A DNA stretch of 64,000 bases, taken from IMG/VR virus record IMGVR_UViG_3300047509_000270, positions 6,899 through 70,898 of that record. One strand, 5' to 3'. This DNA is from a virus. The number at the start of each line of letters is the position of its first letter. Positions within the stretch are counted from its first letter, which is position 1. The notes below the pieces were generated by a model, which ran no database searches, was not told the DNA's origin, and saw only the letters and a list, made by a program, of their open reading frames with translations. The translations under genes were made by a program, and so were the position numbers. Shown here piece by piece: positions 1 through 64,000 of this stretch.

Positions 1-504
1 ACCCTTGTCGACGTCGAAGAAGAACTGGCACTGGAAGCCGCCGGGGGTCGGGAAGGCGACCGCGATATTATCCTCGCCTTCGGTCCGCTCGACGACGAGC
101 GTCAGGTTGTATTCGTCCGATGCCGGGACGTGCCGGATCTGACAGCAGGCGTTCTCGACGCCGGTCGGCGCCGTCAGATGGAGCGAGCCGTCAGGGAGGA
201 GCTTCCAGGAGCCGATCAGGAAGTCCTTGTCCTCGATCTTCTTCAGGAGGTCGACGCTGTCGGTCTTCGACTTCTTGTCGAAGGATATCGACGCGCCGGT
301 CAGCGCGGAGGCCGGTTCGGTCTTCGCGAACCCCTCGACGTCGGCGCGCTTGACGACGACACGAGTGCCTTCCGGGGTCGTGACCGTGTAGGTCGCCCCG
401 GCATCCTCCAGGGACCGGAACTCGATCTTCCGGCCATCCTTCAGGAGGACCTCGTCGGCAAGGCAGGGGAGCGCGAGCAGGAGCGCGACGATCATGGTTC
501 TCAC
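1..504 (-). CDS. Secreted protein (partial, runs off the window start)
   Basis: Not in the ORF track; GTG at 504 after GGAGG; MRTMIVALLLALPCLA-DEVLLKDGRKIEF is a signal peptide followed by a D-x-V-x-LKDG motif; frame open to position 1. Confidence 0.7.
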   Translation of the reverse strand, partial: MRTMIVALLLALPCLADEVLLKDGRKIEFRSLEDAGATYTVTTPEGTRVVVKRADVEGFAKTEPASALTGASISFDKKSKTDSVDLLKKIEDKDFLIGSWKLLPDGSLHLTAPTGVENACCQIRHVPASDEYNLTLVVERTEGEDNIAVAFPTPGGFQCQFFFDVDKG

Positions 505-691
505 CGGACACCTCCAGACTTGTTCTTCCGTGGGATATTCCAGTACGGCGTCTTGCACTTACCGCAGCGACGAGGATCCTTCTGGGCGGAATGGAACGAC
601 CTCTCGCACCGCAAGCACCGGAACTCGTTCAGGATGATCTTCGTCATGCTCCACAGTGTACACCGCGGTGCATAAAAGTCAATATGGGAAA

Positions 692-1330
692 CTACTTATT
701 TTTACGATTTGTCCGGTACCAGGGGGCGTTCGGGATGTTCACGCCGAATGTCTTTGTACCCCACTTAGCGACGAGCTTTTCGTATTGCTGGCTCCACGGA
801 ACTGATTTCGGCGTACCCTCAGTTTGACTCCCCGGTAACGGGTCGAGCTCGTGGAAGCGTTCGTAGACACGACCGAGATCTGTCATCCGGATCGCGTACT
901 CGTCGTCCTCGCAGTACCCGCCACCGAACTGCTCATCGTAGAATCCAATCGTCTTCAGATTCGATGGGCGATGCACCTGGACGGAGAACTGCAGATCCGA
1001 CAGGAATAGATCGACGTCGGACTTCTGGACAACTAAACGCTTCGCGGACTCGAGGCGGTTCGCATCCCAGATGATGTCGTCCTGGAGTAGAACGAGAAGA
1101 TCGAACTGGCCGTCGACGAAGGCTCTCCGTAGGAAGAGATTCCAGGACCCGGCGACACCGAGATTCTTCGATGAACGTTCGATCGGAACATTGATGTCGA
1201 TCGACTGGTTCCGCCCATTATCGAGAATGAATGCGCGGTCCGGAGAGCGGATCCCCTCCAGAAACTTCTTATTCCGGATCAGCAGGTCCGCTCTCGAGAG
1301 TGTCGGGATCGCGACGAGCGCACGGATCAC
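692..1330 (-). CDS. Glycosyltransferase, GT-A fold (family 2-like)
   Basis: VAIPTL, ILDNG, NLGVAGSWN, LLQDD, GFYDEQF..GYCEDDEY motifs. Confidence 0.85.
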   Translation of the reverse strand: MIRALVAIPTLSRADLLIRNKKFLEGIRSPDRAFILDNGRNQSIDINVPIERSSKNLGVAGSWNLFLRRAFVDGQFDLLVLLQDDIIWDANRLESAKRLVVQKSDVDLFLSDLQFSVQVHRPSNLKTIGFYDEQFGGGYCEDDEYAIRMTDLGRVYERFHELDPLPGSQTEGTPKSVPWSQQYEKLVAKWGTKTFGVNIPNAPWYRTNRKNK

Positions 1331-2109
1331 TTGGAATACCTCCTTAGGAATTCCAGGAATCGTCCTTCCGTATATGCCGTAAACAGCATGTGACTTGTCT
1401 CTGGAAAGTCACCCCCGAATGACCAGTGATCCTTCTTAAGAAAATGCGCGATCCTGGTCGACTCATTGTAGCAGAGGAATTGCGGTTTCCGTTCGAACCA
1501 GCCGACGATGTTCATCGACGAGTGGCACGTCACCATGGCTGTCGACCTCTGGAGGGCGACGACCGACCCTGGAACCGTAAGCTGGTCGATCAGATTGATG
1601 ACGCCTGTCGCGGCGAAAGACACTTCCCTCCTGGGGAACTCTTTGCCATAGCTGCGTCCTATCATTACTACTGGGATCCCAATCCGAGCGGCGACTGAGA
1701 CGACCGATCGGCAGATAGTTTCTGGGAAGCTCCGCGGATCGGAGCTTGCGGAGAATGACGCCAGTATGAACCGTCTCGGCAGGCTGTCGAGAACTTTGAT
1801 ATCCCCTGAAGATGGGTAGTAGTTCAATGGGGTCGGGAGACGGTCAACGCGGTCCGGAACCTTCACCGGGAGGCCGACCTTCGCCCTGGCTCCAGCCTCC
1901 AGGAACTCGACGCTCCATGGTCGAATGATATTCATTCCGATCCGCGGTAGAGCGGGATGCTGATTGAAGAGCTCGTGGACATGCGGGTTGTGCGAATTAA
2001 TGTGGATCCGGATGTTTCCGACCTCTCTGGACAGGAGATCGTAGGCGTCGGTCTTATGGAGGTGTAGGAAACAGTCTCCGAGACCTCCATGCATTTCGAT
2101 TTCGATCAC
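1327..2109 (-). CDS. Glycosyltransferase, GT9 (heptosyltransferase)-like
   Basis: N-terminal GGLGD; INLIDQLT...VTCHSSMNI resembles the GT9 C-terminal motif; translationally coupled to neighbours. Confidence 0.65.
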   Translation of the reverse strand: MIEIEMHGGLGDCFLHLHKTDAYDLLSREVGNIRIHINSHNPHVHELFNQHPALPRIGMNIIRPWSVEFLEAGARAKVGLPVKVPDRVDRLPTPLNYYPSSGDIKVLDSLPRRFILASFSASSDPRSFPETICRSVVSVAARIGIPVVMIGRSYGKEFPRREVSFAATGVINLIDQLTVPGSVVALQRSTAMVTCHSSMNIVGWFERKPQFLCYNESTRIAHFLKKDHWSFGGDFPETSHMLFTAYTEGRFLEFLRRYSK

Positions 2110-3842
2110 GGTTGCACCTCCAGAAGTCGGCTCGTTGCAGATGTCGCGGCAATATCCCAGGTAAGCTCTCTTCGAATCCGATCGTAGAAATTGTCGGCCT
2201 GCCGACGGACGAACTTGTCGCCGCTACGAACAGTCTCCAGCATGTCGGCAAGGACGCGGATCGATCGCTTCCCGAACCTCGAGAAGAGCATCCCCTTGTA
2301 CCAGTCCGAGATCCAGTCGCCCTCCGGATAGACCTTCTCACCGTCCGGCTTGAACATCAGAGATTCGTAGAAGACCTCCGTGTGGGCCGTGTTGTTCGGG
2401 ACGACGACCGGAGTACCACAGGCACCGGCCTCTAGGGCTGGCAGGTTGAAGCCCTCGCCCCGCGAGGCCGACACGTAGGCGCCGACCGACGAGTAGATCC
2501 TGGCGAGCTCGTACTCGTCGAAGGAGCCCTCCAGCGTCCAGATCGGCACTTTGTAGCGGGCGAACTGTCTGTAAATCTTCTCCTTCCAGGCGGTCGGCGC
2601 GTGCGTCAGGCCAATTACGACCGAGACTTTCTTGCCGCCCGCGAACGCCAGCTCCGCGGCGTCGGCGAGCACGTCCCAGCCTTTCCGAAACCCAGGCAAG
2701 CCGATTGTCAGGAACGTGAAACCGTCCGGGACGCCGCGCAGGCCGCGTCTCGACGTCGAGATCAGGCGGCACTCCGGCAGCGGCTCCGGCTTTCGACGCG
2801 TGTAGACGAGAGGGTCGACGCCGAGACGCATGACGCGCATCGGCAACCGGACGCCGGAGTCCCGGAAGACCTCGATGTTCCAAGCGGTCGGCGTCCAGAG
2901 CTCGTCGAAGTTCTCGTTCGCTCGCTTCGCCATGTCCGGATGGACTCGGTGCGAGGACTCCTGCATCGTCCAGACGATCCGGTGGCGTTTCCCGGTCGTG
3001 ATATGGTCCGGGCCCATCACGCGCAGGAGCGGCGCATTCGGACCGGCCAGGACGTGCTTGTGGACGTCGAGACGCGACCGGAGGTCCTCCGAGACGTAGC
3101 AGGGCTCCTTGTGCGTATCGTCGAGCCGGACCGATAGGGTGTTCGCGACCCTAAACAGGACCTCGCGGTTCATCTTTCCGTAGCCGGTGTACTGGTACAG
3201 GTGGCCGACCCAGACGACCTCTGGTCCGCGCTTCTTCGCGACAGGCGGCTTCGGCCGACTCTCTGTAGACAGGTCGGAGATCTTCGGCTCGACGGATGAC
3301 TTGACCAGCGCGATCTTCTCTCCGAACGAGACGGCCGGGACTGCCACGATCGATCCGAAGACCGGCCGCATCGCGCTCTCGATCCAGCGCCAGTCGGGAC
3401 CGAGGAACGCGAAGGCGACTTCCTTTGTCTCCGCCAGGGCGACGCAGAAGTTCACGGACTCGCGCCCAGGGTACGCGTCGTTCCGATGCAGCCAGCGATC
3501 GACGAGACGCCGGGCGCCCGGAGTCGGTCGGATCAGAACGGCGTCGAGCGAGACGTTCCCGATCCCATCGAACTGCTTGGGCTTCGCCGGGATCGAGCCG
3601 ATCCGATCGACGCAGGCTGCGACGTCGAAGTCTCTCGCCTTCAGTCGATCGTAGACCGGTGCCGTCGCGACCCGGCCACCAGGGGCGACGTACAGGAAGC
3701 AGTCGTGCTCGTCCGGGAAGTGCTTCATGGCGTCAGCGAGTGCGGCGGCCGGTGACGGTCCGGCAACCACCGCGCGCCACGTCACGCCCTTCGCGCGGTA
3801 CGGCAGCGGCGGCGGGGCGCCTTTGAATGTAACGATGATCAT
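2106..3842 (-). CDS. Two-domain glycosyltransferase (GT-A-like N-terminus, GT4 C-terminus)
   Basis: YTGYG, RKGWDVL and SRGEGFNLPALEAGACGTPVV (GT4 E-x7-E signature). Confidence 0.85.
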   Translation of the reverse strand: MIIVTFKGAPPPLPYRAKGVTWRAVVAGPSPAAALADAMKHFPDEHDCFLYVAPGGRVATAPVYDRLKARDFDVAACVDRIGSIPAKPKQFDGIGNVSLDAVLIRPTPGARRLVDRWLHRNDAYPGRESVNFCVALAETKEVAFAFLGPDWRWIESAMRPVFGSIVAVPAVSFGEKIALVKSSVEPKISDLSTESRPKPPVAKKRGPEVVWVGHLYQYTGYGKMNREVLFRVANTLSVRLDDTHKEPCYVSEDLRSRLDVHKHVLAGPNAPLLRVMGPDHITTGKRHRIVWTMQESSHRVHPDMAKRANENFDELWTPTAWNIEVFRDSGVRLPMRVMRLGVDPLVYTRRKPEPLPECRLISTSRRGLRGVPDGFTFLTIGLPGFRKGWDVLADAAELAFAGGKKVSVVIGLTHAPTAWKEKIYRQFARYKVPIWTLEGSFDEYELARIYSSVGAYVSASRGEGFNLPALEAGACGTPVVVPNNTAHTEVFYESLMFKPDGEKVYPEGDWISDWYKGMLFSRFGKRSIRVLADMLETVRSGDKFVRRQADNFYDRIRRELTWDIAATSATSRLLEVQP

Positions 3843-4321
3843 CGGCGTGCTTTCTTCTTAGGTGCCTTCGACTTGTGTTTCCCGTTCCCGTTCAGTGGGA
3901 CGTCGACGATCGGGATCGTGTCGTAGATCGGCCCCGGACGGATGGCCAGCGGTTTCGGCGTCTTCGGGAGAGGCTCTCGGAGCTCTTTGGCTCCGGGACA
4001 CTTCCCCTCGTGGGCGATCCCGCAGGTCTTGCCGTTCCAGCCGTACGCCTGACAGCGGTGCTTCAGGCAGATCGGGCACATGCCGATGCAGGGATCTCCG
4101 CATTCGACGCAGACGGGCGGCCTCGACGGGACACAGGTGTCCGCGGCGGGAGGCAGCGGCGCGACTGGCTTCTGAATAACGCTGCTGACGACCTGAAGAT
4201 GCGGAATAATCGGTCTCGCATTCTTGACGCAGGCCTCGTGCGCCAGCTCCTCGCGTGCATTCGAGACCATCGGAGCGCCGGGCAGAATCTCGAGGTCGCA
4301 GATCTTGCACTGGAAAGGCAT
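3839..4321 (-). CDS. Cys-rich zinc-finger protein with a basic C-terminus
   Basis: Start reassigned to ATG 4321 (GGAG upstream); CKIC, CVEC, CPIC motifs. Confidence 0.65.
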   Translation of the reverse strand: MPFQCKICDLEILPGAPMVSNAREELAHEACVKNARPIIPHLQVVSSVIQKPVAPLPPAADTCVPSRPPVCVECGDPCIGMCPICLKHRCQAYGWNGKTCGIAHEGKCPGAKELREPLPKTPKPLAIRPGPIYDTIPIVDVPLNGNGKHKSKAPKKKARR

Positions 4322-4329
4322 ATAGCTCC

Positions 4330-4617
4330 TCAGTTGTAAATCGACGAGACCGCTAGCAGGTGCGCAACGACGACGGCGAGATCGTCGACCTCGTCGGTGT
4401 CCGGACACCGTTCGCCGAACTCGAGAATAATGTGAGCCAGCTTCGCCGAGACCGGGAAGTCCGGCTTGCCGAACGAATCGAGCGGCCAGCCGGTCAGCTT
4501 GCCGTTCTTCGTCAGGTCGAAGAGCATCCAGGCGCAGAGGAAGCACTTCCCCTTCCGCTCCTCGAGCAGACGCAAGAACCCAGGAGATGACTCTATTTTC
4601 CGAAGGACTTCGCCCAT
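4330..4617 (-). CDS. Hypothetical protein
   Basis: ORF packed in the operon. Confidence 0.5.
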   Translation of the reverse strand: MGEVLRKIESSPGFLRLLEERKGKCFLCAWMLFDLTKNGKLTGWPLDSFGKPDFPVSAKLAHIILEFGERCPDTDEVDDLAVVVAHLLAVSSIYN

Positions 4618-4859
4618 TTCTCCCTCGCTTCCGCTTCGCGTGCGATGATCGTCTCTTTGAGACGACTTACCTCTTCAAGCTCCCTTCCAGTCGCGTCGCC
4701 TTCGGCCGCCCTCTTGACGAGTTTCGAGTAGCGTGCGCGGATCCGGTCGAGCTCGGTCCAGCCTCGCTGACGTTTCCGTTTCGGAAGCAGCGGCCCGAAC
4801 ATGTCGCACGGCGTCCCTTCACTCACGTCGAATCTCCCCGTGTATACGTCATCCTTCAT
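4593..4859 (-). CDS. Hypothetical protein
   Basis: ORF overlapping its neighbours in the operon. Confidence 0.5.
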   Translation of the reverse strand: MKDDVYTGRFDVSEGTPCDMFGPLLPKRKRQRGWTELDRIRARYSKLVKRAAEGDATGRELEEVSRLKETIIAREAEAREKWAKSFGK

Positions 4860-5091
4860 CGCGGTCGATCCCGTACCGATCGGCCATCTTGTGGAGCGTC
4901 TCGATCTGACCCTGCGTCAGCGGCGTCCGCTTGTCACGTAGACGGACGATTACGGATTCGAGGAAGTCCGCCTCCCAGGAGGTCACGTCCCGGTCCATCC
5001 GGTCGAGTTCGATCGCGAGATCCAAGTGTTTCTGGAGCGCGTCCGTGAAGGCACGCTCGATGTCCTCGAACGGGTTCTTCTCACTTGGCAC
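4849..5091 (-). CDS. Hypothetical protein
   Basis: GTG 5091 after GGAGG; TSWEADFLES...LTQGQ small helical phage-type protein. Confidence 0.6.
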   Translation of the reverse strand: MPSEKNPFEDIERAFTDALQKHLDLAIELDRMDRDVTSWEADFLESVIVRLRDKRTPLTQGQIETLHKMADRYGIDRDEG

Positions 5092-5569
5092 CGAAGACCT
5101 CCTGCAGCTTGATGACAGCGTCGACCGCGACAGCCTGGACGGCGTCATCATCGATCTCAGCGAGGTCGATCACGGTCTGGAAGTCGGTCCCCTTCGGACC
5201 GATCCGGAGCGGCACGCGGTCGCCGGGCCGGGCGATCCGGATCGTCAGGCCGGTCGCCTCGATCATCTTTCGGCTCATCAGCTCAAAGACGAGGTACCCC
5301 TCGCTCCCGGACAGGACGTGCGGAGCGTTCCAGGGAAGCGCGTAAGGCGGTCCACCGCAGAGATCGCGAACAAGACCGAGCCATTTCTGCTTCGCGATGC
5401 AGAAGTCGCTGGGCGCTTCGCACGGGCAGATCCCGGACCATTCAGACCGGCAGCGCGTTCCTTCGCGCCAGAGGCGCCCTAGGACCTCGCTACCCTTAAT
5501 CAGGCGCGGCACGATCATCGCCCGCTTCCTGGCGGCAATCGTCTCCTGGATCGAAGCCGAGTCAGCCAT
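5081..5569 (-). CDS. Hypothetical protein
   Basis: 162-aa ORF downstream of the iteron region. Confidence 0.6.
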   Translation of the reverse strand: MADSASIQETIAARKRAMIVPRLIKGSEVLGRLWREGTRCRSEWSGICPCEAPSDFCIAKQKWLGLVRDLCGGPPYALPWNAPHVLSGSEGYLVFELMSRKMIEATGLTIRIARPGDRVPLRIGPKGTDFQTVIDLAEIDDDAVQAVAVDAVIKLQEVFGAK

Positions 5570-5587
5570 TCAGCACCACCAATCGAG

Positions 5588-5854
5588 TTAGGACAGTTGT
5601 CGAACAGAAACGCTTAAATTCGCTCAAATTTCACGTTTTTAGGACAGTTTGACAGTTTTTCCATTCAACGCCCTTCGCGCGCGCACGCGCGCGCGGGACT
5701 GTGTCATAGAAGAAAACTGTCCTAACTGTCCTAAAACTGCATTTTTGAGAGAATTTTCAACTTTTCGTCTCACAACTGTCCTAACGACCTCAAAATAACG
5801 CATATTTTCGCTATGAATTAGGACAGTTGCGACCGAACTGTCCTCAACTGTCCT
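5588..5854. repeat. Iteron cluster, putative replication origin
   Basis: Eight exact AGGACAGTT copies (+: 5590, 5641, 5820; -: 5715, 5724, 5774, 5836, 5846) in AT-rich DNA, with a (CG)n tract at 5676-5695, directly downstream of the primase-helicase. Confidence 0.8.
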
Positions 5855-5865
5855 TCGTGTCGTCA

Positions 5866-8151
5866 TCAGAACTGATTCTTCCGATCCGCCTGGGCGTGTT
5901 CCTTCGAGATCCCGATCCCAAGCCGCCATTTCTGACCGCTGGACTTCTCGACTTTATAGCCGAGATCGGTCAGCCTTCGACCGAACGCCGTTCCGGACAT
6001 CGAGTCTTCGTTGCCGATCTCCCGCCGATGCCACTCCACGAACGTCTCGTAGAGGTCGTTCGCCCTGCATTTCGCTCCGTCCAGCAGCACGCAGCAGTCT
6101 GAGAAGAACATTCCGACGACGTCGGCGTTATTCCGGTACTCGGCCGTCGCAGAGAGGACCTCGGTAGGGTCTCCGAGGCCGCCCTCGCGCCAGTGTTTCG
6201 CGCCTTCAACGGCCCAGGCGAGGATCCCCTCTCGCTCGCCCATCAGCTTGTCCATCAGCGTGTAGTCGATCCGGTCTGGACCGATGACGACCGAGAACGG
6301 GATCAGGCGGACTCGGCGCCAGATGCCGAAGTCCGTCCCCTTGATCTCCGGCTTGTTGTTCGTCGCCATGAAGATCTTCCAGGTCGGCTTGAGCGTCCAG
6401 AAATCCTCTCGCATCCGGCGGACCTTCAGCTCGTCCCCGCCGGTCAGCTGCTTGACGAAGTTCTCGGCAAGACGCCGTCCATCCTCGACCTCGATCGTCG
6501 TGACGAACCGCTTTCCGGCAAGATCGGCACGCTCCGTCGGATGCGGTGCGTGAGCTCTGGTCATGATCAGATCCGGAGCGGTCTCCGCGGAGTAGTCCGG
6601 GCCGATGACGTTTCGAAGTGCGCCGAGGAAAGTCGACTTCCCGTTCGCGCCTTTTCCGTACGCGATCGGAAGAATGTGCTCGCGGACGACGCCGGTCAGT
6701 GAATAACCGGCGAGTCTCTGAAGGTACGAGACGAGCGATTCGTTCCCGTCCATAATTTCGAGTAGGAACTTCCTCCAGCGATCCGCTTTCGCGGACGGGT
6801 CGTATGCCGTTGGGCAGATCTTCGTCAGAAGACTCTCGCGTCTGTGTTCCGAGAAAGTCCCGTCACGGAGATTCAGTATTCCGTTCATGCAGTTGAGCGT
6901 CCACGGGTCGACGTCGAACTGCTCCGGCTCGACGGCGCGCATGTGCTGGGCGACGCGTAGAGTCGCGGAGATCCTCTCCGACTTCTGCCGCCTCTCTCCG
7001 GCGTTGACGGCGATCTCGACCGAGCGGCCGAACGACGCTCCGACTCGGTCCTGGACCCAGCGTCGACCGTCCCAGATCATCCACTTCCTCCAGGGCTCGC
7101 AGTAGGTGAAGTCCTTCCCGAAGTGCGAGATGAACATGTTTGCCGCGTCGACGTCTGTGACGGTTTCCGTCTCTTCGGTCTTTTTCCGTCCCGTCTTCTG
7201 TCCGAAGCCTTGTTCGAGGAGATCTTTCGCGGACTTCTTGAAGTCGCCGCCGTACTTCAGGAATGTCAGCGCTGCCCATTTCGAGTAGGTCGCGTCCGGC
7301 TCGAACGGCGCCGCATTCGAACTGAAGACGTGGAGATTGTCTCCACAGAAGCCGACGGAAGCGCTGTGCCCCTCGTCGGTCTTTCCTGGACGGCGCCAGT
7401 ATACGATCGGCCCGTCGATCTTCGCCTTCCGCCAGCCGTACGGTTCTAGGACTTCGTCCCAGGTCGCCCGTGCGTTGAAGTCGTCGCCGGGGGCTGCTTC
7501 GCCGGTCTTGTCGGGATTCCCTTTCTCCCCAGGCCCGATGATCTTCTTCGGTGCCCTGTTGAACGACCTCGCCGTTTCTAGGAGGATTTTCCGCTCTTCT
7601 TCGGTGATCGTCGGAATCTCCGTCAGCAGCGGCCCGTCGGCGTGGACGTACGCTTTCTTTAGCGGATGGCATTCTGGATGACTCGGTGGCGCAAGAACGT
7701 AGCCGCCTTCGCCGCGCGTCTCGATCAGGACGTGTTTATCTTCAGCGACGGCGAGTTTCTGGTTGTGCTCGACGGCCGGAGCTCTGTAGTAGAAGTGCGC
7801 GCCGCCTTTCGGCGTTAGAATTCTAGGGAGTCTCTCGACGAGACCTGCGCGTATTTCAGTGACAGCTTTTATCCAGGGGTCGATCAGGGCCGGGTCATCG
7901 AAGTCGATGATCTCGAGATTGCCGCTGATCAGGCCGCCGATGATAGCGAGGCCGATCGGCTTCTCGGTTGAGAACCATTTATGGATCTCAAAGTCGATCG
8001 CCCGGCGTTTCTCGTACGCTTTCCAGGAGACCGCGGGCGCCTTCGAGCCGTCCGCACGAACCGGAATCACGGACAGACCAGAAGCGATGTATGCCCGTGC
8101 TGCCGCGAGGATGTACTCCGGAGAAGCCGTCCCCGGTGCCGTGTCCGCCAT
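5866..8151 (-). CDS. Bifunctional primase-polymerase fused to a D5/P4-type SF3 helicase
   Basis: Prim-pol N-terminus (IIDFDD, TPKGGAHFY, ETRGEGGYVLAPPS); D5_N-like region; Walker A GKGANGKST; KQLTGGD; ATNNKP; GIWRR. Confidence 0.93.
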   Translation of the reverse strand: MADTAPGTASPEYILAAARAYIASGLSVIPVRADGSKAPAVSWKAYEKRRAIDFEIHKWFSTEKPIGLAIIGGLISGNLEIIDFDDPALIDPWIKAVTEIRAGLVERLPRILTPKGGAHFYYRAPAVEHNQKLAVAEDKHVLIETRGEGGYVLAPPSHPECHPLKKAYVHADGPLLTEIPTITEEERKILLETARSFNRAPKKIIGPGEKGNPDKTGEAAPGDDFNARATWDEVLEPYGWRKAKIDGPIVYWRRPGKTDEGHSASVGFCGDNLHVFSSNAAPFEPDATYSKWAALTFLKYGGDFKKSAKDLLEQGFGQKTGRKKTEETETVTDVDAANMFISHFGKDFTYCEPWRKWMIWDGRRWVQDRVGASFGRSVEIAVNAGERRQKSERISATLRVAQHMRAVEPEQFDVDPWTLNCMNGILNLRDGTFSEHRRESLLTKICPTAYDPSAKADRWRKFLLEIMDGNESLVSYLQRLAGYSLTGVVREHILPIAYGKGANGKSTFLGALRNVIGPDYSAETAPDLIMTRAHAPHPTERADLAGKRFVTTIEVEDGRRLAENFVKQLTGGDELKVRRMREDFWTLKPTWKIFMATNNKPEIKGTDFGIWRRVRLIPFSVVIGPDRIDYTLMDKLMGEREGILAWAVEGAKHWREGGLGDPTEVLSATAEYRNNADVVGMFFSDCCVLLDGAKCRANDLYETFVEWHRREIGNEDSMSGTAFGRRLTDLGYKVEKSSGQKWRLGIGISKEHAQADRKNQF

Positions 8152-8306
8152 TGGACCCCTCTCGTCTCTCCTCTGACCGTCCCGAGCCCCGCACCCTTAC
8201 TGCCTAATGGTTCTCCCTATCGCGTCGCTGGGAGCCTGATGGATGGAGGAGCTCCCAGCGACGCAGAGAGAGAAGGAGGGATTGCTCCCTCCGTCGTAGC
8301 CCGGCG

Positions 8307-8945
8307 TCAGAAGTCGGACGAGCCGCCCTTCGCGCTCGCGGTCTTCGCGGCGCCGCCGGTCGGCTTCGCGGTAGCGGCCTTTTCGGTCTTCTTCGGATCG
8401 GCTTTCTTTTCGTCGACCTTCTTGTCGTCGGTCTTCTTGTCCTCGACCTCCGGCTGCCAGGGGTTGATAAAGGCGATCCGGCTGCTGACGCGACCGTTGT
8501 AGGTCTCGTCGCGGACGACACCTTCGAAGGTGCATCCGGCCCACTGGTGGTTCGCCATGACCTCGCTGACTTTCTCATCGGGGAGGAAGTCGCGGGCGAT
8601 GATCGTCGAGAGGTCGCGCTTGATGAACGGCAGGTTCTTCACGGTTCCGTAGAAGACGTGTTCGAGGACCTGTCCCTTGGTGATGTGAGGCTCGCCCGTC
8701 TTCGGATTCGGAACGGACTCCGGCTCCAGGATCTCGCAGAAGATCTTGAATCCCTTCGTGCCGGAGTTCGCAACGAAGAAGTCGTGGTCGGCGACGACAG
8801 TCTCGTCGCCCTTCTTGATCTCGGCCGTCGTACAGACGAACTTGTAGGTCGCCTCCGGAACGCGTCCCGGCGTCGAGTTCACAGCCTTCTCCGTCTTCTG
8901 GAACTCCTCGTCGAAGTCGCTGAACGGATTCGTCGGATTACCCAT
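8307..8945 (-). CDS. Putative ssDNA-binding protein (DUF669-like)
   Basis: VPEATY, ETYNGR..SRI; charged flexible tail ending DF; lies next to a Sak4-like ATPase. Confidence 0.6.
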   Translation of the reverse strand: MGNPTNPFSDFDEEFQKTEKAVNSTPGRVPEATYKFVCTTAEIKKGDETVVADHDFFVANSGTKGFKIFCEILEPESVPNPKTGEPHITKGQVLEHVFYGTVKNLPFIKRDLSTIIARDFLPDEKVSEVMANHQWAGCTFEGVVRDETYNGRVSSRIAFINPWQPEVEDKKTDDKKVDEKKADPKKTEKAATAKPTGGAAKTASAKGGSSDF

Positions 8946-9038
8946 AGTGCTATGCTTCCTTTCTTCTCTTTCTCTGTTCTTCCGATCAAAATCAACCACA
9001 GCTTTATTTCCTCTCGTCCAGAGCCAGTGTCGGAGCTG

Positions 9039-10307
9039 CTACTCCCACTTCAGGACGTTCTTCCTCACCTCCTCTTCAGTCGTTCCATGCGGGGTCGCGA
9101 TGTACACGGTGTTCTGGCCGTCGCGAGCCATGTAGGCCAGTCCGGCTAAGACCTTGCCGAACTCCCCGTAAAGGAATTCGACTTGAGGTTTCCGGAGTTC
9201 CTTCGACGACTCGACGTCGTAGGCGCCGAGTAGGAGCGATTTCCCTTCTTGCTTCGTCGTGTACGGATGGACGTGTCCGTTCTCGGAGCAGCCTTGCTTC
9301 CGGCACTTCTTATTGGGATCCGGCCAGCGAATCTCGCTCCAGCGGGTCATCAGAACCTTGATATCCTCTGACGTCGCTTCCGGTTCCGACGGGTCAGGTT
9401 TGCCTGCCTTGAAGATCTGATGGAGCGCACCCATCGTGTCGGACTTCTCCGGATCCGACGAGGTCCCGAGACTCTCGGCGGCCTCCTTGACGGTCTCTGG
9501 ATCGGCGCTCGCGACGGTCTTGATCGCCTCGGCGGTCTTCTCGACGGGTGTCTGGTCCGGCACGATCAGGATCGGCTCGGTCGGCTCGGTGACCGGCGCG
9601 TCCGGAGCGTCCAGCATTTCGCCGACGTTCGGCTCGAAGAGTTCCTTATACACCCGCTTCTTCGTGACGTCGTGGACGGAATACTTTGGCATCCAGTCAT
9701 AGCGGGTCTTCGTACATGCAACGAGGAACTTCGACTCCTTTGTTTTTTTATTTTCTTCCGTGAAGCACCTTAGCGCGATGTCGAATAGGTACTCCGTCTG
9801 CTTGTCGGCGTCGAGGAGGAACTCACCAGTCTTCTTTAGGATCTCTTCGCCAGCTTTGTTTGTCGTCTCGGAGTACTCGTCTTTCTCGCGGAACGACAGG
9901 ATGACGTTCATCGGAAGCTCGGTGAGCATTCCAAGGAATGCCGCGAAACGTCTCTTCTCTACGCCCCAATCTCCGCGGGTCATCGTCTCGTTACCGCGCT
10001 TGTTCTTGATGTAGTCGATGATGTCCTGGATCAGGTCCAGGTAGAAGACCGTCGCCGAGTCGATGACGAGCGTTTCGTAGACGCCAGGGTGCGTTCGGAT
10101 CCAGGTCAGAATCGGCTCGAGCTGGCGCCAGCGGTTCGCGACCTTCACCTGAAAGTCGTACTTTCCGATGTACGGTTGGCTCCCCTTCTCGGAGTCGACA
10201 AGGCAGACCTTAGGGAAACTGAGCGCGAGCCGAGTCTTTCCAGTGCCGCCCTTCCCGAAGACGGCGATTTTTAGATACTTTTTCTGTTTGACTGGATCTT
10301 CAAACAC
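9039..10307 (-). CDS. AAA_24/Sak4-like ATPase (recombination, strand annealing)
   Basis: Walker A GKGGTGKT, VDSEKG, Walker B TLVIDS, DWG motif. Confidence 0.8.
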   Translation of the reverse strand: MFEDPVKQKKYLKIAVFGKGGTGKTRLALSFPKVCLVDSEKGSQPYIGKYDFQVKVANRWRQLEPILTWIRTHPGVYETLVIDSATVFYLDLIQDIIDYIKNKRGNETMTRGDWGVEKRRFAAFLGMLTELPMNVILSFREKDEYSETTNKAGEEILKKTGEFLLDADKQTEYLFDIALRCFTEENKKTKESKFLVACTKTRYDWMPKYSVHDVTKKRVYKELFEPNVGEMLDAPDAPVTEPTEPILIVPDQTPVEKTAEAIKTVASADPETVKEAAESLGTSSDPEKSDTMGALHQIFKAGKPDPSEPEATSEDIKVLMTRWSEIRWPDPNKKCRKQGCSENGHVHPYTTKQEGKSLLLGAYDVESSKELRKPQVEFLYGEFGKVLAGLAYMARDGQNTVYIATPHGTTEEEVRKNVLKWE

Positions 10308-10909
10308 CTAGCTTCCTCCTTCTTCTTCTTATCCCTTTGAAGTCTGATTTTTCTTACAGCAGGTCCTAATATTTCATTCATTTCCTCCACTGTAAAATCG
10401 TCTGATCTTACGTAATTGCACCAACCGCAACACGGAACTACATTTCTAATGGAGTAGCCTACTCGGTGATTTAGTCTGTCGAGACCAGTAGATGTCGCTG
10501 TGAGCTGAAGCTTGCAATATTGACACGGAAGAAGGATTAGAGCGTAGTACTTACTTTTGGATATTCTCCACGCTAACCCTCTTTTTTTTGCTGCGAACTT
10601 TGAATATGAGAATCTTGCGTATGGCGTTCTAAGCCATCTTCTGTGCCATATTCTTTTGCAAAGCCTTCCCTTTTTTGAAGAAAAAAATCTTGTTCGTGCC
10701 GCTTTAAGTACAGCTCTCCCATTTTTTGTTCTTCTGTATATAAAAAGGTACTTTCTATCCCACGATCTCTTGCATGGCGTACACCAGCCATGAAGCTTAT
10801 CCTTATTCTTTTTACAGACAGAGAATTCTGTTAGTACTTTCTCTTTTTTACACTTAGAGCATCTCTTATGTGTTCTGTCTTTTATTGCTTTGAATCGTCC
10901 CAAAAACAC
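10271..10909 (-). CDS. HNH homing endonuclease
   Basis: CQYC...GLDRLN..GY...NVVPCC..CN; strongly AT-rich island. Confidence 0.85.
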   Translation of the reverse strand: MFLGRFKAIKDRTHKRCSKCKKEKVLTEFSVCKKNKDKLHGWCTPCKRSWDRKYLFIYRRTKNGRAVLKAARTRFFSSKKGRLCKRIWHRRWLRTPYARFSYSKFAAKKRGLAWRISKSKYYALILLPCQYCKLQLTATSTGLDRLNHRVGYSIRNVVPCCGWCNYVRSDDFTVEEMNEILGPAVRKIRLQRDKKKKEEARCLKIQSNRKSI

Positions 10910-10987
10910 TTAAATTTCCTTCTTAAGCTCTGCTTTGTTTATCAATTACTGTCGTGACATAATATGTCACAGCTTCGCATTAAATTT

Positions 10988-12736
10988 TTACCGCCGAATC
11001 TCCTTCGGCAGCTCACGCTTGAATGAAGCCTTCACCCAGTCAGGGATCATCGAGGCGTTCCGGAACAGCAGATTCTCGAATCCAGCGTCGAGAACGTACG
11101 TGAAGGACCAGTCCGTCTTACTGCGGGTAGTGCGGCCAAAGCTCTGCAACAGGTCAAGAATTGTCTTGTAGCTATACCACCTCGGGTCGCGCTCCATACG
11201 CTCCTTGACGATCTTGTCGCCGATCGAGGCGTACGGCATCTTCAGAACGACATTGAACCGACCGAGCTCATCGCGGAGGTCGACGCCCTCCTTCATCCCA
11301 GGGGAGACCAGGACGCTGTCCTCGCGCTCGGCGTGCGCCTGGAGCATCTCGTCCTTGTCGCCGTCGAACTGGTCGGCGAACAGGAAGCGAGGCGATGCGA
11401 CCTCCTGCCGGAGATAGTTTGCGAGGTCGTGACTCTGCGTGTGGATCAGCCCGCGCTGACCGGCGTGGGCGGCGAGGATGGCGCGGACCATGCGAACAAG
11501 CTTCGGCTTCGTCTCGTCCAGCGTCTTCCGCGAGCAGTTTCCGGCGTACTTCAGGAAGATCGGCCGGTTCTCGACAGGGAAGTCGGAGTCCATCGAGACG
11601 AAGGCGACCGCCTTCGGATCGAGACCGAGTCCTTCCGACCAGATCCGGATGTCCAGGATCGTCCCGGACATCGCCAGCACGCGATCGGCGTGCCGGAACA
11701 GGAGATCCTCGGCGAAGTCCTTCGCGTAGAGCGGCCGAGCGACGATCTTCCGAGACGGATCACCGCGACGATCCTTGTAGGTGACAGTCTCGAGAACCCA
11801 CTCGGTCTTGTCGAGGTACGTCATGAAGTTCGCCAGCTTCCCCTGGAGCTCCTTGAGCGCGTCTGCCTCGGCCTGGGAGAGGTCCTCGGGGACCTCCTCG
11901 GAGCCTTCCTCGGCGTCCTTCAGCGCATTGTCGATCTTCCGGAGCAGGTCGGTCTCGCGGAGCCAGTCGGCGAACTGAGCCTTCGAGGTGATCTCACGGT
12001 TTAGCCGGACACCGACGATCGAGAGAGACCATTCGCTCAGTTCGAGCGAAACGAAATTCATTAGATTCGACTCGGTCGTGTGGCACTCGTCGATCAGGAG
12101 GAGGTTTCGCTTCCCGAAGCGTCCGATCCGCTGTTGGAACAGGAACGACGAGAAGTTGAAGAGCGTGATCGGATGATCGGCGCAGCGCTGGAGCTGCGAC
12201 CAGTAGGGGCACTTGTGACAGCTCGCGGGGAGTTCGAGCGAGACGGCGCGCTGCAGGATGCTCCGGTCGCTGGCGTCCGGCGGTGCGCCGGACTCGTCGA
12301 CGCACGAGGACAGGATGCCTTTATTCTTCCGACGGCAGATGCCGTGTGCGGCGTCGAGGTTCTGGCCTTCAGCGTCCGGATGGTTGCAGGCGTAGTTCGC
12401 GCGCCCCATCAGGACCTCCATCTGGGGGCTCGGGAAGTCGCGCTCGTATTGGCGCTGGAGGATCTTGGCTGCAGTTGCGAAGTGCGTCCCGCCGATCTTC
12501 CTGGCGGCGTTTGCGAAGGTCATGCAGACGAAGCTCTTGCCGGAGCCGACCGGCATCTCGAGACCGACGACGCGTTTGCCATCGCGGAAGGCGGCGTTGA
12601 TCTTCTTGATCGCCTCGACCTGCTGAGGTCGGGGAGTTTTCCCGGCCGGAAAGTACGTCAGGATCTCTTCGTCGGTGAACGTCCAAGGCGAAAGTGAATT
12701 CGTCGGCTTCGACGGGACTGCGGCGTGCGTGACCAC
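10988..12736 (-). CDS. DinG/XPD-family SF2 helicase
   Basis: Q motif PRPQQ, MPVGSGKS, GRANYAC with Fe-S cysteines, DECH, MSGT, EGVD, QSFGRTTR; start reassigned to GTG 12736 after GGAGG. Confidence 0.9.
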   Translation of the reverse strand: MVTHAAVPSKPTNSLSPWTFTDEEILTYFPAGKTPRPQQVEAIKKINAAFRDGKRVVGLEMPVGSGKSFVCMTFANAARKIGGTHFATAAKILQRQYERDFPSPQMEVLMGRANYACNHPDAEGQNLDAAHGICRRKNKGILSSCVDESGAPPDASDRSILQRAVSLELPASCHKCPYWSQLQRCADHPITLFNFSSFLFQQRIGRFGKRNLLLIDECHTTESNLMNFVSLELSEWSLSIVGVRLNREITSKAQFADWLRETDLLRKIDNALKDAEEGSEEVPEDLSQAEADALKELQGKLANFMTYLDKTEWVLETVTYKDRRGDPSRKIVARPLYAKDFAEDLLFRHADRVLAMSGTILDIRIWSEGLGLDPKAVAFVSMDSDFPVENRPIFLKYAGNCSRKTLDETKPKLVRMVRAILAAHAGQRGLIHTQSHDLANYLRQEVASPRFLFADQFDGDKDEMLQAHAEREDSVLVSPGMKEGVDLRDELGRFNVVLKMPYASIGDKIVKERMERDPRWYSYKTILDLLQSFGRTTRSKTDWSFTYVLDAGFENLLFRNASMIPDWVKASFKRELPKEIRR

Positions 12737-12942
12737 AGGGCGCCTCCTTCTTCTCTCTCCGTCCGACGAGGTCCTCCCCCTCGTCGGACGAAGCCCCACT
12801 AGAGCCTTTGGGCCTCCGCGGCCCGTCCATCCGCGCACATACCGGCGCGTGATGTGTGGGCACCAGAGCCGGATGCGGATAGACCTCTACCCCGGCCGCG
12901 AAGGTTCAGAGACTCTATGCTGTATCTGGTGCCCACGAAGGG

Positions 12943-12970
12943 AGTATAGCACTGGGAGGGGCCCTGTCAA
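12943..12970 (-). promoter_or_regulatory. Sigma70-like promoter for the replication operon
   Basis: TTGACA-N16-TATACT on the - strand in the divergent intergenic region. Confidence 0.6.
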
Positions 12971-13046
12971 TGGAAAAAAGCACGAATATTCCGATTCGAA
13001 ATACCTTGCCTTCCGCGGCCGGTGCTCATAATAATAGGCACTAGAA

Positions 13047-13301
13047 ATGGCACGACCACTCAAGCCGACCCTCCCGGTCAGTCTGAAGTGTCCCCTCAGC
13101 GGCGTGCAGATCGGCACGAAGGCCTTCGACGAGCACCTCGCGAATGCCTATCCGGCCAAGGGCGGCCAGTCGGTCTACGTCCTCTGCTACCCACACGGCT
13201 TCCAGGGATTCATCAATAACCCTACTATCGTGGAGCTCGTCAATGCCGAAGAAGAAAAAGCAAGAGTCCGCGCTGCCCGAGTCGCCCCTCGACCTTCCTG
13301 A
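13047..13301 (+). CDS. Hypothetical protein
   Basis: First ORF of the + strand module; high-GC codon pattern. Confidence 0.55.
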   Translation: MARPLKPTLPVSLKCPLSGVQIGTKAFDEHLANAYPAKGGQSVYVLCYPHGFQGFINNPTIVELVNAEEEKARVRAARVAPRPS

Positions 13302-15336
13302 GGATCGTGGCGCCGAGACGACGACGCTCGTCGAGTCCGGAAACGGCGAGCGCGAGTCGGAGAGCCAGACCGAGCTCGTCGAGCGCGCCGATCTCGCCGA
13401 ACAGACCGAAGAGCCCGCGAAGATGAAAGTCCAGATCGAGGGGACCGCGTCCGCGGTCCGCGCGGCTGCGCGGAAAGTCGCCAACTCGCCCGCCCAGCGG
13501 CCCGCCCCGCCGCCCTCCGAGCCCGAGGAGCCGCCCGACAACACGGATGAGCTGCTCGCGGACCCGCGGAACATGGTCGTCGTCCGTCGTCAGCTCCCGA
13601 AGTCCGTCGAGCTGGGTGACGGCCGCCGGATCCGGACCGGCACGAAGATGCCTGAGCCGTATTCCTGCCCGACGACGCGCGAGGAGATCGAGAACGACGT
13701 TTTCGACAACTACGGCGGCTACAAGTACAAGTGCTCGATTCATCCGGCGACGACGAATGGCGAGAATACGCTGCTCGGCGCCTTCACGATCGAGCATCCG
13801 GACGGCCCCGACACGATGCCGATCGTCGAGGGCCTCGATCTGAACGAGCAGCAGACCCAGGTGGACCCTCGCACGGCGCTCCACACGTCGAGCGGCGATT
13901 CGACGATGCGAGACACGGACCCGTACGCGAAGATGCGCCAGGAGGCCGAGCTGCGTCTCGACCGTGCGAAGGCGAAGAAGGACGCCCTGCTGCTCGAGGC
14001 CGAGGCGAAAAAGATGGAGGCTGAGATCGAACGGATCGGGAAGGCCGACGCCGCCCCGGTCGTGCCTCCCGGCGAGTCCGACGAAGTGAGGAAGCTCCGC
14101 GAGCAGGTCGCCGAGAAGGACCGTCAGCTTGCCGAGAAGAAGATCGATGATCGCTTCGCGATGATCCAGAATTCCATCCTCGAGCTGACCAAGACGGTCA
14201 CGACGCTCGCGACCACGAAGCCCGCGGTGGTCGGCGAGGATCCGACGCTGAAGTTCATCATGAAGAAGATGGACAACGACGCGACGCAGATCAACACGCT
14301 GATGACCGCGCTGACCGCGAAGGCCCCGGCCCCGGTCCATACGACCGGCGACGACCTCGACAAGTTCCTGAGCCGCGCCGAGAAACTGAAGGCGATCACG
14401 GGCGGCGGCGAGAAGAGCGGCGGCCGTCTGTCGGAGGTCGAGAACCGTCTGATCGACATCGCCTGGGAGAAGCTGAACGGCGGCGATGAGGGCGGTGGCG
14501 GCGACGAGAACGAGGACATCGGCAAGCTGGCCGTCAAGGAGTTCGCGCCGATCCTGAAGAGCTTCGTCGACAAGAAGATGGCCCAGGAAGCATCGACGAC
14601 CGGTGCCGCACCGTCGCCCGAGCGCGAGAACCAGATCCGCGAGGAGGCCGCGAAGTTCGCCGTCCAGAAGATCGCCGAGAGTCTGCACGCGCAGGGCATC
14701 CAGCTGACGACCGGGCCCGACGGGAAGCTGCTCGCGATCACCGGCAAGCCGACCGGCAAGGTCACCGTCCCGCCGCGCCACGCCGGGACGAAGGTCATGT
14801 CCTCGCAGCAGACGCAGGGCGGCCTCGTCAAGAAGATCGCAATCACGCCGACCGACCTGATGAACAAGACGGAGCCGGAGCCGAAGCCCGAGGCGGAGGC
14901 ACCGACCGAAGGAGGCGAGGTGACGCACGGAGTGTTCCCGATGCTCGGCGATGGCGGGACGACGCTGAAGATCAAGTTCCCGATCCATCCCGGCGAGATG
15001 AAGTACGACCGGAAGACCTCCGTCGACTTCGTCCTGGCCGGTATCCGCTCGGAGATCCGTCAGCAGTTCCCCCAGAAGGCCGACGCGGGCAAGCAGGTCG
15101 AGAGCTACGTCCCCTCCGACGCGATCGAGTTCCTCGACGAGGACCTGCTGAACAAGCTCGAGGCGATCGACAGCGGTCCGCAGCTCGAGACGCTGCTCGC
15201 CGAGTCCGGCGGCGACCGCGCCCAGATCGACGAGATCAAGAAGTCCGGCGAGGACGAGGTCGTCGCGAGCTTCCTCCGGCGCATCATCAAGACGATCCAG
15301 ACCGAATGGGCGGTCCAGAAGAGACAGGGCAAGTAG
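13243..15336 (+). CDS. Large coiled-coil protein of unknown function
   Basis: ATG 13243 (MPKKKK) after GGAG; E/K/A-rich helical segments. Confidence 0.75.
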   Translation: MPKKKKQESALPESPLDLPEDRGAETTTLVESGNGERESESQTELVERADLAEQTEEPAKMKVQIEGTASAVRAAARKVANSPAQRPAPPPSEPEEPPDNTDELLADPRNMVVVRRQLPKSVELGDGRRIRTGTKMPEPYSCPTTREEIENDVFDNYGGYKYKCSIHPATTNGENTLLGAFTIEHPDGPDTMPIVEGLDLNEQQTQVDPRTALHTSSGDSTMRDTDPYAKMRQEAELRLDRAKAKKDALLLEAEAKKMEAEIERIGKADAAPVVPPGESDEVRKLREQVAEKDRQLAEKKIDDRFAMIQNSILELTKTVTTLATTKPAVVGEDPTLKFIMKKMDNDATQINTLMTALTAKAPAPVHTTGDDLDKFLSRAEKLKAITGGGEKSGGRLSEVENRLIDIAWEKLNGGDEGGGGDENEDIGKLAVKEFAPILKSFVDKKMAQEASTTGAAPSPERENQIREEAAKFAVQKIAESLHAQGIQLTTGPDGKLLAITGKPTGKVTVPPRHAGTKVMSSQQTQGGLVKKIAITPTDLMNKTEPEPKPEAEAPTEGGEVTHGVFPMLGDGGTTLKIKFPIHPGEMKYDRKTSVDFVLAGIRSEIRQQFPQKADAGKQVESYVPSDAIEFLDEDLLNKLEAIDSGPQLETLLAESGGDRAQIDEIKKSGEDEVVASFLRRIIKTIQTEWAVQKRQGK

Positions 15337-15361
15337 CCGAACCGAATACAGGAGAGAGACG

Positions 15362-15667
15362 ATGCCGCATCTCGAAGACAAACCGGTCCAGGATCTCATC
15401 ATCGACCAGATTCAGGAGATCTTCCGTCAGTCCTTCATCATGGGCGAGCGTGCCGTCCTGGAGGCCGCGAAGCGGAACGGACTGAGCGAGTCCGAGACGA
15501 AGGAACTCCTGATCGCGAACGGTCTCCCGATCGGCATGGAGTTCATGAAGCAGATCACGAACACCGCGCAGATCGTCGAGCGTGCCAACCCGAAGGACGT
15601 CGACAAGATGATCGAGTCGATGGACCTCGTCCTCGACTACGTTCGCAAGAAGAACAAGCTCGACTGA
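15362..15667 (+). CDS. Hypothetical protein
   Basis: RBS AGGAG; helical composition. Confidence 0.7.
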   Translation: MPHLEDKPVQDLIIDQIQEIFRQSFIMGERAVLEAAKRNGLSESETKELLIANGLPIGMEFMKQITNTAQIVERANPKDVDKMIESMDLVLDYVRKKNKLD

Positions 15668-15711
15668 CGGGCACTCCTGAAAACTGACCGTGTACACGGA
15701 GACCCGTCGAC

Positions 15712-16053
15712 GTGGAAAGTGAACAGGACGCGCTGCTCCGCAAGCAGCGCGAGCAGGTCATCCAGGCCTTCAGGGATCTTGCAACGGCGACGGCGAACCT
15801 CGTCGCGGCCACCTCGAACTCCGCCGCCGTCTCGAAGAAACAGATCGAGATCACGAACTCGCTGATCGACACGGCGGCCGGTCTCGCCGAGACGATCATG
15901 ATACCGAAGGATGGACTCCGCGACGTCGTCGACGAGCTGATCGACGAGGTCCGCGGACTCCGCGAAGATCTCCGCGTCATCGTCCAGGCGAGCGGTCTGA
16001 AGTCGGCGCTGACCGGGCTGTTCGAGCAGCTCCCCCGAGGAAAGAAGTTGTGA
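15712..16053 (+). CDS. Coiled-coil hypothetical protein
   Basis: Heptad pattern LIDEVRGLREDLR. Confidence 0.65.
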   Translation: MESEQDALLRKQREQVIQAFRDLATATANLVAATSNSAAVSKKQIEITNSLIDTAAGLAETIMIPKDGLRDVVDELIDEVRGLREDLRVIVQASGLKSALTGLFEQLPRGKKL

Positions 16054-16054
16054 C

Positions 16055-16201
16055 GTGCGGTTCCTCCGATGGCTCCGTCAGGTCTGGTGCGGGATCCGTC
16101 GTGGACACGAGCCGCACGTCGAGAACGTCGCCGCGCTCTGGGGGAGGACGCGCTGGTGTAAGGTCTGTCGCCACTGCGGAACGGTTCTCGAAATTCTCTG
16201 A
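16055..16201 (+). CDS. Small Cys/His protein (48 aa)
   Basis: Below the track cutoff; MRFLRWLRQVWCGIRRGH...CKVCRHCG. Confidence 0.5.
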   Translation: MRFLRWLRQVWCGIRRGHEPHVENVAALWGRTRWCKVCRHCGTVLEIL

Positions 16202-16213
16202 TTCCTATTTCCC

Positions 16214-16242
16214 TTGACAACTGAACCTTCTCGTCGCAGAAT
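16214..16242 (+). promoter_or_regulatory. Sigma70-like promoter upstream of the structural operon
   Basis: TTGACA-N17-CAGAAT. Confidence 0.65.
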
Positions 16243-16280
16243 GTGACATAGAGATTTGGCGGATCGCCCGTACTGGGCGG

Positions 16281-16312
16281 AAAAGCCGCGGCGGAAACGC
16301 CGTGGCTTTTTT
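16281..16312 (+). terminator. Leader intrinsic terminator or attenuator
   Basis: AAAAGCCGCGGCG-GAAA-CGCCGTGGCTTTTTT hairpin with T tract, between the promoter and the Com-like gene. Confidence 0.7.
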
Positions 16313-16329
16313 CGTATGGGATACGAAAG

Positions 16330-16512
16330 ATGCCTGAGAGCAGCACGGTCGGCGGGGACCTTCGGTGTCCGGCCTGCGCGAACTGGATCCTGAGAGGATC
16401 GTTCGAGGGTGGGCTGAACCTGAAGTGCGGCAACAAGAGATGTGCCGCGCAGCTCCTGGTGGAGATGCGGTCCGGTAAGCCGACGATCACCGTGCTCTCG
16501 ACGAGAAAGTAG
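16330..16512 (+). CDS. Com-like zinc-ribbon regulator
   Basis: DLRCPAC..WIL......LKCGNKRC pattern resembles Mu Com-type zinc ribbons. Confidence 0.6.
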   Translation: MPESSTVGGDLRCPACANWILRGSFEGGLNLKCGNKRCAAQLLVEMRSGKPTITVLSTRK

Positions 16513-16695
16513 GCGGATCGCCCGTCCTGGGCGGACAGCCTGGAGAGATCCAGGGAGCGCAATGCGCTGTTCGCCCGAACTCGCCGCTCACGACAAAGCT
16601 CTCCTTTCCAACTTCGTTCCTTCTTCTCCGTGGGAGCTCAGTTCCAAAAAGCTGAGCTCCCACGACCCCTATACCGACCTCGCCGGAGGCTCCCG

Positions 16696-18303
16696 ATGAG
16701 CTCGACCGTCGAGGGTCTCGACCGCGGCGTCTCCGGCACGTCGGCGACGCTCGAGAAGATGCACAAGCTGGTCGCGCTCGGCAAGCTCGACCCGACCATC
16801 CAAAAGATCGCGACCTGGATCCGTCTTTCCGTTCCACAAGATCGTCGCGGCAAGACGACCGACACGGCCGACGCGATCTTCCAGTGGACCAAGGACCACG
16901 GGATCTTCCAGTCGGACCCGTTCCAGATCGAGAAGATCGAGCATCCGATCGAGGCGATGCGCGCCGTCATCGAGAGCCGTCAGAACGGCAGCTACTCCGG
17001 CCCCGGGCTCTTCGTCGGCGACTGCGACACCTTCGCGGTCTTCGTCGCGTCGCTCGGCGGCGTGCTCGGCTTCCAGTACGCCTTCGAGACCGCGAAGGTC
17101 GACGCGAGCCGTCCGGACGAGTTCTCGCACGTCTGGACGTCGCTGCTCGTCAACGGCGACTGGTACCCGCTCGACTCGTCGACACCGGGCGCCTATCCAG
17201 GCTGGCGTCCGCCGGTCGCGCCGGAGCTCCTGGCGCGTTGGCCGGAGCATCCGATCGAGGACGTCGTCGGGAGGTCCGAAATGAGCTCCATGAATCGAGG
17301 TCTCGGCGACGCCGACAACAATGCCTCGCCGCTCGCCGACGTCGACGCCGCCTACCCGAAGGACTACGTCGCCTACGGGATCCCGCGGGACTTCGGCGCC
17401 GGGCCCGGCGTCATTCCAGTCGCGAACTTCGACAACATCCAGCTGCTCCCACCGCACGAGACCCAGATCCCAGATGCCGACCTCCAGCCGGACATGCACT
17501 TCCTGAAGGCGGCGCCCCTGGTCAATCCGTCCGAGCGGATCCAGTCGATCGCCGGACAGCCCGACGACCACGGGAACCCCTACTACAACACCAAGGGCGG
17601 CGTGCCGCCCTACTACAAGGTCCAGCGTCAGTTCTACCCGCCCGGCTCGCGTTGGAACGGTCCGATGGGCGAGGACACCGTCCGGTACGTCAAGACCGGC
17701 GCGTACGTGAAGGTCAAGTCCGGTGAATCACCCGAGAGACAAGTGAGGACGAACATGGGACAGCCGATGACTCTCAAGCGCCGCAACGTCATGGTCACGC
17801 CGCGCCGGGTACCGTACGGCGCGATGGAGGGGTACGGCATGGGCGACGACGTTCCCGGGATCGTCACCTCGCTCGACACGCCGTCGGACTCGACCTCGCC
17901 GGAGGTCGCCGCGACGACCGCGCAGACCTCCGCACCGACCTCCGACTGGCAGAGCACGCTGGTCACGAACAACCAAGTCGCCGCGCCGACGCCGACGTCC
18001 GCGGCGAAGTCCTCGCCGACCGCCTCCGCTGCCGCCGCGGGCGGAACCTCGGTCTGGGACTCGATCTCGGCCGCCTTCAAGGCGGTCGGGACGGTCGCGC
18101 CCGTCGCGCTGCAGTCCTCGCTCGCGCAGTCCGTCATCAACGCGACGAACAAGCTGGCCGGGAAGCAGGTCCTGGCGCCCGGCACGACGGTCCCCTGGTA
18201 CCTGAACCCCGTCACGCTCGGCGCGCTCGCCCTGATCGGCGGCGGCGCATGGTACATCACGTCGAAGTCCCGTCCCGGCAGCCGTCGGAGCCGCCGTCGA
18301 TAG
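16696..18303 (+). CDS. Transglutaminase-like Cys-His-Asp protein with a C-terminal membrane anchor (candidate virion protease)
   Basis: GDCDT, FSHVW, WYPLDS triad; S/T/A/P-rich linker; C-terminal TM plus Arg tail; ATG 16696 after GGAGG. Confidence 0.8.
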   Translation: MSSTVEGLDRGVSGTSATLEKMHKLVALGKLDPTIQKIATWIRLSVPQDRRGKTTDTADAIFQWTKDHGIFQSDPFQIEKIEHPIEAMRAVIESRQNGSYSGPGLFVGDCDTFAVFVASLGGVLGFQYAFETAKVDASRPDEFSHVWTSLLVNGDWYPLDSSTPGAYPGWRPPVAPELLARWPEHPIEDVVGRSEMSSMNRGLGDADNNASPLADVDAAYPKDYVAYGIPRDFGAGPGVIPVANFDNIQLLPPHETQIPDADLQPDMHFLKAAPLVNPSERIQSIAGQPDDHGNPYYNTKGGVPPYYKVQRQFYPPGSRWNGPMGEDTVRYVKTGAYVKVKSGESPERQVRTNMGQPMTLKRRNVMVTPRRVPYGAMEGYGMGDDVPGIVTSLDTPSDSTSPEVAATTAQTSAPTSDWQSTLVTNNQVAAPTPTSAAKSSPTASAAAAGGTSVWDSISAAFKAVGTVAPVALQSSLAQSVINATNKLAGKQVLAPGTTVPWYLNPVTLGALALIGGGAWYITSKSRPGSRRSRRR

Positions 18304-18309
18304 GAACGA

Positions 18310-18591
18310 ATGAACCGTATCGTTTACGTCCGGAGACCCGGCCTGAGCGGCGTCGGCGACGTCACCTCGTCGATCACCGACGCGGCCGTCGCGTCGATGA
18401 CGCCCGCGATCCGCGACATCATGATCAACGACGTCGTCCCGATGCTCGGCGTCTTCATGATCGCAGGCGCCGTCTCGGCGGCGTTCATCGGGACGTGGTT
18501 CGGCCACCGGGCCCAGCGCAACTACTCCGGTGTCCGGAGGAATCCGGTCGCCCGCACGCACGTCTCGCTTCGTCGCCGGAGGACCGCGTGA
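18310..18591 (+). CDS. Small membrane virion protein
   Basis: One TM helix; GLSGVGD and RRNP motifs. Confidence 0.7.
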   Translation: MNRIVYVRRPGLSGVGDVTSSITDAAVASMTPAIRDIMINDVVPMLGVFMIAGAVSAAFIGTWFGHRAQRNYSGVRRNPVARTHVSLRRRRTA

Positions 18592-20963
18592 GAGTCGCGA
18601 AGAATCCGCCGTCCTTCATCCTGGTCGACAAGGAAACCGGCGACGTCGTCTATACGAAGCGTGCGACCGGTGTCGGCTCCGAGGCGATCCGTAAGTGCGT
18701 TGAGAAGGGCCGCGCGCTCACCGCTCGGACCGGCCGGACCTACTTCGTCTACCTCGACATCATGGGCGCGAAGGTCGGTATGAAGCTGTCCGTGCCGATG
18801 GCGTACGCTCTCGGGATCACCGAAGAGATCGGTCCCAAGGGAAGCGCGATGCCGTCGGGTCGTAAGTGCTGCTTCGCTCCGGACGTGCGTCCGTCCGGAC
18901 AGGGGATGCGTTGCATGAATTGCCAGCGTTGGGAGGCCGACAACTACCTGAAGAATCCTCGCCGCGCGCCGGTCCGTCGGAATATCTACGCCTTCAACAA
19001 TCCGCCGTCTGGTCCGGCCGATCCGACTGCGGCGCGCGAACTCGAGCTGTATATCAGCAACGACTCGCAGCTCTACCATTCGCAATTCATCCCGATCGTG
19101 AAGAACCTGATGCTGAAGCGTCGGAAGGGCGTCTACAACCGTGAGCTGACGGTCAAGCTCTTCATGTACCTGATGGATGCCGGTGCGAAGAAGTACGTGA
19201 GGGAGTTCGGAACCGGCGGGAACATCGACACGATGTTCAACAAGAACACGCGCATGGCCGCCGCACGCGCCTTCCGTGACTCCTTCGAGACCGAAGCCGA
19301 GCTCGGGAACTACGACCGGATGATCGGACCCGTCTCGAATCCACTGAACCGCAAGGAAGTCGCTCAGGTCATCAACATGTCGAGAGATATCGCCAGGACC
19401 GCCATCAGAGCGAAGAAGCTCGGCGATGCCAGTCGAGCGAAGGCGAACCTCGCTTACGGTCGAGGGATGCTCGACGTCTCGATGACGTTCTCGCCGCAGG
19501 GCACCCGTAAAGGTGTCAGAAACATGCTCGACCGGTACAACACCATCGAGCGTCGTGAAAGCTCCAGGAGCAATCCGTCCATCCGCGAGAACATCTACAC
19601 GTTCAATAATCCGCGCAAGCTCAACGCGATGGAACGCGCCGCTTCGCTCTTCAACCTCTCCGTTGCGACCTGGGCGCCCGGCGACGGCCTGACACGCTAC
19701 CGTTTCTTCAAGGCGTCCGGACATGGACCGTACGCCGACTACCACCAGGGTGGCGCGATCTATACGGCGAACGGTCGCGGCGAGGCGATAAAGTTCCTGA
19801 AGGCGTACGGCGTCGGCCGCTCGCGGATGAATCCGTCGCCGCACGATCCGTCCGGACTCGCCGAGCTCGACGCGCGCATGAACGACCTGATGCGTCGCAT
19901 GGACGCGATGAAAAAGAGCGGGACCGACAACCGTCCCGAATACATGATCCTCCTGAAGGAGGCTCAGGCGGTCTCGCAGAAGCGTCTCGCTCTGATCGGC
20001 CTCGGGTCGACCTCGATTCAGAAGGGCTTCACGCGCCGGAACCCATGCTCGAATCCGACCTGCAGGATCAAAAAGCACGGACACGTCCGTCAGAACCCGA
20101 TCCTCCAGACGATCTTCCTGGCGAACCCGCCGATCTCGGCGCAGTGGGACCGACTGACCGGCCGCCAGCGCCTCCAGGTCCTCGGCTTCGTCGGCTTCGA
20201 GGAGACCGCCAGCCGGTACGTCCGGCTCCCCTGGAAGCTCCTGTCGAGCATGGTCAGGGAAGCCCTCGAGCAGTACTGGCTCGACTCGACGTCGACGCGC
20301 GGCACGACGCGCCGTCGGATGGCGCCGGTCGGCGCGAATCCGCTGACGCGCCGTGAGGCAGGCAGGATCATCGGCGAGGCGAAGCGCGACATCCGATACG
20401 GCTCCGGATTCCGCTCCGGAGAATTCACCCGTACCGTCAGCGCCGGACAGGCGTTCGGGAAGTCGAAGGTCGTCCGGAAGTACGGCCCGAAGAGCGCCGG
20501 ACGTGCCGCGGCGAAGATCGCCGACAAGGCGCACAAGATGGCCGGGACGATCTTCTCGAACCCCGGCGTCAGCCTCCCGCGTCCCGGCACGAAGCTGACG
20601 ATCTCCCAGGCGCTCGACCTCGCCGAGCGTCTCGGTAACCGCGAGCTCGTCAAGCAGTGCCACGCGGCGATGAAGCTCCAGAAGGCCGCCAACAAGGACG
20701 CGAAGTGCGTCATCTGGAAGGTCTTCCCGATGGGCTCGAAGGACAAGATCGACTCGGTCGTCGCCCTGACGCACTACGGCGACTCGCCGGAGACGATGTA
20801 CAAGCCGCCGCCCGGCTCGAAGAAGGGCAACCACATGTACCGGCACAACTGGGGCGAGAAGGGCGGCAAGCAATCCGTTCCGCTGCTCGCCTCCCCGGAC
20901 GGCAAGATGCTCATGATGCCGCTCGAGGGCCGGAAGGTCGCGTCGGACTGGCTGAGGCATTGA
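18588..20963 (+). CDS. Basic multidomain (polyprotein-like) protein with 13 Asn-Pro motifs
   Basis: GTG 18588 after GGAGG overlaps the upstream stop; segments bounded by KNP/NNP/SNP/RNP/ANP. Confidence 0.75.
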   Translation: MRVAKNPPSFILVDKETGDVVYTKRATGVGSEAIRKCVEKGRALTARTGRTYFVYLDIMGAKVGMKLSVPMAYALGITEEIGPKGSAMPSGRKCCFAPDVRPSGQGMRCMNCQRWEADNYLKNPRRAPVRRNIYAFNNPPSGPADPTAARELELYISNDSQLYHSQFIPIVKNLMLKRRKGVYNRELTVKLFMYLMDAGAKKYVREFGTGGNIDTMFNKNTRMAAARAFRDSFETEAELGNYDRMIGPVSNPLNRKEVAQVINMSRDIARTAIRAKKLGDASRAKANLAYGRGMLDVSMTFSPQGTRKGVRNMLDRYNTIERRESSRSNPSIRENIYTFNNPRKLNAMERAASLFNLSVATWAPGDGLTRYRFFKASGHGPYADYHQGGAIYTANGRGEAIKFLKAYGVGRSRMNPSPHDPSGLAELDARMNDLMRRMDAMKKSGTDNRPEYMILLKEAQAVSQKRLALIGLGSTSIQKGFTRRNPCSNPTCRIKKHGHVRQNPILQTIFLANPPISAQWDRLTGRQRLQVLGFVGFEETASRYVRLPWKLLSSMVREALEQYWLDSTSTRGTTRRRMAPVGANPLTRREAGRIIGEAKRDIRYGSGFRSGEFTRTVSAGQAFGKSKVVRKYGPKSAGRAAAKIADKAHKMAGTIFSNPGVSLPRPGTKLTISQALDLAERLGNRELVKQCHAAMKLQKAANKDAKCVIWKVFPMGSKDKIDSVVALTHYGDSPETMYKPPPGSKKGNHMYRHNWGEKGGKQSVPLLASPDGKMLMMPLEGRKVASDWLRH

Positions 20964-20973
20964 GGGTGAGACC

Positions 20974-22080
20974 ATGATCGGAGCACTCGTATTCGCGAAC
21001 CCCGGGCGGCCTGTCGCCGCACGGAGGAGACGTTCTCGTTCCAGAACCGCCCGCACGACGGGCAAGGAGATTCGGATGGCACGCTCCCGTACGCGCCGTC
21101 GGGCAGGGCGGCGTATGAGAAATGCCAAGGGGCATTTCGTCAAGGCACGTCGGTCGTCCCGGCGTCGTCGCAACCCCAGCGGTCACATCAAGGTCGGTCG
21201 CCGCTGGAGGAAGATCACGAAGTTCGCCACGCGCCGCAAGCGCGGCAAGCATCGCGGACAGATCCGTGGCTTCCACTTCCCGAAACGCTACCGCCAGAGC
21301 CGTCGGCGTCGGGTTCACGCGAACCCGGTCGTCGTGTCGAATCCGCGTCGGCGTCGGGCCCGTCGGAACCCGTACCGCAGCCATCGTCGCCGGTACGCCC
21401 GCCGGAACCCCGCGGTGTCGTATCGCCTGTCGAGCGACCCGATCGCGGCCCTGAAGAACGCCCTGATGTCGGCGTTCTCGATGGACACCCTCGAGACTCT
21501 CGTCCACATGGGCGTCGGCTTCGGCGGCGCCCTGACGCTGGGCAAGTGGCTGTACGTCCAGCCCTGGATGCCCGCCACGGCCGGTTCCGCGTCGTTCGTG
21601 AAGGTCGGCTCGACCTTCCTGTCGACGGCGGTCCTGACCGCCATGTCGGCCGTCCTGAAGCAGCCGCGCCTGACCGCGCGGATCCTGACCGGCGGCCTCT
21701 TCGCGACGCTCTGGCAGGGGCTCTCCGAAGCGGTCTCGGGTACCCAGGTTCAGCAGTACATCCCGACCCTGTCGGGCTCGCCGGAGACCGACGCCTTTCG
21801 CAAGGCGATCGAGTCCGAGGTCCTCAAGGAGCTCAAGGGCGGCGGCGTCCACGGCTACCTGCGTGCGGCCGGATCCGAGGGGATCTCGACGTACCTGCAG
21901 CCCGCCGGGATCAGCTACCTGCGCCCGGCCGGTTCCGAGGCGTACCTGACCAAGGTCAACACCGAGCGTGCGAACGCCGGGATGAGCGCCTACATGACCG
22001 AGGTCAACACCGAGATGGCGAATGCCGGAGTCGGTGACGACGACGAGTTCTCCCGTCGGGGGATGCCGGAGAAGTTCTAG
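20974..22080 (+). CDS. Arg-rich core/DNA-condensing membrane protein
   Basis: Poly-Arg N-terminal half with 6 NP motifs; hydrophobic helices; C-terminal repeats. Confidence 0.7.
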   Translation: MIGALVFANPGRPVAARRRRSRSRTARTTGKEIRMARSRTRRRAGRRMRNAKGHFVKARRSSRRRRNPSGHIKVGRRWRKITKFATRRKRGKHRGQIRGFHFPKRYRQSRRRRVHANPVVVSNPRRRRARRNPYRSHRRRYARRNPAVSYRLSSDPIAALKNALMSAFSMDTLETLVHMGVGFGGALTLGKWLYVQPWMPATAGSASFVKVGSTFLSTAVLTAMSAVLKQPRLTARILTGGLFATLWQGLSEAVSGTQVQQYIPTLSGSPETDAFRKAIESEVLKELKGGGVHGYLRAAGSEGISTYLQPAGISYLRPAGSEAYLTKVNTERANAGMSAYMTEVNTEMANAGVGDDDEFSRRGMPEKF

Positions 22081-22098
22081 TCCGAGCGACTAAGAGGA

Positions 22099-22212
22099 GC
22101 ACCGGAGACGAGAGTCTCCGGTGCCTCCCCTCTGGAGGCCCTGATGGACCTCCCGAGGGGAGTGGGCTACGAGCGCCAGCCTGCCCAGCGGCATTTTTGT
22201 GGACGAAAGTCC
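22099..22212 (+). other. Structured 5' leader of the capsid gene
   Basis: GCACCGGAGAC-GAGA-GTCTCCGGTGC and GGAC-GAAA-GTCC GNRA hairpins plus a GGAGG/CCTCC stem. Confidence 0.5.
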
Positions 22213-22250
22213 CGGCCGGAAGTGGCGCGCGAGACTGAAAGGTGGAAGAC

Positions 22251-22889
22251 ATGGCGAACGGAGCCGCGCCCGCGGACCAGGGCGTGACGGTGGTCCAGCC
22301 CTACTACAAGATCACCCAGGGCGTGCCTGCGGCGATCGTGCGGTCGTACAAGGAACCCCTGTACGACTCGGAAGTGATCCTCGCCGCGACGCCGTCGCGC
22401 GAGTTCACGCTGTACCAGAAGCCCGTCGGCCAGAGCATGAACGACGGCACGGTGAAGACGTTCCTGTATTCGAATCAAACGCAGGCGGGGTCCTTGGGCA
22501 CCCCCTTGAGTTTTGACGTGTACGGGTTCAATGCCCGCGTCTGGGCGTCGCCGTCCTCGAAGATCCTCTCGATCGGCAACTACACGCTCGTCGAAGCGGC
22601 GGGCGTGTCCGAGGTGATCTTCGGCCAGGACACGAAGTTCCTGACCATTCCGATCGAAGACGTCCCCGCGGGCGTCGACACGGAGGGTCTGGGCGCGACC
22701 GACGCGCCGCACATCGGCTGGGGCGTCAGCGATAACATCTACCGGTTCGACATCGGTGGACGTGCGCTGCACATCAACTCGACGGAGCCGTACTCCGTCA
22801 AGATCAGCTGGCCGAGCGGCCTGACCGGCACGACCGGCAACCTGCTGTTTCGGTGGTTCATTCGGGGTATCCGCTACAAAGGCGTCTAG
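22251..22889 (+). CDS. Putative single jelly-roll major capsid protein
   Basis: 212 aa, beta-strand-rich; PLYDS...LYQKPVG...KT...SN...GSLGTP..F pattern; isolated by structured UTRs; strong codon bias. Confidence 0.6.
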   Translation: MANGAAPADQGVTVVQPYYKITQGVPAAIVRSYKEPLYDSEVILAATPSREFTLYQKPVGQSMNDGTVKTFLYSNQTQAGSLGTPLSFDVYGFNARVWASPSSKILSIGNYTLVEAAGVSEVIFGQDTKFLTIPIEDVPAGVDTEGLGATDAPHIGWGVSDNIYRFDIGGRALHINSTEPYSVKISWPSGLTGTTGNLLFRWFIRGIRYKGV

Positions 22890-22911
22890 AGCGCCTTTCG
22901 CGCGCAACTTC

Positions 22912-22935
22912 GGACGCACTCGCGAGAGTGCGTCC
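22912..22935 (+). other. Perfect GNRA hairpin after the capsid gene (stabiliser or terminator)
   Basis: GGACGCACTC-GCGA-GAGTGCGTCC. Confidence 0.6.
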
Positions 22936-23020
22936 CTTGATGGGCCCGAAAGACTAGCAACAAGCGCCCGCACTGTGCGCGGTCCGCTTCCCTGCTGAGA
23001 TAGCTCGGAAGGAGACGACG

Positions 23021-23965
23021 ATGAGCTGGGGTCAGGTACCGACATTCCTGCGCGACAAGGATTCCGGCAAGATCTACATGAACCCGGCGAAGGACTGGGT
23101 TCAGCCATTCGAGCTGACGGTCTCGAAGCCGAACCAGCTGATCCACCTCGCCGCGGGCGAGAACCGCGGGCCCTTCCCGCTGACCGCCCAGTACGACGGT
23201 CCGATCGAGTGCTTCTACGTAAAGTGCAACGTCTACGCGCCCGCCGACGATCCGACGCTGCCGGGCGCGCTCGTCCAGACCTACGACATCGACTTCCTGC
23301 TGGAGCATCCCGGCAAGCGGATCCAGTTCTCCAATCGGAAAGTTCCGCTGATCGCGCTCTCCGGGAATGCCGCGCAGCCGTACGTCCTGCCGGAGACGAT
23401 CTTCATCCCGCCGGTCCAATCGCTCAATCTGACGCTCGTCAACAACGACCTCGTCAACGCCCGCTTCGTCGAGTTCGTCCTGGGCGGCATCAAGTTCTAC
23501 CCGAACATGGCTCCGGCCGGGGCGATCAAGGACGAGGTCTGGAAGTACGTCGACCGTCGCGAGCGGACCTACGCCTACTTCCAGACGACCGACGAGCCGG
23601 TCGTCCTGACGGCGGGCCAGGAGAACATCTTCTTCATGACGATCCCGGACAACTCCGACTTCGAGTGCTTCAAGCTGACCCAGCAGTCGACCGGCCAGTT
23701 CCGCTGTCTGGTCCGGGACGGCCAGAACGATCGCGCCCTGACCGGCGACCGGGTCCACCGGGACCTGCTGTTCGGCGGGCACGCCGAGATGCCGGACGGT
23801 GCGGGCGCGTTCCTCGGGTCCGGTGGGATCTGGCCCGCCCGCTGGGCGGCCTCCTGGCTGATCCGCCGCTCGACGAAGGTCCAGCTCGACCTGCTGGACA
23901 TCTCCGGTGCGGACAACACGATCAAGCCGGTCTTCGCGGGGAGAAAGATCTCGTATGTCAGCTAA
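23021..23965 (+). CDS. Putative capsid protein with a tandem duplicated beta domain (double jelly-roll-like)
   Basis: The halves align: LAAGEN/LTAGQEN, IECF/FECF, FVLGGIKF/VFAGRKI. Confidence 0.6.
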   Translation: MSWGQVPTFLRDKDSGKIYMNPAKDWVQPFELTVSKPNQLIHLAAGENRGPFPLTAQYDGPIECFYVKCNVYAPADDPTLPGALVQTYDIDFLLEHPGKRIQFSNRKVPLIALSGNAAQPYVLPETIFIPPVQSLNLTLVNNDLVNARFVEFVLGGIKFYPNMAPAGAIKDEVWKYVDRRERTYAYFQTTDEPVVLTAGQENIFFMTIPDNSDFECFKLTQQSTGQFRCLVRDGQNDRALTGDRVHRDLLFGGHAEMPDGAGAFLGSGGIWPARWAASWLIRRSTKVQLDLLDISGADNTIKPVFAGRKISYVS

Positions 23966-24680
23966 GAAACCGCCGCGTCCTCCGGGACGCCCGCCGGGTC
24001 CCCCGCGCGGGGGCGGCATGGGCGGTCCGGACCACGAGGGCTACCACTACGAGGGCTGGCGCGATGCCGGACAGGGCGAGCCGCGTCCGGAGGACGTCGT
24101 CTTCGATCCGTCCTGTCCGCCGCCGCCGGACCCGTGCGGCAAGCCGAAGGTCTGCTTCGTCAAGTTCCCGGCCTTCAATCAGCCGCCCTGGTTCGCGAAG
24201 CCGCTGATCAAGGTCCGCTCGTCGCTGATCATCCCGGCCGGTTCGATCGCGCTCGTCTTCGACCGCGAGATCGCCGACCGGCAGCGCGCCGTCTCGTCGT
24301 TCCTCGGGATCGACGTCGCGCCGATCGCGCCTCTCATGAACTCGCAGCTCGAGTTCTGGTTCCAGCTCGGCAAGAAGGGCGTCGCCGAGCCCTCGAAGAA
24401 CATCATCCAGGTCTGGGACGACCAGAATCCGAACTCGTACGGGACCTCGCACGCGATCCAGTCCGGACGGACGACGGTCTGGCCGGGCGTCGGGACGCCG
24501 CTCAAGTTCTTCGAGGCCGGGCTGCAGTTCGGCCTCCGTGGACGCTGCCAGTTCCAAGGCCTGATCGAGAACCGGTCCGGCGTCGACGTGACGATCCGCG
24601 CGCTCTTCGGCTACTACTACTACTGGGCGAGCGCGAAGGGCGGAGCCTCGGAGTTCGAGTCCGGCGACTTCGAGTCGTAA
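23955..24680 (+). CDS. Putative minor capsid protein (Pro-rich N-terminus plus beta domain)
   Basis: ATG 23955 overlaps the upstream gene; beta-rich C-terminal domain. Confidence 0.55.
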   Translation: MSAKKPPRPPGRPPGPPRGGGMGGPDHEGYHYEGWRDAGQGEPRPEDVVFDPSCPPPPDPCGKPKVCFVKFPAFNQPPWFAKPLIKVRSSLIIPAGSIALVFDREIADRQRAVSSFLGIDVAPIAPLMNSQLEFWFQLGKKGVAEPSKNIIQVWDDQNPNSYGTSHAIQSGRTTVWPGVGTPLKFFEAGLQFGLRGRCQFQGLIENRSGVDVTIRALFGYYYYWASAKGGASEFESGDFES

Positions 24681-24690
24681 AGGAGAAACG

Positions 24691-25104
24691 ATGCCCGCGC
24701 CACTGAACCCGAATCTCTGGCCGACCGTCCTGCACGACGAGGACGGGATCCCGATCGGACCCCTGAATCCGCTGCCGGTCACGGGCGGCGGAGGCGGAGG
24801 CGGATCGTCGCCGAACCAGCCGACCTTCGCGGTCAACCAGCAGACCGTCGCGGTCCCCGGCACCGCCGCACAGCTCCAGGCGCAGGCCGTTCCGAACGGC
24901 TTCCAGATTTTCGTCCGTGCGCTGATCACGAACAATGGTAACATCTACGTCGGCCCGTCCGCCGCGGACGCCCAGAACCATACGAAGGCGACGATCCTCG
25001 AGCCCGGGGCCTTCGTCGAGCTGGCTCTGACGAACGTCAATGCGATCTTCATCGACGCCGACGATGCGGCCGACGGCGTCTCCTGGATCGTGGAGGTCGC
25101 CTAG
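24691..25104 (+). CDS. Small beta-rich structural protein (vertex/penton-like)
   Basis: RALITNNGNIYVG, ILEPG, IFIDAD...DGVSW. Confidence 0.55.
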   Translation: MPAPLNPNLWPTVLHDEDGIPIGPLNPLPVTGGGGGGGSSPNQPTFAVNQQTVAVPGTAAQLQAQAVPNGFQIFVRALITNNGNIYVGPSAADAQNHTKATILEPGAFVELALTNVNAIFIDADDAADGVSWIVEVA

Positions 25105-25106
25105 CC

Positions 25107-26003
25107 ATGGCTGACGGCGGAATCGGAAACCAGTCCCCGGCGACGCTCTTCCAGGCTCGCCTCGACACGACCGACGGCGTCTCGAACACGCTGACGCTCG
25201 GCCAGTACCTCGGGAACAAGGTCGTCGTCTCGGGCGTCACGGTGAAGATTCCGGGCGCCGGTCTGACCAGGGGTATCGCCGACAATCTGATCGACCTGAA
25301 CGGTGCCGATGCCGGATCAGCGCCGCTCGCCTCGACGCTCTATTTCGTCTACATCTCGAATAGGAAGGCGACGTTCTCTCCAGAGTCGATCCGGCTGTCG
25401 TCGCAGGCGCCGACGCCCGTCAATGGCGTCCGGTACCTCGGGACGTCCGGGAACAAGCTCAACTGGCGCTTCGTCGGCTGGGTGATGCCGAATGCGACGC
25501 CGCAGTTCGAGAGCAGCCAGACCTCCAGGCTGATCATCAATCTCTACAATCGCTTCTCCCTGGCGATGTACGCCAATCCAGCGTATCTCGACAACAATGC
25601 GGTCACGACGTACCCGGTCACCGCTGGAAACTGGACGACGCCCGCCGCCGCCGTCGGTCCTCCGACGATCTCGCAGCTTCAGTTCATCTCGAACGGACAG
25701 GACGAAGTCAGTTATCTGATGGTCGGGCAGGGTGAAGGGAATCCGAACGGAACACCGATGATCGGCGTCGGAGAGGATTCCCAGACGAACGCATCCATGC
25801 AGGCCCAATTGGGCGCCGGAGGTGGACCCTTCGGAAGCATGACCGTCGGTAAGGACACCCTGTTCCCGGAGGGGCCCCATACGCTGGACATGCTGATCGC
25901 CGGTAGCGGCGGAAACGTTCTGTTTCTCTCGGACTTCGGGCGTATCCAGGGCGGCACCTTCGACACTCCGGCAACCTACATGACCGCTCGGGTCAGAGGA
26001 TAA
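25107..26003 (+). CDS. Spike/receptor-binding-like protein
   Basis: G/S/T/N-rich beta protein; shares RYLGT..RFVG..INLYNR with the next gene. Confidence 0.55.
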   Translation: MADGGIGNQSPATLFQARLDTTDGVSNTLTLGQYLGNKVVVSGVTVKIPGAGLTRGIADNLIDLNGADAGSAPLASTLYFVYISNRKATFSPESIRLSSQAPTPVNGVRYLGTSGNKLNWRFVGWVMPNATPQFESSQTSRLIINLYNRFSLAMYANPAYLDNNAVTTYPVTAGNWTTPAAAVGPPTISQLQFISNGQDEVSYLMVGQGEGNPNGTPMIGVGEDSQTNASMQAQLGAGGGPFGSMTVGKDTLFPEGPHTLDMLIAGSGGNVLFLSDFGRIQGGTFDTPATYMTARVRG

Positions 26004-26006
26004 CGT

Positions 26007-27068
26007 GTGGCGAAAGGCGGAAGCGGTCCCGGCATCGAAGAGAACAGCATCCTCGTCACGGGTGCCCTCTCCAACATCAACGAAGGGCGCCTGACCGTCG
26101 TATCGGGACAGCCGAATCCGGTCGACGTGACCGGAGGCGGAGATCCGATCCAGGTCGGCACGGGCCAGAACTCCGCCACGCTCTACTACACGCCGTACGT
26201 CGGAAACAAAGTCCTGCTCTACTTCGGAGGTCACTGGAGCATCTTCACGACGGCGGAGATCTCTATCTCGAACGCCGGACTCGGCGACGGTCTGGATCCA
26301 TCCGTCGGCCCTTACGACGTCTTCCTTTTCGGTGACGGCCTAGGGAACGTCCACCTGGAGTTCGGACCCGCCTACGCGCAGTTCACGCGCCCCGCGGGGC
26401 GCCTCATGCGTCAGGACGGGATCCTCGTCAAGAACGGCGACCCGACTAGGAAGTTCATCGGGACCATCTGCACGGTCGCGGTCGGGAACCACGTCGCGCC
26501 GTTCCTGTTCTGGGACGGATCGAACGTCAGGTTCGTCTCGAACTTCTACAACAAGATCATGAAGTACATGTGGGGCGAGCAGGGCTACCAGACCGGCGCG
26601 CTCCGGACGAAGGCTCTAAATGCCGCCGCCGCGGGGCAGTGGCAGATCCCGCTCTTCCTTGGTCTGTCCATCTCGGACTACACGTATCCCGGCCACATTG
26701 CGCCGATCGGGTCCGGAGATCCGATCTACGTCCAGTGGGTCGCCTGCGAGGCGCGGAACGTCCGGCTCGCGCCCAGCGCACTGATGGCTCTCAGTGGCGG
26801 CACGAGGATGGGATTCGGAGTCGGCCTAAACCAGGGCGACGATCCGTACGACCCGACCCAGGTCATCAAGTCCTGCCAGACCGACCTGACGGAGATCAGC
26901 GACTCCGTCGAGACTCAGTTCCTCTGTCCGCCCGGCGTCTTCACGGCGTGGATGGCATTCTTCGCGGACGGCGGGACATTCAACGCGAACTTCTTTCCGA
27001 ACGACGTCGCTCGTGGAGCTGCGGCATCGCCGTACCTGACGTATCTCCATGGCGAGATCGAAGTCTAG
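26007..27068 (+). CDS. Spike/fibre-like protein
   Basis: TLYYTPYVGN, PYDVF, QDGILVKNGDPTRKFIGT, RFVSNFYN resemble phage fibre-associated domains. Confidence 0.6.
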   Translation: MAKGGSGPGIEENSILVTGALSNINEGRLTVVSGQPNPVDVTGGGDPIQVGTGQNSATLYYTPYVGNKVLLYFGGHWSIFTTAEISISNAGLGDGLDPSVGPYDVFLFGDGLGNVHLEFGPAYAQFTRPAGRLMRQDGILVKNGDPTRKFIGTICTVAVGNHVAPFLFWDGSNVRFVSNFYNKIMKYMWGEQGYQTGALRTKALNAAAAGQWQIPLFLGLSISDYTYPGHIAPIGSGDPIYVQWVACEARNVRLAPSALMALSGGTRMGFGVGLNQGDDPYDPTQVIKSCQTDLTEISDSVETQFLCPPGVFTAWMAFFADGGTFNANFFPNDVARGAAASPYLTYLHGEIEV

Positions 27069-27079
27069 AGGTAGCTAGC

Positions 27080-27460
27080 ATGGCTCAAGGTGGCGGATCC
27101 GGAGAGCTCATCGTCCAGACGTTGCCCCCTACCTACGCCTTCACGATCGACGGCAAGGTCACCGTTCGAGATCTGCTCACCGTACCGGGGAAGGGTCCGC
27201 AGGTCACCGGAGCGACCGGGCAGGTCGAAGTCGCACCGGTCGGCGCGGCGATCACGGCCGACGTCATCCTGGTCAATCGTTCCGACGGCTCGACCGTCGC
27301 GACCCTCGGCACGCTGACGATTCCGGCCGGATCGCTCGAAGGCTCTATCGTCTTCGGGACTCCGAGATTCGTTCCACCGACTCGCGCACTGAAAGTATCC
27401 GTCACGCAGATCGGCTCTCCGGGAACGGAGGGCTCCGATCTCGTTATCCTTGTTTCGTAG
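27080..27460 (+). CDS. Small beta-rich structural protein
   Basis: ATG 27080 after GAGG; VSVTQIGS..GSDL. Confidence 0.6.
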   Translation: MAQGGGSGELIVQTLPPTYAFTIDGKVTVRDLLTVPGKGPQVTGATGQVEVAPVGAAITADVILVNRSDGSTVATLGTLTIPAGSLEGSIVFGTPRFVPPTRALKVSVTQIGSPGTEGSDLVILVS

Positions 27461-27471
27461 GATAGGCGCCG

Positions 27472-28170
27472 ATGCCGAGCCATTTCGACACGTTCACGGT
27501 ACCCCACACGGGTAGTTTCATCGCCGTCTGCGGCGCCGGGGGCGGGTCCGGCTTTCGAGGACAGAACTCTCCGTACCGCGGTGGTGGTGGAGGCTCCGGC
27601 GCGAAGGCGTCGAAGATCTTCGCGGAGGTCTTCGGCGACGTCCTGAGCATCCTCGTCCCGGATCCAGGGACGCACAATGTCCTCCAGGACGGATCGGATG
27701 CCGTCTACGCCTTCGCGAGGCCGCTGCACTGTACGGCGGCGGCCGGTAAGGCCCCTCAGTTTTTCGGACCCGTCGGGCTAGGTGGTGCGGCGATCAACTG
27801 CGTGGGCGACGTCATCGTGGCCGGAACAGACGGCGACGGACCGGTTCCGGACTTCACGGTCGGCGCGGGGCATACCGGGGGAGCGAGCCCTGATGGGACT
27901 CCGGGAGGAACAGGCGGCGCGGTCGACGATCCGACGGGCGGCCAGGACGGACCGTCTCCAGGCGCAGGCGGAGGCGGCGGCGGCAGCATGTCGGTCGCCG
28001 CGGCAAATGAGCATTCGGCCTGCAGCGGCGGATACGTCCTGGTCTACGACGCCGCGGACTGGCCGACCTATCCGGCCGGTCTGCCGACGGGATCGCCGAT
28101 CGCGACGTACGGGACGCCGCCCCCTCCTCCACCTGTCATTGCAGGCAGAAAATCAGCCTTCGTAATGTAG
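27472..28170 (+). CDS. Glycine-rich structural protein
   Basis: FTVP, GAGGGSG, GGGGGSGA, PGAGGGGG. Confidence 0.65.
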   Translation: MPSHFDTFTVPHTGSFIAVCGAGGGSGFRGQNSPYRGGGGGSGAKASKIFAEVFGDVLSILVPDPGTHNVLQDGSDAVYAFARPLHCTAAAGKAPQFFGPVGLGGAAINCVGDVIVAGTDGDGPVPDFTVGAGHTGGASPDGTPGGTGGAVDDPTGGQDGPSPGAGGGGGGSMSVAAANEHSACSGGYVLVYDAADWPTYPAGLPTGSPIATYGTPPPPPPVIAGRKSAFVM

Positions 28171-28219
28171 AATGAATAAAGGAATTCGACCGGGGACAAG
28201 GAAAGGTTGGGTCTAATCG

Positions 28220-28495
28220 ATGGTACCTTTCGTGTCCATGATTCTGGATATCTCGGCGGTCGAGCCGCCGAGCGGCGCGATCAGCCCTCTCGCCTGGGCT
28301 ATCATCGTCGCCCTTTCGTTCGTCTGCGCGACGGCGATACCGGCGCTTTGGTACCGCGGGAACAAGATCCAGGATAAGATGTACGAGGACCTGAAGAAGT
28401 GTAACGAGAAGCGTCTCCAGTCCGAGGAGGACCAGCTCGGTCTCCTGAAGGTCCTGCGCCTCCAGATGGAGGCATCGAGAGGAGCCAAGAGATGA
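28220..28495 (+). CDS. Single-TM protein with a coiled tail (holin-like)
   Basis: Hydrophobic helix followed by a charged helix. Confidence 0.5.
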   Translation: MVPFVSMILDISAVEPPSGAISPLAWAIIVALSFVCATAIPALWYRGNKIQDKMYEDLKKCNEKRLQSEEDQLGLLKVLRLQMEASRGAKR

Positions 28496-28737
28496 CCGTA
28501 CGCTCGAAGAGCACACTCAAGATGATCTGCGCGAAGGCCGGAATCGCGAACGTCGAGCTCACCAAGGAAGCCCAGAAGCTCATGGAGCTCTACGAGGACC
28601 CGAACGTCGCCCCGGAGCAGAAGCAGATCGTCAAGGCCGAGCTCGACCGGGCGATCGAGGAGCTCGAGAGCCGCGTGACGACCCGGCGGCTCCGGGAGTC
28701 GCGTGGAATCGTGGACCCGGAGACCACGTCCGAGTAA
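28492..28737 (+). CDS. Hypothetical protein
   Basis: ATGA-coupled to the upstream gene. Confidence 0.55.
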   Translation: MTVRSKSTLKMICAKAGIANVELTKEAQKLMELYEDPNVAPEQKQIVKAELDRAIEELESRVTTRRLRESRGIVDPETTSE

Positions 28738-28844
28738 GATCTACGTAACCGCCCGTCCCTAGCCGGGCGGTTCTGATCCGGCGATCGGCGAGTACTGGCG
28801 GAAAGCCCGGGGCGGGCGGGAATATTGTCGATAGGAGGGTGCTT

Positions 28845-29102
28845 GTGAATATGTCCGATATCCTGGTGAAGGTGAAGCCGGTTCTGTACAAGGCGATCGT
28901 CGCCGCCATCACGATGGCGCTGATCAAGTTCCTCCCGAAGCTCGGCGTCACGATCACGCTGGACGACGCCAGGATGATCGCCGGTCTCGGCGGGACGATC
29001 ATCATCGGCATGGGCATGAACTGGGCCGCCAAGACGCACGCGACCATCATGAGCGAAGCGGCGCCCGACAGTGCGGGCGCCCCGCCGGAAACGAAACCTT
29101 AA
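28845..29102 (+). CDS. Two-TM membrane protein (holin-like)
   Basis: Two hydrophobic helices; GGAGG RBS. Confidence 0.55.
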   Translation: MNMSDILVKVKPVLYKAIVAAITMALIKFLPKLGVTITLDDARMIAGLGGTIIIGMGMNWAAKTHATIMSEAAPDSAGAPPETKP

Positions 29103-29112
29103 GGAGATCCAA

Positions 29113-29457
29113 GTGAAGAAGACGGCATCGATCGTACTGCTCCTCGCCTTCGTCCTCTGCGCGCTGGTCTCGTGCAAGACGATCAACCGGGACGCTCTCG
29201 CCGCCTGGACGGCGGGCGACGTCGTCATCATGCAGGATCTCCAGGACTACCGAGCCGCCCAGGGAAAGCCCGCCGACGACGTGAAGGTGCATCTCGCGAA
29301 GGCCTTCGGCGAGATCACGGCCGACGAGGAGAACGCCCTCGTCGCCGAGACGCTCGCCGACATCCAGGCCGATCCGAAGCGGTCCGCCCAACGAAAAGCG
29401 TCCTATGCGACTCGCGTCTCGGCACACCTGAATCTTTTCAATTCCCTGAAACAGTAA
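29113..29457 (+). CDS. Lipoprotein
   Basis: MKKTASIVLLLAFVLCALVS-C lipobox; AAGGAG RBS. Confidence 0.7.
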   Translation: MKKTASIVLLLAFVLCALVSCKTINRDALAAWTAGDVVIMQDLQDYRAAQGKPADDVKVHLAKAFGEITADEENALVAETLADIQADPKRSAQRKASYATRVSAHLNLFNSLKQ

Positions 29458-29466
29458 GGAGCGAAC

Positions 29467-29835
29467 ATGGCCGATTCGATCAGCATCAGCGCCATCGCGA
29501 GTTCGATCCTGACCGACGCGAAGGGTCTTCTCGAGGCGAAGGCGACCGGCTTCCTGAAGGACCACCCGGATGCGCTCGCGCTCCTCGAGAAGGCGGCCTC
29601 GCAGGCGGCCGAGGCGATGCTCGATCTCGTGACCGAGACGGATCCGCAGAAGAAAGCGGAGATCCGGGACTCGTTCAACGACGACAAGGACGCTCTGAAG
29701 GAAGAGGGTTACTCGATCATCGTCGACGTCGAGGGGACGACGAAGTCGCTCTTCTGGACGATTCTGGAAGATATGGGTCGGATCACGCTGAATCTCGCTC
29801 CGATCCTGCTCAAGAGCATCCCGATCCCGATCTAA
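29467..29835 (+). CDS. Helical hypothetical protein
   Basis: AAGGAG RBS. Confidence 0.7.
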   Translation: MADSISISAIASSILTDAKGLLEAKATGFLKDHPDALALLEKAASQAAEAMLDLVTETDPQKKAEIRDSFNDDKDALKEEGYSIIVDVEGTTKSLFWTILEDMGRITLNLAPILLKSIPIPI

Positions 29836-29850
29836 CGAACGGAGAATCCG

Positions 29851-30930
29851 ATGCGAGTCTACGCCGAACCCGGCTACGGTCTCAGCGACATTGAGACCGA
29901 GGCGCTCCGGCGACTTTCGCCGCGCTCGCGCGCGCTCATTCTCGACGAGCTCGGTCATCCGGACTCGCACGGTACGATCCAGTGGGTCCTCCGTCAGCGT
30001 GATCCGGAGAGAGCTCTCGCGAATGCCGTCGCCGAGAACGTCCATCAGGCGACTATCGATGTGGCGGCCGGAGGTCTCAGTGACGGGCTCGGCCGAAGCT
30101 TCTTCAAGAGGCTGGCGAGACTCCACCGGAAGATCTTTAACCGACTTGATCCCATCCGGAAGATCGCGTTCGGAGGGAAGAAGAAACACCGTGGCGGAGC
30201 TCCGATCGTGTCGCAACCCGCAGCTGCAGCCGCAACTCCCGCTTCGACGGACGCCTCGTCCACTCCTCCACTTCCCCCTCCTCAGCCTCCGCCTCCTCCT
30301 CTACCGTCACCCGTTACATACGCCGCGCCTCCGGACTCCACGTCCTCGTACTCTCCGCCGCCGCAGGGTCCGGTCAACTACGTCCAGGAGCAGCCGCCTC
30401 CCGACGTCGCGTCTCCGCAGGCGATGCCGCCCGACGCGCCGCCGGTCCCGCTTCCGGCGCAGGTCGCGCCTCCTCCGACGCCCGCGGCGGCTCCGTCGTA
30501 CGCGGAGAGCACCGACGAGACTACCGGACTCCCGTCGGCTGGCGGCTACACGCTGACTGTCGAGGGCCAGACGATCACGAACTATCCGGTCCCGCTCGGG
30601 ACACTCTCGTCGCTCGTCCAGTCCGGAACGCAGCCCGGAGATCGTTTCGAGATCCTGGCCGACGGCGTCGGGACCGGCCTCCGCGTCCGGACGGCGGGCG
30701 GCTTCATCGCGATCCCGGACTCGATCCGCGCGCAGGTCATGGCGATGCCGCACGATCAGGTCCTCGCGCTCCTGACGCAGGCCGCTGCGAACGTCGCCGC
30801 GGCGGGCGGTCCGGACGGTCCGGCGCCGGTCCCGACGCCCGCCAGCTCCGGCGGCGGCACGACGGCGGTCCTGCTGGCGATCCTGGGCGGCGGCGCCGCC
30901 CTGGTCGCGTCGAAGGGGAAGCGTCGGTGA
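29851..30930 (+). CDS. Pro-rich tail-anchored virion protein
   Basis: GYGLSD and GLSDGLG motifs; poly-Pro linker; C-terminal LLAILGGGAAL..KGKRR. Confidence 0.7.
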   Translation: MRVYAEPGYGLSDIETEALRRLSPRSRALILDELGHPDSHGTIQWVLRQRDPERALANAVAENVHQATIDVAAGGLSDGLGRSFFKRLARLHRKIFNRLDPIRKIAFGGKKKHRGGAPIVSQPAAAAATPASTDASSTPPLPPPQPPPPPLPSPVTYAAPPDSTSSYSPPPQGPVNYVQEQPPPDVASPQAMPPDAPPVPLPAQVAPPPTPAAAPSYAESTDETTGLPSAGGYTLTVEGQTITNYPVPLGTLSSLVQSGTQPGDRFEILADGVGTGLRVRTAGGFIAIPDSIRAQVMAMPHDQVLALLTQAAANVAAAGGPDGPAPVPTPASSGGGTTAVLLAILGGGAALVASKGKRR

Positions 30931-32231
30931 GGTACGTCCGACGTCCCGGTCTCGGCTTCACGATCCCGGTCGACCCGACCGCCGGTCAGCGTGGCGGCGC
31001 GCCGATCACGTATCCGGGATACCAGTGCCAGATTCGCTACCTCGCCGACGGGACTGTTCAGTCGAACGGGACATCCGTCCGCCATACAATGGCGGGAGCT
31101 CCGTCCTGCGATCTGTCGTCTGGATGGGTCGACTATGACTTGTCGAAGCCGTTCAACGGCCTGAAGAAGTGGGTCGACGGGATCGAGTTCCAGTACAACG
31201 CCGTCGGTGGCGCCGGATTCATGGCGACGCCGATCGGCTGGAACATGACGACCGACGGTCAGCGTGAGTTCGGCGCCCGATCCGCCGCCCAGCGCGCGTC
31301 CGGCTCGTCCGCGGACGGGAGCCCCTACGCGCCTCTGCCTCCTGGAGTCGAGCAGACGACGCCGGTCGATCCACGGAACGTCAGCGATCCGGTCATGATG
31401 GAGTACGCCATCGCGAAGGACGCGGCCAGCCAGCACGCGCCGAGCGCGATCTACAGGATCTACGATCCGTTCACCTGGAAGGGCTATCAGGCGCTCCCGG
31501 ACGGCTTCCTGGAGCCGCAGGACGGCGGCGTCTGGGTGCTCGCCTCCGACAACGTCCTCGACGCCGTCCAGAAGCAGTTCGGCATCATGAAGGATCCCTG
31601 GTACTGGATGGTCGCGACGCATCCGACGACCGGACAGCTGAGGCTCTTCCTGGCGGCCCGCGATCCGTCCCGGAGCACGATCTGGAGCAAGCTCGGCAAG
31701 ACCGGACCGCTCGTGATCTCGATCCTCGGGACCGTCCTGGCGCCGTTCACGTTCGGCGCCTCGTCCGCCGTCGCCGCCGTCGTCGACACGGCAATCGCGC
31801 TCGAGCAGAAGAAGGCCGCTGCGGCTGCCGCGGTACGGGCCGGAGACCATCAGGCCGCCGTCATGTCGCAGCAGGTCGCCGACCAGGAGGGTCAGGTCAA
31901 CCAGCAGGCCGACGCGGTCTACCAGCAGAATCAGACCGCCTTCCTGGCGGCCGGATACACGTCGGACAAGTGGGCGGCCCTGACGCTCGACCAGAAGACG
32001 GCGCTGATCCAGCAGGCCGCCGCCGGTCAGCTCCAGCCGACGCCCGCCGCGGTCGCGGTCGCGCAGCAGACCCAGCAGGCGCTCGATCAGGCCGTCCAGG
32101 ACGCGACCGTCAAGGCCGGACTCGGCGTTCCGTCGACGCAGGCCGCGACGTCGTCCGGTGGGATCGGCTGGCTGCTCGCGATCCTGGGCGGCGGTGCCGC
32201 GCTCGCGGTGGCGGGCGGGAAGAAGCGATAG
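30927..32231 (+). CDS. Tail-anchored virion protein
   Basis: N-terminal YVRRPGLG; Q/A-rich helix; C-terminal LLAILGGGAAL..GKKR. Confidence 0.7.
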   Translation: MRYVRRPGLGFTIPVDPTAGQRGGAPITYPGYQCQIRYLADGTVQSNGTSVRHTMAGAPSCDLSSGWVDYDLSKPFNGLKKWVDGIEFQYNAVGGAGFMATPIGWNMTTDGQREFGARSAAQRASGSSADGSPYAPLPPGVEQTTPVDPRNVSDPVMMEYAIAKDAASQHAPSAIYRIYDPFTWKGYQALPDGFLEPQDGGVWVLASDNVLDAVQKQFGIMKDPWYWMVATHPTTGQLRLFLAARDPSRSTIWSKLGKTGPLVISILGTVLAPFTFGASSAVAAVVDTAIALEQKKAAAAAAVRAGDHQAAVMSQQVADQEGQVNQQADAVYQQNQTAFLAAGYTSDKWAALTLDQKTALIQQAAAGQLQPTPAAVAVAQQTQQALDQAVQDATVKAGLGVPSTQAATSSGGIGWLLAILGGGAALAVAGGKKR

Positions 32232-32840
32232 ATGGACCGGAACGTCGCGTACGCCCAGGCCCTCGCTACCGCCATGGCGGCCGACATCAGCTCACCTGCC
32301 GTCGCTGCCGCTCTCCAGAACGACGCCCTGACACGAGACCAGTTCACGTCGATCGTCTACCGGGACGTCGCGAAGGGTCTCCGCGGCGATCCGGGACCGG
32401 CGATCTTCCCGAACGTCCGGGCGTTCGCCCGGCAGGTCGTAGACATCGGTGTCATCCGGACGAGAAAGTCGACCGGTCTGTCCGACACCTACTCGTCCGA
32501 CATCGGCGGAATCTCGGGACTCGTCGGCGCGATTGCCGGTGCGGTCGGCGCGATCTACAGCACGAAGATCAATACGGACGCCCAGAAGCAGCTGGCAACG
32601 ATCAAGGCGAACGAGGCCCAGATCGCGCAGAACTCCCAGACGATCGCCGCGAAGTCGGCCCTGATCCAGAACGCCACGTCGAACGGACTCCTCGTGGCGC
32701 CGACCGGCTCGCTCGTCGATCCGTCCGCCGGGATCGTCACGGCCGGTCCGCTCGCCGCAGTCGGAGGACTTCCGGGCGTCGCGATCGGGACGGCGGCGAT
32801 TGCGGTGCTGGTCGGCGGCTACTATGCGATGAAAGGATAG
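32232..32840 (+). CDS. Tail-anchored virion protein
   Basis: Ala/Gly-rich; C-terminal TM. Confidence 0.7.
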   Translation: MDRNVAYAQALATAMAADISSPAVAAALQNDALTRDQFTSIVYRDVAKGLRGDPGPAIFPNVRAFARQVVDIGVIRTRKSTGLSDTYSSDIGGISGLVGAIAGAVGAIYSTKINTDAQKQLATIKANEAQIAQNSQTIAAKSALIQNATSNGLLVAPTGSLVDPSAGIVTAGPLAAVGGLPGVAIGTAAIAVLVGGYYAMKG

Positions 32841-32843
32841 ACC

Positions 32844-33770
32844 ATGCGTACGAGACACATCCGTCCCGTCCCGAGGCCCCGCGTCTTCCGCCAGGATCCG
32901 ACGATCCAGGTCAACGTTGCGACGATGATCCCGGACGGGATGCACGGCTACCACGACGAGGGCTGGCGCAGCGCGACGCTGATTCCGGACGGGATGCACG
33001 CGCACATGGTCGCCGACGACACGGCCTTCGCGACCGAGCCGGTCATCGCGAAGCTCGTCGTGAACGGGATGTCGCACGAGGAGGCCCGCTCGGTCGTCTG
33101 GGACGCAGCCGAGCGAGTCCGGTCCGGTGCGACCTCCGGTCTCGGTATCGCGATCATGGTCGACAAGCGCGCCGCTCTCGACGCCGTCTTCCAGGACCTC
33201 CTGGCCCGCGGCATCTCGCCCGACCGGGCCAGGATCCTCGTCCACCGGGCGGCCATGCGCCGGGCCGGTCTGGCCGGACTCGGCGACGACGCGGCCGATG
33301 CCGCAGCGGCGGCCCGCCTCGCGGCGATCTCGGCCGCCGCGAAGGCCGCCCAGAACTCACACCAGTCGATGATCGCGAGCATGGCATCCTGGGAGGAGCG
33401 CGAGCCCGGCTGGGTCACGACCGACGACAACCTCCGCCTGAACTTCCAGGACCAGCTGACGGCGCTCGAGAACAATTTCGTCGCGAACGCGCTCCCGACG
33501 CTCGGCGTCGAGTTCCCGTACCAGATCGACCGGACCGATCCGGCCGGTGCGATCGTCCTGGCGGTCCGGGACGACATCCAGAACACGATCGACCTGCTCG
33601 ACGCCCGGAAGTCCCAGCAGGTCCTCCAGAAGACGATCTCGGACCTGTCGAAGGTCCCGCTGCCGTCGGCGCCGCCCAGCTTCAGCCTGAACCTGCCGGA
33701 CGTCCCCTGGTACGTCTGGGCGGGCGGGGCGGGCGTCGGCCTGCTGGCGCTCAAGCAGATGCTCAAGTAG
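32844..33770 (+). CDS. Tail-anchored virion protein
   Basis: ATxIPDGMH duplicated; GLAGLGDD; C-terminal PWYVWAGGAGVGLL. Confidence 0.7.
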   Translation: MRTRHIRPVPRPRVFRQDPTIQVNVATMIPDGMHGYHDEGWRSATLIPDGMHAHMVADDTAFATEPVIAKLVVNGMSHEEARSVVWDAAERVRSGATSGLGIAIMVDKRAALDAVFQDLLARGISPDRARILVHRAAMRRAGLAGLGDDAADAAAAARLAAISAAAKAAQNSHQSMIASMASWEEREPGWVTTDDNLRLNFQDQLTALENNFVANALPTLGVEFPYQIDRTDPAGAIVLAVRDDIQNTIDLLDARKSQQVLQKTISDLSKVPLPSAPPSFSLNLPDVPWYVWAGGAGVGLLALKQMLK

Positions 33771-33856
33771 GGGGTGAAAAGTCGATTCCTGCACAGTAGA
33801 ATAGTTCAGTCACGGCGGGTCGCGCCGTGGCGGGGTGGAAGAAGAAGGAGATAGGT

Positions 33857-35182
33857 ATGCCGAACAACAAGCCGCAGCTGATCGACATGATCCGGACGGT
33901 CCCGGAGGTCGCCGTGAGACTCTGGGCGGGCGGCGTCCCACGTCCATGCGACGACGGCGTCCGGATCGAGTTCGAGGACCGCGCGCCGGTCTTCCACGGG
34001 GACATCTACCAGGAGGCCGTCAAGGTCGCTCGGGTCCTGGCGATCCGCTGGGGCGGCCGGAAGCTCCGGACGATCCAGGACGTCCTGGACCTCCGGCACG
34101 CCGCCGAGGACGCCTTCATCGACCAGCTCTTCCAGAAGGGCGATGTCCCGTCGACGCTGTTCGTTCCGGCCGGTGAGACCGCATCCGGCTTCTACCGGGC
34201 GATGATCCCGTCGGACCTCCTGAACGAGGGCGGACGCGTCGTCTCGCAGTGGACGTCCCGGCTGGACGTCTCGAAGGCGCTCCGGTACGACGTCCTCTGG
34301 ATCCAGCTGATCACGTCCGACGTCCTGACCGAGATCGCCCGTCAGGCGCAGTCCCAGGGCGTCCGGATCGTCTACGACCTCGACGACCGGCTCGACGCGA
34401 TCCCCGACGAGAATCAGGCGAAGACCGTCTACGGGACGCCGGAGAAGCAGGCCGAGATCGACGCGATGATCCGCGTCGCCGACATGGTCACGGTCACGAC
34501 CGAGCCGCTCGCGGCGCACCTGCGCCGGAAGTATCCGGGCAAGCTCGTCCGGATCCTTCCGAACATGGTGACCGCGAACGTCGCGCCCCGCCGCCAGCCG
34601 CCGAATCCGGCCTTCGTCCGGATCCTCTGGGCGGGCTCGGCGACGCACAAGCGGGACCTCGCGATCATCGCCCCGGCGATCGGGACACTCCTGCGCGAGC
34701 GGGCCGGGAAGGTCCGCTTCACGCTCTTCGGCGAGCGCCTGCCGGAGGCCCTGAAGGACTGCTACGACCTGATCGACCTGAAGAGGCCGGTCGACTTCGC
34801 CGACTACCACGACGCGCTCGCCGAGTGCGCCGCGGACTTCGGGATCGTCCCGCTCGAGGCGAATGAGTTCAATACCGGCAAGTCCGGCCTGAAGGGTCTC
34901 GAGTACGCCTCGGCGGCCTATCCGCTGCTCTGCTCTCCGGCCGCCGAGTACCCCGCGCTCGTCGAGGCCGGGTTCCCGGTCGAACTCGTCGCCGACGGCG
35001 ACTGGCTGCCCGCGCTCCGGCGGATGGTCGACCGGACGCACGACGAACGGACCGCACTCGGTGCGGCGGCGCTCGACTGGGTCTGCCGGAATCGCTGCAT
35101 GGGCAAGAACCACGCGGACCAGTGGGCCGACGCGATCTGCGAGCTGGTCGCGTCGAAGCCGAAACTGGAGACGGTGCGCTGA
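33857..35182 (+). CDS. Glycosyltransferase, GT-B fold
   Basis: GFYRAMIP, VYDLDD, WAGSATHKRDL, PLEANEFNTGKSGLKGLEY. Confidence 0.85.
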   Translation: MPNNKPQLIDMIRTVPEVAVRLWAGGVPRPCDDGVRIEFEDRAPVFHGDIYQEAVKVARVLAIRWGGRKLRTIQDVLDLRHAAEDAFIDQLFQKGDVPSTLFVPAGETASGFYRAMIPSDLLNEGGRVVSQWTSRLDVSKALRYDVLWIQLITSDVLTEIARQAQSQGVRIVYDLDDRLDAIPDENQAKTVYGTPEKQAEIDAMIRVADMVTVTTEPLAAHLRRKYPGKLVRILPNMVTANVAPRRQPPNPAFVRILWAGSATHKRDLAIIAPAIGTLLRERAGKVRFTLFGERLPEALKDCYDLIDLKRPVDFADYHDALAECAADFGIVPLEANEFNTGKSGLKGLEYASAAYPLLCSPAAEYPALVEAGFPVELVADGDWLPALRRMVDRTHDERTALGAAALDWVCRNRCMGKNHADQWADAICELVASKPKLETVR

Positions 35183-35442
35183 TGTCGAGACTGTCGGCGG
35201 CGATCGACGTGGCGACGGAGTACGCGTGGCATCTCCACACGACCGACGGCGTTCCTGCACCGCAGGCGATCCAGATCGGCGTCGCCGCGGTCGTCCGGGC
35301 GGCCCGGTCGAATCCGGCGCGTTTCGTTACGCCGCGCCAGCCCGTCGAGAGCGGCGTCGGCTGGTCCGGACAGGCGCTCTCGCTGGTCGGCTCGTCGCTC
35401 TCGGTGATCGGCCTGCTCAAGACGATTTTCGGCGGAGGATAG
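35182..35442 (+). CDS. Small membrane protein
   Basis: TGATG-coupled; RSNP; C-terminal hydrophobic helix. Confidence 0.6.
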   Translation: MSRLSAAIDVATEYAWHLHTTDGVPAPQAIQIGVAAVVRAARSNPARFVTPRQPVESGVGWSGQALSLVGSSLSVIGLLKTIFGGG

Positions 35443-35445
35443 ACG

Positions 35446-35892
35446 ATGTCGGCTCCCAGCGCCAAGGAACTCCTGAAGGCGTTCCCGAGTCTCGAATCCG
35501 TCGAGGCGCAGAAACTCGCCGATCGCCTGAAGGCCGCCGTCGACGCCGACGATCCGGAGCAGGTCGACGACGTCATGGACGCCGTGAACGAGGCCGTCGA
35601 CGGTCACGGCGTCGAGTCGATCAACGGCACGGACTACCAAGTCGACAAGTACTGGATGGACACGATCCTCCTGTACGTGAATCTCGGAGACACGTACGAC
35701 ACGACCCTCCTGTACGACACCGAGAACAACGAGTTCTCGATCGGCTCCTACGGAGACTTCGTCGAGAAGTGGGAGAACGAAGAGGAGGACGACGAGGAGG
35801 ACGACGAGGAGGAAGAGGAAACGGAAGAGGACGACGAAAGCGACGGCGAGGAATCCGACAAGGAAGACGTCGAAACCGAGGAGGCCGAATAG
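35446..35892 (+). CDS. Highly acidic protein
   Basis: HGVE..YVNLGDTYDTTLLY core followed by a ~35-residue D/E tail. Confidence 0.7.
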   Translation: MSAPSAKELLKAFPSLESVEAQKLADRLKAAVDADDPEQVDDVMDAVNEAVDGHGVESINGTDYQVDKYWMDTILLYVNLGDTYDTTLLYDTENNEFSIGSYGDFVEKWENEEEDDEEDDEEEEETEEDDESDGEESDKEDVETEEAE

Positions 35893-35894
35893 CC

Positions 35895-36584
35895 ATGCCG
35901 CTGACCACCGAACAGTACCGGACCCTGCTCGACGTCCAGCGGAGCCTCGTCCGTGACGGCTGGCATCCCGCCGTCGCCGGTCAGACGATCCTCCGAGCCG
36001 TCGACCGGATATCGCCGGGCGGCATGAGCGGCTGCGGAACGGACTGCTGCTGCTGCCGTGGGAACGGTCTCGGCAGAGTCCAGATGCGCTCGCTCCGGCG
36101 CGACATGGATCCGTCGATTCCGCCGCGCCAGACCGTCCAGGGCGAGCAGTGCGTCCGGATCGCCGAGACCGACGGCGTCGACGAGACGTCGATGTGGCAG
36201 CGGCTCGACGACTACCGGTCGCGCGGATGGACCGTCATGGAGATCGCATCGAACCAGGGCTTCCCGTCCGGACGAGTCTACTGGGCCTGCCCGCCCGGAC
36301 GTACGCCGCTCGAGGCGCAGAACCAGATCCTCGCCGCGCAGCTCGGCGCGACGACGGCCGCTCCGACGGTGGCCGCGGCGGCTCCAGGCTCTCCGTCGAT
36401 CCTGACCGAGATCTCCTCGGCCGGGGACGATCCGGGCGTCACAGCGGCCAGAAACATCGTCAGCAAGTGGTCCTGGCTGATTCCGGTCGGCGGACTCCTG
36501 ATGAGCGCGAAGTCGAAGGTCTCCGGACTCCTCTCGAAGAACGACCCAGCCTACGCGGCGGCGAAGAGTCTGAGGCGTCGGTGA
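35895..36584 (+). CDS. Putative virion protein with a C-terminal hydrophobic segment
   Basis: ATG 35895; GMSGCG-TDCCCC-RGNGLG. Confidence 0.65.
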   Translation: MPLTTEQYRTLLDVQRSLVRDGWHPAVAGQTILRAVDRISPGGMSGCGTDCCCCRGNGLGRVQMRSLRRDMDPSIPPRQTVQGEQCVRIAETDGVDETSMWQRLDDYRSRGWTVMEIASNQGFPSGRVYWACPPGRTPLEAQNQILAAQLGATTAAPTVAAAAPGSPSILTEISSAGDDPGVTAARNIVSKWSWLIPVGGLLMSAKSKVSGLLSKNDPAYAAAKSLRRR

Positions 36585-36802
36585 AGCTGTTTCGTTTCCT
36601 CCACAAGAAGAAGCCGTGCTTCCGCTGCGGCGGGAACGCGACCGTGCAGTACATGGCCGTCGACTACTGTGCGGTCTGCCGTGAGCTCGTGATGAAGATG
36701 ATGCCGATTGTCGGCATGGGTGGGATGTTCGGGTTCCCCGGAGCGACCGGTTACCTCGAGTTCCCGAACCTCGAGAAGATCGTCGAGAAGAAGGAGAACT
36801 GA
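36581..36802 (+). CDS. Small zinc-finger protein
   Basis: CFRC...CAVC. Confidence 0.6.
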   Translation: MKLFRFLHKKKPCFRCGGNATVQYMAVDYCAVCRELVMKMMPIVGMGGMFGFPGATGYLEFPNLEKIVEKKEN

Positions 36803-36806
36803 GACT

Positions 36807-37124
36807 ATGGGCGACGCACCGTACATCATCACGAAGAACCGTCCCGGGACCGGGATGCACTACAAGAAGTCGATCACCATTGCGCGTGTCTGGCAGCACA
36901 AGGAGACAGGGACAATCGTCCGCGTGGTGAACGTCCAGGAGGTCGACGGGAGCTGGCTCCGGATCATCTTCATCGATCCGTCCGTCCCCGGCCTGGAACT
37001 TTCCCTGCCGCTCAAGGCCAGGGAGAATCCGTTCCAGCCTCCCGGCCGGGTCACGCCGCTCATGGAGATGGGCTTCGAGGATCAGTATAGAGTATACGAA
37101 AATCAGCAGACCACGAGGATCTGA
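36807..37124 (+). CDS. Hypothetical protein
   Basis: AAGGAG RBS, ATG 36807. Confidence 0.6.
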   Translation: MGDAPYIITKNRPGTGMHYKKSITIARVWQHKETGTIVRVVNVQEVDGSWLRIIFIDPSVPGLELSLPLKARENPFQPPGRVTPLMEMGFEDQYRVYENQQTTRI

Positions 37125-37549
37125 TGGACCCACTCGACAAGTCTCAGAAGATCCAGCCGATCGCCTTCGAAGACATTCCGACTCCGGAGGAGCACGCCAA
37201 GGATGTCCGGAGGATCTTCTGGACTTTCGGCTGCTTCGCAGCATCGATGTTCGTCCTTGCGGTGCTCATCGTCGGAGTGGCGCTCTGGCGCGGGGTTCCG
37301 CTCCAGACGATCGCCTTCGTCGTCCCGATCGTCATGGGCGCCGGGATCGTGGTCTTCGCGATCGGCTATGCGATGCCGGTCGGGCTCGTCTCCCTGAAAC
37401 GCCTCGAGATCGCCTACCGGATGGGCTACTTCAGCGTCGGCCAGAACGTGAAGGCGGTCGCCGCGATGGAGACGATCGCGACGCGGGTCCGACGCGAGAC
37501 TGATCCTCTGCCGACGCGCAGGCGGCCAGTCGAGGAATCGCCGACGTGA
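37124..37549 (+). CDS. Two-TM membrane protein
   Basis: Two long hydrophobic helices. Confidence 0.7.
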   Translation: MDPLDKSQKIQPIAFEDIPTPEEHAKDVRRIFWTFGCFAASMFVLAVLIVGVALWRGVPLQTIAFVVPIVMGAGIVVFAIGYAMPVGLVSLKRLEIAYRMGYFSVGQNVKAVAAMETIATRVRRETDPLPTRRRPVEESPT

Positions 37550-37947
37550 GTCGAGTCGAGGTCCTCTTCGGTCTCGTTCGAGCACACGCCGCACTGAAAT
37601 TCCCCTGGATCACTCAGGTTAAGTTTGCTTTCTGTCCGATCGCTGATCGGCACCATGCCGAAAAGTGGCGTCAGTTTGCCCACACGAATCACCGCGTGTA
37701 CACGGTCTGCTTCGCGAAAGCCGCAGAGAATGACTTGTACGATGAGGAAATTTTAGGACTTGGGTGCCATGAACTAGGACATATTGTCGGAAAACGATTA
37801 AGATACCCAGAGCATTCAAGACCAATTACTACTGTCCGTACACCAAAGGCCGTTCAAGATGAAGCTGACAGGATAGCAAGAGAAGTTCTTGGGTTTGAAA
37901 ATTTAAGGTACAATAAGAGAACAATCCAAGAGCTTCGTTGTCGGTAA
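37546..37947 (+). CDS. HExxH metallopeptidase-like protein
   Basis: CHELGH ... DEADRIA. Confidence 0.65.
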   Translation: MSRVEVLFGLVRAHAALKFPWITQVKFAFCPIADRHHAEKWRQFAHTNHRVYTVCFAKAAENDLYDEEILGLGCHELGHIVGKRLRYPEHSRPITTVRTPKAVQDEADRIAREVLGFENLRYNKRTIQELRCR

Positions 37948-37951
37948 GACT

Positions 37952-38773
37952 ATGGCATTTGCAGATGGACTTTCTAAATGCGAGAGATGTGGAAAGCTTC
38001 ATACTGTGTGGGTCCAAAAAAATAGGAATTATAGATCTAGATTCTGCTCTAAAAGCTGCGGCCTTACAGCTGGAGCAACCAAAGAATGTGAGCTTTGTAA
38101 TTCTAAATTCAAAGTAAAACCTTCACATCTTCATAGAAGAAAATTCTGCTCGATCAGATGTAAGGAGAAGGCCCAGAAACACCTAAGAACTGAGGCTATA
38201 GTCCGCTACTGGAAGGATCCAGCGTGGAGATCAAGGATGATCGAGAAGATAAAACTTCACCACGCCGATGTCTCTGGCTCAAAGAATCCGATGTACGGAA
38301 AGAAAAGACCTGATTCCGTTATCCTTCTATCTAAAACGATGAAGAAGATTTTGAAGGATAACCCTCAAAGTCACGCCAATTCAATTTCCGCTAGACATGG
38401 AAAAATCAGCGTTGGTCACAAGATCCTTGCCGTCCTGATCTGGAAGTCATATGGAATTCTTCCAGAAATTAACTTCCCCGTAAGGACTTCAGTAACAACT
38501 AGATTCATAGATGTTGCGCTAGTTGACATGAAGATAGCTTTTGAATATGACGAACCGTACTGGCACGACAAGAAATTAGACGCCAGTAGAGACTTAGAGT
38601 TGTCAGAAGCTGGATGGATAACGAAGCGTGCAGGTCCATGGATAGTTAAGAAGTACAAAAAACTTGAATCTGAATTCTCTGAAAGATTCGCGATCAGAGA
38701 TCGCGTACCGTCAAAGCACGGAGCTACGCGAGGATCGCGACGTCGGATCATCAAGGAACTCCGTCATTCTTAG
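37952..38773 (+). CDS. Homing endonuclease (Zn fingers, NUMOD3-like segment, DUF559/Vsr-like nuclease)
   Basis: FCSKSC/FCSIRC, GSKNPMYGKK, FIDVA..IAFEYDEPYWH; AT-rich. Confidence 0.8.
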   Translation: MAFADGLSKCERCGKLHTVWVQKNRNYRSRFCSKSCGLTAGATKECELCNSKFKVKPSHLHRRKFCSIRCKEKAQKHLRTEAIVRYWKDPAWRSRMIEKIKLHHADVSGSKNPMYGKKRPDSVILLSKTMKKILKDNPQSHANSISARHGKISVGHKILAVLIWKSYGILPEINFPVRTSVTTRFIDVALVDMKIAFEYDEPYWHDKKLDASRDLELSEAGWITKRAGPWIVKKYKKLESEFSERFAIRDRVPSKHGATRGSRRRIIKELRHS

Positions 38774-38825
38774 TGAAACCTTTTACTGCTGACGACTTAC
38801 ATAGACCACATTACAGGGAGGGTTT

Positions 38826-38987
38826 ATGGGTCGAGTCTTCTTCGGGATTGCCGCGATCTTCTTCTTCCTGCTGGCCGTTGGTTCGAGCCTGCTGCCGAAC
38901 GCGACCGGCTGGGGTCTCTGCGCGACGGCGATCGGGCTCCTGATCGGCGGATGGACTCCGCCGGGCCCCTGGCGCAAGCCCGCGTAG
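38826..38987 (+). CDS. Small two-TM protein (53 aa)
   Basis: GGGAGG RBS; MGRVFFGIAAIFFFLLAVG. Confidence 0.55.
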   Translation: MGRVFFGIAAIFFFLLAVGSSLLPNATGWGLCATAIGLLIGGWTPPGPWRKPA

Positions 38988-39218
38988 CTACGGCGGGATG
39001 ATCTGCTCCTCCGGCGTGTCCGGCAGCGTGAAGGCGACCGTCATCTGGAACTCGTAGATGATTCTCTTCGCGGTGTCGATCGACACCAGCTTCCAGTAGA
39101 ACGGGTCTCCGCGCTCGTCCCGGAATTGCAGGCAGGCGACGATCTCGTCGTCGGAGATCTGGATCCGCAGCGGGCAGTTTGACTTCGGGATCGCGTAGAC
39201 CTTCAGAAAATCCCCCAC
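38988..39218 (-). CDS. Hypothetical protein
   Basis: Converges exactly on the upstream + strand gene. Confidence 0.5.
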   Translation of the reverse strand: MGDFLKVYAIPKSNCPLRIQISDDEIVACLQFRDERGDPFYWKLVSIDTAKRIIYEFQMTVAFTLPDTPEEQIIPP

Positions 39219-39272
39219 CCGGGTCGCAGGGGCTATTTTACCAGAGACGGAGCGAATGCTCCAGAGATGAGA

Positions 39273-39524
39273 TCAGAACGGAATATCCTCGTCGTCTGCG
39301 TCCGTCCGATCGTAGACGAGCTTCCTCCTCGGGAGCATTCCCCAGGACCGCTTCCCCTGCTGCTTCCGGAGGAGCTGGAACGCCTTCTCGGACGCCTCGC
39401 AGCCGTCGAAGGTCTCGACGTCCTTGTTGTACGAGCCGAGATCGATCCCGAGGCGCTCTAGTCCGGCGCGATCGGACTCCTTCCCGCCGATCCAGCCGCG
39501 GTAGACGATCACCTCTCTCGGCAT
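39273..39524 (-). CDS. Hypothetical protein
   Basis: Ends DDEDIPF. Confidence 0.55.
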   Translation of the reverse strand: MPREVIVYRGWIGGKESDRAGLERLGIDLGSYNKDVETFDGCEASEKAFQLLRKQQGKRSWGMLPRRKLVYDRTDADDEDIPF

Positions 39525-39581
39525 CGAATCACAGATAAGTGCAGCTATAATCGTCCACCAAGAAGATTACCTAGGGGAAGC

Positions 39582-39965
39582 CTACCGCTTCTTCTGGACC
39601 TCTTCGGCCAACTCCAGGAGGTCACCTCTCTTGATCTCGATCTTCTTCCTTCCGGTCCGAAGGTTGTAGACCTCAACGTCCCAAGTGCCTTCATCGACAA
39701 AGAGCTTGTAGTAGTACTCGATGTCGCCGTGAAGAGTGTGACCGGCTTCCGGCTCAAAGATGCCGGGATCCACGGCGCAGAGAAATGAGGCGGCTTTCCC
39801 TGGGCGACCGAGTTCCCATCCGCGATCCGAGAACTCCTCGAGCGCCTCTGCCATTTTCGGAAGCATGTACTCCGGATAGCCGTCGCTGTAATGGTAGAGG
39901 GTGACGTCATCTCCGGTGTCTTGGCCGTCGGCGTTCATCACCCGGACTTGGCAGCGCGTGCTCAT
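39582..39965 (-). CDS. Conserved phage hypothetical protein
   Basis: MSTR...LYHYSDGYP...HGDIEYYY. Confidence 0.7.
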   Translation of the reverse strand: MSTRCQVRVMNADGQDTGDDVTLYHYSDGYPEYMLPKMAEALEEFSDRGWELGRPGKAASFLCAVDPGIFEPEAGHTLHGDIEYYYKLFVDEGTWDVEVYNLRTGRKKIEIKRGDLLELAEEVQKKR

Positions 39966-40007
39966 ATTCTTTCTCCAAACTTGATCTATTATCTTCTGCC
40001 GAGAAGA

Positions 40008-40445
40008 TTACCCAGTACGAACCAATTCTAGGAACAAGCGGCGGTCGGTCATACGATTCGACTGTCCACCCGTCAGAAGCATGAAATCGTCCGCGAATGC
40101 TTCCTCGGGGCCGAACTCATAGATGACCTCGTCGAGCCACGCCTTCTGATCCTTCTCATCGAGCAACTCGAAAAGGCCGTGGCCGACTTCATGTCGGATC
40201 GTATCTGAAAGCTGGTCACGATCGGCGTGGGCGCTCAGGTTCAAGAGAACGGTCAAGCCTTCTTCGGAGTCGACGGACCCTGCCTGATACTGGCCGACCC
40301 ACTTCACGTCCTCAAATCCCATCTCCCGAAGTTCGCTCGCCGTGTAGGTGATGACCTGGAAGCCGAGCAGATCGTTGAAGCCTTTCGACTTCTTGATCTG
40401 AGCCCGCGCCTTCCGCGCCGCGGCTTCGGCGTCTCTCTCGGTCAT
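40008..40445 (-). CDS. HExxH metallopeptidase-like protein
   Basis: TIRHEVGH...PEEAFADDF; stop codon lies inside the 22-bp site. Confidence 0.7.
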   Translation of the reverse strand: MTERDAEAAARKARAQIKKSKGFNDLLGFQVITYTASELREMGFEDVKWVGQYQAGSVDSEEGLTVLLNLSAHADRDQLSDTIRHEVGHGLFELLDEKDQKAWLDEVIYEFGPEEAFADDFMLLTGGQSNRMTDRRLFLELVRTG

Positions 40446-40471
40446 TTATAATCTTCTTCCACTAAGATTAC

Positions 40472-40804
40472 CTAGAGCGACACGACGTCGTCCGGGTGAA
40501 CCGTCGGCGGTCGCATCGGATCCGTCCTGGCAATCGAGATCAGGTAGTCCTCCAGGGCAAGGGCGTCCACGAGCGCCTTACCGGACAGGCAGCCTTTGAC
40601 GATCGCTACCGACTGGAGGAGCTTCCTGGACCTCTCGACGAAGCACCATTCGCTGACGTCTCTCCGCTCGCGTGCGGAGTCGAAGGAGATCTGGATGTCC
40701 CGAAAGATCGACTCCATCTCGAAGTGTTCGAGGATCTCCTCGGTTAGGTACTCGAAGATCAGGTCGATCTTCTTGTCCAGCCAGAGTCTCTTGAAAATAC
40801 TCAT
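40472..40804 (-). CDS. Hypothetical protein
   Basis: Bounded by two 22-bp sites. Confidence 0.6.
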   Translation of the reverse strand: MSIFKRLWLDKKIDLIFEYLTEEILEHFEMESIFRDIQISFDSARERRDVSEWCFVERSRKLLQSVAIVKGCLSGKALVDALALEDYLISIARTDPMRPPTVHPDDVVSL

Positions 40805-40839
40805 CGTTTATCTTCCCGTTGGAAGATTATACACGTAGT

Positions 40840-40910
40840 TGCACAGAATTGTCCTTCTGTGCAATTTCACGATTTTTTCTCTTGACTACTGTACAGTAGT
40901 CATATATAAT
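40840..40910. promoter_or_regulatory. Divergent promoter/operator region
   Basis: TTGACT-N17-TATAAT (+, 40882-40910) containing a perfect 20-bp palindrome at 40883-40902; TGCACA-N12-TGTGCA at 40840-40863; TATAAT on the - strand overlapping the first 22-bp site. Confidence 0.75.
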
Positions 40911-40938
40911 CATGATGTCGATGAAAGGAGGCTCCCTG

Positions 40939-41520
40939 GTGAAGAAGGTCAAGATCAACCGCGAGGCGTGGCTCCGGTCGGCGTACGCCCTCCTGCGGCG
41001 CAAGCTCCTGAAGGAGGCGCCCGAGCAGGTCGCCCTCTCCTGGTCGTTCCCGGCCAAGGGCGGCACCTCGGCGAACCGGCGCCGGATCGGCGAGTGCCAC
41101 TACAAGGGCGGCTCGGCCGACGGCAAGATCGAGGGCGACCGGGTCATCCTGATCTCGCCGACGCTCCGGGAGCCCCTCCAGATCGTCGAGACGCTCCTGC
41201 ACGAGATGGTCCACGCGGCCCTCCCGATGGGCTGCGGCCACCGCGCGCAGTTCTCCCGCCTCGCCGCCCGCGTCGGCCTGATCAAGCCCTGGACGGCCAC
41301 GAAGGCCTCCCCGGAGCTCGCCAAGCGGATCACGACGGAGTTCCTGCCCGCGCTGCCCGCGTGGCCCGGCGGTCACCTCGTCATCCAGACGACGCAGAAG
41401 AACCGCCAGCTGAAGGGGATCTGCGAGTGCGAGCGGATCATCCGAGGCTCGGCCAAGCTCTTCGAGGCCGGACCGATCATCTGCGGCCTCTGCGAGGCGC
41501 CCTTCGAGCTGGCGAACTAG
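40939..41520 (+). CDS. SprT-like metalloprotease with a C-terminal Zn ribbon
   Basis: REAWL, IGEC, LLHEMVH, GH..F, CEC..CGLC. Confidence 0.8.
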   Translation: MKKVKINREAWLRSAYALLRRKLLKEAPEQVALSWSFPAKGGTSANRRRIGECHYKGGSADGKIEGDRVILISPTLREPLQIVETLLHEMVHAALPMGCGHRAQFSRLAARVGLIKPWTATKASPELAKRITTEFLPALPAWPGGHLVIQTTQKNRQLKGICECERIIRGSAKLFEAGPIICGLCEAPFELAN

Positions 41521-41556
41521 CCCGTGTACACGACAACTTCGAAGAAGGAGGATACG

Positions 41557-41712
41557 ATGCCGAAGAAGAAGAACCTGCGCTGCACGCGCTGTAAGCGCGT
41601 CAAGCCGTCCGTCCGGCGCCGGATGGACCCGTACGACCACGAGATCCTCGGGAAGAAGATCTACCGCCAGATCTGCGTGTCCTGCGAGTCCGCCATCGCG
41701 GATGAGGTGTAG
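41557..41712 (+). CDS. Small zinc-finger protein
   Basis: CTRC..DPY..CVSC; GGAGG RBS. Confidence 0.6.
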   Translation: MPKKKNLRCTRCKRVKPSVRRRMDPYDHEILGKKIYRQICVSCESAIADEV

Positions 41713-41725
41713 GATGGAGGCCACG

Positions 41726-42157
41726 ATGACCGACAAGCCCGCCGTCAAGCTTCACAACGGGAAGTACACGATCGAGTCCAAGCAGACCGGCGAGCACCGG
41801 ACCTTCTGGGTCCGGACGCAGCCCGTGGACGCCGAGTTCGCGCCCGGTCATCGGGTCGTCATGCTGCTGACCGGCTCCCAGAACGACGATCCCTCCTGCT
41901 ACACGACGTTCGGGTTCGTCAACGACGACGGGATCTTCGTCTTCCCGTCGAAGCGCCCCGGTCCGGACTGCAAAACGAACAACTGGATCCAGTTCGCCGA
42001 CCTCCTCTGGACGCTGGCGATCGACGGCGCCTTCTCGTCGTGGGCTGAGAAGGGCTTCCGGATCCACCTGGAGGGTCACTGCTTGCGTTGTAATCGCGTG
42101 CTTACGACGCCGAGGTCGATTCAGATTGGCCTTGGACCGATTTGTGAGACTCTCTAA
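41726..42157 (+). CDS. DUF6011-like protein
   Basis: C-terminal CLRCNRVLTTPRSIQIGLGPIC. Confidence 0.7.
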   Translation: MTDKPAVKLHNGKYTIESKQTGEHRTFWVRTQPVDAEFAPGHRVVMLLTGSQNDDPSCYTTFGFVNDDGIFVFPSKRPGPDCKTNNWIQFADLLWTLAIDGAFSSWAEKGFRIHLEGHCLRCNRVLTTPRSIQIGLGPICETL

Positions 42158-42701
42158 GAAGATACTGCGCCGCAGCGATGAGTCGCTGCGGGTCGTCCTG
42201 GAACTTCCCAAGACCAAGGTTACAGCTGTCGCAGATGAAGCCTCGAAAGGAGCCGCTTTTGTGGCAATGATCCACACGAAGCGTTCCGACAATGGATATC
42301 AGCCTGAAGCAGATCTGACAGGATTTAGACTTTCTGTAGAGGTCGATCACCCCTCTCAGGAGCTCTTCTTTTACACCAGCTTTTCTAAGGCGTCGCTTAA
42401 GTTGCTGAAGAGCGACTGCTTCAGGGTTGTTCCTCTCCCACGCCCGTGTAGAGACCTTTCTAAGGTGGATTGGCTTCCTCTGGTCTCTTTCTCGCCGAAG
42501 ATCTGCCTCGCACTTCATGCACACAGATCTTGGTCTCGGAGTAGCTCTCGTCCGTATACGGAACTCTATAATCGGAAGAAGCATTCTGCATTTTGTGCAA
42601 CCACGCTTCTCTGGAACTATACCAATCCAGCATTTTCTACATTTAGACGCACGGGTGTCTTTCCTGGACCCACATGGACAGGCGTCGTAATAGACAGGCA
42701 T
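42102..42701 (-). CDS. Endonuclease VII-type homing endonuclease
   Basis: CQIC..VDHCH..G.FRGFICDSCNLGLG.FQDDP; low GC; antisense to the operon. Confidence 0.85.
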   Translation of the reverse strand: MPVYYDACPCGSRKDTRASKCRKCWIGIVPEKRGCTKCRMLLPIIEFRIRTRATPRPRSVCMKCEADLRRERDQRKPIHLRKVSTRAWERNNPEAVALQQLKRRLRKAGVKEELLRGVIDLYRKSKSCQICFRLISIVGTLRVDHCHKSGSFRGFICDSCNLGLGKFQDDPQRLIAAAQYLLRESHKSVQGQSESTSAS

Positions 42702-42731
42702 TCAGAGGAGATTATACAAGAAGGAGGAATC

Positions 42732-42935
42732 ATGGGCTACGCCGTTGAAGTGATCGCCGACGCGTCCGAGGTGTTCTGCGGGAACGGACTGCGCTTCGGC
42801 ACGTACGCCGAGGCGGAGACGTACGCGAAGGACCTCTACTCGCGCTGGACCGCCGTCCGGTCCTGGCGCGTCGTCCGGTACGTCCCGCGTGGCTGGCTGA
42901 CCGAGAAGGTCGTGCTCGAGAAGGAGGCTGCCTGA
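42732..42935 (+). CDS. Conserved phage hypothetical protein
   Basis: GNGLRFGT.AEAE.YA.DL.SRW; AGGAGG RBS. Confidence 0.65.
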   Translation: MGYAVEVIADASEVFCGNGLRFGTYAEAETYAKDLYSRWTAVRSWRVVRYVPRGWLTEKVVLEKEAA

Positions 42936-43258
42936 TGTTCACGCCGAACGTCCGTCGTGCGATCTTCGATCGCACGCACACCGCACGTCCCCGCGGCATG
43001 AAGCCTGGATCCGTCAAAGTCTCGGTCGTCGTCCGGCTGACCGTTGAGGCGCCTAGGATCCGGGATATCGGCGGCCGGGAGCGTCAGATCAACCTGACGG
43101 CCAGGGAGAGGACCTGCCTGGAGCCGGTCCAGGTAACGCTCTTCGGGGACAAGGACCGTCGCCGGTCTGTCCGGCTGATCGTCAACCGGCGCCGGGCGTA
43201 CCTGTTGTCGGTCACGAGCACCGGAATCGTCGTCTTCTCGTACTCGCAGGTCTGGTAG
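42935..43258 (+). CDS. Hypothetical protein
   Basis: TGATG-coupled. Confidence 0.55.
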   Translation: MFTPNVRRAIFDRTHTARPRGMKPGSVKVSVVVRLTVEAPRIRDIGGRERQINLTARERTCLEPVQVTLFGDKDRRRSVRLIVNRRRAYLLSVTSTGIVVFSYSQVW

Positions 43259-43272
43259 AAAGGAGGATCCAG

Positions 43273-43590
43273 GTGAAATCGAAGAACGTCGACCCGGTGA
43301 AGTGCCCGCGCCTGCACGCCGCGCTCGTCCGGATGGAGGCGCGCGAGAACGAGGGCTGGAAGCGCGTCGTCGAGCTGCGTCGTACTGGTCAGGACGGCTC
43401 GGCGAGTCGCCTCGTCCGGAAGCTGCTCGGTGTCCAGGGCGAGCCGATGTCCGAGGAAACCAAAGAGAAGCTGCGTCAGTACAACGAGGAGCACGCCGAG
43501 GAGATCAAGGAACGCAAGCAGCAGGAGCGCGAGATCCAGCGTCGGACGATCGCGCTGCTGACGACCGGGAAGAAGGGTACGGGTAGATAG
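43273..43590 (+). CDS. Hypothetical protein
   Basis: AGGAGG RBS; charged helix. Confidence 0.6.
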   Translation: MKSKNVDPVKCPRLHAALVRMEARENEGWKRVVELRRTGQDGSASRLVRKLLGVQGEPMSEETKEKLRQYNEEHAEEIKERKQQEREIQRRTIALLTTGKKGTGR

Positions 43591-43931
43591 CTGTGCGCAA
43601 CCGCCTCGTCCTGTACAAGCCGCCGTTCGCCTGGAGGGTCACGACCCATCAGGCGGTCTTGCGGCTGGTCCTATGGATGGAGAGGCGCGGGCAGTGGGGC
43701 GTGGAACTCCGGAAGATCGGCTTCTGGATGCGGCGCGAATTGGAAGCGAAACTCAAAGTCTGGTAGAGGTGGATCATGTTGACAAAGTTCAAGTGGACCG
43801 TCTACGTCAACGGAGAGCTGTTCGACATCATGACCGACCGTGACGTAGAGCATCTGGTCCAGGTGTACAAGGTGACCGAGATCGACACGGAACGTGGGTT
43901 GATTGTCTTTGGTGGATAGGAAGGAGGAATC

Positions 43932-44237
43932 GTGGCTGTCACTCAGATGGAGATCGCGAGGTTGGTTGGTCTCGACGTCAGTTCTGTGAACAAGATACTC
44001 AACAAGACGCACGGGTCGATCTTCCGGAAGGAGACCATTAAGATGGTCTTCTCAAAGGCGAAGGAGCTCGGCTATACAGGAAGGATCTCCGGGAAGGGGG
44101 CGATGCGCCGAACACTCGAGGGACTGTTCCCGAAGGACGGACACATCAAGACGTTGTCGGTCGTTCGGAGCGTCTCCGTGGCGGAAGTCGCCAGGATCCG
44201 GAGGATGCTGTACGGGGAACCGGACTTCAAGCTTTAA
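43932..44237 (+). CDS. LacI-type HTH DNA-binding protein without a sugar-binding domain
   Basis: TQMEIARLVGLDVSSVNKILN...ETIKMV..AKELGY. Confidence 0.8.
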   Translation: MAVTQMEIARLVGLDVSSVNKILNKTHGSIFRKETIKMVFSKAKELGYTGRISGKGAMRRTLEGLFPKDGHIKTLSVVRSVSVAEVARIRRMLYGEPDFKL

Positions 44238-44583
44238 CCTAAAGGAGGGGAGACTCCCTTTGGGCGAACCCCTCTCTATCCGGGCCGGGGCACTTCGCTC
44301 CGGCCATCCTCGCGGGCGGCCCGAATAGACCGTCCACGAGGAATTAGGAAGAATGATCTGCCGCGTCTGCCGTCACCGTCCAAACTTCCGGGCGATCCAG
44401 TCGACCGCCCGGCGCGCGTGGCTCTACGGCGCCGTCCCGTACGGGATCTGCTGGTGCGGCATGGAGGTCGCCTGGGAACGGAACGACCGGAACTACAAGA
44501 CTCGCTGGAAACGGGCCTTAAAGAGGCTGTTCGTTTGAGCTCGTAACCAGGGGTATTTTGAAGGAATTAGAGGGGATTTTGAC

Positions 44584-45078
44584 GTGACGAAGAGAGATCG
44601 GGAGCGTTTCTGGGCTAAGGTCCGCGTCGATCGTGAGACCGGCTGCTGGATCTGGACAGCGTCGGTTAGGACCTGGAAGCGAGAGCCCTGGGACGGCGGC
44701 TTTGGTGCCTTCAAGCTCTACGGGAAGGTCGAGCGCGCCCACAAGGTCGCCTACCGGATCCTGTTCGGCTGCTGGCCGCCGCGCGGACTAGTCCTCCGGC
44801 ACGGCTGCGACAACCGGCGCTGCGTCAACGTCCTGGCGCACATCGAGCCGGGCACGCAGAAGCAGAACGTCGACGACATGATCGCTCGAGGAAGGTCGAT
44901 TCAGCAGCGTCGAAAGGCTACAATCCTTCAGGGAGACGAGAATGGGCAACCCGCGACTTCGGAAAGGCAAGGCAAATCCGTACGGTCCAACCGGCTTGTC
45001 GAGGCAGGTTTTGATGCAGTTGGAGGGTGGACCCGCAACGATCAGTTTTATCCTTGGCAAGATGGTACCGCGCAGTGA
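44584..45078 (+). CDS. HNH endonuclease
   Basis: RFWAKV..CWIWT..AHKVAY..HGCDNRRCVN..H..GTQKQNVDDM. Confidence 0.85.
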   Translation: MTKRDRERFWAKVRVDRETGCWIWTASVRTWKREPWDGGFGAFKLYGKVERAHKVAYRILFGCWPPRGLVLRHGCDNRRCVNVLAHIEPGTQKQNVDDMIARGRSIQQRRKATILQGDENGQPATSERQGKSVRSNRLVEAGFDAVGGWTRNDQFYPWQDGTAQ

Positions 45079-45301
45079 TGGCATTCACCGCGGGACTATC
45101 CTGACAGTTCTGAACAGGGCGATCATGAACGGCCTCGTCACGACGAATCGACTCGACGGAGCGAAGAAGCCGTACCTGTTCGAATTGACCGACGGCGGTC
45201 GGCGCCGCGTGAAGTGGATCCGCGGCGCGGTCAAGGTCAAGACACGTCCGGCGACCGGCCTCCGTGCGGTCGCGAACCCGAAGGATCCTGAGGAGGAGTG
45301 A
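44942..45301 (+). CDS. Winged-helix DNA-binding protein
   Basis: TILTVLNR...GLV...FELTDGGR. Confidence 0.6.
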   Translation: MGNPRLRKGKANPYGPTGLSRQVLMQLEGGPATISFILGKMVPRSDGIHRGTILTVLNRAIMNGLVTTNRLDGAKKPYLFELTDGGRRRVKWIRGAVKVKTRPATGLRAVANPKDPEEE

Positions 45302-46473
45302 TGGGCAAGCTCGACATCAGCGCAAAGAAGTGGGAGAAGAATCCTGCGATGCTCCGGATCATCAGGATGTTCGAGGACGCCTTCAATTCGGTCGGCGAGA
45401 AGATCCGCGCGGACCTTCTGAAGGCATACCGGGAGCACGCGAGAGAAAACTTCGACGCATTCATGACGGCGGCCGGAACCAGGGACGGAGAGATCTCGCC
45501 GAGAGAGGAGAGGTTTCCCGAGTTCAAGGGCTGGAGCAGGTACGTCAAGATCGATCGCGCCGGACTGGCGGGATCCCTCAGCGCGTACCCCCACACCTGG
45601 ACGGAGATCCGCAGTCTGAAAGCGAGGCTCTCGGTCGACTACGAGGAGGCCGAGAAGAACGCGAACTACTCGTACGAGAACGCCCGAGACTCCTTCGTCC
45701 ACAAGAACATCGGGAAGATCTCAAACGTCCTCGGCGCCCGTCAGGACCTGAAGAACGCCGTCATGAAGTTCGACTGGCGCGGGAACTACTTCAAGGGCAA
45801 CCTGCAGGTCTACCTGGAAGGCGCCTACTTCCGCGGCGACGTCGACATCAAGTACGTGATCCGCCGGATCCCGAACGTCACGCCGTACTTCCAGTACCCG
45901 CTCGTCTTCGTCGAGGCCGAGGTCGCCGGGAAGCACTACGCCCGGCCGTCCGAGGACGAGCTCCGCGTGCTCCTCGGTGCGACGAAGAGCGCCGCCGAGG
46001 AGAAGCGCGAGGAGGCCGTCGCAGCCGGAATCTGTCCGATGAGCGGGAAGTATGTCCCGGAGGCGCTCATGAAGGGCCTCTACAACCGGATGTCCATCTA
46101 CGTGAAGTGCCCCGGCTGCGGGGCGGTCGTGAGCGTCCAGAAGGGAAGCTGGAAGTTCCGGAACCACAAGACGCCGGGCGCCGAGCGCGCTGGGGCTGCA
46201 GCGAAGCTCGAGACGGCGGGATATTGTCCGACGTCTGGTCAGACTGCACCGTACCATCTTTTCGAGAAGCTCCTCAGGTCGTACAAGACATACCCAGGCG
46301 GTCAGGAGAAGACGGAGTACGACGTTCCGCTCTTCGACAGCAGCGGAAAGTCAAGAAGGCTTCCCTGCGAGACCTGCGGTCAGAGTGTCGTCATAAGCGA
46401 CATCCGCGGAGCCTACTCCCCAGAGAAGGTCCGAGTCATCTATCGTAAACACAAACTGCCGGGTGCGAAATGA
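45301..46473 (+). CDS. Hypothetical protein with a duplicated C-terminal Zn module
   Basis: AGICPMSG..CPGC..HKTPGA and AGYCPTSG..CETC..HKLPGA. Confidence 0.7.
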   Translation: MGKLDISAKKWEKNPAMLRIIRMFEDAFNSVGEKIRADLLKAYREHARENFDAFMTAAGTRDGEISPREERFPEFKGWSRYVKIDRAGLAGSLSAYPHTWTEIRSLKARLSVDYEEAEKNANYSYENARDSFVHKNIGKISNVLGARQDLKNAVMKFDWRGNYFKGNLQVYLEGAYFRGDVDIKYVIRRIPNVTPYFQYPLVFVEAEVAGKHYARPSEDELRVLLGATKSAAEEKREEAVAAGICPMSGKYVPEALMKGLYNRMSIYVKCPGCGAVVSVQKGSWKFRNHKTPGAERAGAAAKLETAGYCPTSGQTAPYHLFEKLLRSYKTYPGGQEKTEYDVPLFDSSGKSRRLPCETCGQSVVISDIRGAYSPEKVRVIYRKHKLPGAK

Positions 46474-46754
46474 GCGACGACTTCGAGCGGATCCGGGACA
46501 TGATCGCCGACGCCAACGAGGAGGCTCTCCTGGCGGACGGCTTCGAGGACGCGCTGATCGGCTACGTCGAGATCTTCCACAAGCTGATCGCGCTCTACGA
46601 CAAGGAGAAGTGCATCGAGATCCTGATGGTCCGGGACGGCATGAGCTACGAGGGCGCCCACGACTACTTCTCGTTCAACGTCCAGGACGCCTTCATGGGA
46701 GAGGGGACTCCGGCGTTCGCGACGATCCTGAAAAAGGTCGACCCTGCACACTAG
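46470..46754 (+). CDS. Conserved phage hypothetical protein
   Basis: ADGFEDALIG..YD..KCIEIL..DGM..A.DYFSFN...GEGTP. Confidence 0.7.
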   Translation: MSDDFERIRDMIADANEEALLADGFEDALIGYVEIFHKLIALYDKEKCIEILMVRDGMSYEGAHDYFSFNVQDAFMGEGTPAFATILKKVDPAH

Positions 46755-46811
46755 ATAAATTCTGTGCCGTACTGTATATAATCATCGTGGAAGAAGATTA
46801 TAGAGGTTGAA

Positions 46812-47078
46812 ATGGCTCGTGCACGGCGTAGTTCGATCAAGGGATGGATGCTTCGCACTTCAGAGCACAATGAGGACTTCGTCCTAGCCGTCGCGCGCAC
46901 TAAGGAAGACCTTCAGTACATCGCGGAGCAGTACGTTCTGAGCATTTACGAAGACCAGGACTACATCGAATCCTATGTTGATTTTCGCGCGAAAACGGTA
47001 AGAGTGTCTTTTGGAACGCACTCGGATCTTGAAGGGAACGGTCAGACGTTCTACATCAGCGAAGTCGAGATCCTCTAG
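46812..47078 (+). CDS. Hypothetical protein
   Basis: Between two 22-bp sites. Confidence 0.6.
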   Translation: MARARRSSIKGWMLRTSEHNEDFVLAVARTKEDLQYIAEQYVLSIYEDQDYIESYVDFRAKTVRVSFGTHSDLEGNGQTFYISEVEIL

Positions 47079-47113
47079 GTAATCTTCTCGGCAGAAGATA
47101 AAGCGAGGTTGTT

Positions 47114-47323
47114 ATGGCAAGGCGTCGGATGTGTCGTGGATGGGGAACCTACGGCGTTGGTCAGGGCGGAATCTTCGTCGCCGTGACCTGCTCCGAGTGC
47201 GACTCGACCAGGAAGTTGAAGGCGAACCTCCATGGAGAGGTTCACTTCCCGCCTCATACCCCAGTGTATCACGACAAACCCAGGAAGCCGGGCCGCAGCG
47301 GGCGGCGGTCGTACTGGAGGTAG
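47114..47323 (+). CDS. Small Cys/His protein
   Basis: CSEC..HFPPH. Confidence 0.55.
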   Translation: MARRRMCRGWGTYGVGQGGIFVAVTCSECDSTRKLKANLHGEVHFPPHTPVYHDKPRKPGRSGRRSYWR

Positions 47324-47325
47324 CC

Positions 47326-47508
47326 ATGACCAAGGCGCAGAGAGAAAAGGCGTACTTCGTGAGCATTACGCTCTACTCACCGAAAAAGAGGGGACGCCGA
47401 TCATTCATATCTGGAGGAGGCAAGTGCTACTCCAGCGGGTCGAAGGCGAGGAAGGTATACGAGACCCTCTTCAAGAGGGTCCATGGACGTGCCCCTATTT
47501 CCCTGTAA
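47326..47508 (+). CDS. Small basic protein
   Basis: GGAGG RBS, ATG 47326. Confidence 0.5.
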   Translation: MTKAQREKAYFVSITLYSPKKRGRRSFISGGGKCYSSGSKARKVYETLFKRVHGRAPISL

Positions 47509-47526
47509 TCTCTTAGCGGAGGACTT

Positions 47527-47814
47527 ATGGACGGCATGACTCCGGTCTCAGTCCTGGTCAACCCGGAAGGCGTGACGATCATCTCGATCAAGGGCAGCAC
47601 GACCTATAAAAGGCTAATCCCGTGGAAGGAGATGTACAAGCTCGGTCTCCGCGGCGAGAAGGTCACGGGCCCGGCCTTCACGAAGCAGCTCGCGAAGAAG
47701 GTGGACGAGCTGGTCGCCTCCAACGTCAAGAACATGGACTCCAACAAGGAGTTCCTGAAGAGAATGCGTCGGACGAAGGTTCTGCTGCCGCCTCGCCCGG
47801 CGGCGGCTCCCTAG
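47527..47814 (+). CDS. Hypothetical protein
   Basis: GGAGG RBS; ends at a 22-bp site. Confidence 0.6.
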   Translation: MDGMTPVSVLVNPEGVTIISIKGSTTYKRLIPWKEMYKLGLRGEKVTGPAFTKQLAKKVDELVASNVKNMDSNKEFLKRMRRTKVLLPPRPAAAP

Positions 47815-47837
47815 GTAATCTTCTTGGTGGAAGATAA

Positions 47838-48092
47838 ATGAACGACGAGGACAGGAAGCTGATCGAAGGGATCGACGCCGTCATGGAAGACCGTCCGATG
47901 AAGCACGAGTGCGAGAACTGCGGGGACGTCGGGATGGCGCCGGTCTCCAAGCTCCCTCCTGGCTGGAAGTACATCTCCGAGAACGACGAGCTCGTCGACA
48001 GCCTCGATGACCTGGACAGAAGGACGGTCATTGTGTGCGCCGTCTGCTTTGGTCTCGTGACGCGGATCATCAAGAAGTGGGCTCCCAAGTAA
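47838..48092 (+). CDS. Small zinc-finger protein
   Basis: CENC..CAVC; ATG immediately after one site, stop codon inside the next. Confidence 0.6.
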   Translation: MNDEDRKLIEGIDAVMEDRPMKHECENCGDVGMAPVSKLPPGWKYISENDELVDSLDDLDRRTVIVCAVCFGLVTRIIKKWAPK

Positions 48093-48111
48093 TCTTATCT
48101 GCGAAAGATAA

Positions 48112-48456
48112 ATGACCGTGTACACGGAGACTTCTAGAGCCTGGAGGTTCTCTCCGCACGCCATTGAGCGTCTAGCCAAGCGGATGAATCTGCTGATGGA
48201 CATGTCCGTCGAGGCGCAAATCTCGAAGACTCTGAACTCTGGTCAGGCGAAGCTGATTAGGGTGAACTACGGACGGACCCTCTACGAGATTCCGATCTTC
48301 GGAGTCCAGATGGTAGCCGTGTGCGACACAGAGGAGCACGTCGTCGTAACATTCATGGATGCGAAGAAGTGGCACCGGAAGCTGAACTGTCGTCGTACAC
48401 GGCACAAGAATTTCCGGCCGAAAGAATCGAAGGAATCGATCGACGAAGAGGAGTAG
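48112..48456 (+). CDS. DUF4258/RelE-like small protein
   Basis: FSPHAIERL...VVVTF. Confidence 0.5.
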   Translation: MTVYTETSRAWRFSPHAIERLAKRMNLLMDMSVEAQISKTLNSGQAKLIRVNYGRTLYEIPIFGVQMVAVCDTEEHVVVTFMDAKKWHRKLNCRRTRHKNFRPKESKESIDEEE

Positions 48457-48482
48457 ACAACCGCCGGTCTTGCTGGCATAAT
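48454..48482 (+). promoter_or_regulatory. Sigma70-like promoter
   Basis: TAGACA-N17-CATAAT followed by a TGCACT-N12-TGTGCA box at 48491-48514. Confidence 0.55.
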
Positions 48483-48534
48483 ACTTGGGCTGCACTCAAC
48501 TTCGGAACTGTGCATCGTGAAGAAGGAGAGAAGA

Positions 48535-48969
48535 ATGGAACTAGGTAGAGCCGCTTACATCACGTCAGGCCCCTCCATCAACCAACCGGCCGTACGTGTC
48601 GAACTCGTGAAGCTCGGGAACGGCTACATGACCGAGCTGATCGAGAACAGGCAGCAGCCGGAGCCGGAGGTCAAGGAGGACATCGCCACCGCGGTCGAGG
48701 CCGAACTCGATCCGCCGTCCGTGGACGAGCAGATCGACCGGATGGTCGAGGGGCTCGGCGCCTTCATGCGGTCGGTCCACGACAAAGGGGCCGGTGAGGA
48801 CTGGAAGGAGGACGGCGACAAGGAGAAGATCCGCGCGGCCGTCAAGCTGTTCATGCCGAACGTCGTTCGAAGCGATGTCGGAATCAAGCGGTACGTAGCG
48901 CCGCGTCAGGAGAGCCTCGTCTTCGAGTCGAAGAAATCTCTGATGGAGTACCTCGAGAAGAACCTGTAG
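48535..48969 (+). CDS. Hypothetical protein
   Basis: AAGGAG RBS. Confidence 0.65.
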   Translation: MELGRAAYITSGPSINQPAVRVELVKLGNGYMTELIENRQQPEPEVKEDIATAVEAELDPPSVDEQIDRMVEGLGAFMRSVHDKGAGEDWKEDGDKEKIRAAVKLFMPNVVRSDVGIKRYVAPRQESLVFESKKSLMEYLEKNL

Positions 48970-49004
48970 TCGACACGGCATAGGGAAGAAGAAGGAGAAG
49001 AGGG

Positions 49005-50408
49005 ATGTCGCTGCACATCGGAACGACCATACCGAGCGGTAAGCCGTTTCATCTCCAGGACGACCTGAGCGACGTCAAGCTGGCGATGCTCGCGCAGTCG
49101 AAGAAGGGGAAGACGTACGGCCTGGGCGTGATCCTGGAGGAGCTCTGCTACGCCGAGCGTCCATGGATCGCGACCGATCCGGCGAACAACCTCTATGGTC
49201 TCCGCGTCAAGCCGGACGGCAGTCCGAGCGGCCTGAAGGTCGTCGTGATCGGCGGGACGCACGGGGACCTGCCGTTCGAGAAGGACTCCGGCGACCGCCT
49301 CGCGGAGGCGCTCCTCGCGACGCCGACCTGTGCCGTGATCGATATCGCCTTCGAGTCGCTCGGGACGGTCCGTCACTTCATGACGGCCTTCGCCGGTCGC
49401 CTGATGCAGTCGAAGCCGGACCCGTCGCGCGTCATCTTCCTGGAGGAGGGTCAGGTCCTGATCCCCCAGAAGGCCCGCGGCCCGCAGATGGAGGCCTGCA
49501 AGTCCGCCGTCGCGAAGCTCGCGGTCGTCGGTGGGAACTTCGGCTACGGCGTCGTCGTCGCCAGCCAGCGGGCCGCGACGATTGACAAGGACGTACTCTC
49601 GCAGTGCGAGGGTCTCATCGTCATGGGGATGACCCACAACAAAGACCGTAAGACGGTCTGGGAGTGGATGGAAGCAAAGGACATCGACGAGCAGGCCGAG
49701 ACGGCCTTTGACGAGCTCGGTTCGTTGCAGCCGGGCGAAGCATATTACTGGAACCCGGGCGAGAATCGCCTGGAGAAGTTCATGTTCCGGAAACGGCACA
49801 CGCTCCATCCGCGCGAGATGAAGAAGCTGAAGATCCGTCCCGGCGAGGTGAAGCTCGGAGAGGCGACGAAGGTCGTCGAGCAGCTCCGCTCGCTGATGAC
49901 GCGGACGACCGTCTCTGTCCCTGACGGACCTAAGAAGAATCCGGAAAAATTCGGAAAGCGGTCCACCGGATTTGACGATCTGGCGAAGCTCCAGATCGAG
50001 AAGAGCGCGATTGAAGGCAACTACATGAATCAGGTGAGCCACCTGAAAGGCGAGTTGGAGCGCGAACGGAAGGCCAGAGTGGACGCCGAGCATCGTCTAC
50101 ACGCCGTTCGCGAGGCGCTCCAGCCGCAGTACGACAACCTACGTGTGCTCTTCGAGCAGTTGTCGTCGACGTCGGGACGCACCGTCTCGGATCGCGGTCC
50201 ATTCCTGAAGTGGCTCGAGAAGGCACCTAAGATCGGCATGAAGACGATGCTGGAGCACCTGCTCGAGAACGGCTCGGCGACACGCCAGCAGCTCGCGACG
50301 ATCGCCGGGGTCGCTCGGTCGACCGCGTACGACTACGTCGGTTGGATCCTCCGGAACCAGCTCGCCGAGGACACGGGTGGCCGGATCGTCCTTCGACCTG
50401 TCCACTAG
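49005..50408 (+). CDS. HerA/FtsK-superfamily ATPase with a coiled coil and C-terminal HTH
   Basis: Variant Walker A AQSKKGKT, Walker B IFLEE, ASQRAATIDKDVLSQ, L.PGEA; C-terminal LATIAGVARST. Confidence 0.8.
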   Translation: MSLHIGTTIPSGKPFHLQDDLSDVKLAMLAQSKKGKTYGLGVILEELCYAERPWIATDPANNLYGLRVKPDGSPSGLKVVVIGGTHGDLPFEKDSGDRLAEALLATPTCAVIDIAFESLGTVRHFMTAFAGRLMQSKPDPSRVIFLEEGQVLIPQKARGPQMEACKSAVAKLAVVGGNFGYGVVVASQRAATIDKDVLSQCEGLIVMGMTHNKDRKTVWEWMEAKDIDEQAETAFDELGSLQPGEAYYWNPGENRLEKFMFRKRHTLHPREMKKLKIRPGEVKLGEATKVVEQLRSLMTRTTVSVPDGPKKNPEKFGKRSTGFDDLAKLQIEKSAIEGNYMNQVSHLKGELERERKARVDAEHRLHAVREALQPQYDNLRVLFEQLSSTSGRTVSDRGPFLKWLEKAPKIGMKTMLEHLLENGSATRQQLATIAGVARSTAYDYVGWILRNQLAEDTGGRIVLRPVH

Positions 50409-50417
50409 AGGTGTACG

Positions 50418-50903
50418 ATGGAACCACGCGGCAGTTTCGGTGAGCGTATGGTGATGATCTGCGCCGTCTGCAACAACAATCACCACGACGGCGGCAAGGA
50501 AGTCTTCGTCCCGGACGCGACCGGCGTCGTTCGTCGAATGAAGTGCCCGCTCTGCTGCTGCCTGGACTGCGTCCAGATGGCCGACGATCCGATCCGCCGA
50601 CAGATCCGTCCGCTGATGATGGGCCAGACGCTCCAGTCGAAGTACAACCTGAGCGTCGAGGAGTACAAGCCCGGGCAGGCTCCGACCAGGAAGAACATCG
50701 AGATCAACGCTCCGGGTCCGCTCAATCTGAAAGACGCGATGGCACAGATCGGCGGGATGCTCGGCCTGCAGCCGTCGGCGACGGCGGCGCGACACAACCT
50801 CGGGCAGGCTGGATGCCGATGCGGGAAGAACGCCGTCTCGCGCTGCATCGGCTGCGAGGAGCCGCTCTGCATGAAGTGTCTGAAGGGCCACGAATGCGGG
50901 TAG
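50418..50903 (+). CDS. Cys-rich protein with a B-box-like C-terminus
   Basis: CRCGKNAVSRCIGCEEPLCMKC..H. Confidence 0.6.
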   Translation: MEPRGSFGERMVMICAVCNNNHHDGGKEVFVPDATGVVRRMKCPLCCCLDCVQMADDPIRRQIRPLMMGQTLQSKYNLSVEEYKPGQAPTRKNIEINAPGPLNLKDAMAQIGGMLGLQPSATAARHNLGQAGCRCGKNAVSRCIGCEEPLCMKCLKGHECG

Positions 50904-51009
50904 AAGGTAGGGCGCCGGGTGAACGTTTCCCGGCGCCCTGCAGAAGATGGAAGGAAAAGGAAATCTCAGTGTACCGCCGGTATAATTATACCTCAAGGAG
51001 GATCATCCG

Positions 51010-51342
51010 ATGGACAACGGCATCACGGTTCTGATGACGGCGCTGCCGGGACAGCGAGTCACCGACGAGAAGAGTCCCGAGGACGGTTCGATCCTGGCGT
51101 ACCGGAAGAACGGCGACGAGGTCCTGTTCGCCTCATGGGACGCCGAGACCTCGAAGGGCATGGTCTGGCTGCCGGTCGGCGAGTTCTCGCCGGATCCGGA
51201 GTCGATCCAGCCGCCGGACCTCGAGCAGCCCGGCCAGGAGCCTGCCGAGCCGGAGGCGGACGGCACGACGGAACGTCCGTCAACAGCAGGTCCGTTCGGT
51301 CGTGGCTCCGGTAGTCTCCGGCGCCGTCCGGGTGTGGAGTAG
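51010..51342 (+). CDS. Hypothetical protein
   Basis: AGGAGG RBS; TATAAT upstream. Confidence 0.6.
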   Translation: MDNGITVLMTALPGQRVTDEKSPEDGSILAYRKNGDEVLFASWDAETSKGMVWLPVGEFSPDPESIQPPDLEQPGQEPAEPEADGTTERPSTAGPFGRGSGSLRRRPGVE

Positions 51343-51344
51343 TC

Positions 51345-51728
51345 ATGGGAAAGAAGGGAAAGCCGGACGAGCCGGAGCAGTTCGAAGTCTGGATCTCGAA
51401 GGTCGACGGCTGGAGTCAGGTCCAGGAGGGCGGCAACGGCGGCGTCTTCCCGAACAGGAACCGGGCGATGCTCCTGGCCGAGTCGAAGTCCCACGGGGAA
51501 GGCGTCATCGAGACCATGGTCATCGCGCGTAAGCCGATCGTCGTGTTCAACGGCGAGGCGATCGGCGTGAAGCATCTTGTCGGCGCCGTCGAGAAGAAGA
51601 AGGAGATCAAGGATGCCCCGATTCACAGCGGTAGTTCGCAAACGGTCAACATTCCGGACGCCGGTCTTGCAGACCAACCTGAAGCCGGTCCTGGTGGGGC
51701 CGGACGGGAAGGAACTGCTCAAGGATGA
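51345..51728 (+). CDS. Hypothetical protein
   Basis: GGAG RBS. Confidence 0.55.
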   Translation: MGKKGKPDEPEQFEVWISKVDGWSQVQEGGNGGVFPNRNRAMLLAESKSHGEGVIETMVIARKPIVVFNGEAIGVKHLVGAVEKKKEIKDAPIHSGSSQTVNIPDAGLADQPEAGPGGAGREGTAQG

Positions 51729-51972
51729 CAAGGGCGTCTACATCGGCACCGGCACGCAGAAGTTCGAGGTCACGACGACCGACTCGACCGACGACCCGCT
51801 GACCGACGAGGCCGGAAACCCGGTCACGGCCGGATCGCCGGAGGCGCTCCTCCGGAAGGTCAAGGAGCACTTCGCCGCGGAGGAGTTCGAGAATGTCGAG
51901 ATCCTGGAGGTCTCCGTCCAGGAGACCCTGACCATGCGGAAGGTCACCGGAGAGGAGCTCGCGAAGCTGTGA
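51613..51972 (+). CDS. Hypothetical protein
   Basis: ATG 51613 after AGGAG; overlaps the upstream gene. Confidence 0.55.
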   Translation: MPRFTAVVRKRSTFRTPVLQTNLKPVLVGPDGKELLKDDKGVYIGTGTQKFEVTTTDSTDDPLTDEAGNPVTAGSPEALLRKVKEHFAAEEFENVEILEVSVQETLTMRKVTGEELAKL

Positions 51973-52247
51973 CGATCGAGGGGGACATTCCGGTCGCCTG
52001 CACGTCGTCCGGCGCGGTCTACCTGCTGGAGGCCGTCGTCGAGGTCAACGATGGCGAGGCGCTGCTGGCCCGGCGCGTGATCGAGGCGCAGGGCGTCAAC
52101 GCGCGCCTGACCGGGCTCCCCTGCGCGTCCTGCCGGTCCGTCGTCTCGACCGACCGCCGGACCGAGAAGGCCGAGGTCTGCACCTACCGGCCGCTCCGCG
52201 GGCCGCTGCACGTTCCAAGGCAACCCGGAGGCCAGCCCCCAGGCTGA
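51969..52247 (+). CDS. Hypothetical protein
   Basis: GTGA-coupled. Confidence 0.5.
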   Translation: MTIEGDIPVACTSSGAVYLLEAVVEVNDGEALLARRVIEAQGVNARLTGLPCASCRSVVSTDRRTEKAEVCTYRPLRGPLHVPRQPGGQPPG

Positions 52248-52266
52248 TCTCCCACACCCCTCACCT

Positions 52267-52303
52267 CGCCGGGGGCCCCTGTCCTATCTAGGGGCTCCCG
52301 GCG
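52267..52303 (+). terminator. GC-rich hairpin (terminator-like)
   Basis: CGCCGGGGGCCCCT...AGGGGCTCCCGGCG; no clear T tract. Confidence 0.4.
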
Positions 52304-52330
52304 CCCTTAGACCCCAGGTACGGAGGTTAA

Positions 52331-52780
52331 ATGAAGCAGGTTAAGCTCCGGAAGAGCGATCTCTTCGCCCTGGTGGACGACGAAGACTACGATCGAGTCT
52401 CGAAGTACAAGTGGACCATCGAGCTTAGGAAAAGAGGTCTTCGGTACGCGAGAGGAACGGTTGCCGGAAAGACCGTAAGGCTACACAGGTTCGTTTTGAA
52501 TCTTCCTCTTGGGGTCGGTAGCGTGGATCACGATGATGGCGACGGACTCAACAACACTAGGAAGAACCTCATCGAGACCACCCAAGCTGAGAACATGCGG
52601 AACGCCAGGGTTCATAGGGACTCAGCCTCTAAGTATAGAGGGGTCCTACTGATAAAAGGGAAGTGGAGAGCTCGCCTGACCCTTGGAACGTTCGACACAG
52701 AGGAGAAGGCCGCTGAGGCCTATAAAACCGCCTTTCAGGCCTACTTCGGGCACCCTCCAAAGCATCCATCTAAGGGGTGA
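52331..52780 (+). CDS. HNH-AP2 homing endonuclease
   Basis: ALVDDEDY, LHRFVL, VDH.DGDGLNN.R.NL, SKYRGV, LGTFDTEEKAAEAY. Confidence 0.88.
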   Translation: MKQVKLRKSDLFALVDDEDYDRVSKYKWTIELRKRGLRYARGTVAGKTVRLHRFVLNLPLGVGSVDHDDGDGLNNTRKNLIETTQAENMRNARVHRDSASKYRGVLLIKGKWRARLTLGTFDTEEKAAEAYKTAFQAYFGHPPKHPSKG

Positions 52781-52819
52781 AACGTACCCCTATAGCTGCA
52801 CACAATGGCCCTTCGGTGC

Positions 52820-53086
52820 CTAGCCCGCCCAGGCGGCGAGCTCCGGCTCGAAGACGCCGTCGTCGGTCGTGTCGTCGAGCCAGGAGGCCGCGGTCTCGAT
52901 CCAGTTCGAGATCTCGTCGTCGGTCATACCCTGGGAGCGACCGGCCTCGATCCAGTCCTGCTCGGTGTACTCGAAGAGCTTGCCCTTCTCCGCGAGGACC
53001 TCCAGGAACTCGTACATCTTCGCCTCCGGCGGATTCGACCGGGCGCCGCGCAGGAAGCGATCAAGTTCGGCCTGCAGATGGTTCAT
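52820..53086 (-). CDS. Acidic hypothetical protein
   Basis: TGATG-coupled to the upstream gene. Confidence 0.6.
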   Translation of the reverse strand: MNHLQAELDRFLRGARSNPPEAKMYEFLEVLAEKGKLFEYTEQDWIEAGRSQGMTDDEISNWIETAASWLDDTTDDGVFEPELAAWAG

Positions 53087-54189
53087 CAGTGGCTCCTGTA
53101 GGAAACGGACATGTCGACGTGGACCCAGCAGACGCGGCAGTCCTTCTCGCCCTTCGGGCCGCCCGCGCCCGCGCAGGTGTGGCCGTCGTGCTGGTAGGCC
53201 GGACAGATCCAGTCGGCCTTCCCGGCCTTGACCGGATCGACCTCGATCGAGTGCGCCGAGGATCCGTGGTCGAAGCCGTCGAGGTCCGGCGCGACGTCGC
53301 CGAAGTGCAGCGCCGACGGCCGGATCGACATGTTGTCCGGCGGCGGGTTCGCGCGGACCAGCTCATTGAACTTCGGGAAGGTCCACATGCGGGTCGGCGC
53401 CCAGAAGTTGACGTCCGGCATCGCCCGGGCGACGAGGCACCAGAGCAGGTAGGTGTTCGGCGCCAGCTGGAAGTCCCCGGAGTCGTGGATCCGGAAGAAC
53501 TTCGGGTTCTCCATGGCCTTCTCGCGCCGTTTCGCGTTCCCCTGGTGGGCGCTCAAGGCCTTCGCCATCCGGTCCGCTGCGCCGTCCAGGCCGTGGTGCT
53601 GGACCATGCCGCTCAGCCAGATCAGGCGGGCCGTCTGGGAGTACTGGGAGGTCCGGTGCATGTAGTTCGACTTCCCGGCGTAGCAGAAGTTGCAGATCCA
53701 CTCTGGCTTCGAGGCAGGGCGTTGCTCAACGTCACCTTGCTGGAGAGCGACGTTGTACTTCGACGTGTTTTTAAATAGCTCCGCAGAGGCGCAGGCTCCG
53801 CCGACCGACGGCGGACCTGCTGGGACCGACCAGGACGCCGCCGACATTTTCGATGTTTTTGTGAAAAGGGACGGAGCCGTCAACACAAACTCGTCAAAGT
53901 GGGAATGTAAAACCTTTTTAATGCCTCCTGCTTTTGTTCTGATAATCTTCGGCATCCCTGTCTTCGGATCCATTGTTTCTTCGGTCATGTATCCGAAGCG
54001 AATTCCAGGTGTCAGTTCTAGAGTGGGGTCCTTTCCGTGTAGAATCTTAAGATCGATAGTCTGGTTAAGGAATACCATGTACGCTTCGTTCCGGTTGATG
54101 ACGGTCCTCTTTAGGAACGGTGATGGGTTCTCGAATCCGACGAAGCGGATTCCAGACCCATCCAGTTCTGTGACGATCTCGCTCTCCAT
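53086..54189 (-). CDS. Gp88-like Cys-rich phage protein
   Basis: SKM...SWSVPA, CNFCYA.K..Y, FRIHDSGDF, FWAPTR, CPAY, CRVCW...SY..H. Confidence 0.75.
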   Translation of the reverse strand: MESEIVTELDGSGIRFVGFENPSPFLKRTVINRNEAYMVFLNQTIDLKILHGKDPTLELTPGIRFGYMTEETMDPKTGMPKIIRTKAGGIKKVLHSHFDEFVLTAPSLFTKTSKMSAASWSVPAGPPSVGGACASAELFKNTSKYNVALQQGDVEQRPASKPEWICNFCYAGKSNYMHRTSQYSQTARLIWLSGMVQHHGLDGAADRMAKALSAHQGNAKRREKAMENPKFFRIHDSGDFQLAPNTYLLWCLVARAMPDVNFWAPTRMWTFPKFNELVRANPPPDNMSIRPSALHFGDVAPDLDGFDHGSSAHSIEVDPVKAGKADWICPAYQHDGHTCAGAGGPKGEKDCRVCWVHVDMSVSYRSH

Positions 54190-54257
54190 GCGCCTCCCCT
54201 TTCAACCCATATAGTGTGCCAGTTCACGTCCTGCTGGTCTACTACTACAGGTCTCTC

Positions 54258-54638
54258 TTAGTTTCTACGAGGGCTCCATTTCTCGACCATCATCTCTACA
54301 AAGCTGGACTTCTCTTCCGGTGTCGACTGACTCCAGACTTCCTTAAAGCACTCCAGGAAGCCGTTCCATTTCCCGGCTTGCGGGCAGGCCGCCGGATTGC
54401 GGACGTCGAACTCAACGCCCCATGGGATCTTGTAGGCTACACGCAGGCGCTTCTTCTCGTTCCAGTACTTCACGCCGAACTTTCGGAAGAGCATCTTGCA
54501 GTTCTCACGCTCGTCCCGTGCAAGCATACTCTTGAAGATCCGTGAATAACAGCGAGGCGGCCGATGTCTCCACCGACGTAGAGCGGCCGACACCCTCGCG
54601 TCAAACCTCTTGCGCTTTTTGCTTCTCGTATCAAGCAC
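54258..54638 (-). CDS. Hypothetical protein
   Basis: ORF in the - strand operon. Confidence 0.5.
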   Translation of the reverse strand: MLDTRSKKRKRFDARVSAALRRWRHRPPRCYSRIFKSMLARDERENCKMLFRKFGVKYWNEKKRLRVAYKIPWGVEFDVRNPAACPQAGKWNGFLECFKEVWSQSTPEEKSSFVEMMVEKWSPRRN

Positions 54639-54641
54639 TCT

Positions 54642-54857
54642 TCACCTTAAAGGTGCCAACCTTGCCTTGAGACTTTCCAGGCGCTCCTCGAGCATCTTGA
54701 TCTCGGACTCCAAGGCGACCCGCTCTTGAGCGCCTTTAACTCTTGAGCACTCCGGGTTTCCACAAAGAACCCAGCGCGCCAAGTATGCCCTCGCATGATC
54801 AGGCTCGTACTCGAAGTAGCATCCGCAGTCAGAAATCCGGATCGTTGTTAATGGCAC
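54642..54857 (-). CDS. Hypothetical protein
   Basis: Cys pairs plus a coiled coil. Confidence 0.5.
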   Translation of the reverse strand: MPLTTIRISDCGCYFEYEPDHARAYLARWVLCGNPECSRVKGAQERVALESEIKMLEERLESLKARLAPLR

Positions 54858-54870
54858 TCTTTACCTCTGC

Positions 54871-55107
54871 CTAACCTCGACCGTCGTACTTCTCCCCGGA
54901 CGAAATCACAAACCCGGACGGATCAACGTAGACCGAGCCAGCCGCAATCAACTCGCCGTTGACGGTGATGGTCCTTGGACCGCTGACATGAATTCCGTGA
55001 GCCACGAGAAAGGCGTCTATTGCCGTCGCAACCTCATCGCCTGTAAGCGTCACTTCGACTCCAGGGCCGTACTTGGTTGTCCCGCCTCCGCTTTTCACTT
55101 CAGGCAT
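54871..55107 (-). CDS. Conserved phage hypothetical protein
   Basis: YGPGV..LTGDEVA.AIDA..GPRT..YVDPSG. Confidence 0.65.
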   Translation of the reverse strand: MPEVKSGGGTTKYGPGVEVTLTGDEVATAIDAFLVAHGIHVSGPRTITVNGELIAAGSVYVDPSGFVISSGEKYDGRG

Positions 55108-55129
55108 CGTTTACCTCTTCTGTGCCAGC

Positions 55130-55567
55130 CTACGGAGCCTGCCCGTGCTCACACAGCACGGAGAAGGCTTCAACCCGATAAACCGAAGGACCGAATCCAT
55201 CGTACTCCGGACTCTTGCGGACCTTTTCGAGAGCCTCTTCTTCCGTCTCGGCCTTGACAATGATCGGCCGCCGCTCGCCGGGATAGATCCAGTAACCAGT
55301 CCTGCCAATCGGCGTCGTCATTCGCTCTTCCAGCCACTTTTCCAGAGCGACCTCTGTCGCCTTACAGAACAATGCGTCATGCTCCGCTGGAGTGACCCAA
55401 GTTAGAGGGATTGTTGCGACGACGGACCAGTAGGAGTTTTTCTTCGTTGAAAAAACGGTTGTCAGTTCATTCTTCACGGTGTACTTCTTGCTGAACTCGT
55501 AGTTCAGACCGTGACGCGCCAGCAACTCCCGAAGCATCCTCTCTAGGTCCATATCTCCTCCTGGCAC
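55130..55567 (-). CDS. Hypothetical protein
   Basis: VKAETEEEALEK. Confidence 0.55.
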   Translation of the reverse strand: MPGGDMDLERMLRELLARHGLNYEFSKKYTVKNELTTVFSTKKNSYWSVVATIPLTWVTPAEHDALFCKATEVALEKWLEERMTTPIGRTGYWIYPGERRPIIVKAETEEEALEKVRKSPEYDGFGPSVYRVEAFSVLCEHGQAP

Positions 55568-55687
55568 TCAATCTGCCTTCTGTGCTACCTTACGGCGGGA
55601 CCACCACACGTTGATTGTCAGGTTGACGAGGCTACAAAACGCAATGCCGGTTATGAATCCGAACAAGTATTCCCTCACCCAACCCCC

Positions 55688-56350
55688 CTACGCCTTAACG
55701 AACATTGGAGTGACTCCCGGGGGAACAAGCCCGCCAGGACTGAAGACAGAGCCGGTCCAAGTCCAGCCCTGCGCGACGAGCGCGTTTCGGATGTCGAGCG
55801 GCATCCCGGCCGCGCTGATCTCAGAGGCCATCGCTGCAAACGCGCCGCCGGACTTCGCGGTCGCTACGGCCTGAGCGATTCTCGGGTCACTCAGACTGAG
55901 AATTGGACCTATCGGAGTTGTTGGTACAGCAGCGGACGACCAAGGAACAGGTGCGGGAGCTGGCGCCTGGGTGGACAAGTTTACGACTTTTACGTTCGCG
56001 TACACTGCGGGCAGAGCCATCATATTTGATGCCATCGCATTCGCTGCGTAGAGGGTAGAAAAGTCCTGAGAGCCAGACTTGCCGCTACTAGGCATAGACC
56101 ATGTAACTCGGAAGTTACCACCAGTAGGGATCGCCTGTGTATACTTGTCGACCACAGTATTTGCGGCACTCGCCGCCGCCTGCGCGACAGGAATGCCAGC
56201 TTGAACCTGTTGAGCTGCGATCTGAGTAGCTTGTGAGGTTAGATGGTCTATCACGGCAGGGTGAATGTCCTGCTGCTGATCTCCTTTACTTGAAAGGAGA
56301 GCCCAGATTCCGGCAGCGATGCCGCCACCCACTACCCAAGGATTCACCAT
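55688..56350 (-). CDS. N-terminally anchored Ala-rich protein
   Basis: MVNPWVVGGGIAAGIWALL; lower GC than the flanks. Confidence 0.6.
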   Translation of the reverse strand: MVNPWVVGGGIAAGIWALLSSKGDQQQDIHPAVIDHLTSQATQIAAQQVQAGIPVAQAAASAANTVVDKYTQAIPTGGNFRVTWSMPSSGKSGSQDFSTLYAANAMASNMMALPAVYANVKVVNLSTQAPAPAPVPWSSAAVPTTPIGPILSLSDPRIAQAVATAKSGGAFAAMASEISAAGMPLDIRNALVAQGWTWTGSVFSPGGLVPPGVTPMFVKA

Positions 56351-56358
56351 GGTCTACC

Positions 56359-56880
56359 TCACTTTCCGTCCGTCAGCAGCTCAATCTTGTGAGCGTCAAA
56401 GTAACAGTTGGTTCTTCCGGGCATCTCCGGGCTTTCTTCGTCAAGCTCAACGCACACTTGAACTTGATACCCTCTAATCTTACCCGGTCCGAGTGGTGTT
56501 GTCGCAGACAGGCCGATCATGCTTTTTTCGCCTTCAATTACGGAAAGAAGGGATGCTAGATTTTTCTTGGTTGGTCCCTTAGTCAGGTACGCGCCAATGC
56601 CAGCATCCGTACGCTCTGTTTCCGCCTGGATCAGACCTGAATCTGAACCGTCATTGCAATTACTTCTAATCAGTCCCGCTATCTGACCGCGCTCCCAGCT
56701 AAAATCAAAGTCGAACGGCATCGTCTCTACGATCACGGCACACCGCTCCCGCTCCTCGATTATTGCAGCGCGAATAGCTAAGGCAATTAGCTTAATGGAC
56801 TCTCCACGCTCGCAATTGATAGGTTCCTTGGAAAGGACAGTCCATGTGCGATCAGCGCGTTCTTCTGAGGTCATTATCAT
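56359..56880 (-). CDS. Hypothetical protein
   Basis: AIIEERERCA phage-type motif. Confidence 0.55.
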   Translation of the reverse strand: MIMTSEERADRTWTVLSKEPINCERGESIKLIALAIRAAIIEERERCAVIVETMPFDFDFSWERGQIAGLIRSNCNDGSDSGLIQAETERTDAGIGAYLTKGPTKKNLASLLSVIEGEKSMIGLSATTPLGPGKIRGYQVQVCVELDEESPEMPGRTNCYFDAHKIELLTDGK

Positions 56881-56915
56881 CCTCCCAGTGGCACTCTATT
56901 CGGCTTCTATGCCAC

Positions 56916-57551
56916 CTACCAGGGTGGCGATCCGTACTTCAGATCCAGCCCGTAAAGAACGACCTTTAACTGTACCGGCCCCTTCAGATTGACCAGCGGA
57001 ATCTTCGCCTCGACACGGAAGGACTCGGTTGAGTCCAGGTGGAGAGGTTTCCCTGCTGCGCTCACGACGGACCTGAAGTAGTGCGTCCAGACGCCTTCCT
57101 GGCTGAACTTCTTCAAACACTCTCCGATCTGCTGGTTCAGTTTCTTCCACTCCGTCACTTCACCCTCGATCTTGTACCCTGCCTCGATCGCATGGGACGC
57201 GAGGCCGTCTGATACGAATAGCGTCGGAGCGAACGTGGACAACGCGCAGAGTTGCATCGTCACGTTTGACCCGAAGATCAACCGCAAGGAAAGGTTTCGG
57301 AGTACGGTCTTGAGGTCGTCTTTGTCCCACCACTCCTCGAACACTACGCCCCAGTGGATGATCTGGAACTCCCGCGGCGTTCCGAGCTGCCCACAAAGGA
57401 ACAGATTCGTGTGAAGACCTTCGGTCTTCTCGTCGCCGTTGCTGAATTTGCGGTAGTCCTGAAACAGTTGCTCTTCAACGTCGCCGCAGGAGCGGATCCT
57501 CATGGTGTCGAACACGACATCCTTCCACCACTTTCCTTCGGAAAACCTCAT
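56916..57551 (-). CDS. Diverged paralogue of the putative major capsid protein
   Basis: GQLGTPREF, LIFG and LHLDSTE match GSLGTPLSF, VIFG and LHINSTE of 22251-22889; near-identical length. Confidence 0.65.
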   Translation of the reverse strand: MRFSEGKWWKDVVFDTMRIRSCGDVEEQLFQDYRKFSNGDEKTEGLHTNLFLCGQLGTPREFQIIHWGVVFEEWWDKDDLKTVLRNLSLRLIFGSNVTMQLCALSTFAPTLFVSDGLASHAIEAGYKIEGEVTEWKKLNQQIGECLKKFSQEGVWTHYFRSVVSAAGKPLHLDSTESFRVEAKIPLVNLKGPVQLKVVLYGLDLKYGSPPW

Positions 57552-57593
57552 AGCCTTCTTCTCCCCTTGGCACTCAATAGGTCTTCTGTGCGA

Positions 57594-57944
57594 TTACGAT
57601 ATCGGCTCCAGAAGTACGATCACGCGGTACTTCCCCTTCGGGATCTTCTCGTTGCCCATTAGGCCGCGCAGCTGAGTCTCTCCGGACGCGAGTCGCATAG
57701 TTGCGTAAAGCTCACTAGGCTCCACGTACTGTTCGATCGTCCCAACCAAGACATTCGAGTACCGATCGAACACCTTATCCGGGACCTGTTTCGATAGTGT
57801 GACGAGCGCCTGAATCTCGCTCTGGCATTGCGAGACCTTGACTTTCGCCTCGTCGGACGCCTGTTGTATTGACTTCTGGGTGTACTCAAGGTCCTGGACG
57901 CCCTGCGCGATAATCGCCTCGATGCTCTTCTGAAATAAACCCAC
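57594..57944 (-). CDS. Hypothetical protein
   Basis: Coiled-coil N-terminus. Confidence 0.55.
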   Translation of the reverse strand: MGLFQKSIEAIIAQGVQDLEYTQKSIQQASDEAKVKVSQCQSEIQALVTLSKQVPDKVFDRYSNVLVGTIEQYVEPSELYATMRLASGETQLRGLMGNEKIPKGKYRVIVLLEPIS

Positions 57945-58190
57945 TTACCACCTCCAGATCGACTTCTTCCTCTTCTCGCGCCACTTCGACAGGGACTCGG
58001 TGCAGGATCCGCAGAGGTCTGTTTGCACGAACGAGACACTACCGTCTCGGACGACCGGCAGCATGACGGTCGATCCGCGGGAGATCGACAGGTCGTCCTT
58101 ATCCGGCTTCTCGAGCCGCTTCGCCTCGGCGAACTCCTTACCGCAGCGGTCGCAGTCGAACTTCATGACAGCCCCGAGCATACGCTTCAT
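57945..58190 (-). CDS. Small zinc-finger protein
   Basis: CDRCG...DLCGSC. Confidence 0.65.
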   Translation of the reverse strand: MKRMLGAVMKFDCDRCGKEFAEAKRLEKPDKDDLSISRGSTVMLPVVRDGSVSFVQTDLCGSCTESLSKWREKRKKSIWRW

Positions 58191-58534
58191 CGGCCACCTC
58201 GCTTACTCAGGCTGCGCCGAATCCGCTTCGCCTCGCGCTCCGCGGCACGGGCCGTGAACGGCGCCGTGATCTGCTTCGGATCGAGATTCTTGTCTAGGAC
58301 GATCACGGAGAAGTACCGAGGCTCCTTGAACCGGCAGTTGCCGTGTTTCTGTTCTTCGTGCGGACAGACCATCGGGACGACCACGACGGCAGCCGACTTG
58401 ATTGCGGCCTTCATGAGCGGGTCCCGGCGCTTCGTCTTCCTGAAGCAGTTCCGACAGATGGGGCCTAGCTTCTCGCTGTCGACGAGCAGGAGGCACTCGC
58501 AGGAGAAACAGTAGGACTCCGACACGGTCTTCAT
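58187..58534 (-). CDS. Cys-rich hypothetical protein
   Basis: ATGA-coupled to the recombinase; CFSC..CRNC. Confidence 0.55.
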   Translation of the reverse strand: MKTVSESYCFSCECLLLVDSEKLGPICRNCFRKTKRRDPLMKAAIKSAAVVVVPMVCPHEEQKHGNCRFKEPRYFSVIVLDKNLDPKQITAPFTARAAEREAKRIRRSLSKRGGR

Positions 58535-59322
58535 TTGCGTAGCTTCTCGAACGTGTTGGCGACCGCCGCTTCCGTCGTATGGACGTAGATCTTCGCCAGC
58601 TCGATCGAGGACCAGCGGAGCTGCGAGCGGACGTAGTTCCAGTCCGCACCGGCCTCGATCAGGCGGCTGGCGCGTGTGTGCCGGAGGATATGGATCAGGC
58701 CGAAGCGGTCCGGCTTGACCTTGTCCAAGATCCGCTCGAAGATGCTCTGGAGCGTCCGTTTCGGGATCTGGAAGAGCATGTCGTTCGGCTGGAACTTCTT
58801 CGACCAGATCCGGAGCTCCTTCGCGAGGTCGCTCTTGTTGTCCAGATCGACCGGCAGGAGCGGGTGGCCGGACTTCTTCAGGGTCGGCATCCGGATACTC
58901 GAGAAATTGCTCTCCTTCCAGTCGATGTACTGACGCCGGACCAGGAGCGCCTCGCCGCACCGGCAGCCGGTCTCCAGGATGAACCGGATCGTGATCCCGG
59001 CCGGATCCTCGAGCTTCCTGGTCGCCGCCAGGACCTTCCGGTACTCGTCGGCGCCAAGGTACTTACGGGAGTCGATCGCCGCGTTCGAAGACGAGACCGT
59101 CGAGCCCTTCGAGTACTTCGACCGGCAGCAGCCGTCGACGCAGGTAATCAGTTTGTCCCGGCGCCCGGGGATCTTGAGCGTCTTCCGCTTGCAGACGTGC
59201 GTCGGCGGCGTGCAGACCTTCGCGCGGTCTCCGAGATTGTACCTGCCAAAGAAGTCCGCTCCGCAGACGAAGCAGACCGACGGGATCCGGTAGTCGCCTT
59301 TCGGCTTGGTTTCCTTGGGCAC
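58531..59322 (-). CDS. Tyrosine recombinase (catalytic domain plus an N-terminal Cys-rich domain)
   Basis: ETGCRCGE (R), LKK (K), HILRH (HxxR), LRW, KIY (Y). Confidence 0.88.
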   Translation of the reverse strand: MPKETKPKGDYRIPSVCFVCGADFFGRYNLGDRAKVCTPPTHVCKRKTLKIPGRRDKLITCVDGCCRSKYSKGSTVSSSNAAIDSRKYLGADEYRKVLAATRKLEDPAGITIRFILETGCRCGEALLVRRQYIDWKESNFSSIRMPTLKKSGHPLLPVDLDNKSDLAKELRIWSKKFQPNDMLFQIPKRTLQSIFERILDKVKPDRFGLIHILRHTRASRLIEAGADWNYVRSQLRWSSIELAKIYVHTTEAAVANTFEKLRK

Positions 59323-59323
59323 G

Positions 59324-59875
59324 TTACCTCACTTTGTCGACTTGAATCTTACCGAGCTCCTCGATCGTCAGGAGCTGGACCTCCATCCTGCGCGCCTTCA
59401 GGAACACGCCAGGATGTCCCGGGAGTGGGTCGTCCTTGAGGGCCATGATCTCCATATCGGAGAAGATCGCCCGAAAGTGATCAGGCGTGTAGCGCCAGTG
59501 GTCCTCAGGGTAAGGATGGTACGGGAAGCCCGGCGAACGTGTCGTCAGAACCAGGAGGCCGCCGACCTTTGTCACGCCCTTCATCTGCGTGACGGCCATC
59601 CGCCAGTCCCGGACATGCTCCAGCATCTCCGTCGAGAGGACGACGTCGAACGAGCCTTCCCCGAAGACCTTGATGAGCTCGTCCGCCAGAACGATCCTGT
59701 CGACGCACGGACCAGAGTGCGAATCGACACCGGTATAGACGCTCGGCCCGAGCGGGCAGATGACGTCCCGAGCTGTTCCGTTGACGTTGTAGCTGCCGAC
59801 CTCGAGAACTCGCTTCCCGAGAATCTCGCTGCCGTTGATCTCCTGGCGGAGAAAGTCCAGAACCGACGGGTGCAT
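59324..59875 (-). CDS. Class I SAM-dependent methyltransferase
   Basis: VLEVGSYNVNG, FDVVLSTEMLEH, PYHPYPEDHWR. Confidence 0.85.
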   Translation of the reverse strand: MHPSVLDFLRQEINGSEILGKRVLEVGSYNVNGTARDVICPLGPSVYTGVDSHSGPCVDRIVLADELIKVFGEGSFDVVLSTEMLEHVRDWRMAVTQMKGVTKVGGLLVLTTRSPGFPYHPYPEDHWRYTPDHFRAIFSDMEIMALKDDPLPGHPGVFLKARRMEVQLLTIEELGKIQVDKVR

Positions 59876-59937
59876 GATCGTTCCCTCTTCTTCGACTGGG
59901 ATTATACCTTCAGAATCCGGATCTGCACACTATATTT

Positions 59938-60132
59938 CTACTGTGCAGGTGCAGGTTGATCCGTAATACGGTCGCCGATCGAATGATCCAAATTGTGACG
60001 CTGCAGGTCGCAGCAACGGTACCGGCACTCCTCGCAGTAGCCGCTATGATGATCCGTCTCCGTACTGCACTGAGCGGGCTTACCTACTTTCGAGCCTGCA
60101 GCACACTTACAACGCCTCTTTGGAATTGACAT
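59938..60132 (-). CDS. Small Cys-rich protein
   Basis: Multiple Cys/His residues. Confidence 0.4.
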   Translation of the reverse strand: MSIPKRRCKCAAGSKVGKPAQCSTETDHHSGYCEECRYRCCDLQRHNLDHSIGDRITDQPAPAQ

Positions 60133-60135
60133 TCC

Positions 60136-60783
60136 TCACCTCAATTTCATCTTCGCTTCTTCAATGATCGACCTGACAAGCTCCGGATCCGCCGTGTGCC
60201 CGAACGCCATGACCGGCGGATGCGCGGCCGGATACAAGAGCCGCGCAGGTTCGTCCCGCTGATCCCACTTCTCGACGCAGGTAACGGCGAGCTCTGACGG
60301 AACTCCGGCCATGTACGGATTTGTCAGTGGAGACCTATGGAACCGCTTCGCCGGAAACGTGTAGCTCGACCCGGCCCGAATCACGAACTCCTGTCGATCG
60401 ACCGTGAAGCGTCCAGGGATCGGCGTCGTCGGACCGTGGTAGTTCGTGTCGGCGGCGGCTCTGGCGTGCGTCAGAGCCATCATCTCGTGGTCTCCGGTCT
60501 CGCTCTCGGTCGGCACCCAGGACTCGTGGATGACCTGACCGACCAGGACGTGCGACACCATGTCGAACCGGTGGTCGTGGCAGTCGCCGCTGAGGTCCAT
60601 TCCTGGCTTCAGGAGCTTCGGTGACCAGATGTGGATCCGGATCTCCGGATTGCAGTTCTCCTTGACGTAGCCCTGCAGGACACCGATGCCGTGATGCCGG
60701 AACTCGACGCGGTCGATCACCGACGAGACCAGAGCGCGTATAGAGCTAACCGCGCTGCTTTTCCAGATCGTTGTGTGGTTCAT
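60136..60783 (-). CDS. Cupin-like protein
   Basis: RIHIW..HDHRFDM.SHVL.G...FH. Confidence 0.65.
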   Translation of the reverse strand: MNHTTIWKSSAVSSIRALVSSVIDRVEFRHHGIGVLQGYVKENCNPEIRIHIWSPKLLKPGMDLSGDCHDHRFDMVSHVLVGQVIHESWVPTESETGDHEMMALTHARAAADTNYHGPTTPIPGRFTVDRQEFVIRAGSSYTFPAKRFHRSPLTNPYMAGVPSELAVTCVEKWDQRDEPARLLYPAAHPPVMAFGHTADPELVRSIIEEAKMKLR

Positions 60784-61265
60784 AAAACCTTAGTTTGATT
60801 TTCGAGTGAGGAGAATTCTCCACGTCCCTTCAACGAGTCGTACGTCTCCCAGTCGACGAATCGAGTTCCGTCCTCCACCCAGAAGCCCCAAACACGACGC
60901 TTCGGACCGGTGAAGACGAGCGTCCAGACTGGCACCCTGGACGTCACCATGATCGAGTGTCGGCCTTCCGCGCGCTTCCAGTTCCACCAGTCGACGACGC
61001 GAGGTCCGTTGACCGTGTCCTCGATGTACCGACCCAGGAGGAGGATCGAGAAGAACGTCCACGGGTGGTCATGGAGGTCGCGATCCTTGTCCGGCCGGTA
61101 GATCCTGTGGAGCTTGATCGAGAACCATGGCGTCAGCAGAATCGTCAGGCGCTTCATGTAGATGGTATTCCCGCCGTCGGATATTGTCCGCGCCTGGAGG
61201 AACCCCCACTTCCGCTCCCGATGCGCCGTGGCTTCCGTGACCTCGTCAGAGTCCAGTGTCTCCAT
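60780..61265 (-). CDS. Cupin-like phage protein
   Basis: LHRI.RPD.DRDLHDHPW.F.S..L.G.Y.E, WTLVFTG...WGF. Confidence 0.75.
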   Translation of the reverse strand: METLDSDEVTEATAHRERKWGFLQARTISDGGNTIYMKRLTILLTPWFSIKLHRIYRPDKDRDLHDHPWTFFSILLLGRYIEDTVNGPRVVDWWNWKRAEGRHSIMVTSRVPVWTLVFTGPKRRVWGFWVEDGTRFVDWETYDSLKGRGEFSSLENQTKVL

Positions 61266-61447
61266 AGCTCTCTCCTGTAGATCCTACCTAGTGCTTTTCG
61301 TTGGTAATTAGAAGTTCCGGCCTCGACGTCGACGTCCATGTACACGTCAAACAGATGGCCGTTTCGGGCTGCTCTACGCCATCTACCGTTAGAACCAAGA
61401 AAGAATTTCCAGCGTCGCATTTCACACAAATCATGATTTCGATCTAC

Positions 61448-61645
61448 TCACTTATGATTCCAATGTGGATAGCGAGCGATCACCTTCATCGTGTCGGTAT
61501 TGATCCACGCGAGTGTGTCGGTGTCCGGATCGTAGACCAGGACCTCTCCAGGAGCCCAACCTTCCACATGAAGTCCTTCGACGCTTTCGAGCCGAGACGG
61601 GCAGCATCCGGCAAGCATCAAGATCGCGAGAAGTAGAGTTCTCAT
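61448..61645 (-). CDS. Small lipoprotein
   Basis: MRTLLLAILMLAG-C lipobox. Confidence 0.6.
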   Translation of the reverse strand: MRTLLLAILMLAGCCPSRLESVEGLHVEGWAPGEVLVYDPDTDTLAWINTDTMKVIARYPHWNHK

Positions 61646-61881
61646 GACGACTTACACCTGCACCATGCGTGTCCGTGGTATGGTCCGTCGCATCCTCCGA
61701 AAAAGTTCAGTCCGCAGACCGAACACTTTTTACACCGTGGTTTTTCTACAGAGCCAAGCGCCAGATTTCTCTTCTCCTTGAGATGTCTCTCCTTCGAGCA
61801 CAGGACAGCCCAGACGAGCACTCCGACCGCCAGACCGAGCGCCAGCGGCAGGAACGGCGACAGCTCGTTCGTCATCGGCAC
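61642..61881 (-). CDS. Small membrane protein with a Cys-rich tail
   Basis: TM helix plus CxxCxxC. Confidence 0.5.
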   Translation of the reverse strand: MPMTNELSPFLPLALGLAVGVLVWAVLCSKERHLKEKRNLALGSVEKPRCKKCSVCGLNFFGGCDGPYHGHAWCRCKSS

Positions 61882-61883
61882 GA

Positions 61884-62078
61884 CTAGTCGCCCTTACCGC
61901 CGAACAGGCCCTTGACGGCCTTGATCGCGATCCCGGCGATGTTCCCCTGGTTCTTGTCGGCACCGTGGTCGGCGGCCTTCTGGACGAGCTCCAGGAGGTC
62001 GGCTTTCAGCTTGTCCGGAGACGATCCGCCGTACTTCGTGACGAAGGCGTCGATGTGCGTGATCAGGTCTTTCAGCAT
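61884..62078 (-). CDS. Hypothetical protein
   Basis: GGAGGA RBS. Confidence 0.6.
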   Translation of the reverse strand: MLKDLITHIDAFVTKYGGSSPDKLKADLLELVQKAADHGADKNQGNIAGIAIKAVKGLFGGKGD

Positions 62079-62088
62079 GATTCCTCCG

Positions 62089-62772
62089 TTAGAGATTCTC
62101 GCGAATAAGTTTTTTCATAACCGCCGGGACCCCGGCAACCATCGTGCCAGCTTGGACGTCCTCTCGAACTACTGCGCCAGCGGCGATCGTTGCGCCGTCG
62201 CCGACCTCGACGTCAGGAAGGATGACCGCTCCAGCTCCGACAAGGACGTTTTCACCGAGTTGGACATGACTGCAGAGGACCGCCGACGGCGACAGAAAGC
62301 AGTGGTCCCAGATGACGCAGTCGTGTCCGACGCTGGCACCGCGATTGACGATGACGTGGCGGCCGATGTGCGACCAGGAGCCGAGGATCGCTCCGGCGTT
62401 GACGATCGACCAAGACCCTACTTTTGCGCCCTTCTGGAGGATCGCCTTCGCATGAACAACCGGATTCCCGAGAATGGCAAGACTCTGCTCGAGCGTCTCG
62501 AGAAGCGGATCTGCCTGCTTACGGGAGAATCCAATGACGCAGCGATTTCCGAATCTCAGTTTATCGACACCTGACCTGTAGTAGTCGAACTCTACGACCT
62601 CGACTGGATTATCTAGCCTACCGATTCTCTCTCTAAGTGTCGCCCGTCCAGGACGCTCCTCCTCCGGGACATTCAGGACGACCGTCTCTAGCCTCCCGTC
62701 GACGGACTCGATACAGTCGACGATGTCGCCGAACAGGTGCGAGTATCCGAACATGACAAACGGCTTGCTCAT
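62089..62772 (-). CDS. NeuD/PglD-like hexapeptide sugar acetyltransferase
   Basis: Hexapeptide repeats, VGHDC, VGAGAVILP, GAVV..DV, VAGVPA. Confidence 0.88.
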   Translation of the reverse strand: MSKPFVMFGYSHLFGDIVDCIESVDGRLETVVLNVPEEERPGRATLRERIGRLDNPVEVVEFDYYRSGVDKLRFGNRCVIGFSRKQADPLLETLEQSLAILGNPVVHAKAILQKGAKVGSWSIVNAGAILGSWSHIGRHVIVNRGASVGHDCVIWDHCFLSPSAVLCSHVQLGENVLVGAGAVILPDVEVGDGATIAAGAVVREDVQAGTMVAGVPAVMKKLIRENL

Positions 62773-63614
62773 CGCTGACCTCCCATGTGCATCTGCGTCC
62801 GGAACTCGTTCGGGGTCATGATCCGGCGGCCGACCAGCTTCGCGAGGTGGTGAGCTCGTTCCACCATCCGCATGTTCGTCGCCAGCGTCTGGCGCTCGCG
62901 GTCGAGATATATGGAGTCCTCGAGGCCGACCCGAATGCCGCCGCCTGAAGCAGCTGCCAGGACGTTCGCCGGGAACTGCGCGTCGCCGAGTCCGCCGAAC
63001 GACCAGAGCGTGCCGGGCGGCAGATCCCGTACGAGCAGTCCGGCATGAGCGAGATCGAGCTGCGCTCCGGCTATATTCCCGAGGAAGATGTTCGCGTAGA
63101 GCGGCGTCCTGATAACCCCCCCCCTCGCAAGAAGGTACTTCGCGTAGTTGACCATACCGAGGTCGAAGATTTCGAGCTCAGGGACAATTCCTAATGAGTC
63201 CATAAGAGAAGCGAGTGAAACGATGGAAGCAGGGTCATTGACGGACGCCTGATTCGGAAAGTTCAGAGACGAAAGCGTCAGGGATCCCATATCCGGTCTG
63301 AGGCCGCCCTCGAGCATCAACGGATCTCCACGTTTCGAGATCTCCTGAACGTTTCGTCCGGAGAGCGAGACGCAGATGACGAGCTCCGGCGCCTTCCGCC
63401 GGATCCCCTCGATGATCGAACCGTAGACGTCCTTCCGATGGGTCGGCTCGCCGTACTCGTCACGGGCGTGCAGATGGACCGACGTGATTCCGTGACTCTG
63501 GTGGCACCAGAGGACCTCCTCGACGATCTCGCCGACCGCGATCGGCACGTACGGCGTCATCGCCTTCGTCGGGACCATTCCGGTCGGCGTCAGATTCAGA
63601 ATCATCGGATTCAT
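62769..63614 (-). CDS. Beta-keto acid cleavage enzyme family (DUF849/Kce-like)
   Basis: PTG..PTK..P.VP, VHLHARD, PDMGSL, PELEIFD, IRVGLED; ATG 63614. Confidence 0.9.
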   Translation of the reverse strand: MNPMILNLTPTGMVPTKAMTPYVPIAVGEIVEEVLWCHQSHGITSVHLHARDEYGEPTHRKDVYGSIIEGIRRKAPELVICVSLSGRNVQEISKRGDPLMLEGGLRPDMGSLTLSSLNFPNQASVNDPASIVSLASLMDSLGIVPELEIFDLGMVNYAKYLLARGGVIRTPLYANIFLGNIAGAQLDLAHAGLLVRDLPPGTLWSFGGLGDAQFPANVLAAASGGGIRVGLEDSIYLDRERQTLATNMRMVERAHHLAKLVGRRIMTPNEFRTQMHMGGQR

Positions 63615-64000
63615 CCGCGTAGTCCTTTCGTGGCTGGAACGACGAACCCGTCCATGCACCAATCGACCGTGTACACGGAGAGTTCCTTGTGGGCCGTCTC
63701 TGAGATCGACCGGAGCCACGTATCGTTCTTCAGGATCCCGCGCAGGTTCTCGACGAAGAAACCGAACATCTCCGGATCTGCGGCTGGAATCTCGACGTAG
63801 TGCCGACCGGCAACCGCGGGCCACGCGTCCCGCGGTTCCGTGACAAGTGTCGCCGAGGAGGCGATCCCCTGCCATAGGCGCATCCCCGGAAAGCTAGGCT
63901 CGTCGGAGTGTCCGATGTACAGGTCGATCGACGTCCGGTCGAGCTCCGCCTTGCGGTTCAGACCAAACGAGTGGATCCAGGCGAGGCCGGGGAAAGCCTT
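63611..64000 (-). CDS. Glycosyltransferase-like C-terminus (partial)
   Basis: Frame open to the window end; MRLWQGIAS..LVTE..GRHYV..LR..ISE.A resembles the GT-B/CgeB-type C-terminus. Confidence 0.55.
   Translation of the reverse strand, partial: KAFPGLAWIHSFGLNRKAELDRTSIDLYIGHSDEPSFPGMRLWQGIASSATLVTEPRDAWPAVAGRHYVEIPAADPEMFGFFVENLRGILKNDTWLRSISETAHKELSVYTVDWCMDGFVVPATKGLRG

Follow-up and report, generated by a model that had tools for sequence, protein, structure and literature searches.

The window analyzed here is a 64,000-nucleotide stretch (positions 6,899 to 70,898) of the IMG/VR virus record IMGVR_UViG_3300047509_000270. The record is 70,898 bases long and carries a DTR, which indicates a complete genome of about 70.8 kb, probably circular dsDNA. 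Three complete relatives of 68.9-72.7 kb were found, and IMG/VR lists the genomes of 69-73 kb as DTR records, classed as viral and 100% complete. No tRNA genes were found in the genome. In a GC3-based ORF call, the genes from 13144 to 37549 were all on the plus strand, with the exception of two small ORFs of doubtful status on the minus strand (28213-28488 and 36278-36654). The co-orientation described in an earlier sequence-only reading of positions 16696-36584 was thus borne out, and the block exceeds those limits. The features are as follows.

5866..12838, minus strand: replication module, divergent from the block (Pfam, PHROG, NCBIfam)
13144..15336, plus strand: 730-aa acidic protein, first gene of the block, with abundant predicted coiled coil and disorder
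16630..18303, plus strand: 557-aa transglutaminase-like protein (likely start 16696), homologue of gp34 of Salisaeta phage SSIP-1
18249..20963, plus strand: 904-aa very basic protein (165 K+R versus 84 D+E)
20974..22080, plus strand: 368-aa protein with an N-terminal part rich in arginine and hydrophobic helices after it (76 K+R versus 20 D+E)
22242..22889, plus strand: 215-aa single jelly-roll (SJR) protein (likely start 22251), lower-confidence model
23021..23965, plus strand: 314-aa double jelly-roll (DJR) protein, candidate major capsid protein and counterpart of SSIP-1 gp47
23955..24680, plus strand: 241-aa protein with a proline/glycine-rich basic N-terminus, 73-87% identity in three of three relatives
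24691..25104, plus strand: 137-aa acidic protein containing a run of glycines; two relatives have it at 70-91% identity
25107..28170, plus strand: variable region encoding 298-aa and 353-aa paralogues and a glycine-rich 232-aa protein
28839..33770, plus strand: cluster of small to medium-sized proteins, the majority with predicted transmembrane segments or C-terminal hydrophobic anchors
33827..35182, plus strand: GT4-type glycosyltransferase (Pfam Glyco_trans_1_2, 1.4e-6, just over the cut-off)
36708..37549, plus strand: two conserved small proteins at the block end, the second with three transmembrane segments
49005..50408, plus strand: 467-aa ATPase of the HerA clade (Walker A, residue 30) that also has a coiled coil and, at its C-terminus, a weak match to a winged helix
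56916..57551, minus strand: 211-aa SJR paralogue outside the block, 25% identical to 22242-22889 (alignment A2)

The replication module encodes a Prim-Pol/D5 helicase, a 230-aa core protein, an AAA_24 (Sak4-like) ATPase, and a DinG/XPD-type helicase; all three relatives share just two of these, the helicase and the 230-aa protein. Within the block, 20 of the 21 proteins scanned (13144-37124) were Pfam ORFans, and 13 of those 20, when compared with PHROGs, gave a single weak match. The many membrane proteins mentioned in the earlier reading were also apparent, with at least one transmembrane-like segment found by a simple hydrophobicity scan in 9 of the 31 ORFs called between 13144 and 37549. 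Hydrophobic stretches under the scan threshold could be seen by eye in the 557-aa and 308-aa proteins, at the C-terminal end of each, and as helices in the 368-aa protein.

Several of these ORFans are well conserved. The 730-aa protein is kept in all three complete relatives at 44-61% identity; it matched nothing in Pfam, PHROG, PDB (E<=1), or NCBIfam, its Atlas model (pLDDT 0.43) gave no fold match, and a function resembling a scaffold is no more than a guess. The 904-aa protein, a candidate internal or core protein, is present in all three relatives, in two of them as a part-length match, and likewise found nothing in Pfam, PHROG, PDB (E<=1), or NCBIfam, nor any known fold. The 368-aa protein (62-81% identity in three of three relatives) is a candidate DNA-condensing, membrane-bound protein, and neither it nor the 241-aa protein had a family match in Pfam, PHROG, or NCBIfam. 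No family match was obtained for the 137-aa protein, which in the third relative matched over 36 residues. Transmembrane-like segments in the 28839..33770 cluster were found in the ORFs starting at 28839, 29071, 29851, 30927 (two), and 32232 (two); Pfam was silent for the six cluster proteins scanned, and 32844-33770 is kept in all three relatives. We regard the cluster as encoding candidate virion membrane proteins. Three related GT families fell at or under their cut-offs for the GT4-type protein, which is 61-74% identical in the three relatives.

Four proteins of the block had been put forward as jelly-roll capsid candidates. Two of the four were folded and both gave jelly rolls, the product of 23021-23965 being a confident DJR. 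In structure searches the 314-aa model matched full-length capsid proteins across both barrels, and the protein was predicted to form a head-to-tail trimer of the type that makes pseudo-hexameric capsomers. The modeled two-barrel fold and trimer are the capsid features expected of a Bamfordvirae-type virus. Its gene is the most conserved of the lineage, and the capsid protein itself forms 103 clusters at 90% identity, with 445 representatives in the wider superfamily. By sequence the family stands apart: neither DUF2961 nor any other Pfam family was detected in the 314-aa protein at E<=0.01, the capsid superfamily profile (A3) found nothing better than E 1 among PDB sequences, and PHROGs matched one of 66 diverse superfamily members, to one unnamed family. 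When the DJR and SJR proteins were compared with 50,697 GenBank phage records by tblastn, nothing appeared at E<=0.01, and the rows at E<=10 were at chance level only. A Foldseek search of BFVD with the DJR model matched a 256-aa entry (TM 0.55/0.67).

In structure searches of the PDB, the 215-aa protein best matched virion proteins of SPV1 and HHIV-2. Its top BFVD match was a 211-aa entry (E 9e-5, TM 0.45), with SPV1 VP4 also present, and the SJR profile (A2) found nothing meaningful in PDB. The 211-aa paralogue at 56916-57551, on which Pfam was silent, has a 58%-identical homologue in relative G001 only. Profile-profile comparison revealed no link between the SJR/DJR families and the 241-, 137-, 298-, 353-, 368-, or 308-aa proteins.

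The 557-aa protein provided a second connection to SSIP-1. It has an N-terminal transglutaminase-like domain of the cysteine-protease type and a hydrophobic C-terminal end, and in the Atlas structure residues 23-206 matched Transglut_core clusters (TM 0.81-0.89 by the match); no PDB sequence was found at E<=1. SSIP-1 gp34, annotated in GenBank as a structural protein, belongs to Pfam Transglut_core (E 8.9e-7), and a phmmer search with it recovered the 557-aa homologue in four of four genomes (E 1.6e-5 to 9e-4). A Cys-His-Asp triad (C132, H167, D182) is invariant in the four genomes and gp34. When the 38 SSIP-1 proteins were searched by hmmsearch with the capsid superfamily profile, gp47 was found at E 5e-5 and the next protein at 0.87; profile A1 also found gp47 (E 0.0034), and hhalign gave the gp47 link 13.5% only. 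With the SJR profile, gp46 reached E 0.21, a value shared by two other proteins (hhalign 2.3%). From its length and accession order, we infer that the 211-aa BFVD entry is gp46. The 215-aa protein is a candidate penton or second capsid protein and a possible counterpart of gp46. No other SSIP-1 protein found a match in the four genomes at E<0.04 by phmmer. SSIP-1 thus shares, at the profile level, at least two virion genes with this genome, gp47 and gp34 being the two found. The earlier reading had proposed an undescribed or little-characterized lineage. A large and uncultured lineage is indeed what was found, but it has a cultured relative in SSIP-1, with these virion genes in common.

SSIP-1 also bears on how the shell might be built. 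In the accessible text of PMC6356626 and PMC6260650, the entry for SSIP-1 reads "single jelly roll?" and gives two types of capsid protein. A tailless jelly-roll virus might accordingly have a mainly SJR shell, as in SPV1 or the sphaerolipoviruses, with the 314-aa DJR protein serving as vertex, turret, or enzyme. The SPV1 and HHIV-2 matches of the 215-aa protein, SPV1 VP4 in BFVD, and the second SJR paralogue all favor such an arrangement, as does the fact that the 314-aa protein was matched equally well by cellular DJR enzymes and by capsid proteins. We nevertheless consider it improbable, and prefer a shell made of the DJR protein.

It is also very unlikely that the genome comes from outside the bacterial viruses, either as a eukaryotic or archaeal virus near polinton-like viruses or nucleocytoviruses or as a non-viral, plasmid-like element with genes of the cellular DJR family. 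The 314-aa protein did have BFVD matches in Hyperionvirus, Terrestrivirus, and a pithovirus capsid protein, but these giant-virus matches reached TM 0.30-0.38 versus 0.55/0.67 for the 256-aa entry. D5-type primase-helicases are typical of nucleocytoviruses too, yet the remaining gene set is of phage type (Sak4-like, HNH_3, GP88, SprT, and tyrosine integrase), genes are densely packed, and 40 of 92 genes have a Shine-Dalgarno-like motif ahead of them, the background being 13.7%. The complete DTR records of 69-73 kb, classed as viral, argue against a non-viral element. One homologue lies in a bin labeled as a Thermoplasmata archaeon, and an archaeal host may be compatible with the same data. A profile search of genome contigs gave a single 14-kb binned MAG contig and no sign of integration; the contig is a weak hint of the host.

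The sequence-only reading had noted the lack of head-tail genes, and this held when the search was widened. None of 60 proteins from the whole genome matched Pfam families for terminase, portal, HK97 capsid, tape measure, or baseplate; six-frame searches with PF03237, PF05065, PF04860, and PF03354 found nothing; and the 6.9 kb outside the window were free of any such module. The two outcomes named beforehand as telling against a tailless virus, candidates without jelly-roll folds and a head-tail module elsewhere in the element, were both looked for, and neither was observed. The two TerL families (PF03237 and PF03354) gave no six-frame match over the cut-off in the four genomes, that is, the window genome and its three complete relatives of 69-73 kb. 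A Terminase_6N match in G001 (12.9 bits) was dismissed as chance, since it lies under the cut-off and the orthologue of the 730-aa gene is on the other strand there. Among 20 proteins compared with PHROGs, no capsid, portal, terminase, or tail family was found beyond two labels, "terminase large subunit" (49005-50408) and "tail fiber assembly" (27472-28170). The P-loop inventory of the window genome held no terminase candidate. In the complete relative G003, the P-loop proteins were a DinG-type helicase, an AAA_24 protein, a D5 helicase, and one 289-aa ORFan only, and no ATPase family was found among its unique proteins, leaving G003 without a terminase candidate. An HK97-fold capsid protein and a portal were likewise not found, a negative that holds at the level of sequence.

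With block proteins that are mostly ORFans, the power of negative sequence searches is limited. A very divergent member of the Caudoviricetes could then be envisaged, in which HK97-fold capsid, portal, terminase, and tail had diverged too far for Pfam and PHROG and the jelly rolls were decoration, cement, or receptor-binding proteins. Tailed-phage proteins do contain jelly rolls, and the KHP40 cement, HFTV1 turret, and phage 7-7-1 fiber proteins were matched here; the replication genes, too, are of a kind common in tailed phages. The match of the 467-aa ATPase to the PHROG labeled terminase large subunit (E 2e-10) would fit as well, but PDB HerA chains were found at E 7.6e-5 with the single sequence and at 8e-23 with the family profile, which found no chain labeled terminase at E<=0.01. 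Homologues of the ATPase carry PF01935 and PF05872, and NCBIfam HerA matches were weak. A divergent tailed phage also has to be set against the G003 inventory, against a DJR protein that is the most conserved of the lineage, matches capsid proteins with both barrels, and has a predicted capsomer-type trimer, and against SSIP-1, the sole cultured relative found, which the accessible text of PMC6356626 and PMC6260650 describes as a tailless, membrane-containing icosahedral phage. We judge such a phage an unlikely source of this genome, and a tailless virus the better description.

The HerA-type ATPase was found in G001 (72%) and G004 (27%), and was missing from G003 (100% complete) and G002 (93% complete); its gene is separated from the capsid gene by 25 kb. 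The core genes here do not include the second hallmark of Varidnaviria, a conserved FtsK-HerA packaging ATPase. By sequence, the 467-aa protein appears to be an accessory gene product, and since complete relatives lack it, its role as a packaging motor was downgraded to possible. At least the Odin group, with which FLiP is grouped, is without an FtsK-HerA ATPase according to the accessible text of PMC5894146.

Downstream of the capsid genes, the 298-aa (25107-26003) and 353-aa (26007-27068) families were related by hhalign (probability 85%, E 6e-6, 211 columns). None of the three complete relatives has a homologue of 26007-28170, which fits genes for host recognition. The match of 27472-28170 to the "tail fiber assembly" PHROG was weak (E 6.5e-4) and covered 34 glycine-rich residues. 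The products of 25107..28170 are candidate vertex spikes or host-recognition proteins.

Taken together, we consider it likely that 13144-37549 is the virion morphogenesis module of an uncultured, tailless DJR soil phage (Varidnaviria/Bamfordvirae-type), distantly related to SSIP-1. In such a virion, DJR trimers would tile an icosahedral shell bigger than the T=49 shell of SSIP-1, the SJR protein would form pentons or a second capsomer type, and about ten transmembrane proteins would reside in an internal lipid membrane, with the variable paralogues of 25107-28170 as vertex spikes. Two proteins would condense the DNA, the 368-aa one, rich in arginine and linked to the membrane, and the basic one of 904 aa. 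The transglutaminase-like enzyme may act in maturation or cross-linking of virion proteins, and the GT4 enzyme may glycosylate virion or host surface components. The proposal of a large varidnavirus-like tailless lineage of at least 64 kb was thus supported, with a genome of about 70.8 kb, a DJR fold and predicted trimer, and no detectable head-tail genes.

A broader proposal is advanced only tentatively. The ~70-kb genomes and SSIP-1 might represent a deep, abundant, and unclassified branch of DJR bacterial viruses, probably at class level, in which the genome expanded to several times the size range published for prokaryotic members. DNA might be condensed on arginine-rich, membrane-anchored core proteins processed by the transglutaminase-like protease, with no dedicated conserved packaging ATPase, a process that would resemble core formation in adenoviruses more than packaging by a motor.

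Tailless phages of the jelly-roll type are seen as viruses with small genomes. The accessible text of a 2026 review of viral gigantism (PMC13359090) treats large phages as tailed only, and our literature search, conducted mostly outside subscription journals and supplements, found no description of prokaryotic DJR viruses of ~70 kb. If the assignment is correct, widespread complete DJR genomes of 69-73 kb would mean that the prokaryotic side of the realm also explored large genomes. SSIP-1 would gain a large family, and a new, sequence-unrelated DJR capsid family would become available for reconstructing Varidnaviria evolution. Virus classifiers that depend on marker genes will probably mislabel such contigs or miss them, and soil virome surveys may therefore undercount them.

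The shells of the Helvetiavirae-type viruses P23-77, SH1, and HHIV-2 and of SPV1 are made of two SJR proteins without a DJR protein, and these viruses have far smaller genomes, about 17-31 kb. The modeled proteins do not fit that shell type, and P23-77 and SH1, suggested earlier as comparators, were the wrong ones because the main capsid candidate here is a full DJR protein. Better comparators are the prokaryotic DJR viruses and SSIP-1. Prokaryotic DJR viruses have genomes of ~7-18 kb in the accessible text of PMC5894146, and the present genome, 4-10 times that size, is not of the small Tectiliviricetes type. No sequence similarity to the 314-aa protein was found in STIV (Turriviridae), PRD1 (Tectiviridae), PM2 (Corticoviridae), or FLiP/phiCjT23. 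Most prokaryotic DJR viruses share an FtsK-HerA ATPase, whereas the ATPase here, of the HerA clade, is encoded at a distance from the capsid gene, and relatives can do without it. The cellular DJR proteins (DUF2961/GH172 glycosidases, PNGase F, and PHM) contrast with a DJR gene set in a viral morphogenesis block beside an SJR gene.

SSIP-1, at 44 kb and T=49, is the biggest prokaryotic entry in the comparison table of PMC6260650, as far as its accessible text goes, and the present genome is ~1.6 times larger (70.8 versus 43.8 kb). SSIP-1 is a hypersaline isolate, whereas the relatives found here are GC-rich and come from public metagenome and genome collections. The AAA_25-type structural ATPase of SSIP-1, gp40, has no counterpart here: phmmer found none at E<=1 in the four genomes, no pairwise similarity to either window ATPase was detected, and the AAA_24 protein was rejected as a counterpart on that ground. 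The likeness to SSIP-1 and its putative capsid proteins is one of profile and fold only. It comprises a tailless, membrane-containing design, known for SSIP-1 from the literature and suggested here by the genes alone; a very large or basic structural protein ahead of the capsid genes (gp43 in SSIP-1, the 904-aa protein here); a transglutaminase-like virion protein upstream of the capsid genes (gp34 and the 557-aa protein); and what may be a matching pair of adjacent virion genes in the same order, encoding about 211 and 256 aa in SSIP-1 and 215 and 314 aa here.

The window covers bases 6899-70898 of the virus record, a single contig of 70,898 bases (GC ~61%), which IMG/VR classes as carrying direct terminal repeats (DTR) and CheckV rates as 100% complete. 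The contig opens with 127 bases that recur at its end (63874-64000 of the window). Assemblers commonly use 127 as a word length, and because the repeat matches this typical assembler-overlap length, it probably reflects overlapping ends of a genome of ~70.8 kb that is circular or circularly permuted, and not a true terminal repeat. A GC3-guided ORF call revealed a replication module divergent from a plus-strand block; the co-oriented genes placed at 16696-36584 by the sequence-only reading are real, and the block is somewhat longer.

692-12838, minus strand: replication module, with GT4 enzyme, Prim-Pol/D5 helicase, AAA_24 Sak4-like ATPase and DinG/XPD-type helicase
13144-37549, plus strand: morphogenesis block
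16630-18303, plus strand: 557-aa protein
22242-22889, plus strand: single jelly-roll (SJR) protein, 215 aa
23021-23965, plus strand: double jelly-roll (DJR) capsid candidate, 314 aa
downstream of 37549: small-gene arrays and accessory genes (SprT, DUF6011, HNH, HerA-like ATPase, GP88, tyrosine integrase, methyltransferase, BKACE)

In the plus-strand block lie the morphogenesis genes of a complete ~71-kb, probably tailless DJR-type virus, which belongs to a widespread, uncultured lineage related to the cultured tailless Salisaeta phage SSIP-1. The large tailless jelly-roll virus inferred earlier is supported by a complete genome, a well-supported DJR capsid fold and the absence of genes for head and tail. 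Full-text literature searches found no publication describing this lineage.

The lack of head-tail genes is likewise well supported at the sequence level. No terminase, portal, HK97 capsid, tape measure or baseplate had been seen in the co-oriented block, and in the whole genome 0/60 proteins matched Pfam terminase, portal, HK97, tape-measure, sheath, tube or baseplate families. Six-frame searches of this genome with Terminase_6N, TerL_ATPase, Phage_capsid and Phage_portal were also empty, and those of three complete relatives with two TerL families gave nothing over cut-off, the single sub-threshold row being antisense to a conserved gene. The rest of the contig, suggested earlier as a place to look for terminase or portal, is 6.9 kb holding solely a methyltransferase-GT2 fusion and ORFans. 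Two PHROG labels nominally point to tailed-phage genes: "tail fiber assembly" with a 34-residue glycine-rich stretch of 27472-28170 (E 6.5e-4), and "terminase large subunit" with a 467-aa ATPase at 49005-50408 (E 2e-10). The latter is of HerA type, its homologues matching PF01935 and PF05872. HerA chains scored E 8e-23 to 1e-7 against its family profile, and no match at E<=0.01 bore a terminase or viral packaging ATPase label; its NCBIfam HerA matches were weak only.

The SJR gene is present at seven IMG/VR loci; of the records concerned, four are genomes of 67-73 kb that carry a DTR or are near-complete. Comparison of this genome with three complete relatives defined a shared core of the DinG-type helicase, 230-aa and 162-aa proteins, the 730-, 557-, 904- and 368-aa proteins, SJR, DJR, and 241-, 137- and 308-aa proteins. 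A GT4 enzyme, an 83-aa protein, a methyltransferase and the two small proteins at 36708-37549 also belong to it. Conservation is highest in the DJR protein (75-90%). A capsid profile search of 1.84 billion representatives returned 445 proteins at E<=1e-3 and 209 at E<=1e-10. The longest contig was 64-75 kb in 13 of 103 capsid clusters and exceeded 75,050 in none, and the lineage genome size is therefore ~70 kb; some distant capsid relatives lie on contigs of 53-58 kb. The complete relative G001 lacks homologues of the Prim-Pol/D5 helicase and AAA_24 protein (5866-10307, minus strand); the replication module can therefore be exchanged without loss of the virion block. The BKACE (beta-keto acid cleavage enzyme) gene at 62769-63875 (minus strand; Pfam E 3.5e-68) is of a metabolic kind unusual for viruses and is shared with G003 (65%).

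The most interesting point of the lineage is the apparent lack of a conserved packaging motor. G001 has the HerA-like gene (72% identity), and G004 has a longer, strongly diverged version; by BLAST, HMM and a 20-sequence profile, G003 (100% complete) and G002 (93%) lack the gene. The only P-loop proteins of G003 are the helicase, AAA_24 protein, D5 helicase and a 289-aa ORFan, and no ATPase family was found in its ten lineage-specific proteins of at least 180 aa. Since G001 yielded no D5 or AAA_24 homologue, the DinG-type helicase is the sole P-loop protein common to all four genomes. The HerA-clade ATPase has a coiled coil and a weak C-terminal winged-helix (TrmB-like) match, and travels as a unit with a 161-aa gene (49005-50903, plus strand). 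G001 carries this unit, whereas G003 keeps the flanking genes but not the unit itself; homologues of the ATPase recur on 50-100-kb contigs.

For the virion we infer a membrane, spike roles, a penton role and a DNA-condensation route. The membrane proteins noted earlier in the block correspond to TM-like segments in nine ORFs by hydrophobicity scan, clustered at 28839-32840 and 37124-37549, which fits a putative internal virion membrane. The adjacent 298-aa and 353-aa proteins (25107-27068, plus strand) are paralogues (hhalign 85%, 211 columns) and would fit host-recognition spikes. The second copy has no counterpart in relatives, and the pair thus suggests a duplicated, rapidly changing host-recognition gene; by sequence comparison, 26007-28170 is matched in 0/3 complete relatives.

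The 904-aa and 368-aa proteins (18249-22080, plus strand) are extremely basic (165 and 76 K+R) with repeated Arg/Lys-Asn-Pro motifs. A 211-aa paralogue of the SJR virion protein (25% identity) lies at 56916-57551 on the minus strand, ~34 kb from the virion block, and is found in just one of the three complete relatives (G001, 58%). The genome encodes three glycosyltransferases: two of GT4 type (2106-3842, minus strand; 33827-35182, plus strand) and the methyltransferase-GT2 fusion (contig 5433-6605, minus strand; outside the window). Conservation of the virion-block gene in 3/3 complete relatives hints that virion or host surface components are glycosylated.

GGAG/GAGG motifs precede 40/92 genes versus a 13.7% background; these and the phage-like accessory genes make it likely that the host is prokaryotic, probably a bacterium. 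Homologues carry bin labels of two Acidobacteriota classes and one Thermoplasmata, which is weak evidence on host.

Secondary sources (PMC6356626, PMC6260650) describe SSIP-1 as a tailless, membrane-containing phage of 44 kbp and ~100 nm, with T=49 and two types of capsid protein. The DJR and SJR proteins do not reach it by tblastn. The broad capsid superfamily profile, searched against 38 SSIP-1 proteins, matched gp47 (256 aa) alone (E 5e-5; next 0.87); a second capsid profile gave E 0.0034, and hhalign against the single gp47 sequence only 13.5%. By sequence, gp46 (211 aa) was not singled out. Against BFVD, the best-TM match of the DJR model was a 256-aa entry (TM 0.55 by query, 0.67 by target; rank 4 by E-value), and the top match of the SJR model was a 211-aa entry with the accession directly before it. 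Because lengths and order agree, we infer that these entries are gp47 and gp46, respectively. Independently of the capsid link, SSIP-1 gp34, annotated as a structural protein in its record, matches the 557-aa protein in 4/4 genomes (E 1.6e-5 to 9e-4). No counterpart of the SSIP-1 structural AAA_25 ATPase gp40 was found here. By Pfam, gp34 is Transglut_core; residues 23-206 of the 557-aa protein, in its Atlas model, match transglutaminase-core clusters, and a Cys-His-Asp triad is invariant in 5/5 sequences (four genomes plus gp34).

What the first reader, a model, noticed from the sequence alone, without database searches (positions are those of the whole stretch)
18588..20963. Polyprotein-like ORF built from modules separated by Asn-Pro motifs
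Seen: 13 NP dipeptides (KNPP, KNPR, NNPP, SNPL, SNPS, NNPR, MNPS, RNPC, SNPT, QNPI, ANPP, ANPL, SNPG), often preceded by Arg/Lys, delimiting segments of up to about 120 aa. The linker RxNIYxFNNP occurs twice, and two segments begin alike (NPLNRKE, NPLTRRE). One segment (ELELYISND..LY...KGVY) resembles, from memory, stand-alone small phage proteins. Inference: a cargo polyprotein that is packaged and cut at NP to release several effectors (for example anti-defence proteins), with NP as the cleavage or packaging signal.
Basis: partly seen in the sequence, partly recalled or inferred. Interest (0 to 1): 0.85.

Follow-up and report, generated by a model that had tools for sequence, protein, structure and literature searches.

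The report
Asn-Pro-seamed mosaic viral protein
A very basic protein of an uncultivated soil virus is a string of small, interchangeable folded modules, each introduced by the pair Asn-Pro, which looks like a cut-here or joint mark, although no cutting has been shown.

Summary
The ORF (18588-20963, +; 791 aa) has 13 Asn-Pro pairs against 2.3 expected (0 of 20,000 shuffles). In an AlphaFold model, 12 of the 13 lie in low-confidence linkers between about 8 folded mini-domains.

All 53 relatives show the same excess. Cutting 54 proteins at NP gives 32 recurring module families in 52 different orders. Homology breakpoints sit on NP.

Three modules also exist as stand-alone small viral proteins that lack NP. 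The constant parts are a C-terminal domain with no solved structural relative and an NP-flanked hydrophobic peptide.

Nearly all modules are basic (448 of 478). The next gene is a protamine-like protein with the same NP punctuation. A transglutaminase-like Cys-His-Asp protein lies two genes upstream. This trio recurs in a lineage whose capsid candidates are only 23-29% identical.

Cleavage, packaging and effector function are inferred, not shown. This scan has reported the same phenomenon on other DNA several times. My searches found no paper on it.

The parts
18588..20963 (+). Whole CDS, 791 aa, net charge +68; GTG start with GGAGG upstream
18606..18956 (+). Module M6 (res 7-123): alpha/beta domain followed by Cys-rich hairpins; N-terminal module in 21 of 54 family proteins
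18957..19001 (+). Linker 1 (res 124-138), PRRAPVRRNIYAFNN, first copy of the RxNIYxFNNP linker; pLDDT below 50
19002..19340 (+). Module M5 (res 139-251), the ELELYI helical domain; widespread, with stand-alone viral homologues
19341..19574 (+). Module M1, first copy (res 252-329), basic three-helix bundle starting PLNRKE
19575..19610 (+). Linker 2 (res 330-341), PSIRENIYTFNN, second copy of the linker
19611..19832 (+). Module M3 (res 342-415), alpha/beta, WAPGDGxTRYRF motif; stand-alone small ORFs in 7 of 7 distant viral loci
19833..20042 (+). Module M24 (res 416-485), helical hairpin
20043..20093 (+). Short NP-rich stretch (res 486-502) with a Cys-x4-Cys-x5-His-x-His pattern (candidate metal knuckle)
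20094..20129 (+). NP-flanked hydrophobic peptide NPILQTIFLANP (res 503-514); found in 50 of 54 family proteins
20127..20339 (+). Module M4 (res 514-584), small helical domain, in 40 of 54
20340..20561 (+). Module M1, second copy (res 585-658), basic three-helix bundle starting PLTRRE
20562..20960 (+). Module M2 (res 659-791), the constant C-terminal domain (52 of 54); modelled alone at pLDDT 87.3; no solved structural relative found
16630..18303 (+). Neighbour: transglutaminase-like protein with invariant C132/H167/D182 and a C-terminal membrane helix; candidate processing enzyme
18310..18591 (+). Neighbour: 93-aa basic hydrophobic (probably membrane) protein with one RRNP near its C-terminus; conserved upstream partner
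20974..22080 (+). Neighbour: Arg-rich protein (net +56) with 6 NP against 0.6 expected, followed by a hydrophobic half

Best explanation
The ORF encodes a 'string of modules'. About eight small, independently folding, mostly basic domains (70-133 aa) are joined by disordered linkers. Each linker ends in Asn-Pro 2-13 residues before the next domain's first helix or strand.

The modules are cassettes that the virus lineage swaps freely, and some are ordinary stand-alone small viral proteins elsewhere. Only an NP-flanked hydrophobic peptide (NPLLQTVxxANP) and the C-terminal domain M2 are constant.

Most likely the chain is made late, together with the protamine-like neighbour. It is then taken into the particle with the DNA by way of its constant C-terminal part and its positive charge. 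The NP seams are then processing sites where the chain is cut into separate small proteins and peptides. The cutting agent would be a virus enzyme, for which the transglutaminase-like Cys-His-Asp protein two genes upstream is the only candidate, or the known Asn-Pro self-scission chemistry.

Shown: the seams, the modularity, the stand-alone homologues, the charge and the conserved gene trio.

Inferred: late expression, packaging, cutting, which agent cuts, and what the released modules do.
For: - NP excess: 13 against 2.27 expected, 0 of 20,000 shuffles. It is seen in 53 of 53 relatives, 7-16 against 1.0-2.9.
- Position in the model: 12 of 13 Asn lie inside pLDDT<50 segments and the 13th is 2 residues from one. 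pTM is 0.25, so there is no fixed arrangement between domains.
- Modules: 32 recurring module families in 52 different orders among 54 proteins.
- Breakpoints: 31% of 3,653 internal alignment ends lie within 2 aa of an NP against 7% for random positions. Alignment starts pile up on N (266 of 1,979) and ends on P (242 of 1,796).
- Motif: only N and P are invariant in 593 distinct seam contexts. Several NP are invariant in otherwise variable linkers.
- Stand-alone forms of M5, M2 and M3 lack NP. The stand-alone M2 begins where the seam would be.
- Charge: 448 of 478 modules are net positive. The target is +8.6 and the next gene +15.2 per 100 aa, against -6.6 to +2.6 for most other proteins.
- Specificity: NP excess is confined to this gene and the next.
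- Gene order: TGase-like, small membrane protein, string, Arg-rich NP protein, two capsid candidates, kept in 6 of 6 close loci.
- Divergent lineage: the TGase-like gene lies upstream in 5 of 5 loci that reach far enough. An Arg-rich NP protein lies downstream in 3 of 3 examined.
- Candidate enzyme: C132/H167/D182 are invariant in 6 of 6. Two homologues pass Pfam Transglut_core at 26.0 and 31.2 bits against a cut-off of 23.
- Chemistry: Asn|Pro self-cleavage is established in RsgI (PMC10328401, passages read) and in aquareovirus VP5 (PMC9148132, passages read).
Against: - No data show any cut product, and no proteomic evidence was available.
- The window's own 557-aa protein gets no Pfam, NCBIfam or PDB-sequence hit. 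Only 2 of 112 relatives carry Transglut_core. That superfamily also holds non-protease enzymes.
- M2 has no protease-like conserved triad and no structural match.
- Known Asn|Pro self-cleavage happens in folded, strained turns, whereas these seams are in linkers.
- Some NP lie 4-14 residues apart, around a conserved Cys/His pattern and a conserved decapeptide. This suggests that those NP have a structural or docking role.
- One relative has an NP inside the folded M5 domain.
- Seven of 88 NIFxF linkers read N-N-x-P and four have no such Pro (three NNG/NNE endings and one unrelated YHCG match).
- No portal, terminase or capsid family was recognised near the gene. 'Virion block' therefore rests on gene order and unverified capsid candidates.
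Confidence: 0.4

Rival explanations
1. The chain stays uncut. It works whole, as a multivalent, DNA- or membrane-binding core protein. Asn-Pro is a structural joint (an Asx-Pro turn or kink) that insulates neighbouring mini-domains and starts each module cleanly.
For: - Modules are almost uniformly basic (448 of 478).
- NP sits 2-7 residues before the first helix or strand of most modules, and the spacing after the previous module is variable.
- Closely spaced NP lie inside a conserved Cys/His pattern and around a conserved decapeptide.
- In the neighbour's orthologues, NP alternates regularly between poly-Arg runs and hydrophobic hexapeptides, like joints in a membrane-plus-DNA tether.
- No protease is proven.
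Against: - A mere flexible or insulating joint does not need two invariant residues kept across 593 distinct contexts and more than 30 unrelated folds.
- Stand-alone versions of the modules do without NP.
- Other lineages join the same M5 domain with quite different linkers.
Confidence: 0.28
2. The seams cleave themselves, with no protease. The Asn side chain attacks its own peptide bond in front of Pro (succinimide route). This happens either slowly in the particle or when triggered by assembly or entry.
For: - The only invariant feature is the exact dipeptide used by known Asn|Pro self-cleaving proteins: RsgI (PMC10328401) and aquareovirus VP5 (PMC9148132), passages read in both. FlhB/SctU NPTH was seen only as search listing and abstracts.
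- No extended recognition motif surrounds NP.
- The candidate enzymes that earlier notes of this scan name beside NP strings differ from one virus to another (unchecked notes).
Against: - The known cases need a folded, strained environment with helper residues (PMC10328401, section 9 passages). Here the seams are in low-confidence linkers next to more than 30 different folds.
- The uncatalysed reaction is slow (recalled, not checked here).
Confidence: 0.12
3. NP, or NP with the constant NPLLQTVxxANP peptide, is a docking or packaging signal read by a capsid, membrane or chaperone protein. It is not a scissile site.
For: - The NP-flanked peptide occurs in 50 of 54 family proteins and goes together with M2 (47 of the 49 that match the M2 motif).
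- In the short lineage it sits at the extreme N-terminus. From memory, that is where T4 internal proteins carry their capsid-targeting sequence.
Against: - Thirteen copies of a two-residue signal per chain are far more than docking needs.
- Docking motifs usually show more conserved positions than the two seen here.
Confidence: 0.1
4. The protein is not a particle component. It is an intracellular multi-domain accessory protein of the polyvalent type, made in the cell, and the NP seams are inherited joints from cassette recombination at the DNA level.
For: - Architecture is extremely mosaic (52 orders in 54).
- It is the least conserved gene of its block.
- The 30-nt linker coding for RxNIFxFNNP is repeated 2-3 times per gene and flanks the most variable part.
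- Asn codon AAT is used in 9 of 13 NP but in 3 of 27 other Asn.
Against: - The AAT preference before Pro also holds in other genes (11 of 23 against 64 of 266), so it is not a seam-specific DNA signal.
- Six shared bases cannot guide recombination.
- The position between conserved late-looking genes is kept in two divergent lineages.
- NP is conserved at the protein level with varying Pro codons.
Confidence: 0.07

Closest known systems
Polyvalent proteins of phages and conjugative elements (Iyer, Burroughs, Anand, de Souza, Aravind 2017, PMC5512222; passages read with 'find')
   Same: - Many unrelated domains sit in one polypeptide of a mobile element.
- Domain architectures are strongly mosaic.
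- Members are often encoded beside particle genes and are predicted to travel with the DNA.
- Processing into parts has been proposed.
   Different: - The polyvalent proteins described there are built largely from recognisable enzymatic and anti-restriction domains, often with a metallopeptidase domain.
- Here no module matches any Pfam, PHROG or NCBIfam family.
- Here the modules are small and basic, there is no peptidase domain, and a strict Asn-Pro seam joins them.
- The word 'linker' does not occur in that paper's main text. Its supplementary files could not be seen.
   Same: - Basic, DNA-associated internal proteins are made as precursors.
- A short cut motif is repeated at junctions.
- A cysteine protease is encoded by the virus.
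- An Arg-rich precursor is chopped into small peptides.
   Different: - The motif here is Asn-Pro, not Gly-Gly-X or (M/I/L)XGX-G.
- The candidate enzyme is transglutaminase-like, not adenain-like.
- Module content is freely shuffled between relatives.
- Cutting is unproven.
Asn|Pro autoproteolysis (anti-sigma factor RsgI, PMC10328401; aquareovirus VP5 / orthoreovirus mu1 Asn42-Pro43, PMC9148132)
   Same: The same scissile dipeptide is used. In the reoviruses the cut occurs in a particle protein as a maturation or entry step.
   Different: - Those cases have a single site in a folded turn with helper residues.
- Here there are 7-18 sites per chain in flexible linkers beside unrelated folds.
- There is no sequence or fold relationship.
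T4 internal proteins (IPI-III, Alt) with a capsid-targeting sequence removed by the prohead protease - recalled
   Same: - Small basic proteins are packed with the DNA and delivered into the host.
- A short targeting peptide is removed after packaging.
   Different: - In T4 these are separate genes, not one chain.
- The cut motif is L/I-x-E.
- T4 is a tailed phage with portal and terminase, none of which was recognised here.

Membership tests
Polyvalent proteins (Iyer et al. 2017) | Two to 15 distinct domains in one polypeptide of a phage or plasmid | tested here: met
   The model has about 8 folded modules. The family has 32 module families. The source is a complete virus record.
Polyvalent proteins (Iyer et al. 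2017) | Domains drawn from the known pool of effector, anti-restriction or 'large polyvalent protein-associated' domains | tested here: not met
   Pfam, PHROGs and NCBIfam gave 0 significant families for the protein, 9 relatives and the stand-alone modules. Only the distant P0055 hits DUF6926.
Polyvalent proteins (Iyer et al. 2017) | Variable, mosaic domain architecture among relatives | tested here: met
   52 distinct module orders among 54 proteins.
Polyvalent proteins (Iyer et al. 2017) | Peptidase (MPTase) domain in the same chain | tested here: inconclusive
   No peptidase family hit. M2 has no clear triad, and its best structural match is Z 3.9.
Protease-processed virion polyprotein | Short conserved motif at every domain junction | tested here: met
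   NP lies at the junctions, and only N and P are invariant.
Protease-processed virion polyprotein | Cognate virus-encoded protease | tested here: inconclusive
   A transglutaminase-like Cys-His-Asp protein lies two genes upstream and is conserved in both lineages. Protease activity is not shown, and the window's copy has no direct family hit.
Protease-processed virion polyprotein | Separate products present in particles | not testable with these tools
   No proteomic data. No RNA holder was listed either.
Asn|Pro autoproteolytic domains (RsgI-PD, reovirus mu1/VP5, FlhB/SctU) | Scissile Asn-Pro within a folded turn with neighbouring helper residues | tested here: not met
   12 of 13 NP lie in pLDDT<50 linkers. 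There is no common flanking residue.
2A / StopGo peptides | D(V/I)ExNPGP consensus | tested here: not met
   NPGP occurs 0 times in the protein and accounts for 8 of 649 NP in the family. 2A is also not known to work on bacterial ribosomes (recalled).
Transglutaminase-like superfamily (neighbour gene 16630-18303) | Cys-His-Asp triad in a Transglut_core domain | tested here: met
   C132, H167 and D182 are invariant in 6 of 6. Homologues P0280 and P0290 (59-61% and 58% identical over the query region) pass the Pfam cut-off. The window's own copy scores below E 0.1.

The most novel reading that the evidence does not exclude
Asn-Pro is a general, protease-independent 'perforation'. On this reading, whole lineages of uncultivated viruses string small proteins into one chain. 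They load the chain into the particle through a constant end, and the chain comes apart at its Asn-Pro seams by Asn cyclisation, with time or at entry. One gene would thus deliver a freely re-assortable set of proteins.
Probability: 0.12. Interest if true: 0.9.

Novelty: new variant of a known kind. Interest (0 to 1): 0.68.

Why it matters
If the seams are cut, this would be a new processing code. It would be a two-residue mark shared by many uncultivated viruses: 51 of 83 long representative hits are NP-enriched, as are 19 of 27 long ORFs in metagenome loci.

It would also be a new way for a virus to carry a re-assortable set of small proteins in one gene.

It would give function-free 'dark' viral proteins a handle. 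Each NP-bounded piece is a defined domain that can be expressed and tested on its own.

If the seams are not cut, the protein is still an unusual, highly mosaic, basic core protein. Its virus group has no cultured relative: there was no match in 50,697 phage records or in 185,579 species genomes.

Tried and rejected
**Family searches**
- Pfam, PHROGs and NCBIfam on the protein, its neighbours, 9 relatives and 10 stand-alone module proteins gave nothing significant.
- The precomputed label PF26832 on 5 relatives could not be resolved. My Pfam scan of one of them (P0023) returned nothing.

**Structure searches**
- Foldseek on the full model against PDB: nothing at E<=0.001.
- VIA-align on the full model: only generic three-helix-bundle matches to residues 251-332, Z up to 10.5, below the tool's bar for helical bundles.
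- M2 modelled alone: best Z 3.9, with 0 of 48,161 chains at Z>=5. Best Foldseek E was 1.1.
- Atlas search on M2: no usable hit by features, TM up to 0.42.
- PDB sequence search with profiles of the TGase-like protein and of the 314-aa capsid candidate: only chance-level rows, E 0.24 and 0.0095.
- Because of this I could not confirm that 22242-22889 and 23021-23965 are capsid proteins.

**Searches for relatives and host**
- tblastn of M5, M2 and both capsid candidates against GenBank phages: no match.
- Two scans of species genomes: no relative, so no host lead.
- Single-protein scans of viral contigs with P0051 and P0304: nothing.

**Sequencing runs**
- Only two soil-metagenome runs were listed, both kept as contigs. 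No RNA holder was listed.
- Laid on the window, the second run holds fragments identical to it. It is therefore the same virus, not a mosaic relative. Nothing was learnt about module exchange.

**Ideas rejected or left open**
- A DNA-level seam signal was rejected. The AAT-CCN preference also holds in other genes.
- A 2A-type skip was rejected.
- The gene context of stand-alone M5 genes was uninformative. Nine of 10 neighbours had no family, and one SprT-like match scored 25.2 bits, just under the 25.6 cut-off.
- Complex prediction was not used. I had no well-founded pair, and enzyme-substrate pairs are discouraged.

**Literature**
- 'polyprotein + bacteriophage + Asn-Pro' gave 4 unrelated papers, of which 3 were listed.
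- 'DUF6926' gave 0 papers.
- 'Salisaeta icosahedral phage' gave 20 papers (10 listed), seen as listing only and not followed.
- Supplementary files were not consulted. Those of PMC5512222 may list domains related to the modules here.
Full report
**What is there.** The frame is open from 18249, but the probable start is GTG at 18588. GGAGG lies 7 nt upstream, and the start overlaps the stop codon of the preceding 93-aa ORF (GTGA). The product has 791 residues and a net charge of +68.

The expected number from composition is 2.27, and none of 20,000 shuffles reaches 13. NP is the most enriched dipeptide, 5.7-fold.

The linker RxNIYxFNNP occurs twice. Two segments start NPLNRKE and NPLTRRE, but they share only 8 of 18 residues directly (E 0.002). 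Both are three-helix bundles in the model.

Among 365 mechanical ORFs of 60 aa or more in the window, this ORF and its downstream neighbour are the two most NP-enriched. In 25 other likely genes, NP occurs at about the expected rate.

**Where it lies.** The window is bases 6899-70898 of a 70,898-bp virus record with direct terminal repeats, rated 100% complete. One arm carries a primase-polymerase/D5 helicase, an AAA_24 protein and a DEAD-type helicase.

The target lies in a co-oriented block of genes without any family match. I recognised no portal, terminase or capsid family. The two 'capsid candidates' downstream (22242-22889 and 23021-23965) are names taken from gene order and from an earlier unchecked note. 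I could not verify them.

**NP marks the seams.** An AlphaFold2 model built with 30 relatives has mean pLDDT 65.6 and pTM 0.25, so it shows folded pieces without a fixed mutual arrangement. Twelve of the 13 Asn lie inside the listed segments with pLDDT below 50. The thirteenth (N6) is two residues from one.

Between the seams the model shows these pieces:
- an alpha/beta domain with Cys-rich hairpins (residues 7-110);
- a helical domain (139-247);
- two three-helix bundles (252-328 and 585-657);
- an alpha/beta domain (342-411);
- a helical hairpin (416-470);
- a small helical domain (514-566);
- the C-terminal domain.

The C-terminal domain was poorly modelled in the full chain. Modelled alone with its own alignment, it reached pLDDT 87.3 and pTM 0.76.

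NP lies 2-7 residues before the first helix or strand of six of the eight downstream domains. The two exceptions are M5 (8 residues) and M2 (14 residues). The distance from the end of the previous domain varies from 2 to 19 residues. The seam therefore belongs to the start of a module.

**Relatives.** A word-indexed search found 54 further proteins, mostly on contigs of about 70 kb, covering 12-100% of the query. All 53 true family members have 7-16 NP against 1.0-2.9 expected. The outlier P0055 shares only the ELELYI domain and has 1 NP.

I cut the 54 proteins between N and P, which gave 703 pieces. The 478 pieces of 20 aa or more cluster into 32 recurring families and 39 singletons. There are 52 different module orders among the 54 proteins.

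Some modules (M12, M14, M15, M17, M10) occupy different positions in different proteins. Module frequencies are M2 in 52 of 54, M1 in 46, M3 and M4 in 40 each, M5 in 36 and M6 in 21.

Homology breakpoints coincide with the seams:
- Of 3,653 distinct internal ends of pairwise local alignments, 31% lie within 2 residues of an NP against 7% for random positions. The median distance is 6 against 22.
- Alignment starts peak on the Asn (266 of 1,979) and ends peak on the Pro (242 of 1,796).
- In 593 distinct seam contexts only N and P are fixed. Position -1 prefers S/N/R/A, -2 prefers R/F/L/C, and +2 prefers L/G/P/R.
- Several NP are invariant columns in otherwise variable linkers.

There are exceptions. 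Seven of 88 NIFxF-type linkers read N-N-x-P, and four have no such Pro (three NNG/NNE endings and one unrelated YHCG match). One relative has an NP inside the folded ELELYI domain.

**Stand-alone modules.** An exhaustive HMMER search of 1.84 billion representatives gave 2,688 hits at E<=0.001. Most of the best 150 match only residues about 139-247 (M5) or 657-790 (M2).

- Proteins of 135-150 aa consist of M5 alone and contain no NP.
- A 133-aa protein is M2 alone and starts where the seam would be.
- M5 matches stand-alone viral proteins of 99-115 aa in BFVD, with 31-42% identity and TM 0.79-0.86 normalised to the target. It also matches viral clusters of 107-125 aa in the Atlas, by features (107-121 aa, scores 0.77-0.79) and by structure (118-125 aa, TM by query 0.80-0.82).
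- M3 occurs as a small ORF in 7 of 7 distant viral loci, in frames of 91-175 aa with 0-1 NP.

Among 136 representative hits, 51 of 83 proteins of 300 aa or more are NP-enriched (Poisson p<0.001). That is about one NP per 67 residues. Twenty of 53 shorter proteins have no NP at all.

In 54 metagenome loci, 19 of 27 ORFs of 300 aa or more are NP-enriched. Eleven of 12 complete ORFs under 200 aa have at most one NP. The same M5 domain also sits in multi-domain proteins that use other linkers.

**Constant parts.** M2 ends the chain in 52 of 54 proteins. Its invariant residues (G73, Y80, P83, G85, H95, W97 in M2 numbering) do not form an obvious catalytic set. The confident model has no solved relative: best Z is 3.9 and best Foldseek E is 1.1.

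A hydrophobic peptide bracketed by two NP (NPLLQTVxxANP; here NPILQTIFLANP, residues 503-514) is present in 50 of 54 proteins, including 47 of the 49 that match the M2 motif. Two of the four without it begin inside the peptide. In the short lineage it lies at the extreme N-terminus. Its role is unexplained.

**Charge and neighbours.** 448 of 478 modules are net positive, 18 are neutral and 12 are negative. Per 100 residues the target has +8.6, the 93-aa upstream protein +9.7 and the downstream gene +15.2. Most other proteins lie between -6.6 and +2.6, with one other at +8.9.

The downstream protein (20974-22080) has 6 NP against 0.6 expected in its Arg-rich half.

The order 730-aa protein, transglutaminase-like protein, 93-aa protein, string, Arg-rich NP protein, two capsid candidates is kept in 6 of 6 close loci. 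The string is the least conserved gene, at 45-67% identity in its best-aligned segment, which spans the whole query in only one locus. The capsid candidates are 70-92% identical.

A second lineage has capsid candidates only 23-29% identical to the window's. There a transglutaminase-like gene lies upstream of the NP string in 5 of 5 loci that extend far enough. An Arg-rich protein with NP lies directly downstream in 3 of 3 examined loci (9 against 0.8, 8 against 0.9, and 4 against 0.5 expected). In these proteins NP alternates between poly-Arg runs and hydrophobic hexapeptides.

**The candidate enzyme.** C132, H167 and D182 of the 557-aa protein are invariant in 6 of 6 aligned orthologues. So is an NP (N526-P527) directly before the C-terminal membrane helix.

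The window's copy has no direct Pfam, NCBIfam or PDB-sequence hit. Two of 112 relatives carry Transglut_core, and both pass the curated cut-off in my own scan (26.0 and 31.2 bits against 23). Two other relatives do not.

This makes it a member of the transglutaminase-like superfamily. It does not make it a proven protease.

**Reading.** The strict two-residue motif is kept across hundreds of linkers beside unrelated folds. It is absent from the stand-alone forms and is shared with a protamine-like neighbour. This fits a processing mark best.

The known cases of Asn|Pro self-cleavage are RsgI (PMC10328401), aquareovirus VP5 (PMC9148132), and FlhB/SctU (seen only as listing and abstracts). They show that this bond is chemically special, but they act in folded turns.

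Against cutting stand four points. There is no product data. Some NP are closely spaced within conserved short elements. The uncut 'jointed core protein' reading remains possible. The protease is unproven.

I put the cut-at-NP cargo or core chain at 0.40, the uncut jointed chain at 0.28, self-scission at 0.12, a docking signal at 0.10 and a non-virion accessory protein at 0.07.

**Known or new.** The closest published concept is the polyvalent protein (PMC5512222). The string shares its logic but not its domains, and that paper does not describe such seams. Its supplements were not seen. My two literature searches found no paper on Asn-Pro seams in phage proteins.

Earlier notes of this scan describe the same phenomenon in other viruses, and none of them has evidence of cutting.
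- the seam and breakpoint statistics;
- the charge rule;
- the stand-alone forms of three modules;
- the constant NP-flanked peptide;
- a confident model of M2 without a known relative;
- the Transglut_core assignment by way of homologues;
- the conserved trio in a second lineage.

Noticed in passing
window 20974-22080 (+); L016:11167-12729; L026:6166-7416; L068:10380-11657: The gene after the string encodes an Arg-rich protein (net +56) with 6 NP against 0.6 expected, followed by a hydrophobic half. In a divergent lineage its counterparts (net +83 to +98) alternate poly-Arg runs with hydrophobic hexapeptides such as VLPISW, each bracketed by NP.
   Followed up: partly
window 16630-18303 (+): This is a transglutaminase-like protein. 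C132, H167 and D182 are invariant, and an NP (N526-P527) is invariant directly before its C-terminal membrane helix. Two homologues pass Pfam Transglut_core, but the window's own copy does not.
   Followed up: partly
window 20094-20129 (+), residues 503-514: The hydrophobic peptide NPILQTIFLANP is flanked by two NP. It is present in 50 of 54 family proteins and lies at the extreme N-terminus in the short lineage. Its function is unexplained.
   Followed up: partly
window 20043-20093 (+), residues 486-502: A Cys-x4-Cys-x5-His-x-His pattern has NP embedded in it (NPCSNPTCRIKKHGH). A loose pattern search finds something similar in 19 of 54 family proteins. It may be a small metal-binding knuckle.
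   Followed up: no
window 18588-20963 and other genes: Asn before Pro is coded by the rare AAT in 9 of 13 seams, against 3 of 27 other Asn in the gene. In other genes of the window the figures are 11 of 23 against 64 of 266, so this is at least partly a genome-wide codon-pair effect.
   Followed up: partly
window 44942-45301 (+): A 119-aa ORF in the accessory region has NP near both ends (MGNP, KANP ... VANP; 3 against 0.45 expected). It looks like a single module that kept its seams.
   Followed up: no
whole record (G000, 70,898 bp): The genome is complete with direct terminal repeats. No portal, terminase or capsid family was recognised among the ORFs scanned. There is no relative in 50,697 GenBank phage records or in 185,579 species genomes, and the first 6.9 kb hold only small ORFs.
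   Followed up: partly
window 15000-24000: A second soil metagenome run from another study holds fragments identical to the window at low depth. The same virus therefore occurs in at least two samples, and the first sample may be the source of this DNA.
   Followed up: partly
L054:14420-15115: A protein with a near-threshold SprT-like match (25.2 bits, cut-off 25.6) lies about 4 kb from a stand-alone M5-type gene in a 94-kb contig.
   Followed up: no
relatives P0005, P0010, P0012, P0021, P0023: These carry a precomputed Pfam label, PF26832. I could not reproduce or name it with the local Pfam copy. By module content it may correspond to the zinc-ribbon module M16.
   Followed up: partly

Follow-up and report, generated by a model that had tools for sequence, protein, structure and literature searches.

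The 64,000-nucleotide window analysed here, the whole stretch of DNA under study, covers most of the complete circular 70.9-kb genome (70,898 bp) of a soil virus and carries two divergent arrays of small genes bounded by a family of 22-bp palindromic sites. The same sites were found in seven related virus records, with two degenerate copies in an eighth, and their centres follow an order that is largely preserved from virus to virus as the genes between them are replaced. The reading that we favour, tentatively and with confidence a little short of even, is that the 22-bp sites work as junction elements at the level of DNA and provide the crossover points for cassette exchange, in the manner of the PeSLs of T4-type phages.

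Two divergent arrays of cassettes bounded by 22-bp sites

Searching the window for TAATCTT-N8-AAGATWA with up to two mismatches revealed eight full sites where 0.14 were expected, a count that was matched by none of 100 shuffles. The whole 70,898-bp genome contains the same eight sites only, all of them within the arrays, and a reversed-pattern control over these 70,898 bp returned no match. An earlier sequence-only reading of this DNA, according to which such sites lie at successive gene boundaries in two divergent arrays, is therefore sound in this respect. It had described the palindrome as 7-8-7; the palindromic family is real, but the division into arms and centre is better given as 8-6-8, that is TAATCTTC-N6-GAAGATWA. 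All sites are oriented with transcription and their centres are asymmetric, none being palindromic. The arm positions adjoining the centre are the most variable, and the arms are hybrid at the heads and tails of the arrays (Table 1). One additional element at 47506, previously taken for a degenerate site, is a half-site that does possess the left arm but, in place of a right arm, has the next gene's own leader; the equivalent place in the related record G002 holds a full site.

The array heads are the site at 40808, which has no upstream gene, and that at 46779, where the upstream stop codon is 25 nt away. At six of the seven non-head sites, the half-site being counted, the upstream stop is in the TAA of the arm or 1 nt before it, the exception being 39548 with its stop 12 nt upstream. 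The statement that stop codons fall within or beside the left arm applies to the non-head sites with this one exception, and not to the head at 46779. As for the remark that ATG often follows the right arm directly and without a Shine-Dalgarno sequence, ATG is found 0-3 nt after the right arm at four of the eight full sites, 47816, 48090, 40449 and 40808, whereas the other four have a gap of 11-23 nt with a GAGG/GGAG-like Shine-Dalgarno sequence. At least seven unrelated cassettes have their ATG exactly at +0 relative to the right arm. The cassette genes are mostly unrelated ORFans, and six of the ten cassette ORFs in the window (E, D, C, Q, R and U) had no BLASTP match at E<=1e-4 in eight related records, in agreement with the earlier remark that the genes between matched sites are unrelated.

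Table 1. Features of the window discussed in the text (positions refer to the window)
Feature	Position	Strand	Remarks
Sak4-like single-strand annealing protein	9039..10307	-	Candidate for short-homology recombination
Terminator-like hairpin with T-run after cassette B	39212..39232	-	Consensus match only
Left-array cassettes	39273..40804	-	E, D, C, B
Cassette B	39273-39524	-	Homologues outside arrays in G002 and G005, inside array in G010
Tail site, left array	39548..39569	-	Centre TTGGTG; tail-type right arm GACGATTA
Cassette C	39582-39965	-	No homologue in relatives
Junction site, left array	39989..40010	-	Centre TCGGCA
Cassette D	40008-40445	-	HExxH motif; no homologue in relatives
Junction site, left array	40449..40470	-	Centre GTGGAA
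Cassette E	40472-40804	-	No homologue in relatives
Head site, leftward array	40808..40829	-	Centre CAACGG; left arm overlaps -10 of predicted leftward promoter
Predicted leftward promoter	40826..40855	-	AGGACA-18-TATAAT (10/12), consensus scan; -10 shares 4 nt with head site
GCAC[AT]-N12-TGTGC palindrome	40841..40862	.	11 nt upstream of left head site
Predicted rightward promoter, SprT-like operon	40882..40910	+	TTGACT-17-TATAAT (11/12), consensus scan
GCAC[AT]-N12-TGTGC palindrome	46746..46767	.	11 nt upstream of right head site
Head site, rightward array	46779..46800	+	Centre GTGGAA; head-like left arm TAATCATC, preceded by TA (TATAAT)
Right-array cassettes	46812..48456	+	Q, R, S, T, U, V
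Cassette Q	46812-47078	+	
Junction site, right array	47080..47101	+	Centre TCGGCA
Cassette R	47114-47323	+	
Cassette S	47326-47508	+	Also in G002 and G010, other slots
Half-site, right array	47506..47513	+	Left arm only, fused to cassette T leader
Cassette T	47527-47814	+	91% nt identity to a G001 cassette
Junction site, right array	47816..47837	+	Centre TTGGTG; ATG immediately 3'
Cassette U	47838-48092	+	
Last site, right array	48090..48111	+	Centre TCTGCG; ATG of V immediately 3'
Cassette V	48112-48456	+	
Tyrosine recombinase, 263 aa	58531..59322	-	Xer/IntI clade, Cys-rich N-terminus; candidate enzyme only for the sites

Five kinds of centre in a conserved order

The centres fall into five kinds, CAACGG, GTGGAA, TCGGCA, TTGGTG and TCTGCG, and this order, read in the transcriptional sense, is kept in eight of nine arrays from a comparison that comprised about nine related metagenomic records. 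Over the nine arrays, which are not independent because of shared ancestry, 70 ordered pairs were concordant and one was discordant. Centres showed 2 differences in 210 positions versus 41 in 560 for the arms (Fisher p = 1.6e-4), a test that is partly circular since the kinds are defined by the centre. As the sequence-only reading had noticed, the centres GTGGAA, TCGGCA and TTGGTG recur in both arrays of the window. This match is not a product of chance, and the TCGGCA and TTGGTG pairs give 27-nt alignments across the arrays with 96% identity. In the relatives the scaffold forms a single array, and in this genome there are two divergent partial arrays. We take the two arrays of the window to be incomplete copies of a single ancestral scaffold with ordered sites. 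The matched centres behind the "nested inverted pairs" described earlier are real, but the nesting has a simpler origin in two partial scaffold copies, which run in opposite directions away from a divergent promoter region.

Turnover of cassettes between the sites and break points in relatives

When cassette content was compared among relatives, as had been suggested, the sites were kept and the genes differed. Near-identical genomes differ by blocks that break at the sites, which upholds the view of these elements as cassette boundaries at which cassettes are swapped. The flanks of L181 and G006 are 98% identical and the two differ by a block whose first edge immediately follows the left arm of one site and whose other edge falls at the right-arm position of the last site. 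A contig of a near-identical relative from run X2 matches the window without a difference from 39329 to 40012 and diverges at the edge of the TCGGCA site. Homology between the window and G005 stops inside the left arm of the head site, and the right arm of the tail site at 39548 and the 37-nt tail sequence after it are common to both. In G006 and G007, a 391-aa gene is directly followed by a 76-aa gene, and neither sites nor cassettes were found at that locus. Homology in the arms would be just as likely as site-specific recombination to place break points at the borders between arm and centre.

Single cassettes, namely S, Y, Z and one of 170 aa, were encountered in different slots or genomes. 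Cassette S has the half-site 3' of it in the window, lies between CAACGG and GTGGAA in G010 and occupies the interval between TCTGCG and TTTGTG, behind an 80-aa ORF, in G002. The presence of cassettes in slots with other centres is contrary to strict core-matched exchange. The two most recent exchanges (T and "42", 91% nt identity) concern the same slot. Four cassettes are placed between two like sites in direct order (TTGGTG twice in G001, TCGGCA twice and CCAACG/CAACGG in G010, GTGGAA twice in G002), as would be expected after the insertion of circles. Cassette remnants and imprecise junctions are present in G001.

Promoters and a second palindrome

The promoter evidence comes from a consensus scan, which picked out the left head and also two unrelated positions but no internal site, and it concerns one array head. 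Since this head site overlaps the predicted -10, it is likely to have a regulatory role too. The second palindrome, GCAC[AT]-N12-TGTGC, stands upstream of both heads in the window and also before the array head in G002 and G005; in G001, it is separated from the head by 10 nt and has a variant right half.

Recombination, regulation or RNA structure

In the junction-element reading that we prefer, each site would consist of two inverted 8-bp half-sites around a 6-bp centre and would probably be bound by a dimeric virus protein. The five paralogous site versions would form an ordered scaffold that begins at the promoter, where the head site would cover the -10 and start point in an operator-like position, and continues with sites that fit exactly between one small accessory gene's stop codon and the start codon of the next. 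Recombination would take place between like sites, be it in relatives that co-infect a cell or on small circles; its most probable pathway would be short-homology recombination with the help of the Sak4-like annealing protein. Genes would in this way be replaced or inserted, and the scaffold and its order would persist. The two outward partial scaffolds of this virus would be a fixed arrangement and not an inversion switch. Against this reading speaks the conservation of the centres, which is predicted by core-matched site-specific recombination and not by operators or plain homologous recombination; the precision of ATG at +0, too, is more typical of site-specific joining or strong selection. 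Among the cassette and early proteins, moreover, no DNA-binding family was detected. That operators need no matching spacers was a fair remark and remains the strongest point of the sequence-only reading.

A somewhat unlikely explanation is that the sites are true site-specific recombination sites of the virus's Xer/IntI-like tyrosine recombinase, with five mutually incompatible ("heterospecific") cores. Incompatible cores would permit exchange or insertion of cassettes only in register and would keep the arrays from deleting themselves. The sites do have inverted arms and an asymmetric centre within the 6-8 bp of tyrosine recombinase core sites, and such an enzyme is encoded in the same genome. 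In keeping with this explanation are also the 8-6-8 geometry and orientation with transcription, centres that are nearly invariant within a kind next to arms that vary, the hybrid arms at heads and tails, the precise junctions, the four cassettes between duplicated like sites and the confinement of the sites to variable arrays. The recombinase, whose catalytic R, H-x-x-R and Y align with those of IntI4 and XerA, its best solved relatives, is kept in seven records (G000, G001, G002, G005, G006, G008 and G009); no copy was found in G007 or G010, which are partial records. However, the gene at 58531 lies in another operon 10.4 kb from the nearest site in the window, and the enzyme is 7-10 kb or more away from every array, relatives included; the possible enzyme for the sites put forward earlier is an intact-looking member of the Xer/IntI clade that never adjoins an array. 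G006, with its two degenerate sites, encodes the recombinase as well. Further counter-evidence is provided by S, Y and Z, which lie between different centre kinds in different viruses, by the remnants and imprecise junctions in G001, by the variability of just those arm positions that are next to the centre and by the overlap of the head site with the promoter. Ongoing inversion or shuffling between the arrays, as originally proposed, was not borne out: the source run yielded one unbroken circular contig despite three matched inverted pairs, and neither inversion variants nor alternative joints at the sites were seen in the contigs of two runs. This is weak evidence against recombinase sites since it is drawn from contigs, in which rare variants are lost. 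An inversion switch or shufflon was rejected because the sites lie between complete genes, give rise to no alternative gene ends and show no isomers in contigs; moreover, inversion would not be a switch as all genes stay behind the same central promoters. We judge it unlikely that the virus carries a natural cassette-exchange platform made of five ordered incompatible sites and a small recombinase of Xer/IntI type whose N-terminus resembles a zinc finger. If it did, accessory genes could enter the array as circles and be exchanged in register among viruses that infect the same cell, with no deletion of the array, and the platform would represent an integron-like system based on heterospecific cores instead of attC folding.

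A purely regulatory function, with the sites as operators or road-blocks, in the manner of mycobacteriophage stoperators, for a repressor at the array promoter and at every junction, and with turnover due to illegitimate recombination that spares selected sites, appears quite unlikely. It would suit the position of the head site over the predicted -10 and start point, the location of sites at gene junctions by stop codons in the orientation of transcription, half-sites that are conserved and do not covary, and the second palindrome, which likewise spans 22 bp and is present at several promoters. Yet no sites lie between the conserved early genes, all of them being found where cassettes vary, near-identical genomes have their break points at the sites, and the conserved centres and their order would be left unexplained; no repressor candidate was found. 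We consider it very improbable that the sites function as RNA hairpins between cistrons in processing, stabilisation or translational coupling. Such hairpins would fit the stop codons within or beside the left arm (six of seven non-head sites), the ATG directly after the right arm (four of eight), the G-rich centres in gene sense, which together with GAAGA look Shine-Dalgarno-like, and the closure of all three reading frames within 30 nt at 27 of 44 sites. The arms do not covary, however: the score of 0.032 compares with 0.055 for shuffled data and was reached by 481 of 500 shuffles, one-sided changes break pairs 2-21, 6-17 and 8-15 with no compensatory changes, pairs 2-21 and 8-15 are formed in only 13 and 14 of 31 distinct rows, and cells with changes on both sides number 2 versus a shuffled mean of 3.4. 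Covariation below the shuffled level argues against a structured RNA with compensatory pairs. Folding is weak (-4.1 to -10.1 kcal/mol, z-scores +0.35 to -2.6) with no T-run, in two of eight sites the most favourable fold differs from the arm-arm hairpin, and there is no Rfam match. The head site's left arm, which overlaps the predicted -10, would not be transcribed, since the predicted start point lies downstream of it.

Comparison with known systems

Heterospecific lox/FRT sites, Xer/dif, the lambda core and shufflon sfx sites have inverted arms around an asymmetric 6-8-bp centre that must match, and different centres do not cross-react. The viral sites share this layout, but each arm is only 8 bp long, variation is found at the positions adjoining the centre and no recombination product was seen in the contigs of two runs; unlike a shufflon, they create no alternative gene ends. 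Integrons consist of mostly promoterless single-gene cassettes, each bounded by an imperfect palindrome and read from a head promoter, Pc, at attI next to the IntI integrase gene; their attC sites, one carried by each cassette, are 57-141 bp long and defined by structure. Alike are the row of cassettes read from a head promoter, the imperfect palindromes and a tyrosine recombinase of the Xer/IntI clade in the genome. In contrast to attC, the sites described here are 22 bp long and conserved in sequence, and the site kind belongs to the slot and not to the cassette. An integron was rejected because the recombinase is encoded off the array in another operon and scores 27 bits with the integron-integrase model versus a cut-off of 265.

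The PeSLs (promoter-early stem-loops) of T4-type phages are short motifs, conserved between genes, that take in the stop codon upstream and the start codon downstream; they are concentrated in hyperplastic regions beside ORFan genes, and each combines a sigma-70 promoter with a stable G/C-rich stem-loop terminator. Recombination between PeSLs accounts for the insertions, deletions and replacements that distinguish close relatives, and it can yield small circles (PMC2839356, PMC4122927). Like PeSLs, our sites occupy hypervariable regions of ORFan genes, and close relatives differ by indels with break points at them. Unlike PeSLs, only the array heads would have a promoter here, the 22-bp palindrome folds weakly, and the sites come in an ordered set of centre kinds, which PeSLs are not known to have. 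Stoperators are many copies of one short protein-binding site over gene junctions, one of them at an early promoter, oriented with transcription; the virus repressor that binds them blocks initiation and elongation. The multiple copies at gene junctions, one at a predicted promoter, and their orientation with transcription resemble this arrangement. In Cluster A mycobacteriophages, stoperators lack symmetry, are bound by a monomer and occur throughout the genome (PMC9283540). In contrast to these stoperators, the sites of the present virus form palindromes, lie within variable cassette arrays only and have ordered centre kinds.

Two arrays of palindromic sites at gene boundaries

The pattern TAATCTT-N8-AAGATWA, searched with up to two mismatches, was found at eight positions against 0.14 expected, and the genome holds no further copies. 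Read in gene sense, the site has an 8-6-8 form consisting of the left arm TAATCTTC, six variable bases and the right arm GAAGATWA; we name its kinds by these six central bases. The sequence-only reading had described palindromes at gene boundaries in two rows, and this description was correct with small amendments, which concern the 8-6-8 form and the positions of stops and starts. At six of seven non-head sites the upstream stop codon is the TAA of the arm or lies 1 nt before it. An ATG directly after the right arm with no Shine-Dalgarno sequence had been noted as frequent. This holds for four of the eight full sites, with the ATG 0-3 nt past the site, and fails for the other four, which have a Shine-Dalgarno sequence of their own. 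The degenerate copy in the rightward row proved to be a half-site.

Every one of the 44 curated sites has AATC at positions 2-5 of the left arm, and 41 have the full TAATC, while the right arm occurs as GATTA, GATAA or AATAA. A role of the sites as three-frame stops is suggestive but not universal, with all three frames closed by 27 of the 44. When a 14-base motif pattern was compared with viral contigs, the matches listed contained single chance matches only, and a scan of bacterial and archaeal sequences with the site pattern gave chance matches in 12 unrelated records (ten with one site position, two with two). The tetranucleotide CTAG is about 4-fold under-represented genome-wide (61 copies against ~255 expected) and many of its copies adjoin sites; CCTAGG next to the left arm was considered as a site feature and rejected, as it is not specific to sites.

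Positions of sites, cassettes and other features (left-array sites are listed from the promoter outwards)
Feature	Position	Direction or strand	Remark
Left array, CAACGG	40808	leftward	
Left array, GTGGAA	40449	leftward	
Left array, TCGGCA	39989	leftward	
Left array, TTGGTG	39548	leftward	
Right array, GTGGAA	46779	rightward	
Right array, TCGGCA	47080	rightward	
Right array, half-site	47506	rightward	
Right array, TTGGTG	47816	rightward	
Right array, TCTGCG	48090	rightward	
Cassette D	40008-40445		145 aa
Cassette S	47326-47508		
Cassette T	47527-47814		
GCAC[AT]-N12-TGTGC copies	40841, 46746, 48492, 52798, 55564, 56891, 57570, 59925		
Segment absent from a near-identical relative	45447-46745		1,299 bp
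Conserved non-coding stretch	44267-44344		78 nt, G+C-rich
Primase-polymerase/D5 helicase, helicase, Sak4-like annealing protein	5866-12838	minus	
Block of large proteins (virion block)	13144-37549	plus	9 of 10 without Pfam family, 1 with glycosyltransferase matches
HerA/FtsK-like ATPase	49005-50408		weak PHROG 'terminase large subunit' match
Tyrosine recombinase	58531-59322		263 aa, Xer/IntI clade
64-aa protein	61884-62078		no known family

An ordered scaffold in related viruses

Relatives were gathered by searches with the 391-aa protein, the SprT-like protein and site patterns. Sites were borne by G001, G002, G005, G008, G009 and G010; the records G006 and G007 and contig L181, which is 98% identical to G006, were also recovered. 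No relative of the SprT-like protein was found in bacterial and archaeal genomes. Core genes share ~65-89% nucleotide identity between complete genomes of these viruses, in which the boundaries of small accessory genes are marked by a short element conserved to the base, in five versions and in a fixed order. Over nine arrays, 70 ordered pairs of centres were concordant and one was discordant, counts that are descriptive only, the arrays sharing ancestry. To judge from their centres, the two rows of the window are evidently two partial copies of one scaffold, an origin that accounts for the like order of their paired centres. Such pairing had been reported by the sequence-only reading, and GTGGAA, TCGGCA and TTGGTG are indeed present in both rows. 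No single rearrangement leading from the relatives' single-array order to the two arrays could be reconstructed.

Site centres of related records in transcriptional order and location of the scaffold
Record	Centres	Location
G001	CAACGG, GTGGAA, TCGGCA, TTGGTG, TTGGTG, TCTGCG	after 391-aa gene
G002	CAACGG, GTGGAA, two decayed sites, TCTGCG, TTTGTG	after 391-aa gene
G005	CAGCGG, GTGGAA, TCGGCA, TTGGTG, TCTGCG	after homologue of 94-aa gene; no 391-aa homologue called
G008	CAACGG, GCCATA, GTGGAA, TCGGCA, TCTGCG	inverted, behind late gene
G009	GTGGAA, TCGGCA, TTGGTG	elsewhere than in G001, G002, G005 and G008
G010	CCAACG, CAACGG, GTGGAA, TCGGCA (half), TCGGCA, TTGGTG, TCTGCG; further sites with other centres	several arrays
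L181	TTGGTG, TCTGCG	

The location of the scaffold differs between viruses. In G006 and G007 the 391-aa gene is followed directly by a 76-aa gene, with neither sites nor cassettes at that locus; a relaxed scan revealed two degenerate sites in G006 with centres of 7 and 8 nt. A search of the site-poor relatives L140 and L141 for another repeated palindrome found none.

Cassette turnover and break points

The genes between the sites had been called unrelated, and six of the ten cassette ORFs of the window are without homologue in eight related records. Comparison of cassette content, a check proposed along with that claim, showed that the scaffold is kept, that cassettes are mostly unshared and that break points lie at sites. 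The arrays suggest where this virus family keeps host-interaction genes, whichever mechanism of exchange applies. Pfam and PHROGs yielded no families for the cassette proteins, the sole match being a weak phrog for cassette V; the 94-aa gene before the right head matches phrog_13182. Cassette D encodes an HExxH motif, has no family match and may be a small metallopeptidase.

Cassette T is also present in G001 (91% nucleotide identity) and stands directly before a TTGGTG site in both genomes. The relatives' cassette '42' follows TTGGTG in G010, and in G001 a remnant of 90 nt is left of it behind TTGGTG (91%). Cassette S recurs at 72-82% nucleotide identity in the TCTGCG/TTTGTG interval of G002, behind an 80-aa ORF, and between CAACGG and GTGGAA in G010. 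Cassette Y lies after TCTGCG in L181 and between TTGGTG and TCTGCG in G005 (74%), cassette Z in a mini-array of G006 and after the head of G008 (82% amino acid identity), and a 170-aa cassette is common to G002 and G010 (69% nucleotide identity). These comparisons indicate that the most recent exchanges are same-slot and older ones involve other slots. Four cassettes have two like flanking sites in direct order (TTGGTG twice in G001, TCGGCA twice and CCAACG/CAACGG in G010, GTGGAA twice in G002); a circle that had integrated at a like site would leave such a pair behind.

One block differs between L181 and G006, and its flanks on either side are 98% identical. The identity extends one base past the first site's left arm and restarts where the last site would have its right arm, at the ATG of the next conserved gene. 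A near-identical relative was present at low depth in a second sequencing run, where one contig matches 39329-40012 with no differences and then diverges 2 nt beyond the TCGGCA site. Homology between the window genome and G005 stops after the TAATC of the right head site, and the right arm of the left-array tail plus 37 nt is common to the G005 tail, though the centres differ. In G001 the joints around T are imprecise, with the remains of one cassette's 5' part and of another's 3' part. Neither inversion isomers nor circles at sites were present in the contigs of the two runs, and contigs cannot reveal rare variants.

DNA-level recognition and elements at the array heads

No compensatory change was found in the arms. 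Pairs 2-21, 6-17 and 8-15 are broken by changes on one side only, and covariation scored 0.032, less than the 0.055 averaged over shuffles. The folds of the sites are weak (-4.1 to -10.1 kcal/mol), and two of eight sites fold best into something other than the arm-arm hairpin. An Rfam search of 38000-52000 (E<=1) gave one sub-threshold RtT match, unrelated to the sites. Our reading is that a dimeric protein probably recognises the site on DNA as two half-sites. At the left head the site overlaps the predicted promoter AGGACA-18-TATAAT, sharing four bases with the -10 element, and the predicted start point falls inside the site, so that transcripts would lack the left arm. In nine of 11 head-like sites TA precedes the arm, giving TATAAT. 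An operator-like role of the head site is proposed.

The palindrome GCAC[AT]-N12-TGTGC lies 11 nt upstream of both window heads and of the heads of G002 and G005; in G001 the gap is 10 nt and the right half is a variant. This second 22-bp palindrome has 20 strand matches against 3.4 expected, located at or just past predicted promoters, and several copies are conserved in relatives. It is probably a transcription-factor binding site. The near-identical relative of the second run lacks most of the 391-aa gene together with the 94-aa gene, and the joint ends at base 1 of the GCAC palindrome that precedes the right array head.

When families shared by all site-bearing records were searched for a conserved DNA-binding protein, the only ones to stand out were the recombinase, a methyltransferase-like protein and two proteins without known family, of 64 and 116 aa. 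All seven records with sites encode the 64-aa protein, and its gene lies next to or within an array in G009 and G010.

Two models of exchange

We tentatively place highest a model in which like sites recombine by short homology and also have a regulatory role. For such recombination like sites offer 22-30 identical bases, and the encoded Sak4-like annealing protein could serve it. A recombinase far from the arrays is expected under this model, and so are joints that lack precision, an assembly without isomers and a same-slot preference with rarer cross-slot moves through the 8-bp arms. The promoter-early stem-loop (PeSL) motifs of T4-like phages act in this way, by recombination between like motifs (PMC2839356; PMC4122927).

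Site-specific recombination at the sites by the Xer/IntI-clade recombinase also fits, and we rank it below this as the less likely of the two. It would account for the 8-6-8 geometry with asymmetric centres, for the duplicated like sites and for the ATG at exactly +0 in at least seven unrelated cassettes. Centres are near-invariant, with two differences in 210 positions, whereas the arms differ at 41 of 560 (p = 1.6e-4); this comparison is partly circular because the kinds are defined by centre. The recombinase itself also speaks for such a role, being conserved in seven records and having catalytic residues that align with those of its best solved relatives by sequence, the integron integrase IntI4 and archaeal XerA. 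Its N-terminal 80 residues are Cys-rich, in place of the usual core-binding domain, and look like a zinc finger. No candidate recombinase site adjoins its gene, where genes are packed.

Relation to known systems

The system works like PeSL-mediated modular shuffling, but each PeSL motif has a promoter and a terminator, and the sites described here do not each have such a pair. The rows look like an integron array; however, in integrons attC travels with the cassette and IntI is adjacent, whereas here no attC-like site travels and no IntI adjoins. Stoperators agree in position and orientation and differ in form and spread. Identity with a shufflon was rejected. A full-text literature search with limited terms turned up no account of 22-bp junction palindromes with typed centres in a set order.

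Microbial viruses carry many fast-changing small accessory genes, whose gain and loss are poorly understood. The ordered sites make cassette turnover accessible to concrete tests; the architecture is of unusual regularity, and simple experiments can separate the two mechanisms. Short-homology exchange, if true, would carry the PeSL idea beyond T4-like phages, into an unrelated virus group whose genomes are circular and whose architecture is much more regular. If the Xer/IntI-like recombinase is responsible, this would be a new kind of integron-like system and a natural source of orthogonal short recombination sites.

The virus genome

The virus record comprises 70,898 bp, of which the window is bases 6899-70898. 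Its 127-bp terminal overlap indicates a complete and circular genome; in the source run it is a single circular contig of 70.8 kb. The GC content is ~60%. Megablast of 39000-49000 against deposited phages gave no matches. The virion-block proteins without families and the HerA/FtsK-type ATPase as sole packaging-like gene may be compatible with a tailless virus. Within the early operon, the non-coding stretch at 44267-44344 is 90-95% conserved in G001, G002, G005 and G009, exceeding the conservation of the surrounding genes, and may form a structured RNA or bind a protein.
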